A DNA stretch of 36,651 bases from Anaerolineae bacterium (GTDB lineage: Bacteria; Chloroflexota; Anaerolineae; DRVO01). The stretch is taken from NCBI GenBank assembly GCA_028275325.1, contig JAPWUW010000002.1, positions 1 to 36,651 on the forward strand. Direction: 5' to 3'. How positions within the stretch are numbered: position 1 is the stretch's first letter; each line of letters begins with the position of its first letter. The notes under the pieces were generated by a model. The model was not told the DNA's origin and did not search any database. It was given only the letters and a program-made list of their open reading frames with translations. The position numbers and the translations under genes are program-made. Positions 1 through 36,651 of the stretch are shown one piece after another.

Positions 1-161
1 CCAGAGGAGGCTCCTGCGGGAGCTCCTTGAGCCGCTTTTTGAGCTGAAGGGTGAGCTCATTGCGCCTGCTATACCTGTTGGGAGCGTTGTTGCGCAGTCG
101 TACATGGCGGGCAGGAGCCTTTTTGACTTTGCGCCCTCGCACAGGGTGACAGGAGCTTTCG

Positions 162-536
162 TTGAGCTTGTGCGCCATGTTGTGGGGGTTCTTGAGGGGA
201 AGGAGGGATTGGATGGACAAGGACGGGCGGGAGTTGGTGCGGGAGCTTCTGTGTGGGAGCGAGGTGAGGCGTGAGGAGAGGCGGGAGGGGAAGCCGAAGG
301 CCTATGCGATAAGGGCGAGGGGGGAGACGATGGAGCGCTTTCGTCGTCTTGCGCGGGGTTACGAGCTGCCGCAGGAGGAGATGCTGCGGGTTTTGATGGA
401 TGTGTTTGAGCGGTGCGTGGGGAGCGGTGCGGTTGAGGTGCAGGTGCGCTCTGTTGTGACTGGGGTGACGACGCGGGCGAGCGTTAGCTACAGGGGTGTG
501 CTTGCGCGCGGTAGGGGCGAGGGGAAGGAGGGCTAG
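162..536 (+). CDS. hypothetical small protein, possibly ribbon-helix-helix-like DNA binder
   Basis: ORF track, 124 aa. The segment KPKAYAIRARGETMERFRRLARGYELPQEEMLRVLMDVFER has the strand-helix-helix look of CopG/Arc-type proteins. It sits in a visibly G/purine-rich stretch unlike the rest of the window. It overlaps another open frame (2..274) entering from the left edge, so the true frame is unresolved. Confidence 0.3.
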   Translation: MSLCAMLWGFLRGRRDWMDKDGRELVRELLCGSEVRREERREGKPKAYAIRARGETMERFRRLARGYELPQEEMLRVLMDVFERCVGSGAVEVQVRSVVTGVTTRASVSYRGVLARGRGEGKEG

Positions 537-575
537 TCTGAGGGGGTCCTCGGTTTTGTTTTGGTCTTGCTGCTT

Positions 576-649
576 GTATTGCATGGCTGTTATACCCGGG
601 TCAATACGTGGTGTATAACGGGCACGTTATACCCCACGTATTACATGGC
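576..649. repeat. cluster of inverted and direct repeats in a non-coding gap
   Basis: Read directly. AATACGTGGTGTATAAC (603-619) and GTTATACCCCACGTATT (626-642) are reverse complements with one mismatch and a 6-nt spacer. A third GTTATACCC copy lies at 589-597. GTATTGCATGGC (576-587) is repeated as GTATTACATGGC (638-649). Confidence 0.75.
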
Positions 650-714
650 CCTTCTGTGATGGCCGTTTTTGGGGGCTTTGTGCGGCAGCGCGACCGATTG
701 CACCTGAGTGTGGG

Positions 715-748
715 GAAATGGCCCCAGCGCGGGAGCTGGGGCCATTTC
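715..748. other. perfect 14-bp stem / 6-nt loop hairpin (GAAATGGCCCCAGC gcggga GCTGGGGCCATTTC)
   Basis: Read directly; the arms at 715-728 and 735-748 are exact reverse complements. No U-tract follows. It lies ~90 nt upstream of the DegT start at 840. Confidence 0.7.
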
Positions 749-839
749 TGGGCCGGTCCTGTAGAGTGGTTTGAGTGCGGGGAGCATCAAAGCCGTGGGC
801 ATAGGAGAGATGCAGATGAATGGTGGGGCGCGCACGGGC

Positions 840-2054
840 ATGCGTGAGGACGAGCGCAGGGAGATCCTGAGGCGGGGCCCTTCCGGGCGGGTGGACCAGG
901 GGCTGATTCCCTTTGGTCCGTGGTACACCGAGGAGGAGATCGAGGCGGTTGTCTCGGTGATGCGGGAGGGCAACAAGTACTGGGTTGGCTTTGGGAGCGC
1001 CCCTTACGTGCCGCAGTTCGAGGAGGCCTTCGCGGCGTATGTGGGCAGCAAGTACGCTGTGGCCGTCAACTCCTGCGGCACGGGGCTGGACATCGTCATG
1101 AAGGCGCTGGACATGGAGCCGGGGGATGAGGTGATCACCACCCCCATCACCTACATCGCCACGACGCATGCCATACTTGCCGCCGGCGGCAGGCCTGTCT
1201 TTGCCGATGTGGGGGAGGGCACCTTCAACATTGACCCGGAGGACGTGGAGCGCAAGATGAGCCCGCGCACGCGGGCGATCCTGCCCGTGCACAACAACGG
1301 CCTTTCCGTGGACATGGATGCGCTGCTTGAGGTGGCAGAGAGGCACCCGCACCCCAAGTTTGGGCCCGTGCCCGTGTTTGGGGATGCAGCGCGCGCCTGC
1401 GGCGCCGGCTACAGGGGGACGAAGGTGGGCAAGCTGGGGGCGGCCAACATCTTCTCCTTCCAGACCTCCAAGAACATGACCACCCTTGGCGAAGGGGGCA
1501 TGATCACGACAGACGAGGACTGGTTGGCCAGGCGGGCGCGGCGGCTGCGCAGCTTTGGCTGGGAAGCGGGGGAGCTCATCGAGCCCGGGTTCAACTACCG
1601 CATGACGGGCGTGCAGGCGGCAGTTGGGCTTGTGCAGCTGCGCCGGCTCGACGAGATGAACGCCAGGCGGCGGGAGCGGGCGCAGCTTCTCACCAGGCTG
1701 CTCAAGGAGGCGGCGCCAGAGATCATCACGCCCTTCGAGCCGGAGGGCTACTACCACATCTACTACGGCTATACCGTGATGGTGCCCAAGGAGTGGGCGG
1801 GGCAGAAGCGGGATCGCTTGCTGCAGCTGCTTGCCGCTGAGTACAAGGTGGGCACGGTGGTCATGAACCCGCCGGTGACAGTATACCCCATGTTGCAGAG
1901 GCTTGGCTACCGGCCTGAGGACACGCCGCGCGCCAAGGAGCATGGGGAGCGGCTCTTCTGCCTGCCCATGCACCCGCTCCTCACCGACCAGGACCTGGAG
2001 TACATCGCTGCCGCCGTCGGCGACGCCTGCTCCAGGCTAGAAAAGATTGACTAG
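840..2054 (+). CDS. DegT/DnrJ/EryC1/StrS-family PLP-dependent aminotransferase (copy 1)
   Basis: ORF 771..2054; I prefer the ATG at 840. Family-typical blocks are AVNSCGTGLDIVMKAL, GDEVITTPITYIATT, and the PLP-lysine block FSFQTSKNMTTLGEGGMITT followed by FNYRMTGVQAAVGLVQL. Third-codon positions are strongly G/C. Confidence 0.85.
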   Translation: MREDERREILRRGPSGRVDQGLIPFGPWYTEEEIEAVVSVMREGNKYWVGFGSAPYVPQFEEAFAAYVGSKYAVAVNSCGTGLDIVMKALDMEPGDEVITTPITYIATTHAILAAGGRPVFADVGEGTFNIDPEDVERKMSPRTRAILPVHNNGLSVDMDALLEVAERHPHPKFGPVPVFGDAARACGAGYRGTKVGKLGAANIFSFQTSKNMTTLGEGGMITTDEDWLARRARRLRSFGWEAGELIEPGFNYRMTGVQAAVGLVQLRRLDEMNARRRERAQLLTRLLKEAAPEIITPFEPEGYYHIYYGYTVMVPKEWAGQKRDRLLQLLAAEYKVGTVVMNPPVTVYPMLQRLGYRPEDTPRAKEHGERLFCLPMHPLLTDQDLEYIAAAVGDACSRLEKID

Positions 2055-2065
2055 GAGGCAAGATA

Positions 2066-3166
2066 ATGGTCAAAACCATGCGCTGCCCCCAGTACTTCGT
2101 CGTTGGCGCAGGCGCCTGCGCTGAGGTGGGCAGGCACGGCAAGGAGCTTGGCGGATCGCGGGCGCTTGTCATAGGCGGTGCGCGGGCAATCGAGGCGGTG
2201 AAGGGCGTTTTGCTGCCCTCGCTTGAGGCTGCCGGCATTTCCTTCCACGTGGAAAGCGGCGAGCACGTGCGCAAGACGCTCTCCTCGGTGGATGCCCTGA
2301 CGGCTGTGGGGCGGAAGGAGGGCGCGGACCTGCTAATTGGCTGCGGCGGCGGGGCGGTGATGGATTGCGGCAAGGCCGTGGCGCACGAGCTCAAGGTTCC
2401 CTACATCGCCGTGCCCACTGCCGCCTCGGTGAACGCCGCGGGCACAAACAGCGCAACTATCGAGGGAGATAGCGTCCCCAGGCGCTACTGGTACCAGGCC
2501 GTGGACGTGATCGTGGCCGATACGGCCATCATCGCTGCCGCCGGGGCGCGCTTTCTGGCCTCGGGCATGGGGGACGCCCTGCCCTCCGGGTATGGGGCGC
2601 AGCTTGCCCTCTGGCGCGGCCGCTCGGAGGCCACGGCCACAAGAGTTGCCCTGGCGCAGCTTTGCACCAGGACCATCCTGGAGGAGGGCGCGAGGGCCTA
2701 CCGCGCCTGCAAGCGCGGCGTGCCCGTGCCGGAGCTGGACCGGGTGGTGGAGGCGATAATCCTCTGCTCCGGCCTGGCAGGGTTTGGCATGCCCGGGGAT
2801 CATGTCCTGCACCCGGCGGGGATGCCCCAGTGCCGCCGGCGCGCCATTCACGGCGAGTGGGTGGCCTTCGGCTTCCTGGTGCGCCTTGTGCTGGGAGGGG
2901 AGTTCAACTCGGAGCTGCCGGGGTTAGTCCGTTTCCTGCGCTCGGTGGAACTGCCGACAAGGCTTGCCGATTTCGGCCTGGAAGGCATCACCAAGGAGGA
3001 CCTGCTTGAGGAGTGCCAGCGCATCGTCGGCCCGAGCGGCAAGGCCGAGTACGACCTGGGCAGGCCCGTCACGGCCGAGGAGATATGCGAGGCCATGCTG
3101 GAGGTGGATTGCCTGAGCCGAGCGCTGCCTCAGGACCTGGATGAGGAGCAAGCATCATGCAGCTAG
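2066..3166 (+). CDS. glycerol-dehydrogenase-like (iron-containing ADH / DHQS-like superfamily) polyol dehydrogenase
   Basis: AGGAGG sits 7 nt before the ATG. The sequence is collinear with GldA-type blocks: GCGGGAVMDCGKAVAHELKVPYIAVPTAAS, VIVADTAIIAAAGARFLASGMGDAL (metal Asp) and AIHGEWVAFG (metal His). Confidence 0.75.
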   Translation: MVKTMRCPQYFVVGAGACAEVGRHGKELGGSRALVIGGARAIEAVKGVLLPSLEAAGISFHVESGEHVRKTLSSVDALTAVGRKEGADLLIGCGGGAVMDCGKAVAHELKVPYIAVPTAASVNAAGTNSATIEGDSVPRRYWYQAVDVIVADTAIIAAAGARFLASGMGDALPSGYGAQLALWRGRSEATATRVALAQLCTRTILEEGARAYRACKRGVPVPELDRVVEAIILCSGLAGFGMPGDHVLHPAGMPQCRRRAIHGEWVAFGFLVRLVLGGEFNSELPGLVRFLRSVELPTRLADFGLEGITKEDLLEECQRIVGPSGKAEYDLGRPVTAEEICEAMLEVDCLSRALPQDLDEEQASCS

Positions 3167-4260
3167 ACAAGGTGCCGGGGGAGTTTCGCGTTATCCGCTG
3201 GGGAGTGAGGAGCTTTCGCGGGGATTACCGGGGTGTGGCGCTGGGGGATCCGCAGGGCGCCCGCCTGCAGGAGCTCAGGAAGGAGTTTGCGCTCGACGAT
3301 GTGATCCGCGGGGCAGGCTCTGAGTTTGCGGCGCTGCTTGCGCTCAAGCGGTGGGTGAGGAGCCGCTGGAACCACGGCTACGACCACTACAAGTTCCAGG
3401 TCGATGACGGCCTGGATATGCTGCGGGCGGCGCAGAAGGGAGCTAATTTCGCCTGTGGGTACTATGCGCGCACCTTTGTGGACTGCGCCTGCGCCTTGGG
3501 CTTCCCGGCGCGCATGGTCAGCATCAGCGTGGAGCACTGCGAGTTCCCGCGCGACTACAACTACGGCAACGTGGGCCACGCTGTGGCTGAGGTCTGGTGC
3601 AACGATCACGAGAAGTGGGTGCTGATGGACCCGGACCTCAACGTCTACTACAGCCGCGGTGGCGTGCCGCTCTCAGCCCTGGAGATTCGCGAGGCGTGGC
3701 TTTCGGGCTGCGCGGATGAGGTGGAGGTCGTCGCGGACGAGCCGGGCTTCGTCATTCCGGGTGAGGACCAGGCCGAGGTCCTGCGCGGTGACCCTCTCTA
3801 CGCCCATTTCACGGCGCAGACGCTTGTGCACCTTTTTGAGCGCTTCAACCGGCACCGCAACCTGGACTACTACGTGCGCATCAATGTCGGCGGCTGGGAT
3901 TGGGTGGACGAGCGGGTGCTGCCGACTTTCGTGCACCACTTCGCGCCGCGCGCTGCCAGGCCGACGGGCAACGCCGACGAGCTTTACCCGAGCCTGAACA
4001 TGGTGCGCCTGCAGCTTGAGCCGAGGTGGGATGAAGAGGGGGCAGAGCTCCTCGTGCGCTTCGAGCACTGCATGCCCTGGTTTTGCCACTTTGAGCTGAG
4101 CGTTGATGGTGGGCCCTGGCAGAGGTGCGGCGAGAGCTACACCTGGCGCATGCACGAGGGCGTGAACCGGCTGGCAGTGCGGCCGGTGAACGTCTGCGGC
4201 CGAGTTGGCATCACAAGCGAGCTTGCGGTGGCTTACGCGAGCCCGCAGGTCAGGTGGTGA
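3157..4260 (+). CDS. transglutaminase-like superfamily protein (Cys-His-Asp core) with C-terminal beta-rich domain
   Basis: The core reads ANFACGYYARTFVDCACALGFPARMV ... GHAVAEVWCNDHEKWVLMDPD, matching the C/H/D spacing of transglutaminase-like cysteine peptidase/amidase folds. It overlaps the upstream gene by 10 nt. Confidence 0.65.
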   Translation: MQLDKVPGEFRVIRWGVRSFRGDYRGVALGDPQGARLQELRKEFALDDVIRGAGSEFAALLALKRWVRSRWNHGYDHYKFQVDDGLDMLRAAQKGANFACGYYARTFVDCACALGFPARMVSISVEHCEFPRDYNYGNVGHAVAEVWCNDHEKWVLMDPDLNVYYSRGGVPLSALEIREAWLSGCADEVEVVADEPGFVIPGEDQAEVLRGDPLYAHFTAQTLVHLFERFNRHRNLDYYVRINVGGWDWVDERVLPTFVHHFAPRAARPTGNADELYPSLNMVRLQLEPRWDEEGAELLVRFEHCMPWFCHFELSVDGGPWQRCGESYTWRMHEGVNRLAVRPVNVCGRVGITSELAVAYASPQVRW

Positions 4261-4264
4261 GGGC

Positions 4265-5197
4265 ATGGCAAGTGGCGAAGGGGGCAAGCTTCTGTACCTT
4301 GTCGTGAGCATGGATTGCGAGCGGGTGCGCTCGGAATCCTACTACGGGGATGGGACGGATTCCTGGCAGACGAGCGAGCGGGCGATCTTGGGGCTGGCGG
4401 AAATCCTGCAGGCTGAGGGGCTCAAGGGCACATTTCTTCCGACGCCGGCTACGGCGGCAAAGCATGCCCAGCTCTTCCAGGAGCTGCACCGGGCGGGCTT
4501 TGAGGTGGGCATGCAGTTCCACTGCGACTCCTTTCGCGATGGGGAGTACCGGCAGCCGCTTGGTGCCTACAGCCGCAGGGAGCAGGAGGAGATCCTGCGG
4601 CTTGCCAAGGAGGACTGGGAGCAAGCGCTGGGGATGGAGCTTGTGGCCTACCGCTCCGGCTACCTCTCGGCAAGCGACGACACCTTCCCAATTCTCGCGG
4701 AGCTAGGCATCAAGCAGACCTCCTGCAGCAAGCCGGGGCGGCACGTCCCCTCTCGCTCGGCCTGCTGGCTGGGGGCGACGCCCTACGCGCACCGCGCAAG
4801 CGCCAGATGCCGCCTGGAGCCGGGAGAGCTCGACCTTGTGGAGGTGCCCGTGAGCTCGCACCCAGCGGAGCGTTTCTCCCTGCGCGAGAGCTTTGACCCG
4901 ATGGACGCCAGGCCCGATCACGCGCACCCCTTTCCTGCGTATGCCGGCCTTGTGGATGCGGTGCTGTGGGAGCTTGCGCTGCTGCAGCCGCCGGTGAAGA
5001 GCTTCGTGGTCCTTACCCACAACACGATAGACTACACGGATCGGCAAGAGAGGCGAACGCGGACGCTCCTGCGGCTTTTGCGCTACATCAAGGCCAGGGA
5101 GGAGGATGGCTGGCAGGTCGTGCCGGCGACGCTTGCCCTTGTGCGCGAGGCGCTCCTGCGCGCTGAGAGGGAGCGCGACCAGGCCCCGGCCAGGTAG
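4265..5197 (+). CDS. hypothetical protein, possibly divergent polysaccharide-deacetylase-like (beta/alpha barrel) fold
   Basis: ORF 4205..5197; the ATG at 4265 lies 2 nt after the upstream stop. The N-terminal pattern LLYLVVSMDCE ... GLKGTFLPTP ... GFEVGMQFHC loosely resembles the strand/metal motifs of deacetylase-type barrels, but the canonical CE4 motifs are not intact. Confidence 0.4.
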   Translation: MASGEGGKLLYLVVSMDCERVRSESYYGDGTDSWQTSERAILGLAEILQAEGLKGTFLPTPATAAKHAQLFQELHRAGFEVGMQFHCDSFRDGEYRQPLGAYSRREQEEILRLAKEDWEQALGMELVAYRSGYLSASDDTFPILAELGIKQTSCSKPGRHVPSRSACWLGATPYAHRASARCRLEPGELDLVEVPVSSHPAERFSLRESFDPMDARPDHAHPFPAYAGLVDAVLWELALLQPPVKSFVVLTHNTIDYTDRQERRTRTLLRLLRYIKAREEDGWQVVPATLALVREALLRAERERDQAPAR

Positions 5198-5204
5198 AGG
5201 AGCC

Positions 5205-6386
5205 GTGCTCCGAACGCAGGACTACGTAGCCATTGCCGCCGAATACTTCCAGGCGCTGCAGCGGCAGGCCGAAGGCCTGCTCGGCCTCGTGTTGCGCGGC
5301 CCGAGGGAGGACATTGTCCCCGGCACAAGCGACATCGACATGCGCCTTCTGTGCGGGGAGGGGGTCGATTGGGTTGCCCTGGACCAGGCGGTGGCCCTCG
5401 TTCACCGGCAGTTTCTTTCCCGTGGGCCGCAGTATCGCCGTCTCCTCGAGCACCCCCCTGGTGCCTGCCATCTCCTGGGGGAGTGCCTGGACGCGCGACT
5501 TTATCTGCCGGAGATGCGCTGCTGGGATTTGGTCTGCGGCGACGAGGCCTCCTGGCGGGCACTCTGCGAGCACCTCGAACGGCTGCCCTGGTCGGCGCGC
5601 GATGAAGCGCACTGGCTCGGGGTTTTGCGCGCTGCCATTGCCCACCTCGAGGAGGAGCAGGAACTCAGCGGCTTGCCCCGCCACAGGAGCCCCGCTGCCC
5701 TGCTGTTGCACTGGTTCCTGCCCGCCCTGCAGGCAGCGCTCAGCCTCTCCAGGGCGAAACCCATCCGCGGGAGGAGGGAGGCCCTTTATCTTGCCCTGGA
5801 GGAGCTGCCGCCCAGCTGGGCCCTGGAGGAGGCGAAGGTCGCCTGCGAGGACCCGACCAGGCTGGATGGGCCAGCCGACGAAGCAGAACTCAGGGCTCTG
5901 AAGCAGGATTGCTTGCGGGTGCTGCACTCGCTTTGGCCGGAAGGCGGGCGCGCAACTCGCTGTGCCGAGAGCGGGGAGGCGCAGGAGCTTCTTGCCCTCT
6001 ACCAGGCGGTGCGCTTCTTCCGGGTGCGCCGCAGCCACTACGCTGTTTTTCTTTCCCAGCCGCAGGATGAGGAGAGCGATTACCTCATCCGCAACGAGCT
6101 CAGCACCCTCAAGGATCTCTTCCTGGCCAGGCCACTCTCGGCCTACGCCGCCTGGCGCTGGGGCAGCCTCAGCGAGCAGCCCGGATCGGTGCTGCGGCGG
6201 CTCGGGCAAGAAGGCTTCCCCGCAGCGCAACTTGAGGCTGCCCGCCGCTTGCTCGAGCTTGCCTGCGACGATATGGGCGCCGAGCAGGCGCGCGCTGCCC
6301 TTGCGGAGGCCGCACAGCTGTGGGAGCCGTTCCGCGAGCTTCTTGAGGACCTTTTCTCGTTTTGCTGGGGGGCAGGCCGTGGCTGA
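5205..6386 (+). CDS. putative nucleotidyltransferase-fold protein with long helical C-terminal region
   Basis: GTG at 5205 is preceded by GAGGAG. LVLRGPREDIVPGTSDIDMRLLCGE resembles the G[SP]-x(8-10)-SDIDxxL signature of minimal Pol-beta-type nucleotidyltransferases (ANT/AadA-like). Codon position 3 is G/C-rich in this frame, unlike the antisense ORF 5088..6449. Confidence 0.45.
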   Translation: MLRTQDYVAIAAEYFQALQRQAEGLLGLVLRGPREDIVPGTSDIDMRLLCGEGVDWVALDQAVALVHRQFLSRGPQYRRLLEHPPGACHLLGECLDARLYLPEMRCWDLVCGDEASWRALCEHLERLPWSARDEAHWLGVLRAAIAHLEEEQELSGLPRHRSPAALLLHWFLPALQAALSLSRAKPIRGRREALYLALEELPPSWALEEAKVACEDPTRLDGPADEAELRALKQDCLRVLHSLWPEGGRATRCAESGEAQELLALYQAVRFFRVRRSHYAVFLSQPQDEESDYLIRNELSTLKDLFLARPLSAYAAWRWGSLSEQPGSVLRRLGQEGFPAAQLEAARRLLELACDDMGAEQARAALAEAAQLWEPFRELLEDLFSFCWGAGRG

Positions 6387-6411
6387 GCGCAGCAAAGAGT
6401 TTGGAGGCTCC

Positions 6412-7185
6412 GTGCATCCGCTTGAGTTCGTGGACGTCAACTGCGCCATTGGGCCCTACTACAATCCGCCGCCGGAGTACGACCCTTCGGCGCAGGCGCT
6501 GCTTGCGCGCATGGATGAGCTGGGCATAGCCGAGGCCTGCCCTGTGGCCCTCATGGGGCGAGATTACAGCCCGTGGGAGGGAAATCTCTGGCTGCAAAAG
6601 AACCTGCCGGCAAGCCCCAGGCTGCACCCGGTGTGGGCGGTGGCGCCGCACTACAGCGGCGAGTTCCCTGCGCCTGCAGAGCTCCTTGAGCGCATGGCCG
6701 CAGCCGGCGTGCGCATGGTGCGGCTCTTCCTCTCCGGCGTTCTCAGCTTTCTGGACAGGCTGGACTTGCCCGTGCTGCGCGAGCTCTTCGACGCCCTGGC
6801 GGCACATCGCGTGCCGCTTCTCCTGGACTGTTACGACCCCCTGCTCCTGCACGCCCAGGAGCTTGAGCCGCTCCTTTCGAGCTGGCCGCAGATGCCGGTC
6901 ATCTTGCTTTTGCCCAAGGTGGTGCAAAACGAGCGCTGGTTTCACTACCTCTGGGAGCGCTACGACAACCTCTACCTTGAGCTCTCCGGCTACCAGGTAC
7001 TTGGAGGGATAGAGAACATCTGCCGCCGCTTCGGCCCGGAAAGGCTCCTTTACGGCTCCCGGTACCCCTACTTCACGCCTCTGCAGTCCATGCTGCAGCT
7101 CATATACAGCGATATCGACGAGGCATCCAAGAAGGCCGTCGCTGGCGGGACGGCCAGGAAGCTCTTGCGGGAGGTGAGGCTTTGA
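6412..7185 (+). CDS. amidohydrolase-related TIM-barrel protein lacking the N-terminal HxH metal motif
   Basis: GTG at 6412 lies 4 nt after GGAGG. Its FVDVNCAIG sits where amidohydrolases carry xDxHxH. The later layout (RMVRLF, PLLLD, NLYLELSG, RLLYGSRYPY) parallels the downstream amidohydrolase. Confidence 0.5.
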   Translation: MHPLEFVDVNCAIGPYYNPPPEYDPSAQALLARMDELGIAEACPVALMGRDYSPWEGNLWLQKNLPASPRLHPVWAVAPHYSGEFPAPAELLERMAAAGVRMVRLFLSGVLSFLDRLDLPVLRELFDALAAHRVPLLLDCYDPLLLHAQELEPLLSSWPQMPVILLLPKVVQNERWFHYLWERYDNLYLELSGYQVLGGIENICRRFGPERLLYGSRYPYFTPLQSMLQLIYSDIDEASKKAVAGGTARKLLREVRL

Positions 7186-7964
7186 GCGCGTTGCGGGCCA
7201 GGGCCCTTGCGGGGGAGAAACTCTCGGACGTCCTGATCATCGACTTTCATGTCCACCTGCCCGGCCCCTGGGCGGGGATGGCCATCCCGGTTCAAACCGG
7301 AGAGCACATGCTGGCTATAGCGGAGCGCGTGGGGGTCTTGCGGCTTGTCGTCTTCGGTGCCATACACCCCGACCTGCGCGCGACGAACGATGCTGTCGCG
7401 GCGTTCATGCGCCGCTACCCGGAGCGGGTGGTGGGCTTTGCCACCCTCAACCCTTACCAGTTCGACATGGTCGCGGAAGCGCGCCGCTGCTTTGATGAGC
7501 TCGGCCTGAAAGGGGTCAAGCTGCACTCCATGCATGAAGGCCCACATTCGCCGCGGCCGATGAGCTCCTACAGAAAGGAATGGGAGCGGCTTTTTGCCTT
7601 TCTTGCCGAGCGCAAGGGCCCTGTCATCTACCACGGCGTCGTGTCGGAGGAGATGGTTAGGGCGTTTCCGGAGGTGCCATTTGTCATGGCCCACGGCGTG
7701 GGAGAGGTTCAGGCGATGGAACGCCTGCAGGACTGCCCAAACTTCCACGTGGACACGGCTTCGACCCAGAACCCGGCCTGGGCCATAAGGCGTGCGGTGT
7801 CCATCCTGGGGCCAAAGCGCGTGCTGTGGGGCACCGACGCGCCCCTCGATGATTTCGCCCAGCGCCTGGGAGTCGTCCTCGATAGCGGCCTCGAGGAAGA
7901 GGCTATCCGCCACGTGCTCGGCCTGAACGCAGCGCGGCTGCTGCAAATCGGAGGCGCAAGCTGA
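7182..7964 (+). CDS. metal-dependent amidohydrolase (amidohydrolase-2-like TIM barrel)
   Basis: The TTG start overlaps the upstream stop (TTGA). Motifs are IIDFHVHLP (HxH), GVKLHSMHEG, VIYHGV, FVMAHGV and RVLWGTDAPL (terminal Asp). Confidence 0.7.
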   Translation: MSALRARALAGEKLSDVLIIDFHVHLPGPWAGMAIPVQTGEHMLAIAERVGVLRLVVFGAIHPDLRATNDAVAAFMRRYPERVVGFATLNPYQFDMVAEARRCFDELGLKGVKLHSMHEGPHSPRPMSSYRKEWERLFAFLAERKGPVIYHGVVSEEMVRAFPEVPFVMAHGVGEVQAMERLQDCPNFHVDTASTQNPAWAIRRAVSILGPKRVLWGTDAPLDDFAQRLGVVLDSGLEEEAIRHVLGLNAARLLQIGGAS

Positions 7965-8199
7965 CCAGACGGCCGCAAGCTCTGTGCATCGCCTCGCGCG
8001 CCCAGGCCAGGAGGCTTTTCCCGAAAAAGCGCCAGGGTGGGCGGCGCCCCCTTTTCCCGCAGCCAGGTTGCCCTCGTGCCCAGGGCACCAGCAGCTTGCA
8101 CCGACACCGGCGGGCCATCGCTTCACCGGCAGGCTCAGCCTGCAGAGCCTGGCAGTGTCGCCGTCGGTTCCCCTGGCGGCGGGCATGAGCGGTGGAGTT

Positions 8200-8346
8200 C
8201 TATCTGAAAGCGCGCAGCCTGCGCCACTCGTCGAACGTGGCCAGGGCGTTCTCCCAGGGCCAGTGAGCGCGGATGGAGCGGGCGGCGCTCAGGATGAGGC
8301 CGCGCTTGCTGAAGGCATCGCGCACTGCCTGGCGGGCGACCTCCGG
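8200..8346. repeat. direct repeat copy 1 (~150 bp, roughly 85-90% identical to 9097-9251 by eye)
   Basis: Hand alignment: ...gccactcgtcgaacgtggccagggcgttctcccagggccagtgagcgcggatgga... versus the same string at 9121 onward. There are scattered substitutions and one 9-nt indel. Similarity stops at gacctccg in both copies. Confidence 0.8.
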
Positions 8347-8520
8347 GCGTGCCCTCCCCCAGGTGCATGGGCCCGGAGACGCCCCTCTCGTGCAGGTAAG
8401 GGAAGAGGAATCCCTCAAGTTGGCGCGAGCTCCACAAATCGGTGGTCTCGTGGAGACCGCCAATATGTCCAAACGCTGCTGGCCTGGCTCTGTAGCTGTG
8501 TCGGCCAGTTCGTAGGTCAA
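8200..8520 (-). pseudogene. decayed gene remnant; its 3' ~147 nt is copy 1 of a direct repeat
   Basis: Only the C-terminal part (EVARQAVRDAFSKRGLILSAARSIRAHWPWENALATFDEWRRLRAFR) looks protein-like. Upstream, a second frame carries FGHIGGLHETTDLWSSRQLEGFLFPYLHERGVSGP, which suggests a frameshifted relic. Confidence 0.35.
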
Positions 8521-8556
8521 TGGCCTCCCTCCTTTGCCCCGCTGGCGCGCATCAGC

Positions 8557-8769
8557 TCATGCTTTGGTGAACTCCTCCCAGTCCAAGCCTAGCTGCCTGA
8601 TAGCGGCTCTTAGCGTTCCCAGCTTCAGGTCTTTCGCTCCCCAGTCGGGGATAACCGTGCCTTGCCTGATGGCTGGGTTTATCCACTTGCGGTGGGAACT
8701 GGACGAACGCATTGGCAGCTCCTCGCAGCCCAGCGCTCTCAACTTGCGCGCTACCTCACGGTACTTCAA
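8557..8769 (-). CDS. hicA: HicA-family (YcfA-like) mRNA interferase toxin
   Basis: 70 aa: MKYREVARKLRALGCEEL...SSSHRKWINP...TVIPDWGAKDLKLGTLRAAIRQLGL. This fits the HicA length and motif pattern, and it overlaps the upstream antitoxin gene by 4 nt. Confidence 0.8.
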   Translation of the reverse strand: MKYREVARKLRALGCEELPMRSSSSHRKWINPAIRQGTVIPDWGAKDLKLGTLRAAIRQLGLDWEEFTKA

Positions 8770-9017
8770 GCCACGGCCACCACTGCTTCGGCAAGGAACC
8801 TCTCCTGATTGGAGAGAGGTTGCAGTACCGCTGGCAGCGGACGCCCCTGGTCTTCGTAGAGCTCGATCACAGCCGTCAGGGCATCACCAACATTAGCGAT
8901 TGCTTCCTGAATGGTGTCTCCCTCTGTGACAAGCTCGGGGATCAGGGGACAGGTGACAGTGTATCCTCCCTCCGGTTGCTCCTCGAACAGCAATGGCAGT
9001 TTGTATACCGTGCTCAT
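8766..9017 (-). CDS. hicB: HicB-like (UPF0150) antitoxin
   Basis: I trimmed ORF 8766..9254 to the ATG at 9017, which is preceded by GGGAGGGTGG. The 83-aa product reads MSTVYKLPLLFEEQPEGGYTVTCPLIPELVTEGDTIQEAIANVGDAL, the typical HicB N-terminal fold sequence. Confidence 0.75.
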   Translation of the reverse strand: MSTVYKLPLLFEEQPEGGYTVTCPLIPELVTEGDTIQEAIANVGDALTAVIELYEDQGRPLPAVLQPLSNQERFLAEAVVAVA

Positions 9018-9043
9018 CCACCCTCCCGCAACAGCCGAAATAA

Positions 9044-9084
9044 ATGCTACCCGGCTGGAGCCGAAGTGGCAAGCCATGCGCATG
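9044..9084 (-). promoter_or_regulatory. candidate sigma-70-type promoter (TTGCCA-17 nt-TAGCAT) plus CATGCGCATG palindrome upstream of hicB
   Basis: On the minus strand the -35 TTGCCA is at 9072-9067, the spacer is 17 nt, and the -10 TAGCAT is at 9049-9044. A perfect 10-bp palindrome at 9075-9084 lies just upstream. Confidence 0.4.
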
Positions 9085-9096
9085 AACTGTAGCGGT

Positions 9097-9251
9097 TTAT
9101 TCGAACTTGCGCAGCTTACGCCACTCGTCGAACATGGCCAGGGCGTTCTCCCAGGGCCAGTGGGCGCGGATGGAGGGGACGGCGCTGAGGATGAGGCCGC
9201 GCTTGCCGAAGGTGGCGAAAGCATCGCGCACGGCCTGGCGGGCGACCTCCG
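9097..9251. repeat. direct repeat copy 2 (partner of 8200-8346)
   Basis: See copy 1. This copy forms the 3' end of the truncated ORF 9097..9423. Confidence 0.8.
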
Positions 9252-9423
9252 CAAGCCGCTTGATCTCCGGCGCGATCAATTGCCAGCGATCCAGCACCAG
9301 ATGTTTGCTCATGCCGTCAATGGCCGAAATCTCGATACCGTTGTAGCCGGCCATAGCTATGTAGCGAAAAGCAGTGGCCATATCGTAGCCACCGAAGAGG
9401 ACTGAATTTGCTCCTAGTTTCAC
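9097..9423 (-). pseudogene. truncated sugar phosphate isomerase/epimerase (xylose-isomerase-like TIM barrel), N-terminal part fused to the repeat
   Basis: GTG at 9423 lies 7 nt after GAGGGAG. VKLGANSVLFGGYDMATAFRYIAMAGYNGIEISAIDGMSKHLVLDRW..IAPEIKRLAE is the usual start of this ~270-aa family. The ORF stops after 108 aa, inside the repeated segment. Confidence 0.5.
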
Positions 9424-9581
9424 GGTTAGACTCCCTCGGAAATAGCTCCCCACTTTCAGCTCGCAAGGGCGGACCAAAGGCCCATGGGCAACTGCCTTGA
9501 AAGCAGCCCTCCTTCCCTCCGGTCAGCCGCGGCTCATGGACAACTCCCTTGACTTTCTCCGATCAGCAGCAATTCTGATTC

Positions 9582-9992
9582 TTACAACTGGGGTCCGAGC
9601 ACAGACACCACTTGCCCCGCCCGCTGCTGCAGCTCGAAGTCCCAGGTCGCCAGTGGCAGGCCCAGCGCCTGCGCCAACGCCACGTAACAGGCCTCTGCCC
9701 CACGAAGGCGTAGATTGGCAGCCAGCCTCGATGCCCTGATTGCCAAGCCACGATCAATGGCGACTAGCCGGAGAGTAGAGAGGCGCGCCATGTTCCGGTA
9801 GACAGCTTGAGCCAGGTCAGGTCGGCCGGTGCGCCTCCCGATGGCCCCTGCCGTTTCCGCGAGCAACAGGGTCGGGGCGAGCAGCAAATCCCCCCTTTGC
9901 TCCAGCGAAAGGAACCAGGCGTCCGTTATTGCATGGTGGGCATCGCCTGTGAGGTAGAAGCTCACCCAAACGCTGGCGTCTATTACAATCAT
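9582..9992 (-). CDS. vapC: PIN-domain VapC-type toxin
   Basis: 136 aa. MIVIDASVWV carries the first Asp, LLAETAG the Glu, RGAEACYVALAQALGLPLATWD the third and fourth acidic positions (the third is Glu rather than the usual Asp). It overlaps the antitoxin gene by 4 nt. Confidence 0.8.
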   Translation of the reverse strand: MIVIDASVWVSFYLTGDAHHAITDAWFLSLEQRGDLLLAPTLLLAETAGAIGRRTGRPDLAQAVYRNMARLSTLRLVAIDRGLAIRASRLAANLRLRGAEACYVALAQALGLPLATWDFELQQRAGQVVSVLGPQL

Positions 9993-10249
9993 AACTCGCC
10001 CCGCTGCTCGCGCACAGCCTCAACCGCAGACACACCCTCCGGCCAGGCAGCGCTGATCTCTTCCCTCAGCCGCCGCAGGTCGTGCCAGATTTCTTTATCT
10101 CGATCCTTGCTGCGCTTCTGCCGTACCGGTACTATCCGCGCCACCACCTTGCCGCGGTAGGTGATCGCCACTTCCTGCTTTTGCTCTCGCACGAGCCGCA
10201 AGATCTCACTGGTGCGCTCTTTCAGCTCCCGTATCCCCACCGATTCCAT
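9989..10249 (-). CDS. Phd/YefM-type antitoxin partnered with the PIN toxin
   Basis: I trimmed the ORF to the ATG at 10249, which is preceded by GGAGGTG. MESVGIRELKERTSEILRLVREQKQEVAITYRGKVVARIVP is a typical Phd/YefM N-terminus. Confidence 0.7.
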   Translation of the reverse strand: MESVGIRELKERTSEILRLVREQKQEVAITYRGKVVARIVPVRQKRSKDRDKEIWHDLRRLREEISAAWPEGVSAVEAVREQRGEL

Positions 10250-10272
10250 GCTCGCACCTCCGCCGATCTGTG

Positions 10273-10297
10273 CCCACATTTGTGGGTACAATGTACC
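10273..10297. promoter_or_regulatory. two abutting palindromes (CCCACAttTGTGGG and GGTACAaTGTACC), a candidate antitoxin operator
   Basis: Read directly at 10273-10286 and 10285-10297, 25-50 nt upstream of the antitoxin start. That is the usual position of autoregulatory operators in type II TA modules. Confidence 0.45.
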
Positions 10298-10364
10298 ATC
10301 CTACCGGAGATGCGGCAAGCACCCCGCGCAAGACATGATCGGGGCACGAGCAGAGAGTCTGCCG

Positions 10365-10562
10365 TCAGCGCACGTACACCACCCGCTCCTTTTCCAGCGA
10401 CTCAATGGCCGCCGCCAGCACTTTCTGGGCGGCCAGCCCGTCGGCGCCAGAGCCGTCTATCTTATCCGGCGGCACGCCTCGCGACACTTCATCGAGGAAG
10501 GTATGCAAACGGTTGACGAACGTATCCTCTGTGTATGCGGGTGCAGCGCCTGGGGGTGCGAG
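10365..10562 (-). pseudogene. orphan C-terminal remnant of a Gfo/Idh/MocA-type oxidoreductase
   Basis: Hand translation between two stops gives LAPPGAAPAYTEDTFVNRLHTFLDEVSRGVPPDKIDGSGADGLAAQKVLAAAIESLEKERVVYVR*. This matches the typical C-terminal end of the family (F..a...g..p..dg.dGl.a..v..Ai.eS......V). There is no start codon or N-terminal Rossmann part. Confidence 0.5.
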
Positions 10563-11459
10563 TCACGTTTTTGGCACGAGAAGTGAAGCCCTCCTGGTGG
10601 CAACAAGAGGCTGAAAGGCCGGAAACAGGAGGGCTCGATGGCGGATAAGGATAGCGGATGAGTGCTGGCAATGGCACGGATTCTAGCCACATGCCACACC
10701 TGAGCAAGCCGCAGGTGAAGGTGCTGGCCATGTACAGTTTGCTTTCTCTGGGGCATCCATGTGGCCCAAAGCGCAAAAGCGCATCGGCGGCCGTTTTCGC
10801 AGCTCAGAAGGCATTCCCACCTGGCCCTAACAAGGGCCAGGCCGCCGGCCGGGTGAGTGGGGGAGATGAGCGCCTCGGGCCAGGGACCTACGGCCAACTT
10901 GCGCTGGCACCAAGAGGGGTGGGCGGGTGGTGCTGTTCCTGCAGCGACACACCTGCAGCCAAGGTGCACTTGCAGTGAGAGAAGTTGCACGAGCAGGAGG
11001 CCGCCAGTGAGCAGGAGCCACTTGTACAGAAACAGCCCGCTTCTCAGGTCATTTCCTGGTCGGCGGCTGCGCTTTGCTCTTGGAGCTTGTGCTGCTGCCA
11101 ACGCACACTGGCCGCCAGTGTGGCTGCTCGGGGGGTTGTGCTTCCTCTTCGCCCCTGTCGCGGCCAAAGCATGTTGGCCGCCTGCGTTGCATCCGAGAGG
11201 CTTCCCTGCTCAATCCCAAGAAGCGGGGCCAAACCGCAGGGCAAGAGGGAGGGGCAGACAAGCGCCTCGGGAGGCGCACCTGCGGCCAAAGCGCGCTGGC
11301 AGCGGCGAAGGTCGCCGCTGCACAGATGCGCGAGGTGCCAAAGGGCGCTGGTACATCCGGCCTCTGAGGGCCCGACGCGCCCGCGCGAGCAGGTTTGCGC
11401 GCCGCAGGCCAGCTGGTGCAGGCTGGCAGGAGGCACCTGTGCCCTTGCAGGAGGAAGCG

Positions 11460-13616
11460 ATGGAGGGGCTGCCCGTGCCTTGCAGCGGTCAATGCTTCAT
11501 CTCTGGCGAGGAGGAGAGGCTGGACAGGGCGCTGCCGCCGGTTCTTGTGGCCCTTTCAGCTCTCGTACTCGCTCTCTGGCTCTACCTTTGTTACGACACG
11601 GGCAACTCCCGGCTTGCCATAGGCCTTGTGGCGGGGAGCTTCTTCCTTGGCCTCGCCTGGTCGCAGCGGGCGCGGCCGAGGCTTGCTGCCGCAATTCTTG
11701 TGGCATGCGGCGTCGCTTGTGCCATCGCGCTGCCGCGCTATGCGGCAACTTCCTTGGCAGCCCCAGCCTGCTTTGCGATCGTGCTCGCTGGCTGCCTCTT
11801 CGGGCCCGCCGCAGCGGCTGCCGCGGCCATCGCGGTGGTCGGGGGCGCCGCCGTCCTCCCCGGCGCCGCTGTCAGCGCCCAGGAGTCCTTTGCCACCCTG
11901 GCGATCGGTGCGCTCCTGTGTGCTGGCCTCTTGCCATGGCAGGAGATGCTTTCCCTTGCCAATAGGCAAGCAGCTGAGGCGGCGAGACTCGTGCAGAGGC
12001 TGCGCGAGGAACAGGGCAAGCTCAGGGGCACGCTCAAGGCTCTGGATACAGCCTACGCGCTCCTTGAGAGCAGCAACCGGGCCCTTGCCCTGGCGCGCAG
12101 GGAGGCCGAAGACCTGCGCCAGCTCAAGCACCGCTTTGCCGCCAGCCTCAGCCACGAGCTGCGCACGCCGCTCAACATAATCCTGGGCTTCAGCGAGCTC
12201 ATTTACCGCCGGCCGGGGCTGTACGGCTTCGACTGCTGGCCAGATGCCCTGAGGCGAGATCTGGCGCAGATCCAGCGCAACGCTGGCTACCTCTCCGGCC
12301 TTCTGGATGACGTGCTGGATCTCGCGCGGCTGGACGCAAGCGCTATGCCTGTGCGCCGCGAGCCGCACGACCTAGCAGAGGTCGTGCAGCAGGCCGTGGC
12401 CGACATTGCGGGGCTCGCTGAGGAAAAGCGGGTTGAGCTTTCTGTGGAGTGCGAGGACCGCCTGCCGCCCGTGTACTTGGATGAAGTGCGCATCCGCCAG
12501 GTGCTGTACAACCTGCTCTCCAATGCGCTGCGCGTTTCCGAGCCAGGCGGCAAGGTCACGGTCTCAATCCGCGGTGAGGGCGAGTGCGCACTGGTGTCGG
12601 TGCGCGACGAGGGGCCCGGGATCCCGGCAGAAGTGCGCGAGTGGATATTCGACGAGTACCGCCAGCTTGAACGAGGGGGCGCGAGCGAGGGCAAGGGCTT
12701 AGGGCTGGCAATCGCCAAGCACTTCGTGCTGCTGCACGGGGGCCGCATCTGGGTCGAGAGCGAGCCTGGCAAGGGGAGCACCTTCTTCTTCACTCTGCCC
12801 CTGCAGCGCATTTCTTTCTCCCGGCTGCAGGAGAAAAGCCCGCTGCCCCCACCCACCGCACGGCTCAAGCCCACGCTCGCTGTCCTTGGTGGCTCAGAGG
12901 AAAGTGCCTCCTACTTCCGCCGCCGCCTGGAGGAGTTTGCACTCGCCACCGTGGCCGACCTCCCCGAGCTCTTGAGCCGGTGGGAGGAGCTGCGCCCGGC
13001 TGCGGTTCTCTGCCTGCACGACCAAGGCAGCCAGAAGCTCGAGGCCTGCGCCTCGTCGGCCGTGCGCGCTTTCCCCAAAGCGGTGCCGGTTATCTGCTGT
13101 GCTGCACCTCGCCCATGGGGCGACCTGGTCCACAGAGGTTTCGGTGGCCTCCTGCGCAAGCCCGTTTCGGAAACGCAGCTGCGACAGGCGCTGGAAGGCA
13201 TCGGCGCCTGGCGGGAGGGAATGCGCGTGCTCATCGCCGACGATGACCGTGGCTTCGTGCAGCTTCTTTCTCGCATGCTGCAGGCCTCAGGCCCGCAGCC
13301 TGAGGTGCTCGCCGCTTACAACGGCGCTGATGCCCTGAGGGCAGCAAAACGGGAAAGGCCGGATGTGATCCTCCTTGACCTCGTTATGCCACGGCTGGGC
13401 GGCCTGGAGGTGCTGCAGGCTCTCCAGCAAGATGAGGAGCTCCGGAGCGTACCTGTCATTGCCATCACTGCCGCGCAGCCAGCCGACGAAGGGGATGGGC
13501 TGCGGAAGCTCACCGTCACTGCCCCGGGGCCGTGGCCCGAGCACTACGTAATGGGCCTGGTCCGCGCAGCTCTCAGCTCTGCGCCAGCGCAGGCCGCGAG
13601 CGCAGGCACCGGTTGA
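11460..13616 (+). CDS. membrane-bound hybrid sensor histidine kinase (multi-TM input, HisKA, HATPase_c, degenerate receiver, canonical receiver)
   Basis: I trimmed ORF 10857..13616 to the ATG at 11460, which follows GGAGGA. There are about 5 hydrophobic helices (e.g. VLVALSALVLALWLYLCY, LAIGLVAGSFFLGLAW). The H-box is FAASLSHELRTPLN, with N/G boxes LYNLLSNALR, VRDEGPGIP and GKGLGLAIAKHFVLLHGGRIWVESEPGKGSTFFFTLP. The receiver reads MRVLIADDD...DVILLDLVMPRLGG...VPVIAITA. Confidence 0.85.
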   Translation: MEGLPVPCSGQCFISGEEERLDRALPPVLVALSALVLALWLYLCYDTGNSRLAIGLVAGSFFLGLAWSQRARPRLAAAILVACGVACAIALPRYAATSLAAPACFAIVLAGCLFGPAAAAAAAIAVVGGAAVLPGAAVSAQESFATLAIGALLCAGLLPWQEMLSLANRQAAEAARLVQRLREEQGKLRGTLKALDTAYALLESSNRALALARREAEDLRQLKHRFAASLSHELRTPLNIILGFSELIYRRPGLYGFDCWPDALRRDLAQIQRNAGYLSGLLDDVLDLARLDASAMPVRREPHDLAEVVQQAVADIAGLAEEKRVELSVECEDRLPPVYLDEVRIRQVLYNLLSNALRVSEPGGKVTVSIRGEGECALVSVRDEGPGIPAEVREWIFDEYRQLERGGASEGKGLGLAIAKHFVLLHGGRIWVESEPGKGSTFFFTLPLQRISFSRLQEKSPLPPPTARLKPTLAVLGGSEESASYFRRRLEEFALATVADLPELLSRWEELRPAAVLCLHDQGSQKLEACASSAVRAFPKAVPVICCAAPRPWGDLVHRGFGGLLRKPVSETQLRQALEGIGAWREGMRVLIADDDRGFVQLLSRMLQASGPQPEVLAAYNGADALRAAKRERPDVILLDLVMPRLGGLEVLQALQQDEELRSVPVIAITAAQPADEGDGLRKLTVTAPGPWPEHYVMGLVRAALSSAPAQAASAGTG

Positions 13617-14793
13617 GGGCAGCGAGCAGCTCGGCGCGGCCCACCGGCTTGGGTAGGTACACGTCCGCGCCCAGCGCGTAGGCAAGCTGAGGATCTTCCA
13701 CGACCGAGCAAACAATGAGCGGGATCGAGCTCGTTGCCTCGTCGGACTTGAGCGCCCTCACGATGCTCCAGCCATCGACCCCTGGCATGATGATGTCCAG
13801 GAGGATGGCATCCGGCCGGCGGCGCCTGGCGCTCTCGTGCACAAGAAGAGGGCTTGCCAGGGGAACTACCTGCCACCTGCTGCCAGATAGCAGCCGCCGA
13901 TAGAGCTCGATAGCCCCGGGGTTATCCTCCACCGCAAGGAGCGTAAGCGGCTCTCCCACCCGCAAGAGCAGGCCGATGTACACGCTGCCGTCGTCCGTTC
14001 GCGCAAGCGAAAAGGTGATGCCCTGGGCCAGAGCCAGTGCCCGGGCCTTCTCGAATAGAGAGGCGCGGTACTTTTCCGGTTGCGGCTGGAAAGATATCGA
14101 AAGCTCAAGGAGATCCTGCGCCGGCCCTAAGCGGAGCCACACCTTCTCACCCGGGCTGCTCTGGACGGCGGCGCTCAAGATGGCTGTGACGATCTCCTTG
14201 AAGATTCCCCGATCGGCAAGCACACTGGGCTCCTCTCTCGTGCTCTCAAGCTCGATTTGCGCCCCGGTTCTTTGCAAGAGCGGCTGCAGGAGCTCGACGA
14301 CCTCCGCGAGCGCGGGTTGCAACGGGAAGAAGCTTGCCTGGCCGGCCAGAGCGGTGAGCTCGTCGCTTGGCGGTTGCGGGGCAATAGAGGCATGCGCCTC
14401 GCGCCCAGCCGCAACCCAGGAAGAGAGCACCTGCAGAAGCCTTTCCTCCGCCTCGGCGAGGTCGCGATACACCTGCCTTCGGCTCAGGGAAAGGTCTTTC
14501 ATCACCTCCGCGAGGGGCAGGTTCTCCACGTACCGCAAGGAGAGAATATCGTAGCTGCGCGCCTGGAGCGAGCCGAAAGGGGCGCTGCGGGCCGGCCGCA
14601 GGACTTCGATCGCCTCAAACAGCATGGCTCTGGCTCGTTCCGCCCTCTCCTCCACGCGCGTCACGCGCTGGAACTGGGGGAAATGCCGCAGGAGCGGCGC
14701 ACTGGCCAGGGCAACATTATCGTACAGAGCTTCGAGCGCCTCGTGTAGCTCCTCTCGTGAAGGCCGGCCCTGCTCGCCCAAGGCACCCTCCAT
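13573..14793 (-). CDS. response regulator with N-terminal sigma-70-region-4-like HTH, central degenerate HATPase-like domain and C-terminal receiver
   Basis: This is the 3' third of ORF 13573..16314, starting at the ATG at 14793 (a GTG at 14820 is an alternative). The HTH is YDILSLRYVENLPLAEVMKDLSLSRRQVYRDLAEAEERL. The ATPase-like N-box is degenerate (FKEIVTAILSAAVQSSPGEKVWLRL, no Asn). The receiver is LLAVEDNPG...DAILLDIIMPGVDGW...IPLIVCS...YLPKPV. Confidence 0.75.
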   Translation of the reverse strand: MEGALGEQGRPSREELHEALEALYDNVALASAPLLRHFPQFQRVTRVEERAERARAMLFEAIEVLRPARSAPFGSLQARSYDILSLRYVENLPLAEVMKDLSLSRRQVYRDLAEAEERLLQVLSSWVAAGREAHASIAPQPPSDELTALAGQASFFPLQPALAEVVELLQPLLQRTGAQIELESTREEPSVLADRGIFKEIVTAILSAAVQSSPGEKVWLRLGPAQDLLELSISFQPQPEKYRASLFEKARALALAQGITFSLARTDDGSVYIGLLLRVGEPLTLLAVEDNPGAIELYRRLLSGSRWQVVPLASPLLVHESARRRRPDAILLDIIMPGVDGWSIVRALKSDEATSSIPLIVCSVVEDPQLAYALGADVYLPKPVGRAELLAALNRCLRSRPALAQS

Positions 14794-14913
14794 GGCACAG
14801 GTGCGGCACAAACTCGGCACAAAAATGCCTGCTCCCCATGTTCCACAGACTTTATACTTGAGGCAAGAAGCGAAGAGGGTTTGCGCCCTTGAACCCAATT
14901 CTGGAGGTGTGCG

Positions 14914-16284
14914 ATGGCTGCCAGGAGGATCTCGCGCAGGCAGATGCTGAGGGCTGCATTGTTGGGGGCCGGGGCAGGAGTGCTGGCCTCCTGTGCCGCA
15001 GCGACACCGCAAGTGGTGAAGGAAACCGTGGTCGTGGAAAAGGAGGTCACCGTCGCCGCACCAGTAGCAGAAGAGATAACGCTCAAGCTCATGAGCTGGG
15101 ACAGCGGCATCGGTGACACGAAAAAGATCAACGAGGTCACTCTGCCCGCGTTCATGGCAAAGCACCCCAACATCAAGGTGGAATATGAGGCACCACCATG
15201 GAATGAGTACTGGACGAAGATTCAGACCATGGCTGCTTCCGGCCAGATGCCCGATGCCTACGGGCAAAGCGTCGCCTACGGCTGGGACCATGCCAACAAG
15301 AAGATCTCGCTCAACCTGCAGCCCTACATAGAGGTTGACCTCAACACCGACGACTACTTCATGGAGATGGAGCTCAGCTGCCACCGCTACCTCAGCATGC
15401 AGACTGGGGACCTTTACGCCTTCCCAGTGCGGTGGGTGGGCGAATGGCTCTTCTACAACGCGGACATATTCGATGCGGCCGGGATGAAATACCCCGATGA
15501 CACGTGGACCTACGACGACATGCTGGCAGCAGCCAAGGCGCTGCACAAGGTGAGCGGGGACAAAGTCGAGGTCTGGGGCATGCTTGCGCCGGCCGGCCAT
15601 ATTGGCCTTGATGCCATGATCAAGGCCAATGGCGGGGAGGTCTTGAGCAAAGACTACAGGAAGTGCAAGCTGACGGAGCCCGCCGCGCTTGAATCCGTGC
15701 GCTGGGCAGTCGAGACTGTGACGACGCACAAAGTCGCCCCCACACCGGAGGTTCAGGCAGGCTTCATTGGCGGCATGTTCGCCTCTGGTGTGCTTGCCAT
15801 GGCCCTTGATGGCAGCTACCAGGCGCACTTCTGGCGGGATGCCGAGTTCAACTGGGATGTTACGTACGTGCCCAAGGGCAAGGTGAGCCGCGTCATGTAT
15901 GGGGGGCCAGATAGCATCTCCATCGCCCGGCAGAGCAAACACAAAGAGGCAGCTTGGGAGCTCATCAAGTACTGGGTGAGCGAAGAAAACCAGATGCGCA
16001 TGGAGGACCTGATCATAGGTGGCGTTCCTTTCCTCAAGAAAGCCGCTTACTCGGATACGTTCCTCAACCGCGAGGGGAACCCGAAGGGGATCAAGACCAT
16101 ATTGGACATGGCTTCGGTCCTGCGAGGCGCTGACTTCGGCCCGCAGTGGATGGAGTGGCGCGTCACGATCATGAACCAGGAGCTCGACCAGGCCTACCTG
16201 GGGCTGCGCTCCGTGGAGGAATCGGTCCAGGCTGCGTGCGCCGCCATTGATGCCGTGCTGGCCACCATCGAGTGGCCCGTCTAG
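14914..16284 (+). CDS. ABC transporter extracellular solute-binding lipoprotein (carbohydrate-type, family 1), Tat signal
   Basis: GGAGGTG precedes the ATG. It has the Tat motif SRRQMLR and the lipobox LASC, then a V/E/K-rich linker, then the typical SBP body (MSWDSG.., PDAYGQS, FPVRW, YVPKG). Confidence 0.85.
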   Translation: MAARRISRRQMLRAALLGAGAGVLASCAAATPQVVKETVVVEKEVTVAAPVAEEITLKLMSWDSGIGDTKKINEVTLPAFMAKHPNIKVEYEAPPWNEYWTKIQTMAASGQMPDAYGQSVAYGWDHANKKISLNLQPYIEVDLNTDDYFMEMELSCHRYLSMQTGDLYAFPVRWVGEWLFYNADIFDAAGMKYPDDTWTYDDMLAAAKALHKVSGDKVEVWGMLAPAGHIGLDAMIKANGGEVLSKDYRKCKLTEPAALESVRWAVETVTTHKVAPTPEVQAGFIGGMFASGVLAMALDGSYQAHFWRDAEFNWDVTYVPKGKVSRVMYGGPDSISIARQSKHKEAAWELIKYWVSEENQMRMEDLIIGGVPFLKKAAYSDTFLNREGNPKGIKTILDMASVLRGADFGPQWMEWRVTIMNQELDQAYLGLRSVEESVQAACAAIDAVLATIEWPV

Positions 16285-16315
16285 GCCTGCCGGTAGGGCC
16301 TTGTATTCTGGCAAG

Positions 16316-16338
16316 AGAGGGTGGCTTTGCCACCCTCT
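16316..16338 (+). promoter_or_regulatory. intercistronic stem-loop after the SBP gene (AGAGGGTGG ctttg CCACCCTCT)
   Basis: Read directly: a 9-bp perfect stem and a 5-nt loop, with no U-tract. It lies between the SBP stop (16284) and the permease start (16390). Confidence 0.55.
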
Positions 16339-16389
16339 ACCCCCTCTTCGTCAGCACACAAGGCTTGACGCGCACCCAGGAGAGCGAGT

Positions 16390-17322
16390 TTGGCTGAGGC
16401 GACCTTCACGCTGAGAGCTAGCAAGGGCGCAAGTGCCTCTCGAGCCAGGCGCAGCGCCTCCAAGCAGTTCCTGCAGGCCCTGCCGTTCCTTGCACCTACC
16501 ATCTTCGGCTTCTTCGTGTTTGTCTCTGGGCCAGTTGTGGCCGCTCTTGCGTTTAGCTTCACCAAGTGGGATCTGCTCACCCCGCCGAAGTGGGTCGGGC
16601 TCGGCAACTACCAGCAGATGGCGAGCATGCCTCTTTTCTGGAAGACGCTTGGCAACACCTTTTATTACACCGTGCTCTACCTTGTGCCTGGAATCATCTT
16701 GCCGCTGCTGGCCGCTATCTTTCTCAATCAGAAGGCCAAAGCCATCAGCATCTACCGCAGCATTTTCTTCTTGCCTGTTATAACCTCTACCGTTGCAGTC
16801 GCCCTTGTATGGTTGTGGCTGTACAACCCTGAGCTTGGCATCATCAACTACCTTTTGAGCCTGGTGGGCATCAAGGGGCCGCGCTGGCTTGCCGACCCAA
16901 GGACAGCCATGCCCTCAATTGTCATCATGAGCGTCTGGAAGGGCCTCGGCTACACAATGGTCATTTACTTGGCCGGGCTCCAGGGCATCCCGCAAGAGCT
17001 CTACGAGGCGGCGGCAATAGACGGCGCAGGGCGCTTCCGCCGCCACATCCACGTGACGCTGCCGCTGCTCACGCCGACTATTTTTTTCGTGCTCGTCACC
17101 ACTATCATGGGTTCGCTGCAGGTTTTCGAGCAGACCTACATGCTCACCCAGGGTGGCCCAGCCTATTCCACCACGACGCTTTCCTGGTACATCTACGTCC
17201 AGGCCTTTCAGTGGTTGCACATGGGCTTTGGCTGTGCCCTGGCCTACGTGCTCTTCTTCATCATACTGGTGCTCACGCTCATACAGTTCCGCATACAACG
17301 CATGTGGGTTTTCTATGGCTAG
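16390..17322 (+). CDS. ABC sugar transporter permease (MalF/UgpA-like)
   Basis: TTG start after AGGAGAG. There are six hydrophobic segments and the EAA-type loop YEAAAIDGAGRFRRHIHVTLPLL. Confidence 0.85.
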   Translation: MAEATFTLRASKGASASRARRSASKQFLQALPFLAPTIFGFFVFVSGPVVAALAFSFTKWDLLTPPKWVGLGNYQQMASMPLFWKTLGNTFYYTVLYLVPGIILPLLAAIFLNQKAKAISIYRSIFFLPVITSTVAVALVWLWLYNPELGIINYLLSLVGIKGPRWLADPRTAMPSIVIMSVWKGLGYTMVIYLAGLQGIPQELYEAAAIDGAGRFRRHIHVTLPLLTPTIFFVLVTTIMGSLQVFEQTYMLTQGGPAYSTTTLSWYIYVQAFQWLHMGFGCALAYVLFFIILVLTLIQFRIQRMWVFYG

Positions 17323-17331
17323 GGGGTACAT

Positions 17332-18222
17332 ATGCTGTCGTTGGCCACAGCACGGCGCCGCACAAGAGCCAAGCAGGGCCCGTTTTGGCTGGCGCTCCTC
17401 GGGGGCGTGTTTAAGCCGGTGGTGGTGCATGGCCTGCTCATACTGGCCAGCTTGATCATGGCCTTGCCCTTCATCTGGATGGTCCTGAGTTCTTTCAAGA
17501 CTCAGCCTGAGATCTTTATATTCCCGCCGCGCCTCTTGCCGCGCGTCTGGCGCTGGCAGAACTACGTCGAGGTCACGCGCGCGATGCCGTTTGGCTGGTT
17601 CACTTTCAACAGCATAAAGATCGCCTTTCTCGTCGTGCTGGGCACTGTCCTCTCCGCATCGCTTGCAGCCTACGCCTTTGCGCGCATGCAGTTCCCTGGC
17701 CGCGAGACGATGTTCCTCATTTGGATTGGCTGCATGATGATACCTGGGCAGGTGACGCTCATACCGCAGTTTGTCCTCTTTCGCTCCTTTGGCTGGCTCG
17801 ACACGCACCTGCCGCTCGTTGTGCCAAGCTTCTTCGGCAACGCCTTCGGCACGTTTCTGTTGCGGCAATTTTTCATGACCATCCCCATGGAGCTCGAGGA
17901 CGCGGCTGTGGTGGATGGCGCAAGCAACTTCCGCATCTACTGGACCATCATGATGCCGCTTGCCATGCCCGCAATTGCCACGCTTGCGGTGTTCACGTTT
18001 ATGGGCAGCTGGAACAATCTCCTCGGGCCAGTGATTTACCTCACCACCTATAAGAAGATGACGCTGCCCGTTGGCCTGGCCTTTTTCCGCGGCCAATATG
18101 GAACACAGTGGCCGCTCCTCATGGCCGGCGCGACGATAAGCGTGTTGCCCATCGTGGCCCTGTACGTGTTCGCCCAGCGCTATTTCGTCCAGGGCGTCGT
18201 CATGAGCGGCCTGAAGGGCTGA
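17332..18222 (+). CDS. ABC sugar transporter permease (MalG/UgpE-like)
   Basis: EAA-type loop LEDAAVVDGASNFRIYWTIMMPLAMP with a multi-TM profile, immediately downstream of the first permease. Confidence 0.85.
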   Translation: MLSLATARRRTRAKQGPFWLALLGGVFKPVVVHGLLILASLIMALPFIWMVLSSFKTQPEIFIFPPRLLPRVWRWQNYVEVTRAMPFGWFTFNSIKIAFLVVLGTVLSASLAAYAFARMQFPGRETMFLIWIGCMMIPGQVTLIPQFVLFRSFGWLDTHLPLVVPSFFGNAFGTFLLRQFFMTIPMELEDAAVVDGASNFRIYWTIMMPLAMPAIATLAVFTFMGSWNNLLGPVIYLTTYKKMTLPVGLAFFRGQYGTQWPLLMAGATISVLPIVALYVFAQRYFVQGVVMSGLKG

Positions 18223-18250
18223 GCGGCCCACCACACCAAGGGGAGACGTA

Positions 18251-19543
18251 ATGGCATTGCTGGCCGGTGCAGCCAAGGCGGACATCACCCCACAGCCGGG
18301 CGTCGACCTCACGGGCTACATTGCGCGCCTGAACCCCTCCATTGGGGTGCACGACAGGCTCTATTGCCGCGCGCTGGCCTTCTCAGACGGGCAAGCCACG
18401 CTCCTTCTGCTCAGCTGCGACCTTATCGGGTTCGGCATCGAGTATGCGCGGTGGGTCAAAGCTGAGCTGGAGCGCGCCACTGGGATCCCGCCTGCAAACA
18501 TAATGCTCTGTGCCACCCACACGCACTCCGGCCCCGCGACAATCTTTCTGGAGGGCTGCGGCCAACTGGCGCTGGACTACCTGGCCGGTTTGCCCTCTCA
18601 GATTGTTGCGGCCTCCCGGGGCGCCCTCGCCGCCCTGCAGCCGGTGGACCTTCGCGTGGCCAAGACAAAGGTTCCGGGAGTGGCCGTCAACCGGCGAGAG
18701 CCAGCACGTGGCCCTACCGACGACGAGCTGACAGTCGTCCTCCTGCAGGGCCCCGATGGCACGCCGCAAGCTGCTGCGTTGCACTATAGCTGCCACGCCG
18801 TCGTGCTTGGCCCGGATAACCGCCTCATCTCGGCGGATTTTCCGGGCGCTGCCTGTGCGCACTGGGAACGCAAGATGCGCTCACTCTGCTTTTACCTGCA
18901 GGGGCCTTGCGGAGATATCAACCCGCACAGTCACCCCGGCTCCTTTGCCGACGTGGAGGAAACCGGTGGGAGGCTGGCGGAGGCAGCTCTTGAATGCGCA
19001 AGCAGCCAGGCAGCAATGGGGACCATCGATGCGCACTTGCTGCGCGCCCGGTTGCAAGCCATTCGCCTGCCCCTTGCCGCACCGCCACAGTTGCCGGATC
19101 TATTCGCCTTTCGCTCTGAGCACCTGGCTGGCGCCGGCGAAGTTGAGGCGCAGTTCCAGGAGGCCAGGCAAAGGGTGAACCAGGCCATGGTCGGCTGGTC
19201 AGAGCGCGTCATTGCCGCCTGCTGCTCCGGCTTGCTCTTGCGAGATGTCGAGGTCGACCTGCAGTGCTTTGAAATTGGCGATCTTCTCATCCTGGCCGTG
19301 CCTGGCGAGCTGTTCGTGGAGTACAGCCTGGAGGCAAAACGCCTGGCAGCCCAGGCCGGCAAACACGCACTTGTAGTGGCTTATGCTAACGGCGATATCG
19401 GCTACATCCCGATGCCACATAGCTACGGCGAGGGTGGCTACGAGGTCGAGTGGGCTTACCGCTATTACGGCTACCCGGCGCCAGTTGCTCCGGAGGCGGG
19501 CTTGCGGCTGCGCGAATGGCTGGTTTCCAACATCACCGGCTGA
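18251..19543 (+). CDS. neutral/alkaline non-lysosomal ceramidase N-terminal-domain-like protein (putative amidase)
   Basis: AKADITPQPGVDLTGYIARLNPSIGVHDRLYCRALAF...LLLLSCDL...ATHTHSGP matches the characteristic N-terminal blocks of that family (diTP..g..l.GY, H-D-rL, THTHsgP). Confidence 0.6.
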   Translation: MALLAGAAKADITPQPGVDLTGYIARLNPSIGVHDRLYCRALAFSDGQATLLLLSCDLIGFGIEYARWVKAELERATGIPPANIMLCATHTHSGPATIFLEGCGQLALDYLAGLPSQIVAASRGALAALQPVDLRVAKTKVPGVAVNRREPARGPTDDELTVVLLQGPDGTPQAAALHYSCHAVVLGPDNRLISADFPGAACAHWERKMRSLCFYLQGPCGDINPHSHPGSFADVEETGGRLAEAALECASSQAAMGTIDAHLLRARLQAIRLPLAAPPQLPDLFAFRSEHLAGAGEVEAQFQEARQRVNQAMVGWSERVIAACCSGLLLRDVEVDLQCFEIGDLLILAVPGELFVEYSLEAKRLAAQAGKHALVVAYANGDIGYIPMPHSYGEGGYEVEWAYRYYGYPAPVAPEAGLRLREWLVSNITG

Positions 19544-19603
19544 CCGCACATTTTCCTGGCTTCACGATTGTGGCAGCTCCTTGAGCAGCAAAGGAGGCAA
19601 CAT

Positions 19604-20881
19604 ATGGGCAAGCTCGCTATGACAGGCGGAACACCTGTGCGCGCCAAGCCCTGGCCAGCCTGGCCAGAGGTGGACGAGCGCGACGTTGCGGCCGTGGCAG
19701 AGGTGGTTCGCAGCGGGAAGTGGAGCCGGCTCGGTGGCACAAAATGCCGGCAGTTCGAGCAGGCATTTGCAAAATACCAGGGCGCCAAGTACGGCCTGGG
19801 GGTCTCCTCAGGAACGGCTGCACTGGAGATCGCGCTGCGTGCCATGAAGGTCGGGCCGGGAGATGAGGTGATCGTGCCCCCTTACACGTTCATGGCCACC
19901 GCCACCGCTGTCCTCCAAGTGGGGGCCCTGCCCATTTTTGTCGACATCGACCCCGAGACTTACAACATCAATCCGGACCTGATCGAGGGTTCAATCACAG
20001 AGCGGACAAGGGCGATCATCCCGGTGCACTTTGGAGGCCTTGCTTGCGACATGGATCGCATACTGGCCATAGCGCGCAAGCACGACCTGCTCGTGTTGGA
20101 AGATGCCGCTCATGCCCACGGCGCCAGGTGGAAGGACAAGGGGCTGGGCACTATTGGCGATGCTGGCGCTTTCAGCCTGATGACTGGCAAGAACCTGGCG
20201 GCTGGCGAAGCCGGCATCATCCTCACCGACAGCGCTGAGCTCATGGGCTGGTGTGTGCTCTACCATGATTTCTGGCGGGGCGCTGTGCGCGCCGATGCAG
20301 TTGAATCCGAGCTGCCAGAAGGATGGTCGGTTCGCTTCCCGGTTCTGGCAGGAAACGACCGCATGAATGAGATAGAGGCCGCGCTTCTTCTCTCGCAGCT
20401 GGAGAAGCTGGAGGAGCAGACGCAGCGGCGTGCGGCAAACGGGGACTACCTGAACGGCCTCCTTGCGCAGATCGAAGGCGTGCGGCCCCTCAGGCGCGAC
20501 AGTTACGTCACGCGCAATTCCTATCACCTGCTCGTTTTCCAGTACACGGGCGAGGGCTTCAAGGGGCTCCCGCGAGAGAAGTTCGCGGCGGCCCTGCAGG
20601 CAGAAGGAATTCCCGTGAGCACTGGTTACCAGCGGCCGGTATACCAGCACCCCGTGTTCCTGGAAGCGCAGACTGCGCTGCCTAAAGGCTTCCCGGTGAA
20701 GGGCGGCTACTACGGCCGGGAAATCGACTACAAAGAGGTGCACTGCCCACAGGCGGAGCGGCTCTGCCAGCAGGAGACTCTGTGGTTGGGGCAGAACCTG
20801 TTTCTCGGCACCAGAGCCGACATGGACGACATCGCCGAGGCCATTGCCAAGGTCAAAAGACACGTCGATGAGCTCCTCTAG
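19604..20881 (+). CDS. DegT/DnrJ/EryC1/StrS-family aminotransferase (copy 2, PWPAWP subtype)
   Basis: ATG at 19604 follows AAGGAGG. Motifs are GGTPVRAKPWPAWPEVDERDV, GVSSGTAALEIALRA, GDEVIVPPYTFMATA, DAAHAHGA and the PLP-lysine block FSLMTGKNLAAGEAGIILT. Confidence 0.85.
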   Translation: MGKLAMTGGTPVRAKPWPAWPEVDERDVAAVAEVVRSGKWSRLGGTKCRQFEQAFAKYQGAKYGLGVSSGTAALEIALRAMKVGPGDEVIVPPYTFMATATAVLQVGALPIFVDIDPETYNINPDLIEGSITERTRAIIPVHFGGLACDMDRILAIARKHDLLVLEDAAHAHGARWKDKGLGTIGDAGAFSLMTGKNLAAGEAGIILTDSAELMGWCVLYHDFWRGAVRADAVESELPEGWSVRFPVLAGNDRMNEIEAALLLSQLEKLEEQTQRRAANGDYLNGLLAQIEGVRPLRRDSYVTRNSYHLLVFQYTGEGFKGLPREKFAAALQAEGIPVSTGYQRPVYQHPVFLEAQTALPKGFPVKGGYYGREIDYKEVHCPQAERLCQQETLWLGQNLFLGTRADMDDIAEAIAKVKRHVDELL

Positions 20882-20911
20882 CGGGCGCCAACCCCCGCGG
20901 GCCAAGCCAAG

Positions 20912-22696
20912 ATGAACATTTACCTTCTGGCCGGGGAAGATCCTTCCAAGGGGCTGTGGCCATACGTTCTTGAGATCATGGCCACCGAGGGCTTGCCGAG
21001 GCCTGTCCTCATGAAGCCAGAGGGGCTTTCCCGTCTGTTACCTGTCGGCCGGGCTGTCGTCATTGTCCCTAGCATGGAGCTCTCAGCGAGCACAGCCGAG
21101 CTCCTCGGGCGGCATCTGCGCGGCGGAGGAGGGCTCCTCGCACTCAAGCCCTGCTCGGCTTTGGCCACCGAGCTCGGGCTGCGCAAGCTGCACGGAATCC
21201 CGGACTTTCTGCTTTGCGATGGCTACCTCGAGTTCAACAGGAGCCATCCCCTCTGCGTGGTCCTGCCGCCTCAAATCGATTACCTCCAGTACCATGGCCA
21301 GGCCGAGCCCTACGAGCTGCCGGCAGGCCTCTGTGCAGCCGCCACCCTTTACTGGGGCGGGACGTCCACGACCTGTGGCGCTATAGCCACGGGCCACCTG
21401 CATAAGGGGAAAGCGGCTATCTTCGCGTACGACCTGGCTGCTTCCACGATGCTCTTCCGCCAGGGCTTGCGCCGCCAGAGCAGCCTGGGGGAGCTGCCAG
21501 ACCGCAGTGGCGATAGCATGTTTACCCCTAATGACCTTTTCGTCGGCTTCCTGGATGCAGGGCTGCGGCTGGTGCCGCAGGCTGACCTGCACGCGCGGCT
21601 GTTTGCAAAGGCGCTGGCCTGGCTTTGCGAGGACTGGGCTCCACTGCCGAGGCTCTGGTACTTCCCCGGAGGGAAGCCAGCGGTGGCCCTCATCAATGGC
21701 GATAGCGACGCCATGAGCCGCGAGGAGATGGAGCTATATATCCAGCTGGTTGCCAGGGCGGGTGGGCACTATACCCTGTACCTCATGCGCGAGCACTATG
21801 ACTTGGTTCCGCCCGAGCTAGTCGCCCATTACCTCTCCCTTGGGCACGGTTTTGGCCCGCACATCTGGGCGGGGCCGCGGCCAACGCCGGAAGAGTTCGC
21901 CGCCTGTGCGCAGGAGGAGGTCGCGGCATTTGTGGGCAGGTACGGATTCAGGCCAACTACCACGCGCCACCACTGCGTCATCTGGCCGGGATGGGTTGAA
22001 CCGGCACGTGCGCTCGAGAAGGTAGGGATCCGCATGGAGGTCAACTTCCGTGCGGCGCATTTCTTCCGCGAGGGCTATTTGAGCGGGAGCGGCCTGCCCA
22101 TGCCATACATGGACGAGACGGGAAAGGCCATTGAGGTCCTGCAGCAGCCGACGCTTCTGTGCGACGACTTCCTGTTCCAGAACAAGAGTTACCTGCGGCC
22201 TCTCAAGATGCAGGAAGTGATTGCCCTCACGGATGCCATGCTCGAGGGTTGCGTGCGGGATTACAACACCGTCTTCCAGGCCTACTTTCACCCTGTGTAC
22301 GCCCGCAAAGAGAACCCTCTTGTTCCTGGGACGTACACCGTGCCCTGGCTTGAGCACACTGTGGGCAGGTGTCAGGAGCTGGGCGTGCCAATGCTATCGG
22401 TCCAGGAGTGGTGCGGCTTCGCCTGGGCACGCCGCCGCGTATGGCTGGATAACCTTTCCTTCGAGCCCGGCAGCCGCCTGCTGACGGCCGCGCTTCGCAC
22501 AGAGCTCGGTGCTATTCCCGGGGGCCTTACCATCATGGCGCCTTTGCGCTGGCAGGGGCTGGAGGCCAAGTCGGTGCGCGTTGGCGGGGAGCTCGCCTCG
22601 ACGTGGAGGCGCAGATGGCTCGGCGAGGAGTGGCTCTTTTGCGAATTGCCTGCCCTCGCGGCGAGCCAGCAGCTAAAGATCCTGTACGGGAACTAG
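20912..22696 (+). CDS. conserved hypothetical ~590-aa protein (paralog A); central part deacetylase/hydrolase-barrel-like
   Basis: 594 aa with clear paralogy to 34143..35882: shared blocks PNDLFxGxLDA, PQADxH, PLPRLWY, HCVxWxGxVExARAL, GSGxPM and LGVPxL. I recognise no diagnostic family signature. Confidence 0.6.
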   Translation: MNIYLLAGEDPSKGLWPYVLEIMATEGLPRPVLMKPEGLSRLLPVGRAVVIVPSMELSASTAELLGRHLRGGGGLLALKPCSALATELGLRKLHGIPDFLLCDGYLEFNRSHPLCVVLPPQIDYLQYHGQAEPYELPAGLCAAATLYWGGTSTTCGAIATGHLHKGKAAIFAYDLAASTMLFRQGLRRQSSLGELPDRSGDSMFTPNDLFVGFLDAGLRLVPQADLHARLFAKALAWLCEDWAPLPRLWYFPGGKPAVALINGDSDAMSREEMELYIQLVARAGGHYTLYLMREHYDLVPPELVAHYLSLGHGFGPHIWAGPRPTPEEFAACAQEEVAAFVGRYGFRPTTTRHHCVIWPGWVEPARALEKVGIRMEVNFRAAHFFREGYLSGSGLPMPYMDETGKAIEVLQQPTLLCDDFLFQNKSYLRPLKMQEVIALTDAMLEGCVRDYNTVFQAYFHPVYARKENPLVPGTYTVPWLEHTVGRCQELGVPMLSVQEWCGFAWARRRVWLDNLSFEPGSRLLTAALRTELGAIPGGLTIMAPLRWQGLEAKSVRVGGELASTWRRRWLGEEWLFCELPALAASQQLKILYGN

Positions 22697-23029
22697 CTTG
22701 CCACCGCTGACTTTGCTGGACCCACTCGATGACCGGGGCGAGAGGCTGCGCTCGCTCGGGGGCCAAGTGTCACGGCCAGAGCCTTCCGGTTTTCGTGGCT
22801 CTTGGCTGGTAGGGAGGCCCACGCCTCGGCCAGCCCTGGCGCTGAAGACCCGGAACCAGTCCACCACGAACCAGTAGTCCAGGCCCCTGATTCTGCCCGG
22901 CCTCGACAGCTGCGGCCCACCTATTCGGCGCCTGAAGAGAACCGCCAGATTCAACCCACGAAGAAGCGCCCTGAGTCTCTCAAAGGCAGGTAGCTGGCAA
23001 GGCGCTCCTGATGGGCGTTCGCAGCTAAC

Positions 23030-23075
23030 TTGACGGGAGTAAAGTTCCCTGATATGTTAACAGTAATGTTACTAA
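23030..23075 (+). promoter_or_regulatory. candidate promoter (TTGACG-17 nt-TATGTT) overlapping palindromes TGTTAACA / TAACAgtaaTGTTA upstream of the ROK gene
   Basis: -35 is at 23030-23035 and -10 at 23053-23058. The palindromes lie at 23055-23062 and 23058-23071. This is the most AT-rich stretch I saw in the window, and GGAGAG plus the TTG start follow at 23087/23098. Confidence 0.45.
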
Positions 23076-23097
23076 GCCTCCCTCTTGGAGAGTCTCG

Positions 23098-24306
23098 TTG
23101 CGACGCCGCATCGCTGCACTGCAAAGATCTGCCATCTTGCGACAGATTTGGGTTCACGGGCCTCAGTCTCGCGCTTCCCTTGCCCGCCGGCTCAAGCTGC
23201 GCCCGAGCTCTGTAACCAGCCTCACGCGGGAACTGCTGGATACCGGCCTCCTCAGGGAGGTGGGAGAAGGGCGGCCAAACGGGGGCAGGCCGCCGCTGCT
23301 TTTAGACGTCGATCGGGCCGGCAACTATGCGCTGGCCCTCACGGTGGAATCCAGGGGGCTGACGGTTGCCCTGGTGCGCTGGGATGCGCAGGTCCCACAC
23401 AGGGTCTTTGAGCCAATCCGCCCCGATGAGAACCTGCTGCCCTTCCTGCAGGCCGTGACTCGGACGTGCGAGCGGGTTTTGGCCGAGGCCGGTGTGGGCA
23501 GGGAGCGGGTGCGCGGTGTTGGCGTGGGCATCTCGGCCCTGGTGGATCCGGCGGCCAACGAGGCGGTTTTCTCGAGCACGCTTGCGGCCGTGCAGCGGCT
23601 GCGGCTCGACTTCCTGGCCCAATCCCTGGGGCTGCCCGTGTACCTGGAGGATATCGCCTACATGATGGCGCTGGGGGAGCGCTGGTTTGTCTACCCTGGC
23701 GACCATCGTGCCCTTGTCATGGTCTACGTGGGCGGCGGCACCTGTGGTGCCATCCTTGAGCCATGGGCGCGACCGCATAGCCCGCGCTTTGCCTGCGAGT
23801 TCGGGCACATGGTCGTGGATCCGGATGGGCCACCCTGCGGCTGCGGCAAGCGCGGCTGTCTGGAAGCTTACGTCTCCGAGCGGGCGCTGCTCGTGCAGGC
23901 CGAGCAGCTATTTGGCCGCCGCAATGGTGTGTCACCCACCCTTGCCGCAGTGGCCGAGTGGGCAAAGGAAGGTGACCCTGCGGCCAGGCAGTTCATTGCC
24001 GCCGCGGGGGAGTACCTTGGCGTGATGCTCGCCAACCTTGTGAACGTCCTGGCCCCGGCGCTGGTGGTCGTCGGCGGCTCTCTTCTGGATACTTGGGGCT
24101 CGCTCCTCTGGGCGGAGCTTGAGCGCTGCCTGCAGGAGCACGCTTTGCCGCAGCTTCTCAGGCAGGTGGAAGTGGTGCCGGCAAGGCTGGGCGAGGACGC
24201 GGCGCTGATTGGCTGTGCGGCCAGGGTCATGCAGGCCGTGTGGGAATCCCCCGAAGCTGCACCGGAAAGGGGAGTGCTGGGCAGGGCCGCAGCTGCCCAG
24301 GCTTAG
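23098..24306 (+). CDS. ROK-family transcriptional regulator (N-terminal wHTH plus ROK sugar-kinase-like domain)
   Basis: The wHTH is RSAILRQIWVHGPQSRASLARRLKLRPSSVTSLTRELLDTGLL. The ROK zinc motif is GHMVVDPDGPPCGCGKRGCLEAY. The TTG start is uncertain. Confidence 0.8.
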   Translation: MRRRIAALQRSAILRQIWVHGPQSRASLARRLKLRPSSVTSLTRELLDTGLLREVGEGRPNGGRPPLLLDVDRAGNYALALTVESRGLTVALVRWDAQVPHRVFEPIRPDENLLPFLQAVTRTCERVLAEAGVGRERVRGVGVGISALVDPAANEAVFSSTLAAVQRLRLDFLAQSLGLPVYLEDIAYMMALGERWFVYPGDHRALVMVYVGGGTCGAILEPWARPHSPRFACEFGHMVVDPDGPPCGCGKRGCLEAYVSERALLVQAEQLFGRRNGVSPTLAAVAEWAKEGDPAARQFIAAAGEYLGVMLANLVNVLAPALVVVGGSLLDTWGSLLWAELERCLQEHALPQLLRQVEVVPARLGEDAALIGCAARVMQAVWESPEAAPERGVLGRAAAAQA

Positions 24307-24344
24307 GTGGGGCAGGAAAGGGCAGAGATCGCGGAGGTGCAGAG

Positions 24345-25604
24345 ATGGCGCGTTACCTTGAGGAAAATGTCGGCGGCATTACTGGCGGCTATGCCTTCAA
24401 TGACGGCGTGAAGTTGAAGGTGCCCTACTCGTTCATGGGATCTATCTTCGACGAAGATGAAGAGCAGGCACTCCTGCACGTCCTGCGCCAGGATTCGCTC
24501 ACTTCTGGGCCGCAGGTGGCCTCGTTCCAGAAGGAGTTCGCGAGCTGGTGTGGCGTAAAGCACGCCTTTGCCACAACAAGCTGCACCACGGCCATGCACG
24601 TGGCAACGCAAGCCCTGGGGATCGGGCCGGGGGATGAGGTCATCATCACGCCCAACACCTTCATAGCAACAAGCCTTGCGGTCATCAAGGAAGGCGGCAT
24701 CCCCATCTACGCCGATATCGACCCCAGAACCTACAACATCGATCCGGCTGAGGTGGCCAAGAAGGTGACCCCGAGGACAAAGGCGATCTACGTGGTGCAC
24801 TATGGCGGCCAGATGTGCGACATGGACCCGATCATGGAGATAGCCAGGAAGTACGGGCTGGCTGTCCTTGAGGATTGCGCTCATGCTCACGGCAGCGAGT
24901 ACAAGGGGCGCAAGGCCGGCACCATTGGCGATGTTGGCTGCTTCAGTTTCCACTCCCTCAAGAACATGACCATGGGCGAGGGCGGCATGATCACCACAAA
25001 CCGCGATGACCTCGTGCCCAAGATCGAGCTCCTGCGCAACATGAACATCAAGAGCTGGGAGAACCAGAAGTACTACTGGCTGCCCAGCCATTTCGACGTG
25101 GTGGATGTGGACGGCAAGTGGGGGATCAACTACCGCATGAACGAGTTCCAGGCGGCGCTTGGCCGGGCGCAGCTGCGCAAGCTGCCCATGCTCGTCCAGA
25201 GACGCCGCGAGATCGGCCGGGCCATCAACGAAGGACTGCAGGGGATCAAGGGCATCACGCCGGTGTACGAGGACCCCAACTGCTACCACTCCTACCACCT
25301 CTACACGCTCTGCGTGGAGCAAGAAGAGCTCGGTGCCAGCCGGGATGAATTCATGCGCTGCCTCTACTACGAGGAAGGTGTGCAGGGGATCCTCCATTAT
25401 CAGCCAAACTACGATTTCACGGGCGTGAAGAAGTACCTGCAGGAGCGCGGCTACGGCGGCCAGTTCTGCCCCATAGCGGACAAGTTCTTCTACCGGCGCG
25501 AGCTCAACCTCCCAATGCACCCGCGCCTGACGGAAGAGGACGTGCAAAACATCATCACAGGCGTGCGCAATGCGGCCGAGAAGGTCCGTGGCAGCGGCAA
25601 GTAG
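24345..25604 (+). CDS. DegT/DnrJ/EryC1/StrS-family aminotransferase (copy 3)
   Basis: ATG at 24345 follows GGAGGTG. Motifs are ATTSCTTAMHVATQALG, GDEVIITPNTFIATS, DCAHAHGS and FSFHSLKNMTMGEGGMITT, followed by INYRMNEFQAALG. Confidence 0.85.
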   Translation: MARYLEENVGGITGGYAFNDGVKLKVPYSFMGSIFDEDEEQALLHVLRQDSLTSGPQVASFQKEFASWCGVKHAFATTSCTTAMHVATQALGIGPGDEVIITPNTFIATSLAVIKEGGIPIYADIDPRTYNIDPAEVAKKVTPRTKAIYVVHYGGQMCDMDPIMEIARKYGLAVLEDCAHAHGSEYKGRKAGTIGDVGCFSFHSLKNMTMGEGGMITTNRDDLVPKIELLRNMNIKSWENQKYYWLPSHFDVVDVDGKWGINYRMNEFQAALGRAQLRKLPMLVQRRREIGRAINEGLQGIKGITPVYEDPNCYHSYHLYTLCVEQEELGASRDEFMRCLYYEEGVQGILHYQPNYDFTGVKKYLQERGYGGQFCPIADKFFYRRELNLPMHPRLTEEDVQNIITGVRNAAEKVRGSGK

Positions 25605-25719
25605 AGCAGGGGATGCAAGGCCTGGAGTCCGTCCAGGGGAGCGGGTTTGGCCTGCCTGCAGGCTGGGCGCGCTGTGCGCTGCGGCAGGGCTTCGTGCTGG
25701 AAGCTGAGGAGGGCCTGTC

Positions 25720-26778
25720 ATGACAGTGAAGTGGGGGGTGATCGGGGCTGGTGGCATTGCCGACCGGCGCACCATTCCGGAGATGCTCAGGGTGGCGGAC
25801 AATGCCGAGCTTGTGGCGGTGATGGACGTGAACCCGGAGGCCACGCAGCGCGTGGCGCGCAAGTACGGCGTGCCGAGGGCGTACGGCACCGAAGAGGGGC
25901 TGCTGCGCGACCCGGAAGTGCAAGCTGTCTACATCGCCACGCCGCAGAACGTGCACCACAGGCAAGTCCTGCTTGCCGCGAGGTACGGCAAGCACATCCT
26001 GTGCGAAAAGCCCATGGCCACAAGCCTCCAGGACGCCGCTGAGATGATCGAGGCTTGCCAGAAGGCGGGGGTCAAGCTCGGCTTCGACTACATGATGCGC
26101 TTCAATGTCCACAACCAGAAGGTGAGGGAGTTGGTTCAGGGCGGCGCTCTGGGAAGGCCAGTCATGGGGCGGGCGCAGCTTACCTGCTGGTACCCGCCAA
26201 TTCCTGGTGCCTGGCGGCAGAAGCGGGAGATAGCCTTCGGCGGAGCGCTCATCGACATGGGAAGCCACTGCCTGGACCTTTTGGAGTGGATCTTCGGCAG
26301 CCGGATCGTGGAGGTCTTCGCCTTCCACGATAGCCTCGTGCAGAGCTACGACGTGGAGGACACCTCCACCGCCATCCTGCGCTTCGAAAATGGCGCCCAT
26401 GGCATTGTCGACAACTATTTCAACGTGCCCGATGCCGCAGCCAAGAACTTCCTTGAGGTGTACGGCAGCCTCGGCACCATCTTCGCAAGCGGCACGATAG
26501 GCCAGGACCCGACGGGGAGCGTCACCACTTACCTCGCGCCGCCTGGGCTTGCCTACTCCGCCGACCAGGTCCGAAACGTCAGCGCGGACGTGAGGATGGA
26601 GAAGTACGAGCTTGAGGGCGTGCCCATGTACGGCACGATGGTGAAGCTTTTCAGCGAGGCGGTTGAGAAAGGCGGGGAGCCGCCTGTCCCGGCGGAGGTG
26701 GGCTACCACAACCTGGAAGTCATCATGGCCCTTTACGAATCAGCACGGGGCGGCCGCCCTGTGCGCATCGCCTATTGA
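25720..26778 (+). CDS. Gfo/Idh/MocA-family NAD(P)-dependent oxidoreductase
   Basis: The Rossmann start is KWGVIGAGGIADRR, with the family EKP motif HILCEKPMA and a typical C-terminal alpha/beta domain. Confidence 0.85.
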   Translation: MTVKWGVIGAGGIADRRTIPEMLRVADNAELVAVMDVNPEATQRVARKYGVPRAYGTEEGLLRDPEVQAVYIATPQNVHHRQVLLAARYGKHILCEKPMATSLQDAAEMIEACQKAGVKLGFDYMMRFNVHNQKVRELVQGGALGRPVMGRAQLTCWYPPIPGAWRQKREIAFGGALIDMGSHCLDLLEWIFGSRIVEVFAFHDSLVQSYDVEDTSTAILRFENGAHGIVDNYFNVPDAAAKNFLEVYGSLGTIFASGTIGQDPTGSVTTYLAPPGLAYSADQVRNVSADVRMEKYELEGVPMYGTMVKLFSEAVEKGGEPPVPAEVGYHNLEVIMALYESARGGRPVRIAY

Positions 26779-26805
26779 GCGCAGGCAACGGGAGGAGCTT
26801 ACGGA

Positions 26806-28098
26806 ATGAGCGAGCTGGCAATAAACGGCGGGAGCCCGGTGCGCACGAAGCCATGGCCAGCCTGGCCAGTGCACGATGAGCGCGAGGTGCAGGCCGTCAC
26901 GGAGGTGGTGCGCAGCGGCAAGTGGTGGCGCTTCGCCTATGCCACCGGGGTGGAGCTGAACGAGGACCTGCAGGCGCAGGAGCTTTCCAAGGTGGTCGAG
27001 TTCAGCCTGAAGTTCGCCAGGCACCACCAGGCGCGCTTCGGCATCGCCATGGCCAACGGCACTGGGACGCTTGAGGTGGCCCTGCGGGCCCTGGGGATTG
27101 GCCCTGGGGACGAGGTGATAGTGCCCGCCTACACGTACGTGGCCAGCGCCACCTCCGTGCTGCAGGTGAATGCCATCCCCATCTTTGTGGACGTGCAGGC
27201 GGACACTTACAACCTGGATCCGGCCCGCATCGAGGAGGCCATCACCGAGCGGACGCGGGCCATCATGCCCGTGCACTTTGGCGGCCAGCCGGCAGACATG
27301 GATGGCATCCTTGCCATAGCCAAGAAGCATGGGCTCGCCGTGGTGGAAGATGCAGCGCACGCCCATGGCTCGGAGTGGCGCGGTTGCAAGGTGGGTGCGC
27401 TCGGCGATGTCGGCTCCTTCAGCTTCCAGGCTTCCAAGAACATGACGGCGGGCGAGGGCGGCATTGTCCTCACCAACGACCAGGATCTGGCCGAGAAGTG
27501 CGATTCGCTCCTGTGGGCGGGGCGCAAGAAGGGCAGGCCCTGGTACGAGTTCCACCAGCTGGGGTGGAACTACCGGATGACGGAGTTTCAGGCGGCGATA
27601 CTGCTCGTACAGCTGGAAAGGCTTGAGGAGCAGAACGACAGGCGCATGGCCAATGCCCGCTACTTGAGCGCGCGCCTGGCCGAGGTGGAGGGCCTGGAGC
27701 CGCTGCGCTGGGATGAGCGCGCGACCAAGCACAGCTTTCACATCTACATAATGCGCTACCAGCCCGAGGCTTTTGGCGGCCTGCCGCGCAGTCGCTTCGT
27801 GGAGGCGCTTGTGGCCGAAGGGATCCCGGCGTTCACAGGCTACACTTTTCCGGTTTACGCCAACCCGATGTTCGTCAACAAGAACTTCCATGGCAAGGGC
27901 TGCCCGCTCGCCTGCGGGCATTACGGCCGCGATGTCGACTATGCGGCTTTTGCCCGGAGCTGCCCGGTGGCGGAACGGGCCTGCTATCAGGAAGCGATCT
28001 GGCTGGAACAGCGGCTCTTTCTGGCTGAGCGGGAAGACATGGACGACATTGTCGAAGCCATCCTGAAGGTGAAGGCGGGGGTGAAGGAGCTGGCCTAG
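26806..28098 (+). CDS. DegT/DnrJ/EryC1/StrS-family aminotransferase (copy 4, PWPAWP subtype)
   Basis: GGSPVRTKPWPAWPVHDEREV closely parallels copy 2. Other motifs are GDEVIVPAYTYVASA, DAAHAHGS and FSFQASKNMTAGEGGIVLT. It carries an extra ~35-aa insert after the N-terminal block relative to copy 2. Confidence 0.85.
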   Translation: MSELAINGGSPVRTKPWPAWPVHDEREVQAVTEVVRSGKWWRFAYATGVELNEDLQAQELSKVVEFSLKFARHHQARFGIAMANGTGTLEVALRALGIGPGDEVIVPAYTYVASATSVLQVNAIPIFVDVQADTYNLDPARIEEAITERTRAIMPVHFGGQPADMDGILAIAKKHGLAVVEDAAHAHGSEWRGCKVGALGDVGSFSFQASKNMTAGEGGIVLTNDQDLAEKCDSLLWAGRKKGRPWYEFHQLGWNYRMTEFQAAILLVQLERLEEQNDRRMANARYLSARLAEVEGLEPLRWDERATKHSFHIYIMRYQPEAFGGLPRSRFVEALVAEGIPAFTGYTFPVYANPMFVNKNFHGKGCPLACGHYGRDVDYAAFARSCPVAERACYQEAIWLEQRLFLAEREDMDDIVEAILKVKAGVKELA

Positions 28099-28255
28099 GA
28101 GGCGCGGAAAGGAGGTGATGCAAGGGGTTGCGCTCAGGGGAGCTGGCTGGGAATCCCCCGTTCGATCTGCGAGAGAACAGCAGGGCTTGCTTGTTGCGCC
28201 GGTTGCGCCATGAGGGAGGATGGGTAGCGCCCAAGGGGCGCAGGGGGAGGCAAAG

Positions 28256-29671
28256 ATGAGCTGCAGGAGAGGGTATCTTTCGCGACGCGGCCTGCTCAAG
28301 GCAGGCGTTGGGCTTTTGGCTTCGGCCGCCGTGGGGGCGTGTGCGGCAACGCCCACGCCGCAGGTGATCGAGAAAGAGGTCACTGTGGTGGTCGCTGGCA
28401 CGCCGCAGGTGGTCGAGAAAACGGTCGTCGTGGAGGTGGAGAAGCCCGCAGGCCCGGTGGAGATCCGCATTGCCTGCTACACCATGGGCGAATCCTGGAT
28501 GAAGAATGCGGAGGAGTGCTTCGCCGACTTCATGTCCAAGAACCCCAACATCAAGGTGAAGGCGGAGTGGCGCCCCGGCGCCGAGTACTGGACGAAGCTG
28601 CAGACGGAGTTTGCTGCCGGCGTGGCTCCGGACATCACCGTGAACCAGATGGACTGGGTCATCCCGGGTGCCGCGCGTGGCATGTTCCTGGACCTCAAGC
28701 CCTACATCGAGCGCGACGGCTTCGACATGAGCCAGTACTTCTACAACATGAGCCTGGAGTGGGAGTGGCAGGGAGGGCTTTACGGCGGCTTGCTCTACGC
28801 GGGCGGGCAGACGCTCATGATCAACAAGGACCTCCTGGCGAAAGCGGGGCTTGAGTTCCCCACTGAGGACTGGACGTGGGACGACCTGCTGGCCTACGCC
28901 AAGGCGATGACCAACCCCGATGAGAACCAGTGGGGCCTGATGGGCGCAAACTCCAACCCACCTTACTGGCTGTGTTCCTTCATCCACGGCGCGGGCGGCA
29001 GTGTTCTCAACGACGCGTACAACAAGTGCACGCTCACAGAGCCGGCGGCGGTGGAGGCTGTGCAGTGGGTTGCTGACCTCATGTTCAAGCATAAGGTGCA
29101 CCCTTCGGCGGTGACGGAGTTCGGCGGGGAGGACCCGTTCCTCACCGGCAAGGTGGGCATGGCCTTTCGGGGTACCTGGTACGAGAGCCAGGTGCGCGAT
29201 GCCGGGCTCTTCGACTGGGATTTCGCCCCAATGCCGAAGCACCCAGTGACGGGCAAGAAGAGCGTGCAGATGGGGTCGAACACCTGGTCCATCATCAGCA
29301 ACACCCAGCACCGGGAAGAGGCCTGGCAGCTTGTGAAGTTCCTCATGGGGCCGGAGGGGCAGACCTGGTTCATGAAGTACGGCATCCCCGGCATCAGGAG
29401 CGTGGTCGAGAGCGAGGCGTTCAAGAAGCTGCATGAGCCGCAGAACATCCTCGTCGTGGTGAACGACTTCGCCTGCTGCGGCCACGACTACTACCCCACC
29501 GCCGATTGCGGCGAGTGGTGGAACGTCTGCAACCAGGAGATGTCGCCAATCTGGTCCGGGGAGCTCAGCGTGCCAGAGGCTCTGGCCAACGCCTGCGCCG
29601 CCATGGACGAGGTATTCTCCCGTCGTCCTCCGTACTACGAGAAGGTGCGCCAGCCACTTACTACAGGCTGA
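28256..29671 (+). CDS. ABC transporter extracellular solute-binding lipoprotein (second system), Tat signal
   Basis: ATG at 28256 follows GGGGGAGG. It has the Tat motif SRRGLLK and the lipobox VGAC, then a duplicated V/E/K linker, then the SBP body (PDITVNQMDW, GGQTLMINKDLL, PMPKHP). Confidence 0.85.
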   Translation: MSCRRGYLSRRGLLKAGVGLLASAAVGACAATPTPQVIEKEVTVVVAGTPQVVEKTVVVEVEKPAGPVEIRIACYTMGESWMKNAEECFADFMSKNPNIKVKAEWRPGAEYWTKLQTEFAAGVAPDITVNQMDWVIPGAARGMFLDLKPYIERDGFDMSQYFYNMSLEWEWQGGLYGGLLYAGGQTLMINKDLLAKAGLEFPTEDWTWDDLLAYAKAMTNPDENQWGLMGANSNPPYWLCSFIHGAGGSVLNDAYNKCTLTEPAAVEAVQWVADLMFKHKVHPSAVTEFGGEDPFLTGKVGMAFRGTWYESQVRDAGLFDWDFAPMPKHPVTGKKSVQMGSNTWSIISNTQHREEAWQLVKFLMGPEGQTWFMKYGIPGIRSVVESEAFKKLHEPQNILVVVNDFACCGHDYYPTADCGEWWNVCNQEMSPIWSGELSVPEALANACAAMDEVFSRRPPYYEKVRQPLTTG

Positions 29672-29683
29672 GAGCAAGAAAGC

Positions 29684-29721
29684 GTGCAGTGCGGGGGCGC
29701 GTCTTTATCCCCGCACTGCAC
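29684..29721 (+). promoter_or_regulatory. intercistronic stem-loop after the SBP gene (GTGCAGTGCGGGG ... CCCCGCACTGCAC)
   Basis: Read directly: a 13-bp perfect stem (29684-29696 / 29709-29721) with a 12-nt loop and no U-tract. It lies between the SBP stop and the permease start at 29737. Confidence 0.6.
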
Positions 29722-29736
29722 GCACCAGGGGGGAAG

Positions 29737-30675
29737 ATGCAACTTGCAGCTGCAGGTTCGGCCAGAAGGCGCAGGATGTCTCCCACTGAGAGGCGCGAGG
29801 CAATAGAGGGCTACATCGCCATCTCACCCTGGATCCTGGGCTTCTTCATCTGGACGCTTGGGCCAATCCTGGCCTCGCTTTACTTCAGCCTGACGGATTT
29901 CGAGGTGGTGAAGCCGCCCGTGTTCATCGGGCTGGGGAATTTCCGGCGCATGTTCTTCGGGGATCGGCTTTTCTGGCAGTCGCTGAAGGTCACGGCCACC
30001 TATGTCTTTGTCTCGGTGCCTTTGGGGATAACCCTGGCCTTCGCGGTCGCCCTGCTCATGAACCAGAAGGTCAAGTTCCTGGGCTTTTTCCGCACCGCTT
30101 ACTACATGCCCAACCTGGTCCCCGCAGTGGGCTCGGCCATCCTGTGGATCTGGATCTTCAACCCCGAGTTCGGGCTTCTCAACAACTTCCTGGCCAACTT
30201 CGGCATCAAGGGCCCCATGTGGCTTGCGCACAGCAAGTGGGCCCTGCCGGCGCTCATCATCATGAGCCTTTGGGGCGTCGGCGGGGGCATGCTCATCTAC
30301 CTTGCTGGCCTTCAGGGCATTCCAACCGACCTGTACGAGGCGGCAGAGGTGGATGGGGCCGGGGTGGCGGCCCGCTTTTGGCACGTGACCGTCCCGCAGA
30401 TGACGCCGGTGCTCTTTTTCAACCTGGTCATGGGGATCATCGGCAGCTTCCAGGTCTTCACGGCCGGCTACATCATGACCGGCGGCGGGCCCCGCTACGC
30501 CACCTATTTCTACGTGCTGCATCTTTATTACAACGCCTTCCACTATTTCCGCATGGGCCATGCGTCTGCGCTAGCCTGGGTCTTGGGCATCATCATATTG
30601 TTCTTCACGCTGCTTGTATTCCGCTCCTCGGCTGCCTGGGTGTACTACGAGGGCGAGTTGCGCGGCAGGAGATGA
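29737..30675 (+). CDS. ABC sugar transporter permease (MalF/UgpA-like)
   Basis: I trimmed the ORF to the ATG at 29737. It has a multi-TM profile and the EAA loop YEAAEVDGAGVAARFWHVTVPQM. Confidence 0.85.
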   Translation: MQLAAAGSARRRRMSPTERREAIEGYIAISPWILGFFIWTLGPILASLYFSLTDFEVVKPPVFIGLGNFRRMFFGDRLFWQSLKVTATYVFVSVPLGITLAFAVALLMNQKVKFLGFFRTAYYMPNLVPAVGSAILWIWIFNPEFGLLNNFLANFGIKGPMWLAHSKWALPALIIMSLWGVGGGMLIYLAGLQGIPTDLYEAAEVDGAGVAARFWHVTVPQMTPVLFFNLVMGIIGSFQVFTAGYIMTGGGPRYATYFYVLHLYYNAFHYFRMGHASALAWVLGIIILFFTLLVFRSSAAWVYYEGELRGRR

Positions 30676-31580
30676 GGATGGGCCAGGGGGCAGTAGCAGT
30701 GGGCAAGGTCGCTGTGCGGCGGGGCACGGTGCCATTCCTGGCACGGCGCTCTGTGCGCAATGTCCTTTTCAAACTGGTCATCTACCCGGTGCTCATCGCG
30801 GGGTCGATTGTCATGCTGATGCCGCTGGCGTGGCTTGTCTCAAGCTCGCTCAAGCCCTCGGGGCTGATTTTCGTGGTGCCGCCGCAGTGGATCCCGAAGC
30901 CCATTGCCTGGGAGAACTACAGGAAGGTGTGGGAGCTCATCCCGTTTGCCCTTTACACGAGGAACACGCTCATCATCACCATTGGTTCGATCATTGGCGG
31001 CGTATCCTCAGCCACGCTGGTAGCGTTTGGCTTTGCCCGCTTGCGCTTCCCGGGCAGGGACGTGCTCTTCCTTGTGCTGCTCAGCACGATCATGATCCCG
31101 GAGCAGGTGACGCTTATCCCCACCTATGTGCTCTTTCGCCTCATCGGTTGGCTCGACACTTTTTACCCTCTCATTGTGCCGACCTTTTTCGGCGGCGGGG
31201 CTTTCAGCATCTTTCTCGTGCGGCAATTCTTCATGAGGCTCCCGCTTGAGCTGGACGATGCCGCGCGCATCGATGGCTGCGGTTCGTTCGGCATCTTCTT
31301 CCGCATCCTCCTGCCACAGGCGCGGCCGGTGCTGGGAGTGCTGGCCATATTCAGCTTCATGGGCAACTGGAACGGCTTCTTCCTGCCGCTCATTTACCTC
31401 AACTCGCCGGAGAAGTACACGCTATCCATTGGCATAAACCTCTTCCGGGGAACGCAGTTTGCGGCCTGGAACCTGCTCATGGCCGCTTCGCTGATGATGG
31501 CTTTGCCCTGCATCGTGCTTTACTTCGTGGCGCAGCGCTACTTCATCCAGGGCATCGTCTTCACCGGCATCAAGGGGTGA
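30672..31580 (+). CDS. ABC sugar transporter permease (MalG/UgpE-like)
   Basis: I trimmed the ORF to the ATG at 30672, which overlaps the upstream stop (ATGA). The EAA loop is LDDAARIDGCGSFGIFFRILLPQARP. Confidence 0.85.
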   Translation: MRMGQGAVAVGKVAVRRGTVPFLARRSVRNVLFKLVIYPVLIAGSIVMLMPLAWLVSSSLKPSGLIFVVPPQWIPKPIAWENYRKVWELIPFALYTRNTLIITIGSIIGGVSSATLVAFGFARLRFPGRDVLFLVLLSTIMIPEQVTLIPTYVLFRLIGWLDTFYPLIVPTFFGGGAFSIFLVRQFFMRLPLELDDAARIDGCGSFGIFFRILLPQARPVLGVLAIFSFMGNWNGFFLPLIYLNSPEKYTLSIGINLFRGTQFAAWNLLMAASLMMALPCIVLYFVAQRYFIQGIVFTGIKG

Positions 31581-31704
31581 GCTAGCCCGGCATCCCTTTC
31601 TCACCTAACCTCCCGTCCCTAGGGAGGGAAGGCAGAGAAGCAGCCGGGGAGGGGTTGGCAGGGGAGGGCCGGGACATTATATGTTGGCGGGAGGAGCGGG
31701 GGAT

Positions 31705-32889
31705 ATGAAAGAGATCCGAGTTGCGTTGGTTGGCCTGGGGGGCCGCGGCGTCTACGGCTGGCTGCCGATCCTGCAATCCCTGCGCGGCTACCGCGTGGTG
31801 GCAATATGCGACCGCATCGAGGCTCTGCACGAGCGGGCGCTCTTGCGCCTGCGCGACCCTAGGGAAGTGCGTGCCTACGTGCGCTATGAGGATGTCCTGG
31901 CCGACCCCGACGTGGATGCGGTGGCCCTCACGGTGCGCTGCCGCGAGCAGGGGGCGATGGCGGCCCAGGCGCTGGAGGCAGGCAAGCACGTGCACTGTGA
32001 GGTCCCAGCGGCGCACAGCATCGAGGATTGCTGGCGGATAGTGCTGGCGCAGGAGCGCAGCGGCAAGGTCTATCAGCTTGCGGAGCAGACGCGCTACTGG
32101 GGGTTTGTGGAGGCCTGGCGCAAGCTCGTGGCCGAGGGGAGGCTCGGGCACATAACTTTCTGCGAGGGGCAGTACTTCCACTATTACGTCGGCCAGAACT
32201 TCCAGGATCCGCGGACAGGGCGCTTCTTTCATCCCGGGGAGCTGGCAGCGCACCCCGAGGCGCAGCCAACCTGGCTGAACGAGATGCCCCCAATCCACTA
32301 CCTCCCGCATGAGCTCAGCCCTCTTCTCAAGATCCTGGATGACCGCGTGGTGCAGGTGGTGGCCATGAGCACTCGTGCTCCAAGCTATGCCCATCCTGAG
32401 CTCAATGTCCCGGATATGCAGGTCGCGCTGATGAAGACGGAAAAGGACGCTATCTTGCGCCTGGCTGTCTCCTTCGCGCAGCCGCATCCGGAGGCCAACT
32501 ACCACTGGTACCACGTCATGGGCACCAAAGGTGCCCTGGAGTGGAAGCGCGCCGAGCGGGATCTGCCGCGCATGTGGCTTGCAGACCACGAGATGCACGA
32601 CATGGCTGAGGTGGATTGGCGCTACGAGCGCGCCGACGCGCCTGCCGAAGCGCGCGGCACAGGCCATGGGGATGCCGACTACTACGTACACGCAGCATTC
32701 CGGGATGCGGTGCTGTACGGCAAGCCACTGGAGTTCGATGTCTACCGGGCGATGGACACGGCCGCGCCAGCGATCCTGGCTGCCGAGTCGATCGCCAGGG
32801 GGTCTGCCCCACTTGCCGTCCCGGATTTTCGCCCGAGCGCGGCGCGGCCCAAGGGGCAGGCGCCAGCACCCGCAGGCAGGGGAGAGTAG
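31705..32889 (+). CDS. Gfo/Idh/MocA-family oxidoreductase (divergent, CEVP variant of the EKP motif)
   Basis: ATG at 31705 follows GGAGGAG. The Rossmann start is IRVALVGLGGRG, the motif is KHVHCEVPAA, the C-terminal domain is long, and the tail is Pro/Ala-rich. Confidence 0.75.
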   Translation: MKEIRVALVGLGGRGVYGWLPILQSLRGYRVVAICDRIEALHERALLRLRDPREVRAYVRYEDVLADPDVDAVALTVRCREQGAMAAQALEAGKHVHCEVPAAHSIEDCWRIVLAQERSGKVYQLAEQTRYWGFVEAWRKLVAEGRLGHITFCEGQYFHYYVGQNFQDPRTGRFFHPGELAAHPEAQPTWLNEMPPIHYLPHELSPLLKILDDRVVQVVAMSTRAPSYAHPELNVPDMQVALMKTEKDAILRLAVSFAQPHPEANYHWYHVMGTKGALEWKRAERDLPRMWLADHEMHDMAEVDWRYERADAPAEARGTGHGDADYYVHAAFRDAVLYGKPLEFDVYRAMDTAAPAILAAESIARGSAPLAVPDFRPSAARPKGQAPAPAGRGE

Positions 32890-32894
32890 TGAGA

Positions 32895-34064
32895 ATGTCC
32901 ACGCGCATTTACAACGAGCTCGACCTGGCTTACGTCAAGCGCGTGCTGGATGCTGGCCAGGATGGCCGCGGAGAGGCAATCGTCGAAGAGCTGGAAGAGA
33001 GGTTTGCCGCAAAGGTTGGCGCCCGCTACGCCATTGCCGTAAACGCCGGCATGAGCGGGCTGCACATCGCCCTTGCCGCTGCTGGGGTCGGGCCGGGCGT
33101 GGAGGCAGTGGTCGACCCGATAGTGCAATTTGGCGGCCTTGCCGTGATGTACAACAACGGTGTCCCGATCTTTGCTGATGTCGACCCTGCGACCCACAAC
33201 ATGAGCCCGGCCTCCCTGGAGGAGCGCATATGCGAGCGGACCAAGGCAGTCGTCGTCACCCACCTGTGGGGGCTGCCGGCCGAGATGCAGGATATCCGCG
33301 CCATTGCCGATCGCCACGGGCTTGTGGTGGTGGAGGATTGTGCTCACGCGCTCTTTGCCGAGCACCGCGGACGGAAGGTGGGCACGTGGGGGCATATCGG
33401 CATGTTCAGCTTTCAGGCGGCAAAGCACCTCAGCACCGGGCAGGGCGGTATCGTCGTCACGGACGATGAGGCCCTGGCGAAAGAGATGCGCGCCGTGGCG
33501 GCCTTTGGTGCCGCTCCGGATCGGCTGGCGTGGGTTTTCCGCATGGCGGGGGTGGTGGCCGCCGTGGCGCTGGCCCAGCTTGAACGGGCCGAGGGCTACG
33601 TCGCCGAGGATCGGGAGAATGCCAAGCTCTACCAGGAAGCGGTGGCGGGCTGTCCCTGGCTTGTGCCGCAGGCAGAGCCGCCGTACAGCACCCACTCACA
33701 CCACTGCTGGGCTGCCGCCTTCTATGGCGAGAGCTATGGCGTCGACTACGAGGCCTTCAAGCGTGCCTGCCGGGAGGAAGGGGCGCAGGTATCGTTTGGC
33801 TACACACAGCGCAGCTGGAAGGAGGCACAGATTGTGGCGGCCTACGAGTTCCCCGTGTTTGCCGAACCAGTGGCCTATGGGAAGGGCTGCCCAACGCGTT
33901 GCCCTCTTTACGGCAGGGAGCTCCCCTACCGCAAGGGCTACTGCCCCAATGCCGAAGCGCTCATACCACGCCTGTGCGTGACGGCCCTAAGCACGCGCCG
34001 GCGCGATGAGGTTGCTTCTGGTGCTCTGGGGCTGTTGCGCGCCATCAAGAGGATGGGCTGGTGA
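32895..34064 (+). CDS. DegT/DnrJ/EryC1/StrS-family aminotransferase (copy 5)
   Basis: I trimmed the ORF to the ATG at 32895. Motifs are AVNAGMSGLHIALAAAG, DCAHALFA and the PLP-lysine block FSFQAAKHLSTGQGGIVVT. Confidence 0.8.
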   Translation: MSTRIYNELDLAYVKRVLDAGQDGRGEAIVEELEERFAAKVGARYAIAVNAGMSGLHIALAAAGVGPGVEAVVDPIVQFGGLAVMYNNGVPIFADVDPATHNMSPASLEERICERTKAVVVTHLWGLPAEMQDIRAIADRHGLVVVEDCAHALFAEHRGRKVGTWGHIGMFSFQAAKHLSTGQGGIVVTDDEALAKEMRAVAAFGAAPDRLAWVFRMAGVVAAVALAQLERAEGYVAEDRENAKLYQEAVAGCPWLVPQAEPPYSTHSHHCWAAAFYGESYGVDYEAFKRACREEGAQVSFGYTQRSWKEAQIVAAYEFPVFAEPVAYGKGCPTRCPLYGRELPYRKGYCPNAEALIPRLCVTALSTRRRDEVASGALGLLRAIKRMGW

Positions 34065-34080
34065 GGAGAGCGCTTGCGGG

Positions 34081-34110
34081 GTGCCATGGCCCGATGGCAA
34101 GGGCTTTTAT
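34081..34110 (+). terminator. weak terminator/attenuator-like hairpin (TGCCAT ggcccg ATGGCA) followed by TTTTATT
   Basis: Read directly. The stem is short (6 bp) and 5 nt separate it from the T-run. It lies between DegT copy 5 and the 579-aa gene. Confidence 0.3.
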
Positions 34111-34142
34111 TGTGCGCCCCGTTAGCAAGGAGGCTGTGAGTC

Positions 34143-35882
34143 ATGGAGATAGTGGTGCTCGTTCGCCCGCAGCAGCAGCTCAACCGTTACGGCCGCTACA
34201 CGGCGGAGATCCTGAAGGCGGAGGGGCTCAACTGCTTCAGCGTGCAGCCGTGGTTTCCCGGGCAAATGCCGGCCCTGTCGGGTGCGGCTGTGACTGTGCT
34301 CACGCGTTGCCGGCTGCAGCCAGAGGAGGTGGGCTTCCTGCGCGATTACGTGCAGAGCGGCGGCCGGCTGGTGGCATTTGCCCCGCCTGCTTACCTGTAC
34401 CAGGCCTTTGGGGCGCGCCCGCTGAACCGGGTTGCCATTGACGGCTACATCAAGCCGCTCCTGCGCTACCGTGTGGGGCGGGCCATTGGTGGCGAGAGCA
34501 TCCAGTTCCATGGGCCGGCGGCCAAGGTGGCGTTCCCACCTGAGTTTGCAGCTAAGGCGTGGCTATGCTCGCCGGCTGGCGAGCTGACGGACCACCCTGC
34601 GGTGGCCATCGGCCGCATCGGGAAGGGTGCTGTGTGTCTTTTCACCTACGACCTGCCTGCTACCGTCGTCGCCATCCGCCAGGGGGATCCGCGCCTTGCG
34701 TACGAGGCCACGGCCGGGTTTGCGGCCGACAACCAGTGTCGGCCAAACGACCTTTTCACGGGCCATCTGGACGCAAGCCGCGGCCACATTCCGCAAGCTG
34801 ACGTGCACCTGAACCTCTTGACGGAAGTTATTGAGGAGCTTGCGCCCATGCCGCTCCCGCGCCTGTGGTACTACTACCGGCCGGAGGTGAAAAGCGTTCT
34901 CGTCATGACGAGCGACGACGATTGGTCGACGGTCGAGCAGTTTGAGGCGCTCATCGGCGCTGTAGAGGAGAATGGGGGGCATTGCCTGTTTTTCATGGTC
35001 GAGGGCACGCGCATTCCGGCAGCGAAGGTGCGGGAGTGGATGTCAAGGGGCCATGCCTTCTCGGTGCATACGAACCCGCGCAGCCACGAGATCGACCCCT
35101 ACTGGCACATGGACGAGAGCGTGAGGAGGCACAAGCGCCAGCTTGAGGCGGAGTATGGCCGGCCGGCCCGGGTCTATCGCTCCCACTGCGTTTACTGGCA
35201 GGGCTACGTGGAATCAGCCCGTGCCCTTGCCGAGATGGGCTTCCGGATGGACACGAGCCTCATCAGCCTGCTTGACCACTGGGGCCTGTACGTGAACGGC
35301 TCGGGCCGGCCCATGCGCTTTGCTGACGAGAGCGGCGAGATAATCGACCTTTTCGAGCAGCCTGTGGCCTTTTACGATGACGCCTCGGTGCAGAAGGTGC
35401 TCACGGAAGAGCCAGAGCTCGAGGTGGCACGCGCGAGCTTCGTGCTGCAGGAGGCGGCCGAGAAGTACCACACCCCCTTCGGCTTCCTCTCGCACCCTGT
35501 GAGCTTTGCCACTTACAGCAGCCGCTTTGTGCGGGGAGTGCTCTCATCTGCGCGGCGGCTTGGCGTGCCGATCCTCAATGCAGACGAGTGGCTGGAGTTC
35601 ACGCTGCAGCGGGATGCTGCCCGGCTCCAGGAGATCTGCTGGCGAGGTGATGAGCTTTCATTTACGCTGGAGAGAGGTATTCCGGCGCCGGCCCTGACAG
35701 TCTCGGTGCCGGTGCCCCAGGGGATGCGCGTTGCGGGCGTGCAGATTGCCGGGCAGCCGTGGGCGCACGCGGTAACGACAGTGCATGGCGAAACCTGCGC
35801 CATGATACCCCTGGAGTTGCCGGCAGGTGCCGCTTTGCAGACGCCCGTAGCGGTGCAGTTTGCGCCTGGGGCGCAGGGGTGA
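34143..35882 (+). CDS. conserved hypothetical ~590-aa protein (paralog B of 20912..22696)
   Basis: AAGGAGG lies upstream. 579 aa with the same conserved blocks as paralog A: KGAVCLFTYDL, PNDLFTGHLDA, PQADVH, PLPRLWYYY, TSDDDW, GHAFSVHTNP, SHCVYWQGYVESARALAEMGFRMD, GSGRPM and LGVPILNADEW. Confidence 0.6.
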   Translation: MEIVVLVRPQQQLNRYGRYTAEILKAEGLNCFSVQPWFPGQMPALSGAAVTVLTRCRLQPEEVGFLRDYVQSGGRLVAFAPPAYLYQAFGARPLNRVAIDGYIKPLLRYRVGRAIGGESIQFHGPAAKVAFPPEFAAKAWLCSPAGELTDHPAVAIGRIGKGAVCLFTYDLPATVVAIRQGDPRLAYEATAGFAADNQCRPNDLFTGHLDASRGHIPQADVHLNLLTEVIEELAPMPLPRLWYYYRPEVKSVLVMTSDDDWSTVEQFEALIGAVEENGGHCLFFMVEGTRIPAAKVREWMSRGHAFSVHTNPRSHEIDPYWHMDESVRRHKRQLEAEYGRPARVYRSHCVYWQGYVESARALAEMGFRMDTSLISLLDHWGLYVNGSGRPMRFADESGEIIDLFEQPVAFYDDASVQKVLTEEPELEVARASFVLQEAAEKYHTPFGFLSHPVSFATYSSRFVRGVLSSARRLGVPILNADEWLEFTLQRDAARLQEICWRGDELSFTLERGIPAPALTVSVPVPQGMRVAGVQIAGQPWAHAVTTVHGETCAMIPLELPAGAALQTPVAVQFAPGAQG

Positions 35883-35932
35883 CTCCGGGGGCGTGCGGAG
35901 TGCTTTGTTTAGCCATAGCGGGGGGAGCGCAG

Positions 35933-36651
35933 ATGAGCAAGCCAGCTCAGGGTTGGATCATGGAGTTCATGACGGTGCAGGAGATGCGCGAGGCGCTGCG
36001 GGAGACGCGCACGGCCATACTGCCGATAGGCGTCATCGAGCAGCATGGCTATCACCTGCCGCTCAACACCGACGTCTACAACGCCTATGAGATCGCCAAG
36101 CGCGTGGCCGCTGTGGCAAGCTGCGTGGTCGCGCCGCCGGTGAACTACAGCTTTTCGGGTGGGGAGCTGCCGGGTACGGTCGACATCAGCCCGCAGACGC
36201 TCTCGCTGCTTGTGATGGACCTGGTGAAGTCGCTTGCGAACCAGGGGTTTGCGAGCGTCATCCTTCTCCTGGGGCATGGCGGCTCGGAGAACCAGCGGGC
36301 GGTGCTGGATGCGGCGGACATGTTCCTGCGGCGCAACAGGCGATACCGCGATGTCTGCATTGCGGTTGTCACCTTCACCGACCTTGCGCCATCGATTCGG
36401 GAGCTCTTTGCGCAGAAGGATTTCCATGCCGGGTGGCTTGAGACCTCGCTCATGCTCTACTGGCATCCGGAGCTTGTGCGGCCGCGGGAGCTCTGGGTGA
36501 AGGACAGGGAAGAGCTGATGGAGCTTTTGCGGCGCGACCAGGATGCCTACCAGGTGCGGGTAAAGCCTCTTGAGCACCCGCTTGTGGTGCCGGTGGTGAC
36601 CCAGAACCCTGAGATCGAGGTTGGCGTCATGGGCTATCCGGAGCGCGCCTC
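35933..36651 (+). CDS. creatininase-family amidohydrolase (5' partial, continues beyond the window)
   Basis: It is absent from the ORF track because there is no stop in the window. Hand translation from the ATG at 35933 (after GGGGGGAG) gives ...ILPIGVIEQHGYHLPLNTD..., LLLGHGGSEN and FHAGWLETSLML, the three signature blocks of the creatininase/ArfB/MftE family. Confidence 0.8.
   Translation, partial: MSKPAQGWIMEFMTVQEMREALRETRTAILPIGVIEQHGYHLPLNTDVYNAYEIAKRVAAVASCVVAPPVNYSFSGGELPGTVDISPQTLSLLVMDLVKSLANQGFASVILLLGHGGSENQRAVLDAADMFLRRNRRYRDVCIAVVTFTDLAPSIRELFAQKDFHAGWLETSLMLYWHPELVRPRELWVKDREELMELLRRDQDAYQVRVKPLEHPLVVPVVTQNPEIEVGVMGYPERA

Follow-up and report, generated by a model that had tools for sequence, protein, structure and literature searches.

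A Chloroflexota gene island of DegT aminotransferases, importers and predicted amide hydrolases, possibly for the use of N-acylated amino sugars

What might be the role of a locus in which five DegT-family aminotransferase genes lie among ABC importer genes and a ROK regulator? The question is raised by a 36,651 nt stretch of DNA (the window) from an uncultured Anaerolineae-like Chloroflexota, for which the first-pass annotation had suggested an import-and-process system for an aminated, probably N-acylated, sugar or glycoside. Pfam and NCBIfam searches found five DegT, two Gfo/Idh/MocA (Gfo) and one Fe-ADH gene, two solute-binding proteins (SBPs) with four permeases, a ROK regulator and a two-component system. 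No ORF of the window matched NTP_transferase, 4,6-dehydratase/epimerase, glycosyltransferase, Wzx/Wzy, sugar kinase or a classical GH family in Pfam, which bears out the earlier claim that NDP-sugar, glycosyltransferase, flippase/polymerase and sugar-kinase genes are absent; no export genes were found in the window either.

Aminotransferases and dehydrogenases

The five aminotransferases, all DegT_DnrJ_EryC1 proteins (Pfam E 1e-73 to 1e-116), and the three dehydrogenases were found as claimed:

840..2054, + strand: DegT-1 aminotransferase (PF01041 E 1e-99; PLP lysine; longest ORF from 771)
2066..3166, + strand: Fe-ADH/GldA-like (glycerol-dehydrogenase-like) oxidoreductase adjoining DegT-1 (Pfam Fe-ADH, Fe-ADH_2)
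19604..20881, + strand: DegT-2 aminotransferase, BtrR/RbmB-like (top PDB matches 2-deoxy-scyllo-inosose aminotransferases, E 8e-72)
24345..25604, + strand: DegT-3 aminotransferase (Pfam E 1e-115; top PDB matches 7b0d and perosamine synthetase)
25720..26778, + strand: Gfo-1 oxidoreductase (Pfam; canonical EKP motif)
26806..28098, + strand: DegT-4 aminotransferase, BtrR/RbmB-like (PDB 5w71, 2c7t and 5w70, E about 1e-76)
31681..32889, + strand: Gfo-2 oxidoreductase, GH109-like (Pfam; EVP replaces EKP)
32895..34064, + strand: DegT-5 aminotransferase (Pfam E 4e-73; top PDB match 8gyh)

The Schiff-base lysine column is invariant in all five DegT proteins (K211 in DegT-1 numbering), and the paralogues are old and divergent, with 31-39% identity to DegT-1. 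DegT-2 and DegT-4 match BtrR/RbmB with E values of 1e-72 to 1e-76, in contrast to 1e-48 to 1e-56 for ArnB. DegT-4, which carries PWPAWP at its N-terminus and whose C-terminal segment is long, aligns end to end with 5w71, 2c7t and 5w70 and has the WPxWP N-terminus in common with them. Judged by sequence, these two proteins appear closest to aminotransferases for free, non-nucleotide substrates and not to NDP-sugar enzymes; non-nucleotide members of the family are documented (NtdA, KdnA and RbmB; bioRxiv 10.1101/2021.09.04.459008). DegT-4 has 6938 homologues at E<=1e-60, with 60-66% identity across phyla, and in about 20 species of Chloroflexota an orthologue of DegT-2 (53-58% identity) stands directly upstream of the gene for the CE4-like protein.

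The Fe-ADH gene scores 213 bits with the NCBIfam glycerol dehydrogenase subfamily, under the cutoff of 336, and the top PDB match of Gfo-1 is 1,5-anhydro-D-fructose reductase (E 1e-44). A decayed fourth dehydrogenase had been proposed at 10365-10562, which our searches do not support. Neither Gfo-1, Gfo-2 nor Fe-ADH gave a tblastn match there, the overlapping ORFs are without Pfam match at E<=1, and immediately upstream lies a PIN/Phd-YefM toxin-antitoxin pair (9582-10291, minus strand). The absence of any recognisable glycoside hydrolase had also been claimed. This holds for the classical GH families but is too strong, as among solved structures Gfo-2 is matched best, and over its full length, by the GH109 protein 6t2b (E 4.6e-19). 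Relatives of Gfo-2 carry PF21252 GH109_C, and EVP is kept in 25 of 25 aligned Gfo-2-type sequences, the window's own included. Gfo-2 is thus a candidate glycosidase within the window.

Predicted amide-cleaving enzymes

Several genes had been overlooked in the first-pass annotation, namely a histidine kinase with its response regulator, three CE4-like deacetylases, two Amidohydro_2 genes and one each of the ceramidase-like, transglutaminase-like and creatininase-family genes. The hydrolase-type genes are:

3157..4260, + strand: transglutaminase-like protein (Transglut_core E 1.5e-10)
4265..5197, + strand: small CE4-like polysaccharide deacetylase (Polysacc_deac_1, 23.7 bits, cutoff 23.1)
6343..7185, + strand: Amidohydro_2 protein a (PF04909; start uncertain, longest ORF from 5962)
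7182..7964, + strand: Amidohydro_2 protein b (PF04909 E 7.5e-31)
18251..19543, + strand: neutral-ceramidase-like amidase, N-terminal catalytic domain only (Ceramidase_alk E 9e-21; PDB 2zws E 1.5e-11)
20912..22696, + strand: U594, cytoplasmic three-domain protein (AF2 model with CE4/NodB deacetylase-fold core)
34143..35882, + strand: U579, paralogue of U594 in the CE4-like deacetylase family (Polysacc_deac_1, 22.7 bits)
35933..36651, + strand: creatininase-family amidohydrolase (PF02633 E 8e-49; truncated by the window end)

The U594 sequence matched nothing in Pfam, NCBIfam or PDB. Its AF2 model (pLDDT 95.6) consists of a GATase1/GH42-trimerisation-like N-domain, the CE4/NodB core and a beta-sandwich C-domain, and Foldseek matched it to ArnD, 3rxz and chitin and peptidoglycan deacetylases. 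ArnD (8t0j, E 6e-7) tops the list but is no better than the generic CE4 matches. The family keeps an invariant Asp/His/Arg set (D264, D266, H317, R352 and H460). U579 is 29% identical to U594 (BLASTP E 7e-53), and neither has the N-terminal hydrophobic or lipobox-type signal of the lipoprotein SBPs; in U594 no long hydrophobic stretch is visible by eye. We suggest that the two represent an unannotated family of predicted deacetylases, with the CE4/NodB fold modelled for U594.

The transglutaminase-like protein has candidate Cys, His and Asp positions; in Dehalococcoidia its relatives neighbour genes of the CE4-like family, and they also lie within module B (described below) of L044, one of the related loci (prefixed L). 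Such an amide-hydrolase-rich locus agrees with the N-acylated substrate guessed earlier. The Amidohydro_2 pair is also found beside the CE4-like family and DegT-4-type genes. Protein b (AF2 pLDDT 94) comes closest in fold to ACMSD-type decarboxylases and hydratases, a resemblance we counted against a catabolic N-deacylation reading.

Transport, regulation and related loci

The two importer sets and their candidate regulators are as follows:

10857..13616, + strand: hybrid histidine kinase, HisKA-HATPase-receiver (Pfam; true start probably further downstream)
13573..14793, - strand: response regulator with N-terminal HTH (gene call in L001/L002; Response_reg E 2.6e-15)
14914..16284, + strand: SBP-A, CUT1-type lipoprotein solute-binding protein (SBP_bac_1/8; lipobox LASC)
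16390-17322 and 17332-18222, + strand: two module A ABC permeases (BPD_transp_1)
23030..23058, + strand: sigma-70-like promoter match in an AT-rich palindromic element preceding the ROK gene, the sole such match within 14-34 kb
23098..24306, + strand: ROK-family transcription regulator (ROK E 4e-39 and MarR HTH)
28256..29671, + strand: SBP-B, lipoprotein solute-binding protein (SBP_bac_1/8; gene call; lipobox VGAC)
29776-30675 and 30678-31580, + strand: two module B ABC permeases (BPD_transp_1; gene calls in L001)

The two importer sets had been described as complete; each SBP gene is indeed followed by two permease genes, but an ABC ATPase gene is absent from the window. As the ROK protein carries an N-terminal MarR-type wHTH, its sequence marks it as a regulator, as claimed, and not a kinase. 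The histidine kinase and response regulator genes lie just upstream of SBP-A, the latter divergent from it, and this kinase-regulator-SBP order is repeated in L007. The window is probably divided into three modules under separate regulation rather than being the one wired unit proposed earlier.

Relatives at 79-90% identity preserve the layout of the window (L044, L048-L058; module B synteny in L044, L049, L053 and L058), so it is no chance pile-up. U594-anchored loci were found in 35 GTDB species, with DegT in 26 (in 22 of these no more than 3.5 kb away and on the same strand) and Gfo in 22. Their several unrelated architectures with importers include SBP-perm-perm-U594 (L003, L009), SBP-perm-U594-perm-DegT (L007) and an Opp-type ABC with three transglutaminase-like, three U594 and two GH109-like genes (L030-L036). 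Among 45 DegT-4-anchored metagenome loci at least 8 kb long, Gfo occurs in 35, ceramidase-like genes adjoining DegT-4-type genes in 12 (also in L045 and L127), flanking ROK genes in 12, a TonB receptor in 11 and an SBP in 7. Since related MAGs contribute many of the loci, the counts do not represent independent events.

In Anaerolineae, Terriglobales and Planctomycetota the DegT-4 relatives adjoin Gfo, ceramidase-like, PIG-L, creatininase and Amidohydro_2 genes, together with ABC, SSF or TonB transporters, ROK or LacI regulators and GH94, GH2 or GH20 (weak). Individual DegT-4-type loci include the tightly packed LacI-FGGY-SSF-DegT-Gfo-PIG-L-ceramidase-like-TonB x2 of L045 (Terriglobales), Gfo-DegT-DegT-creatininase-Amidohydro_2 x2 of L046 (Planctomycetota), GH94-CBM9-DegT-ceramidase-like-GH2 (L070), SSF-GHL10-ceramidase-like-DegT-Gfo (L066) and GH20 (weak)-LacI-DegT-Gfo-SSF-PIG-L-ceramidase-like (L127); a creatininase gene lies 3' of DegT-4-type genes in L046, L059, L110 and L128. 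The first-pass annotation had named consistent embedding of homologous loci in O-antigen, S-layer-glycan or antibiotic clusters as a ground for refuting its idea; in the loci examined, the usual partners are transporters, regulators and glycoside hydrolases instead of O-antigen or antibiotic clusters. The DegT/Gfo/amidase core is constant across the DegT-4 loci while transporter, regulator and deacetylase families are exchanged for non-homologous ones, a pattern typical of a catabolic pathway. Some related loci hold acetyltransferases (an Eis-like GNAT in L044; two AAC(3)-family and a PglD-like in L128), which fit biosynthesis or modification better than catabolism.

Possible pathway and competing explanations

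On balance, we favour the island as a carbohydrate utilisation system for N-acylated amino sugars or amino-glycosides, apparently built from three modules of the same logic. Gene content, folds, family relationships and conserved neighbourhoods are direct observations, and from SBP dependence we infer the direction of import; N-deacylation, amine-removing transamination and the order of steps are interpretation as well. Small substrates would enter through the two SBP-dependent ABC systems, powered by an ATPase encoded elsewhere, with module A under the two-component system and module B under the ROK repressor. In the cytoplasm U594/U579 and the small CE4-like, ceramidase-like, creatininase-family and transglutaminase-like enzymes would cleave amides and free amino groups, and Gfo-2 may break a glycosidic bond by an NAD-dependent mechanism. 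The DegT enzymes would transfer these amino groups to a 2-oxo acid acceptor, leaving keto sugars that the adjacent Gfo or Fe-ADH dehydrogenases could interconvert with ordinary hydroxyl sugars, and the products would feed central pathways encoded elsewhere. Genes for downstream catabolism, such as a kinase, aldolase or isomerase, are absent from the window, an observation we set against a catabolic reading. The recurrence of the core beside nutrient-uptake genes in at least three phyla points to an undescribed breakdown route for N-acylated amino sugars.

The earlier interpretation is therefore partly supported. Its core, import and processing instead of NDP-sugar biosynthesis, has gained real support from the amide hydrolases, the non-nucleotide-type DegT-2 and DegT-4 and the context of related loci; the GT2/PMT_2 clade discussed below, the acetyltransferases, the missing relic dehydrogenase, the overlooked GH109-like candidate and the three modules detract from it, and the deaminating direction and the substrate are purely conjectural.

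As transamination is reversible, its direction is not readable from sequence, and the Gfo/DegT couples might instead work towards amination. A sugar or cyclitol, whether imported or internal, would be oxidised and then given an amino group, in the manner of kanosamine or scyllo-inosamine synthesis, yielding for example a compatible solute, envelope sugar or aminocyclitol-type metabolite with deacetylases and acetyltransferases as tailoring enzymes. To our knowledge all biochemically characterised Gfo and DegT couples are biosynthetic (NtdC/NtdA, GnnA/GnnB, WbpB/WbpE, RifL/RifK), DegT-2 and DegT-4 resemble aminoglycoside-pathway aminotransferases, and related loci hold PIG-L deacetylases and acetyltransferases. 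We nevertheless consider biosynthetic or salvage amination unlikely: a sugar-phosphate cyclase, glycosyltransferase, nucleotidyltransferase and exporter are absent from the window and most related loci, SBP importers, TonB receptors, SSF symporters, GH94/GH2/GH20 and sugar-responsive regulators are typical catabolic company, and the window has deacylases yet no N-acetyltransferase recognisable by Pfam. Nor do we give much weight to three unrelated utilisation modules merely juxtaposed, with heterogeneous DegT/Gfo functions and no single pathway or shared substrate class. The 402-nt gap before the ROK gene with its own promoter-like site, the differing regulators of modules A and B, the toxin-antitoxin region (8.7-10.3 kb) setting module 1 apart and the divergence of the DegT paralogues would suit such a mosaic, but DegT with a CE4-like or other amidase recurs in all three modules (an adjacent dehydrogenase in two), the paralogues U594 and U579 lie one per module, and in other phyla these families lie together in one compact operon (L045, L046, L128).

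An Arn-like envelope modification, in which DegT-2 and U594 as ArnB and ArnD analogues attach an amino sugar to a lipid or glycan together with GT2 (ArnC-like) and PMT_2/ArnT-like proteins, seems very improbable to us. ArnD does top the Foldseek list, and GT2, sulfatase and PMT_2 genes follow U594 in one syntenic Chloroflexota clade, GT2 and PMT_2 within 6 kb in 14 related loci. All three however run antiparallel to U594, neither the window nor the other architectures contain the glycosyltransferases, an ArnA-like formyltransferase/decarboxylase is absent, the ArnD match at best equals the generic CE4 ones, the lack of a visible hydrophobic stretch in U594 also speaks against it, and DegT-2 scores far higher with BtrR than with ArnB.

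Gene content of the window

The gene map is based on an ORF listing, on Pfam and NCBIfam scans and on genes as called on two metagenome contigs of near-identical sequence. The G+C content is about 64%, nearly all genes lie on the + strand, and they fall into three modules, with a toxin-antitoxin stretch between module 1 and the two-component system of module A and a 402-nt gap preceding module B.

Genes of the window (coordinates in nt, strand, gene)
Module 1
840-2054, +, DegT-1, a DegT aminotransferase
2066-3166, +, Fe-ADH, a GldA-like dehydrogenase
3157-4260, +, transglutaminase-like protein
4265-5197, +, small CE4-like deacetylase
5106-6386, +, ORF without family
6343-7964, +, Amidohydro_2 pair
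Spacer, toxin-antitoxin stretch, 8.7-10.3 kb
8766-9254, -, HicB-like antitoxin ORF
9582-9992, -, PIN (VapC-like) gene
9989-10291, -, Phd/YefM antitoxin
Module A
10857-13616, +, hybrid histidine kinase
13573-14793, -, divergent response regulator
+, solute-binding protein SBP-A, then two permeases
18251-19543, +, ceramidase-like amidase
from 19604, +, DegT-2
20912-22696, +, U594 (594 aa), 3' end of the module
Module B, in this order
ROK regulator
from 24345, DegT-3
25720-26778, Gfo-1, a Gfo/Idh/MocA oxidoreductase
from 26806, DegT-4
solute-binding protein SBP-B
two permeases
31681-32889, Gfo-2, a Gfo/Idh/MocA oxidoreductase
from 32895, DegT-5
34143-35882, U579 (579 aa)
35933->36651, +, creatininase-family gene, cut by the window end

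The ORF at 5106-6386 (+) has good codon usage and a 'GTSDIDMRL' stretch resembling a nucleotidyltransferase-fold motif; it had no Pfam match even at E<=10 and no relatives among the related loci. Rfam and tRNA scans of the window returned no RNA family and no tRNA, hence no riboswitch that might hint at the ligand.

The first-pass annotation had remarked that genes for NDP-sugars, glycosyl transfer and export are missing, and the Pfam and NCBIfam scans agree: no nucleotidyltransferase, 4,6-dehydratase, glycosyltransferase or flippase/polymerase was found in the window. It had also counted two complete sets of an SBP plus two permeases. Two CUT1-type sets are indeed present, each an extracytoplasmic solute-binding protein with two membrane permeases, but as transporters they are not complete, because the Pfam scan of the window detected no cognate ATPase (ABC_tran). 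Shared MsiK-type ATPases encoded elsewhere are common.

Aminotransferases, dehydrogenases and candidate amide hydrolases

All five DegT proteins match the DegT/DnrJ/EryC1/StrS profile PF01041 (247-387 bits, cutoff 19.8), and the PLP lysine reported for them at first reading is an invariant column in a five-way alignment. They are therefore of the aminotransferase type; ColD/E1 dehydratases have His in place of this Schiff-base lysine. The paralogues are old, with 31-39% identity to DegT-1. None of the five reaches the NCBIfam equivalog cutoff of an NDP-sugar aminotransferase (ArnB, PseC, WecE, DesI etc.), the best match being PseC with 308.6 bits against a cutoff of 423.5 and all others lower; nor does any other window protein reach an equivalog cutoff.

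The closest solved relatives of DegT-2 and DegT-4 are the L-glutamine:2-deoxy-scyllo-inosose aminotransferases BtrR and RbmB (E 1e-72 to 1e-76; best PDB E-values to this type 8e-72 for DegT-2 and 3e-76 for DegT-4, both end to end), followed by AHBA synthase. Both are clearly nearer to BtrR/RbmB than to ArnB, WbpE or QdtB, and share with them an N-terminal WPxWP and an extended C-terminal segment. NtdA, KdnA and RbmB have been described as non-nucleotide members of the family in which the nucleotide pocket is blocked (bioRxiv preprint 10.1101/2021.09.04.459008). BtrR/BtrS, RbmB and StsC act on free cyclitols, not NDP-sugars, within aminoglycoside pathways; the window, by contrast, lacks a 2-deoxy-scyllo-inosose synthase, a glycosyltransferase and any other gene of an aminoglycoside cluster, and no aminocyclitol-pathway context (cyclase, glycosyltransferase) was found in the related loci examined either. 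For DegT-3 and DegT-5 the nearest solved relatives are 7b0d, perosamine synthetase and 8gyh, not the scyllo-inosose aminotransferases.

The three dehydrogenases previously recognised (Gfo-1, Gfo-2 and Fe-ADH) were recovered by the Pfam and NCBIfam scans. A decayed fourth had been proposed at 10365-10562; tblastn gave no match there and the overlapping ORFs have no Pfam match, and this relic has no support. Both Gfo proteins have an N-terminal Rossmann domain (PF01408), with GxGxxG visible in the sequence, together with a C-terminal alpha/beta domain (PF02894/PF22725). Gfo-1 carries the canonical EKP motif; its best solved relative is 1,5-anhydro-D-fructose reductase and its best NCBIfam model is IolG, at a score below the cutoff.

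Gfo-2 has no signal peptide and belongs to a subtype with EVP (Glu-Val-Pro) for the usual EKP (Glu-Lys-Pro) in all 25 aligned sequences, i.e. the window protein and 24 relatives from other genomes or metagenomes (loci L006, L030-L037 and L040). It is about 60% identical to its counterparts in Dehalococcoidia-type loci, where these stand as tandem pairs. The best PDB match is the GH109 protein 6t2b (full length, E 4.6e-19), GH109 being the family of NAD-dependent alpha-N-acetylgalactosaminidases; against Pfam GH109_C it scores 19 bits with a cutoff of 27, which its relatives pass. Best structure, the GH109_C of the relatives and the EVP subtype together mark Gfo-2 as GH109-like, hence a candidate glycosidase exists in the window and the earlier statement that it holds no recognisable glycoside hydrolase was too strong.

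Overlooked at first reading were at least seven window proteins that are candidate hydrolases of the amide-bond or a related kind: U594, U579, the 4265-5197 protein, the ceramidase-like, creatininase-family and transglutaminase-like proteins and the Amidohydro_2 pair. U594 and U579 are related as paralogues, with 29% identity (E 7e-53), and behind U579 module B has just the creatininase-family gene. Their family is small, with 59 database matches, every one annotated 'hypothetical' and nearly every one from a Chloroflexota MAG, and an exact-sequence database look-up of U579 gave no record. Sequence searches of Pfam, NCBIfam and the PDB gave nothing for the family save a sub-threshold Polysacc_deac_1 in U579 (22.7 bits, cutoff 23.1; the 4265-5197 protein scores 23.7 bits and U594 has no match).

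In an AlphaFold model built on 39 homologues (pLDDT 95.6), the core domain of U594 is predicted to have a NodB-homology fold (Foldseek probability 1.0, E 6e-7 to 1e-4), with ArnD, M. smegmatis 3rxz and chitin and peptidoglycan deacetylases as structural neighbours, while the N-terminal domain matches GH42-trimerisation/GATase1-like domains. D264, D266, H317, R352 and H460 are invariant in the family and seem to echo, at altered spacing, the metal and acid-base motifs of CE4. The likeness to CE4/NodB deacetylases lies in the core fold and in Asp-x-Asp / His...His / Arg / His, reminiscent of motifs 1, 2, 3 and 5; the differences are a sequence similarity at or below the Pfam threshold, a presumably cytoplasmic location, a family restricted to MAGs of Chloroflexota and Latescibacterota, the additional GATase1-like and beta-sandwich domains, and D-x-D, H-x4-H, R and H in non-canonical spacing compared with TFDD, HSxxH, RxPY and LxH. 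By eye neither U594 nor U579 has an N-terminal signal sequence; both SBPs are lipoproteins.

An aldonate route (C1 oxidation by Gfo, lactonase action of Amidohydro_2, and alpha-transamination of a 2-amino-aldonate by DegT) would have accounted for the Amidohydro_2 pair as lactonases. The fold gives it no support: the nearest PDB folds to the model of Amidohydro_2 b (pLDDT 94) are ACMSD/LigW-type decarboxylases and hydratases, with no sugar lactonase among the top 50 PDB structure matches, and the variant stays speculative.

Related loci and the proposed pathway

As the full 39-sequence alignment was too divergent, a 12-sequence subset served as query in the U594 genome scan. It found 35 species-level loci, all in MAGs of Chloroflexota (including Dehalococcoidia) or Latescibacterota, which were annotated by tblastn of the window proteins and clustering of home-made ORF calls. 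A DegT gene is present in 26 of the 35, in 22 of them on the same strand and <=3.5 kb from U594; usually it is the DegT-2 orthologue (53-58% identity) immediately upstream. Gfo occurs in 22/35. Several unrelated architectures recur, as listed.

Gene order at loci anchored on U594
L003, L009: SBP-permease-permease-U594-PhyH-Amidohydro_2 x2, DegT nearby
L007: Amidohydro_2 x2-HK-RR-SBP-permease-U594-permease-DegT, U594 lying between the two permease genes
Dehalococcoidia loci: Opp-type ABC-transglutaminase-like x3-U594 x3-GH109-like Gfo x2
Latescibacterota loci: DUF6785 membrane protein-Amidohydro_2-DegT-U594

One syntenic Chloroflexota clade (14 loci) has GT2, sulfatase and PMT_2 genes after U594 on the opposite strand. 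This GT2/PMT_2 content is the sole trace of the O-antigen, S-layer or antibiotic cluster setting which the first-pass annotation had named as contrary to its reading. In many Chloroflexota loci a sulfatase with an N-sulphoglucosamine sulphohydrolase-type C-terminal domain (L015, 13027-14556, -; equivalents in 19 loci) is the first or second gene downstream of U594, and an N-sulfatase there would also unmask a sugar amine. In L003, L004 and L009 a PhyH-family dioxygenase directly follows U594 (about 11800-12700), and upstream of the SBP (about 1000-6100, -) lies a tandem array of some eight paralogous genes of 170-220 aa, adjoining the SBP-permease-permease-U594 operon. The array genes have no Pfam match and form a cluster of 40 members in 5 loci.

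The DegT-4 group is very large (6938 homologues at E<=1e-60) and well conserved, with 60-66% identity in Terriglobales and Planctomycetota MAGs.

Gene order at loci anchored on DegT-4
L044 (Anaerolineae, 83% identical, syntenic with module B): ROK-DegT-Gfo-Gfo-DegT4-SBP-permease-permease-Gfo(GH109_C)-transglutaminase-like-Gfo-DegT-GNAT
L045 (Terriglobales): LacI-FGGY kinase-?-SSF-DegT4-Gfo-PIG-L-ceramidase-like-TonB x2
L046 (Planctomycetota): Gfo-DegT4-DegT-creatininase-Amidohydro_2 x2
L066 (metagenome): SSF-GHL6/10-ceramidase-like-DegT4-Gfo
L070 (metagenome): GH94-CBM9-DegT4-ceramidase-like-GH2
L090 (metagenome): TonB receptor-TPR-beta-lactamase-family hydrolase-DegT4-Gfo
L127 (metagenome): GH20 (weak)-LacI-DegT4-Gfo-SSF-PIG-L-ceramidase-like
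L128 (metagenome): ROK / Gfo-Gfo-DegT4-DegT-creatininase-PIG-L-M24-creatininase-CitMHS-AAC(3)-family-Amidohydro_2 x2-PglD-like

Of 45 metagenome DegT-4 loci of 8 kb or more, 35 have Gfo, 12 a ceramidase-like gene, 12 ROK, 11 a TonB receptor and 7 an SBP; it should be noted that many of the loci compared are from MAGs related to one another. In the L045 stretch between SSF and the ceramidase-like gene, the spacing ranges from a 4-nt overlap to 17-nt gaps. Families of aminoglycoside-modifying enzymes were also seen at DegT-4-type loci: two Antibiotic_NAT (AAC(3)) genes in L128 (4759-5631 and 17895-18725), an Acetyltransf_9 (Eis-like) GNAT in L044 (15379-16645) and an NTP_transf_2 gene in L127 (17464-17826).

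From the observed gene content, folds and neighbourhoods we infer every catalytic step, direction and substrate, and with moderate confidence we suggest import, N-deacylation, amine removal by DegT and a dehydrogenase couple as the most likely mechanism. Small N-acylated amino sugars or amino-glycosides would be imported and their N-acyl groups removed in the cytoplasm by the CE4-like, ceramidase-like and creatininase-type enzymes, with a glycosidic bond possibly cleaved by the GH109-like enzyme. The DegT enzymes would pass the amino groups to 2-oxo acids, and neighbouring Gfo or Fe-ADH enzymes would interconvert keto and hydroxyl sugars.

Adjacent Gfo/Idh/MocA dehydrogenase and DegT genes are likewise found in NtdC/NtdA (kanosamine), GnnA/GnnB, WbpB/WbpE and RifL/RifK, where the chemistry, common ground with the window couples, runs from hydroxyl to keto to amine on the sugar ring, and NtdA exemplifies a DegT enzyme that accepts non-nucleotide sugars. 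These systems are biosynthetic, as are all characterised Gfo + DegT couples known to us, and come with phosphatases, glycosyltransferases or NDP-sugar genes, whereas the company of those in the window, namely importers, sugar regulators and deacylases, points to the reverse direction. The biosynthetic precedent and the acetyltransferases in some related loci would favour a biosynthetic or salvage amination. On the other hand, transporter, regulator and even deacetylase family are swapped for non-homologous equivalents from phylum to phylum around DegT-4, as one would expect if a catabolic pathway is conserved, and difficult to square with surface-glycan or antibiotic biosynthesis, and we regard amination as unlikely. 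That the window is a mosaic of independent operons seems improbable to a similar degree; the families scattered over it form tight operons in DegT-4 loci elsewhere. An Arn-like envelope modification is to us very improbable indeed; ArnD is a fold relative of the U594 core, but DegT-2 lies much nearer to BtrR than to ArnB. What probability remains goes to chemistry beyond these readings.

The catabolic mechanism that we favour has partial parallels. The CsnR chitosan-oligosaccharide operon of Streptomyces and the NagC/Mlc regulons also set a ROK repressor beside a CUT1-type importer of amino-sugar oligomers, with the ATPase elsewhere, but feed the GlcN-6-P deaminase (NagB) route and are not known to have a DegT, Gfo or CE4-like set. 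The thuEFGK-thuAB trehalose utilisation genes and the rhizopine moc locus wire an SBP importer to a free-sugar or cyclitol Gfo/Idh/MocA oxidoreductase; neither is known to include a DegT aminotransferase or deacylases. KanJ/KanK (kanamycin B to A) achieve the net amine to keto to hydroxyl conversion via a reductase, as proposed for the window, but KanJ, a member of the PhyH superfamily, removes the sugar amino group oxidatively as a 2-oxoglutarate dioxygenase, is not a transaminase and belongs to a biosynthetic cluster. No described catabolic DegT/Gfo system was found in the full-text literature searched, a non-exhaustive search and thus absence of evidence only. The enzyme superfamilies are all known and a locus with SBP importer and ROK regulator is of an ordinary type; what is new lies in the composition, in DegT/Gfo couples apparently put to catabolic use, in the U594 family and in the conservation across phyla.

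More tentatively, we speculate that the window exemplifies, in elaborate form, a so far undescribed pathway that is widespread across phyla, with a DegT-4-type transaminase, a Gfo/Idh/MocA enzyme and one or more amidases (ceramidase-like, PIG-L, CE4-like, creatininase) as its core. N-acylated amino sugars, amino-glycosides or aminocyclitol glycosides, from necromass or glycans, would be deacylated and transaminated instead of entering by NagB. The AAC(3)-family, Eis-like and nucleotidyltransferase genes in related loci suggest that it may also handle aminoglycoside-like compounds, and could then be where families of aminoglycoside-modifying enzymes have their home in the environment. The substrate might be aminoglycoside- or aminocyclitol-like, as hinted at by the BtrR-like DegTs, PIG-L (the BtrD/NeoL family), the AAC(3)-family and Eis-like acetyltransferases, NTP_transf_2 and the KanJ-recalling PhyH; the breadth of the DegT-4 type, far more widespread (Acidobacteria, Planctomycetes, Chloroflexota) than aminoglycoside producers, argues for a commoner one.

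A large pool of the organic nitrogen and carbon of soils, sediments and sludge consists of amino sugars. To our knowledge, their known catabolism is nearly confined to 2-amino sugars, by phosphorylated GlcN/GalN deaminases or glucosaminate lyases. If the proposal holds, a transaminase/dehydrogenase route would explain the use of rarer or differently linked amino sugars in abundant but poorly cultured phyla (Chloroflexota, Acidobacteriota, Planctomycetota, Latescibacterota), and thousands of genes now called 'dTDP-4-amino-4,6-dideoxygalactose transaminase' would acquire a physiological role. U594 would then represent a new CE4-like deacetylase family, and the route could be a source of biocatalysts that remove amines from free sugars or install them. 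The two SBPs, five transaminases and three deacylase types of the window are clonable targets.

Regulator and intergenic elements

The ROK regulator was rightly recognised at first reading, having both a wHTH and a ROK domain. The only sigma-70-like match in 14-34 kb (23030-23058) lies in the gap before its gene, overlapped by an AT-rich element with palindromic halves (TGATATGTTAACAGTAATGTTACTAA, 23040-23075), a candidate ROK operator. A short ACAT-TAT-ATGT palindrome stands upstream of Gfo-2, at about 31675.

A search for a shared operator across the intergenic regions of the window gave no convincing common motif, only a local repeat, GATGCAAGG-N(9-13)-CAGGGGAGC, shortly behind the stop codon of DegT-3 and again behind that of DegT-4 (25612-25642 and 28117-28143). 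Its two occurrences compare with 0 expected from 100 shuffles, and it could be an RNA or regulatory element. Upstream of DegT-1 (576-750) there are two strong inverted repeats, AATACGTGGTGTATAACG / CGTTATACCCCACGTATT at 603-642, flanked by the direct repeat GTATT(G/A)CATGGC, and GGAAATGGCCCCAGC / GCTGGGGCCATTTC at 714-749, which may be an operator and a stem-loop.

Follow-up and report, generated by a model that had tools for sequence, protein, structure and literature searches.

Two paralogous proteins of a hot-spring Chloroflexota bacterium are members of a previously undescribed family of predicted NodB-fold deacetylases

A contig of 36,651 nucleotides (JAPWUW010000002.1), referred to as a whole as the window below, originates from a hot-spring Chloroflexota bacterium and carries two paralogous genes, both located in sugar-uptake operons. 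The question raised by this locus is which function the encoded proteins, P0001 and P0002, fulfil there. A preliminary description made from the sequence alone had reported the two open reading frames and an alignment of their products over the full length, and both were found as described (Table 1). In BLASTP the proteins aligned over about 525 aa with 29% identity and 44% positives (E 7e-53). All shared blocks listed earlier were present in this alignment, e.g. KGKAAIFAYDL/KGAVCLFTYDL, PNDLF.G.LDA, PQAD.H and PLPRLWY, as well as HCV.W.G.VE.ARAL, GSG.PM, (F/S)HPV and LGVP.L. The ribosome-binding site AAGGAGG is located 8 nt 5' of the P0002 start. A signal-peptide-like N-terminus was absent from both proteins.

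Table 1. Positions of the genes, domains and proposed active-site codons in the window
Feature	Positions	Strand	Remarks
P0001	20912-22696	+	594 aa; NodB-fold deacetylase-like three-domain protein, P0001-type subfamily
P0001 N-terminal alpha/beta/alpha domain	20912-21526	+	about aa 1-205; GATase1/CBM87-like; model secondary structure, Foldseek
P0001 NodB-type (beta/alpha)7 barrel	21677-22435	+	about aa 256-508; Foldseek 3rxz, ArnD, 3s6o, WbmS
P0001 C-terminal beta-sandwich	22436-22693	+	about aa 509-594; all-beta at 510-593 in model
P0001 codon D264	21701-21703	+	proposed base
P0001 codon D266	21707-21709	+	proposed metal ligand
P0001 codon H317	21860-21862	+	proposed metal ligand
P0001 codon R352	21965-21967	+	proposed base-holding Arg
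P0001 codon H354	21971-21973	+	proposed third metal ligand
P0001 codon D418	22163-22165	+	MT4-like
P0001 codon H460	22289-22291	+	proposed acid
P0002	34143-35882	+	579 aa; three domains as in P0001, P0002-type subfamily
P0002 equivalent D258	34914-34916	+	
P0002 equivalent D260	34920-34922	+	
P0002 equivalent H309	35067-35069	+	
P0002 equivalent R346	35178-35180	+	
P0002 equivalent H348	35184-35186	+	
P0002 equivalent D412		+	
P0002 equivalent H451	35493-35495	+	
Operon A front	14914-19543	+	SBP, two permeases, amidase; Pfam
Solute-binding protein (SBP, operon A)	14914-16284	+	Pfam
Two permeases (operon A)	16390-17322 and 17332-18222	+	Pfam
Neutral-ceramidase-like amidase (operon A)	18251-19543	+	Pfam
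DegT_b, DegT/DnrJ/EryC1 PLP aminotransferase	19604-20881	+	Pfam E 9e-99; 30 nt upstream of P0001
Operon B front	23098-32889	+	Pfam, NCBIfam
DegT_e, DegT-family aminotransferase	32895-34064	+	Pfam E 3.6e-73; 78 nt upstream of P0002
Creatininase-family amidohydrolase (also IolN-like)	35933-36649	+	Pfam E 1e-48; runs off contig, start approximate

The orthologues of P0001 shared 53-56% identity with it and those of P0002 57-68%. P0001 and P0002 represent two old subfamilies with separate sets of orthologues, and they are placed far apart in the family tree, on either side of its midpoint root, so that the duplication is an old one. A recent tandem duplication was ruled out by this placement together with the low identity of the pair and the closer orthologues elsewhere. 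The P0001 gene was matched at at least 99% identity by metatranscriptome contigs from microbial mats. The earlier suggestion of a real, selected and locus-specific function was upheld in its first part by transcription together with the conserved catalytic signature and neighbourhood described below, but the term locus-specific overstated the novelty. The two copies do not stem from a local duplication.

Scans with Pfam and NCBIfam yielded nothing significant for either protein, and neither was matched by phmmer among PDB sequences. The CE4 Pfam model PF01522 (Polysacc_deac_1) did not match P0001 and scored 22.7 bits with P0002, under the gathering threshold of 23.1; 14 of 39 family members matched it weakly, with a best E of 7e-5. 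Profile matches in the PDB to CE4 deacetylases were obtained at E 0.002-0.1, and CE4 was the only similarity seen at the sequence level. Agd3 (6NWZ) was not matched by phmmer or the family profiles against PDB sequences (phmmer and profile A1 at E<=10, profile A3 at E<=1), NDST1 (8CCY) was not matched in the family-profile searches of PDB sequences, and the Pfam model HSNSD had no match in the 39 members at E<=0.1. Homologues of both genes were numerous, comprising 1331 representative clusters at E<=1e-3, 260 of them at E<=1e-30. In the longer relatives Ig-like, cadherin, Calx-beta, PKD, DUF2341, DUF4082, GH16-like and 3-keto-disaccharide-hydrolase-like domains were present in addition, and a search of these proteins for Rosetta-stone fusions to DegT or GFO found none. 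No paper on the family was retrieved from the literature, whether by the combination of genes, by GATase1-like plus polysaccharide deacetylase or by DUF4350, and a 2026 paper on the mining of N-deacetylases covers only CE4, CE18 and NDST enzymes.

AlphaFold2 models of high confidence were obtained for P0001 (pLDDT 95.4, pTM 0.95) and P0002 (pLDDT 92.4), and both consisted of three domains, a GATase1-like alpha/beta/alpha domain, a divergent NodB-type (beta/alpha)7 barrel and a C-terminal beta-sandwich. The barrel fold was confirmed by Foldseek with a probability of 1.00 to 3rxz, 3s6o, 5n1j, 2cc0, 6h8n and others; the target TM to NodB structures was 0.55-0.69, and 3rxz, ArnD, 3s6o, an insect CDA and Bc1974 were matched at E of about 1e-7. 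The deacetylase- or hydrolase-type barrel with Asp and His residues that had been suspected by eye is thus a NodB fold. With the P0002 model the top match was Agd3 (6nwz_A, E 2e-16), and NDST1 (8ccy) was matched at E 2.7e-10; Agd3 was absent among the best 50 matches of the P0001 model. The preliminary description had left the family unassigned, but this overstated the novelty: the architecture is that of Agd3 and NDST1, and a few members are automatically annotated as 'polysaccharide deacetylase family protein'. Within the NodB-fold superfamily, these predicted deacetylases form a sequence family that had not been described before.

A separate flavodoxin/GATase-like domain at the N-terminus had also been predicted, and this was corroborated. 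In Foldseek the N-terminal domain of P0001 matched GH42 domain B, STM3548 and STM1381, and weak Pfam matches were obtained to DUF4350, GH42M (Glyco_hydro_42M), GATase1_like, ThuA and GLMA_2nd. Conserved residues in this domain are Y18, E21, E26, G27, G72, P80, Q126, D174 and Q184. Residues 1-205 contain no conserved Cys or His, and the Cys-His-Glu triad of Class I glutamine amidotransferases is absent; according to the models, the domain shares only the fold of GATase1. The domain B of GH42/GH164/GH35-like enzymes and STM3548/STM1381 superpose on it, but in those enzymes the domain comes after a TIM-barrel glycosidase domain and mediates trimerisation, whereas here the domain precedes the NodB barrel. 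A glycoside hydrolase with a GH38- or GH57-type barrel was ruled out, as none occurred among the top Foldseek matches; all glycoside hydrolase matches aligned to the N-terminal domain only.

Conservation in the barrel was counted in about 200-320 members. Over about 320 relatives the signature was D264, D/H266, H317, R352, H354, D/E418 and H460 (P0001 numbering). D264 was kept in 200 of 201 members, H317 in 203 of 204 and H460 in 189 of 193, while R352 and H354 were present in 197 and 196 of 201 members, respectively. Position 266 was occupied by D, H or E and by nothing else, as expected of a metal ligand. Stand-alone members of up to 640 aa had no signal peptide and carried Asp at this position, and the longer secreted relatives carried His. 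The central motifs NGDSDA/TSDDDW, GHGFGPH/GHAFSVH and RHHC/RSHC, which had attracted attention at the outset, are real and contain residues conserved throughout the family.

These motifs deviate from those of CE4, as had been noticed earlier, and the CE4 sequence matches lay below threshold. The adjacent Asp-Asp of MT1 (TFDD) is absent and the family motif is D264-x-(D/H/E)266, with S, A, G or D as residue 265; P0002 reads DDD at MT1, although conservation across the family extends to its first and third Asp only. In the HMM alignment GHxFGxH aligned with the mt8/MT2 motifs of CE4 and H317 with the first MT2 His; at position +4 the family has G, E, S or A, so that no H(S/T)xxH results. R352 and H460 occur after the expected strands; the MT3 prolines are absent, and equivalence to MT3 and MT5 was tentatively assigned by strand order. 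From the alignments, the predicted set of base, metal ligands and acid is complete, with D-x-D replacing DD, and the second metal-binding His has apparently shifted to the R-x-H motif. The roles in Table 1 are putative assignments by motif equivalence and strand ends. A metal site is given here as a prediction because the second His of HxxxH is absent and MT1 is D-x-D and not DD. PuuE-type NodB enzymes without the second His are metal-independent (PMC10967932), and PuuE also lacks both MT1 Asp residues (PMC10967932).

Agd3 of Aspergillus fumigatus (CE18 plus CBM87) has the domain order alpha/beta/alpha, (beta/alpha)7 and beta-sandwich (PMC7229062), and the same order was present in both models, including the position of the C-terminal beta-sandwich of P0001 (PMC7229062). 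Foldseek aligned about 750 columns with the P0002 model. Agd3 has a metal site at the top of its barrel, with an Asp as base and a His as acid (PMC7229062), and the same is predicted for the window proteins. There is, however, no detectable sequence similarity, and CAZy families are sequence-based. In Agd3, DD and HxxxH are present, the gap between CM1 and CM2 exceeds 120 aa and the base-holding Arg comes late, in CM3 (PMC7229062). The window proteins, in contrast, have D-x-D/H and a lone His with about 51-53 aa in between, and their Arg is apparently at the canonical MT3 position, 35 aa past the lone His, followed by the conserved His. Agd3 is secreted, acts on a polymer and belongs to an EPS biosynthetic cluster, whereas the window proteins are predicted to be cytoplasmic and are encoded in importer operons.

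The N-terminal half of NDST1 likewise combines a non-catalytic Rossmann-like N-terminal domain with a (beta/alpha)7 deacetylase domain, and about 547 columns were aligned with the P0002 model by Foldseek, a similarity of structure only. The mechanism of NDST1 employs the Asp base D319, the His acid H529 and a His-His-Asp metal triad (PMC10864358), which is arranged differently from that proposed for the window proteins. NDST1 is a eukaryotic Golgi membrane enzyme with a sulfotransferase domain, which the window proteins do not possess. With the CE4 NodB proteins of the 'NodB1.2' group (3RXZ, 3S6O, PuuE) and ArnD the barrel fold is shared (Foldseek E about 1e-7, target TM about 0.55-0.65). CE4-like traits recognisable in the family are the GH (mt8) motif, the first His of MT2 and an MT4-like Asp, together with putative equivalents of the MT3 Arg and the MT5 His. 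Unlike in CE4, MT3 has no Pro-Pro-Tyr and R-x-H stands in its place; the 'NodB1.2' and ArnD proteins for their part have neither the N-terminal alpha/beta/alpha nor the C-terminal beta-sandwich domain. Bacillus cereus PelA_DA (CE26 plus CBM114) and Pseudomonas PelA (CE21) are also NodB-like; their families were defined recently, their sequences having diverged too far for CE4 or CE18, and are an example of such proteins being treated as new CE families. They modify EPS in the periplasm or outside the cell and have DD and HxxxH motifs, and none of the searches recovered them.

In 28 of the 32 homologous loci, which span four phyla, a DegT gene lay no more than 10 kb away, and GFO/IDH/MocA oxidoreductases and ABC sugar importers were other frequent neighbours. 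The start of DegT_b is preceded by the ribosome-binding site AAAGGAGG, and an RNA contig (20812-20962) covers the DegT_b/P0001 junction. DegT_b scored below every NCBIfam equivalog cut-off; its orthologues (52-58% identity) are paired with P0001-type genes in other genomes. In operon A the order SBP, permease, permease, family gene recurs in loci L001, L004, L007-L009, L011 and L030. The front of operon B, with a promoter-like site before it at 23030-23058, comprises a ROK regulator, DegT_c, GFO_a (iolG-like), DegT_d, SBP2, two permeases and GFO_b (GH109_C-like). An orthologous operon at locus L033 has the same content, including the creatininase-family neighbour found downstream of P0002, and also encodes an AAC(3)-type N-acetyltransferase. 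This creatininase-family protein scored below the cut-offs of the NCBIfam models for creatininase, MftE and IolN. A sugar kinase or aldolase for a complete catabolic route was not present in the window.

With moderate confidence, P0001 and P0002 are considered to be cytoplasmic metal-dependent carbohydrate de-N-acetylases (de-N-acylases) of sugar-importer operons that feed a DegT transaminase. The ABC system alongside would import an N-acetylated amino-sugar oligosaccharide or monosaccharide, or possibly an aminocyclitol conjugate, from which the N-acyl group would be taken off by the P0001/P0002 enzyme. A divalent metal may be held by D266, H317 and H354, the latter replacing the second His of canonical HxxxH, and the bound metal would activate water; D264, oriented by R352, would act as general base and H460, tuned by D418, as general acid. 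The alpha/beta/alpha domain is presumed non-catalytic and probably lengthens the sugar-binding cleft. The exposed amine could then be converted to a ketone by the co-transcribed DegT aminotransferase, and the GFO/IDH/MocA oxidoreductases, one of them GH109-like, may catalyse accompanying redox steps or NAD-dependent glycoside cleavage. A simple scheme of deacetylation followed by catabolism fits poorly because of the N-acetyltransferase encoded at L033. To our knowledge, there is no precedent for a DegT enzyme that transaminates a free amino sugar in catabolism.

The same genes could be read in the opposite direction, following the logic of ArnD and WbmS. DegT would aminate a keto-sugar, a transient N-acylation would pull the unfavourable transamination, and the acyl group would later be removed by P0001/P0002, so that the locus would build and not degrade a modified amino sugar or aminocyclitol. 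ArnD (8t0j) and WbmS (3hft) were indeed among the best NodB structural matches, the DegT genes scored best, though below cut-off, with the PseC, ArnB and WecE models, and at L033 an Antibiotic_NAT N-acetyltransferase and a methyltransferase lie beside the family gene. GFO and DegT enzymes form the classic 3-oxidase/3-aminotransferase pairs WbpB/WbpE, GnnA/GnnB and NtdC/NtdA. This biosynthetic unmasking is nevertheless unlikely, as the scanned window ORFs included no nucleotidyltransferase, NDP-sugar dehydratase, glycosyltransferase or flippase, the genes are part of ABC importer operons that have a ROK regulator and are under two-component control, and P0001 and P0002 are soluble proteins without a membrane anchor, unlike ArnD.

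The NodB machinery also performs O-deacetylation, and the CE4 acetylxylan esterases 2c71, 7fbw, 7ax7 and 2cc0 were among the sequence and structure matches. The proteins might therefore be O-acetyl esterases acting on imported acetylated oligosaccharides, with the DegT chemistry unlinked. This is rather improbable, because the nearest analogues of the whole architecture, Agd3 and NDST1, are de-N-acetylases, and the tight pairing with a specific DegT orthologue across a wide phylogeny argues for an amine-bearing substrate.

Among the neighbours, GFO_a is closest to the inositol 2-dehydrogenase IolG (153 bits), the creatininase-family protein encoded downstream has a match to the 3-dehydro-scyllo-inosose hydrolase IolN as well, and L033 adds an AP_endonuc_2 (IolE/MocC-like) TIM barrel to its AAC(3)-type acetyltransferase. 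The DegT family includes scyllo-inosose aminotransferases, and five DegT paralogues are present in the window. P0001 and P0002 could thus be de-N-acylases or ring-opening amidohydrolases of aminocyclitols or aminoglycosides in inosamine uptake and breakdown, possibly metal-independent like PuuE, in which the second MT2 His is likewise lost. However, all these family matches fell far short of the equivalog cut-offs, D-x-D/H, H and H are invariant and resemble a metal site whereas PuuE has neither MT1 Asp, and the giant secreted relatives with Ig, cadherin and GH16-like domains suggest polysaccharide substrates, which makes this explanation distinctly improbable. It is very improbable that the proteins are inactive carbohydrate-binding or scaffold proteins, i.e. 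NodB pseudoenzymes like BA0330, BA0331 and BA3943: the canonical CE4 motifs are unmet, the Pfam score is sub-threshold, CE4 pseudoenzymes exist (PMC4505593) and 6hm9 and 6hpa were among the Foldseek matches of the P0002 model, but the complete polar set of base, metal and acid type hardly varies among more than 300 diverged sequences, residues of this kind are normally lost in pseudoenzymes, and the D/H/E exchange at one position is typical of a ligand.

Returning to de-N-acetylation in importer operons, a more far-reaching version can be put forward tentatively, and with clearly less confidence: the proteins would form a carbohydrate-esterase family of their own in which the metal site is re-wired, and its cytoplasmic members would start an undescribed transaminase-based catabolism of amino sugars in Chloroflexota and some other phyla. 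The re-wired site would consist of D-x-D/H, one MT2 His and one His of the R-x-H motif. An imported HexNAc-type oligosaccharide would be de-N-acetylated first, candidate substrates being alpha-linked GalNAc/GlcNAc fragments of the mat or host matrix that resemble Pel, GAG or heparosan; the dedicated DegT enzyme would then yield a keto-sugar, and GFO/GH109-like NAD enzymes would process the product. Such a route would stand in for the classical kinase/NagA/NagB route.

CAZy has recently set up separate families, CE18, CE21 and CE26, for NodB-fold deacetylases whose divergence is too great for CE4. The present family comprises at least 1300 clusters at 50% identity, is covered by neither Pfam nor NCBIfam models and includes no characterised protein, which makes it a candidate for a further one. 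In 2020 the three-domain build of Agd3 and NDST was called unique; the family shows it to be widespread among bacteria, where it occurs in stand-alone cytoplasmic enzymes and also at the head of giant secreted proteins. Between the cytoplasmic and the secreted members the putative metal ligand switches from D to H, which poses a question of structure and function. The very consistent pairing with one DegT lineage in importer operons suggests an undescribed use of amino sugars, and the hosts are abundant but poorly understood Chloroflexota of hot-spring mats and symbionts of sponges and corals.

The two paralogous genes of the preliminary description were present on the plus strand as described (P0001 and P0002; see table). 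BLASTP aligned the proteins at 29% identity over about 525 residues (E 7e-53), and every sequence block reported as shared was recovered inside this alignment. Judged from their sequences, the likeness is far beyond chance and the two are old paralogues. In a midpoint-rooted FastTree tree of 217 full-length members they lay on opposite sides of the root (80 and 137 leaves). Orthologues were 53-56% identical to P0001 and 57-68% to P0002, and one second Anaerolineae MAG (locus-tag prefix ACYC5O) was found with both types.

No Pfam or NCBIfam model matched P0001. P0002 scored 22.7 bits on Polysacc_deac_1, under the cut-off of 23.1, and its N-terminus matched DUF4350, GATase1_like and ABC_transp_aux faintly. 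A phmmer search against all PDB sequences gave no match for either protein. Among 39 family members, Polysacc_deac_1 matched weakly in 14, DUF4350 in 10, GLMA_2nd in 7, Glyco_hydro_42M in 5 and HSNSD, the NDST deacetylase model, in none. Profiles of 39 and 42 members matched only CE4 deacetylases (E 0.002-0.9) and one GATase1-like protein; in these alignments the family motif G-H-x-F-G-x-H fell on the CE4 'GH' (mt8) motif and the first MT2 His. Exhaustive phmmer over 1.84 billion representatives found 1331 clusters at E<=1e-3, of which 260 also passed E<=1e-30. Nearly all named matches came from Chloroflexota (Anaerolineae, Caldilineaceae, Thermomicrobiales), mostly as 'hypothetical protein'; a few P0002-type members were auto-named 'polysaccharide deacetylase family protein', 'PgdA/CDA1 family' or 'DUF4350 domain-containing'. 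A species-genome scan added members from Armatimonadota, Latescibacterota and Verrucomicrobiota. Isolate names suggest that sponge or coral symbionts account for many of the Chloroflexota MAGs. The window, an entire 36.65-kb contig, recurs in hot-spring and microbial-mat metagenomes.

AlphaFold2 models from family alignments reached pLDDT 95.4 and pTM 0.95 for P0001, and 92.4 and 0.93 for P0002. In both, an N-terminal alpha/beta/alpha domain (~1-205) is joined through a conserved linker to a beta/alpha barrel (~256-508), which is followed by an all-beta C-terminal domain. The deacetylase- or hydrolase-type barrel and separate GATase-like domain suspected earlier were identified by Foldseek as NodB-like and GATase1-like, respectively. 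Against the PDB, the P0001 model gave one match set per domain: NodB deacetylases for the barrel (3rxz, E 1.8e-7; ArnD, 3s6o, WbmS, insect and Vibrio chitin deacetylases), and for the N-terminus STM3548, STM1381 and the GATase1-like domain B of GH42, GH164 and GH35-like glycosidases. With P0002 both sets reappeared, but two matches spanning several domains ranked first: Agd3 (6nwz; E 2e-16, ~750 columns), then human NDST1 (8ccy; E 2.7e-10, ~547 columns). In Agd3, an alpha/beta/alpha domain (CBM87) at the N-terminus precedes a distorted (beta/alpha)7 CE18 domain, and a beta-sandwich forms the C-terminus, an arrangement termed 'a unique three-domain architecture' (PMC7229062). In NDST1, a Rossmann-like non-catalytic N-terminal domain packs against an Agd3-like deacetylase domain (PMC10864358). 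The structure matches and published domain orders argue that the window proteins, as modelled, agree with these characterised de-N-acetylases in their entire architecture, a relationship picked up by no sequence method. For comparable NodB-like cases, CAZy families have recently been created: PelA is placed in CE21 and B. cereus PelA_DA in CE26/CBM114 (PMC13254593).

Residues were counted in about 200-320 relatives mapped on the family HMM (P0001 numbering), and roles were assigned from position after the barrel strands and from HMM alignments. D264, the putative MT1 catalytic base, was present in 200 of 201 relatives. The putative MT1 metal ligand at 266 (D in 112, H in 76, E in 9) is shifted by one residue, giving D-x-D/H instead of DD. 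H312 is the putative structural mt8 His, H317 (203/204) the putative first MT2 His, R352 (197/201) the putative MT3 Arg, D418 (D or E in relatives) the putative MT4 Asp and H460 (189/193) the putative MT5 catalytic acid. The family is without the second MT2 His, and near-invariant H354 (R-x-H; 196/201) would supply the third metal ligand. The closest barrels, 3RXZ, 3S6O, PuuE and ArnD, fall in the divergent 'NodB1.2' class, in which PuuE, without the Asp pair and second His, is metal-independent (PMC10967932). Unlike PuuE, the family keeps the Asp pair, which favours a metal enzyme.

Signal-peptide-like N-termini were absent from P0001 and P0002 and occurred in 11 of the 239 members of up to 640 aa (Asp at 266 in 227), in 40 of 46 members of 641-1000 aa (His in 41) and in 24 of 37 members above 1000 aa (His in 29). 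Longer members had appended Ig-like, cadherin, Calx-beta, PKD, DUF2341, DUF4082 and GH16-like or 3-keto-disaccharide-hydrolase-like domains. The module therefore serves in cytoplasmic proteins as well as on large extracellular ones directed at glycans. Outside the window it heads secreted proteins of 1000-3000 aa (P0101, P0107, P0110, P0113, P0118, P0177 and others); such giant relatives also carry Big_9, and their putative metal ligand 266 is His, not Asp.

Operon A reads SBP (solute-binding protein), permease, permease, ceramidase-like amidase, DegT_b, P0001. Operon B reads ROK, DegT_c, GFO_a, DegT_d, SBP, permease, permease, GFO_b, DegT_e, P0002, creatininase-like, P0002 being the last but one visible gene. 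P0001 and P0002 follow their DegT genes by 30 and 78 nt, and P0002 has the ribosome-binding site AAGGAGG. All window DegT proteins scored far under every NCBIfam equivalog cut-off. Five DegT/DnrJ/EryC1 paralogues in one 36-kb contig are unusual for loci resembling uptake/catabolic operons; DegT_b and DegT_d are 51% identical, the remaining pairs 32-38%. The nearest model to GFO_a was IolG. GFO_b matched Glyco_hydro_109_C weakly; GFO genes adjoining the target did so clearly in loci L003, L006 and L033 and faintly in L035, and the function of such proteins may be that of NAD-dependent glycosidases, not of simple dehydrogenases. Under their cut-offs, the creatininase-family protein also matched the 3-dehydro-scyllo-inosose hydrolase IolN (59 bits) and MftE. 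The ceramidase-like protein, with a neutral-ceramidase-like N-terminal domain, is far shorter than true ceramidases and is a candidate second amide hydrolase of operon A. A separate ORF with a borderline Polysacc_deac_1 match (23.5 bits; cut-off 23.1) follows a transglutaminase-like gene; in L025, an Armatimonadota locus, a similar ORF adjoins the target, as does a transglutaminase-like gene in L006.

Coordinates of features in the window and in homologous loci
Feature	Locus	Coordinates	Strand	Remark
P0001	window	20912-22696	+	594 aa
P0002	window	34143-35882	+	579 aa
DegT paralogue	window	771-2054		
DegT_b	window	19604-20881		
DegT_c	window	24345-25604		
DegT_d	window	26806-28098		
DegT_e	window	32895-34064		
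Ceramidase-like	window	18251-19543		430 aa; between permeases and DegT_b
GFO_b	window	31681-32889		
Creatininase-family	window	35933-36649		runs off contig
Borderline Polysacc_deac_1 ORF	window	4205-5197		330 aa
PIN-domain toxin	window	9582-9992	-	minus-strand patch breaking plus-strand sugar loci
Conserved block	window	5962-16314		upstream of importer
Same block	L004	2113-7191		distant contig
Kinase/regulator overlap	window	13573-13616		3' ends
Metatranscriptome contig	window	20812-20962		crosses DegT_b/P0001 junction
Antibiotic_NAT, AP_endonuc_2	L033	8091-9867		directly upstream of P0002 orthologue
PhyH-family dioxygenase	L001/L002	11802-12707		directly after target, before Amidohydro_2 pair

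Within 10 kb of the target, a DegT gene was present in 28 of 32 homologous loci, a GFO gene in 19, an SBP with two permeases in 9, and an Amidohydro_2 pair in 9. The DegT_b orthologue specifically (52-58% identity) accompanies P0001-type genes. L004 keeps the window order of Amidohydro_2 pair, kinase and regulator, importer, target and DegT; its conserved block holds the Amidohydro_2 pair, a hybrid histidine kinase-receiver and a convergent receiver-domain regulator. The PhyH arrangement belongs to Chloroflexota loci of the SBP-permease-permease-target type. L012, which we take to be a sponge-symbiont MAG from its type of isolate name, has an enolase-superfamily gene and a sulfatase nearby.

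Short contigs at >=99% identity to the P0001 and SBP genes were found in four mat metatranscriptomes, one crossing the DegT_b/P0001 junction; depth was low and DNA carry-over is possible.

The best-supported reading is that P0001 and P0002 are putative cytoplasmic, metal-dependent NodB-fold de-N-acetylases (de-N-acylases). The substrate would be an imported amino-sugar (oligo)saccharide, and the amine product would pass to the co-transcribed DegT enzyme. Of this picture, the analysis shows fold, domain architecture, residue conservation, localisation and gene context; metal ligands, N-acyl specificity, substrate and the order of pathway steps are inferred. A rival is biosynthetic unmasking as by ArnD, itself among the barrel matches; the window ORFs that were scanned included no nucleotidyltransferase, NDP-sugar dehydratase or glycosyltransferase. 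O-acetyl esterase activity is a second rival, on the same NodB-like barrel. An amidase directed at aminocyclitols or aminoglycosides is a third; L033, the locus of a P0002 orthologue, combines operon B content with an AAC(3)-type N-acetyltransferase (aminoglycoside 3-N-acetyltransferase family) and an AP_endonuc_2 TIM barrel, followed downstream by a creatininase-like gene, a methyltransferase and a cyclase, and these neighbours hint at such chemistry. A pseudoenzyme is the last rival, and near-invariant polar residues such as D264 and H317 speak against it. NodB-fold carbohydrate deacetylases with the three-domain build of Agd3 and NDST are an already known kind of protein. The present sequence family has been neither described nor characterised; it differs from CE4 and CE18 in their defining motifs, and its metal site is putatively re-arranged. 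Its distinctive DegT/GFO/ABC importer context suggests an undescribed route of amino-sugar utilisation.
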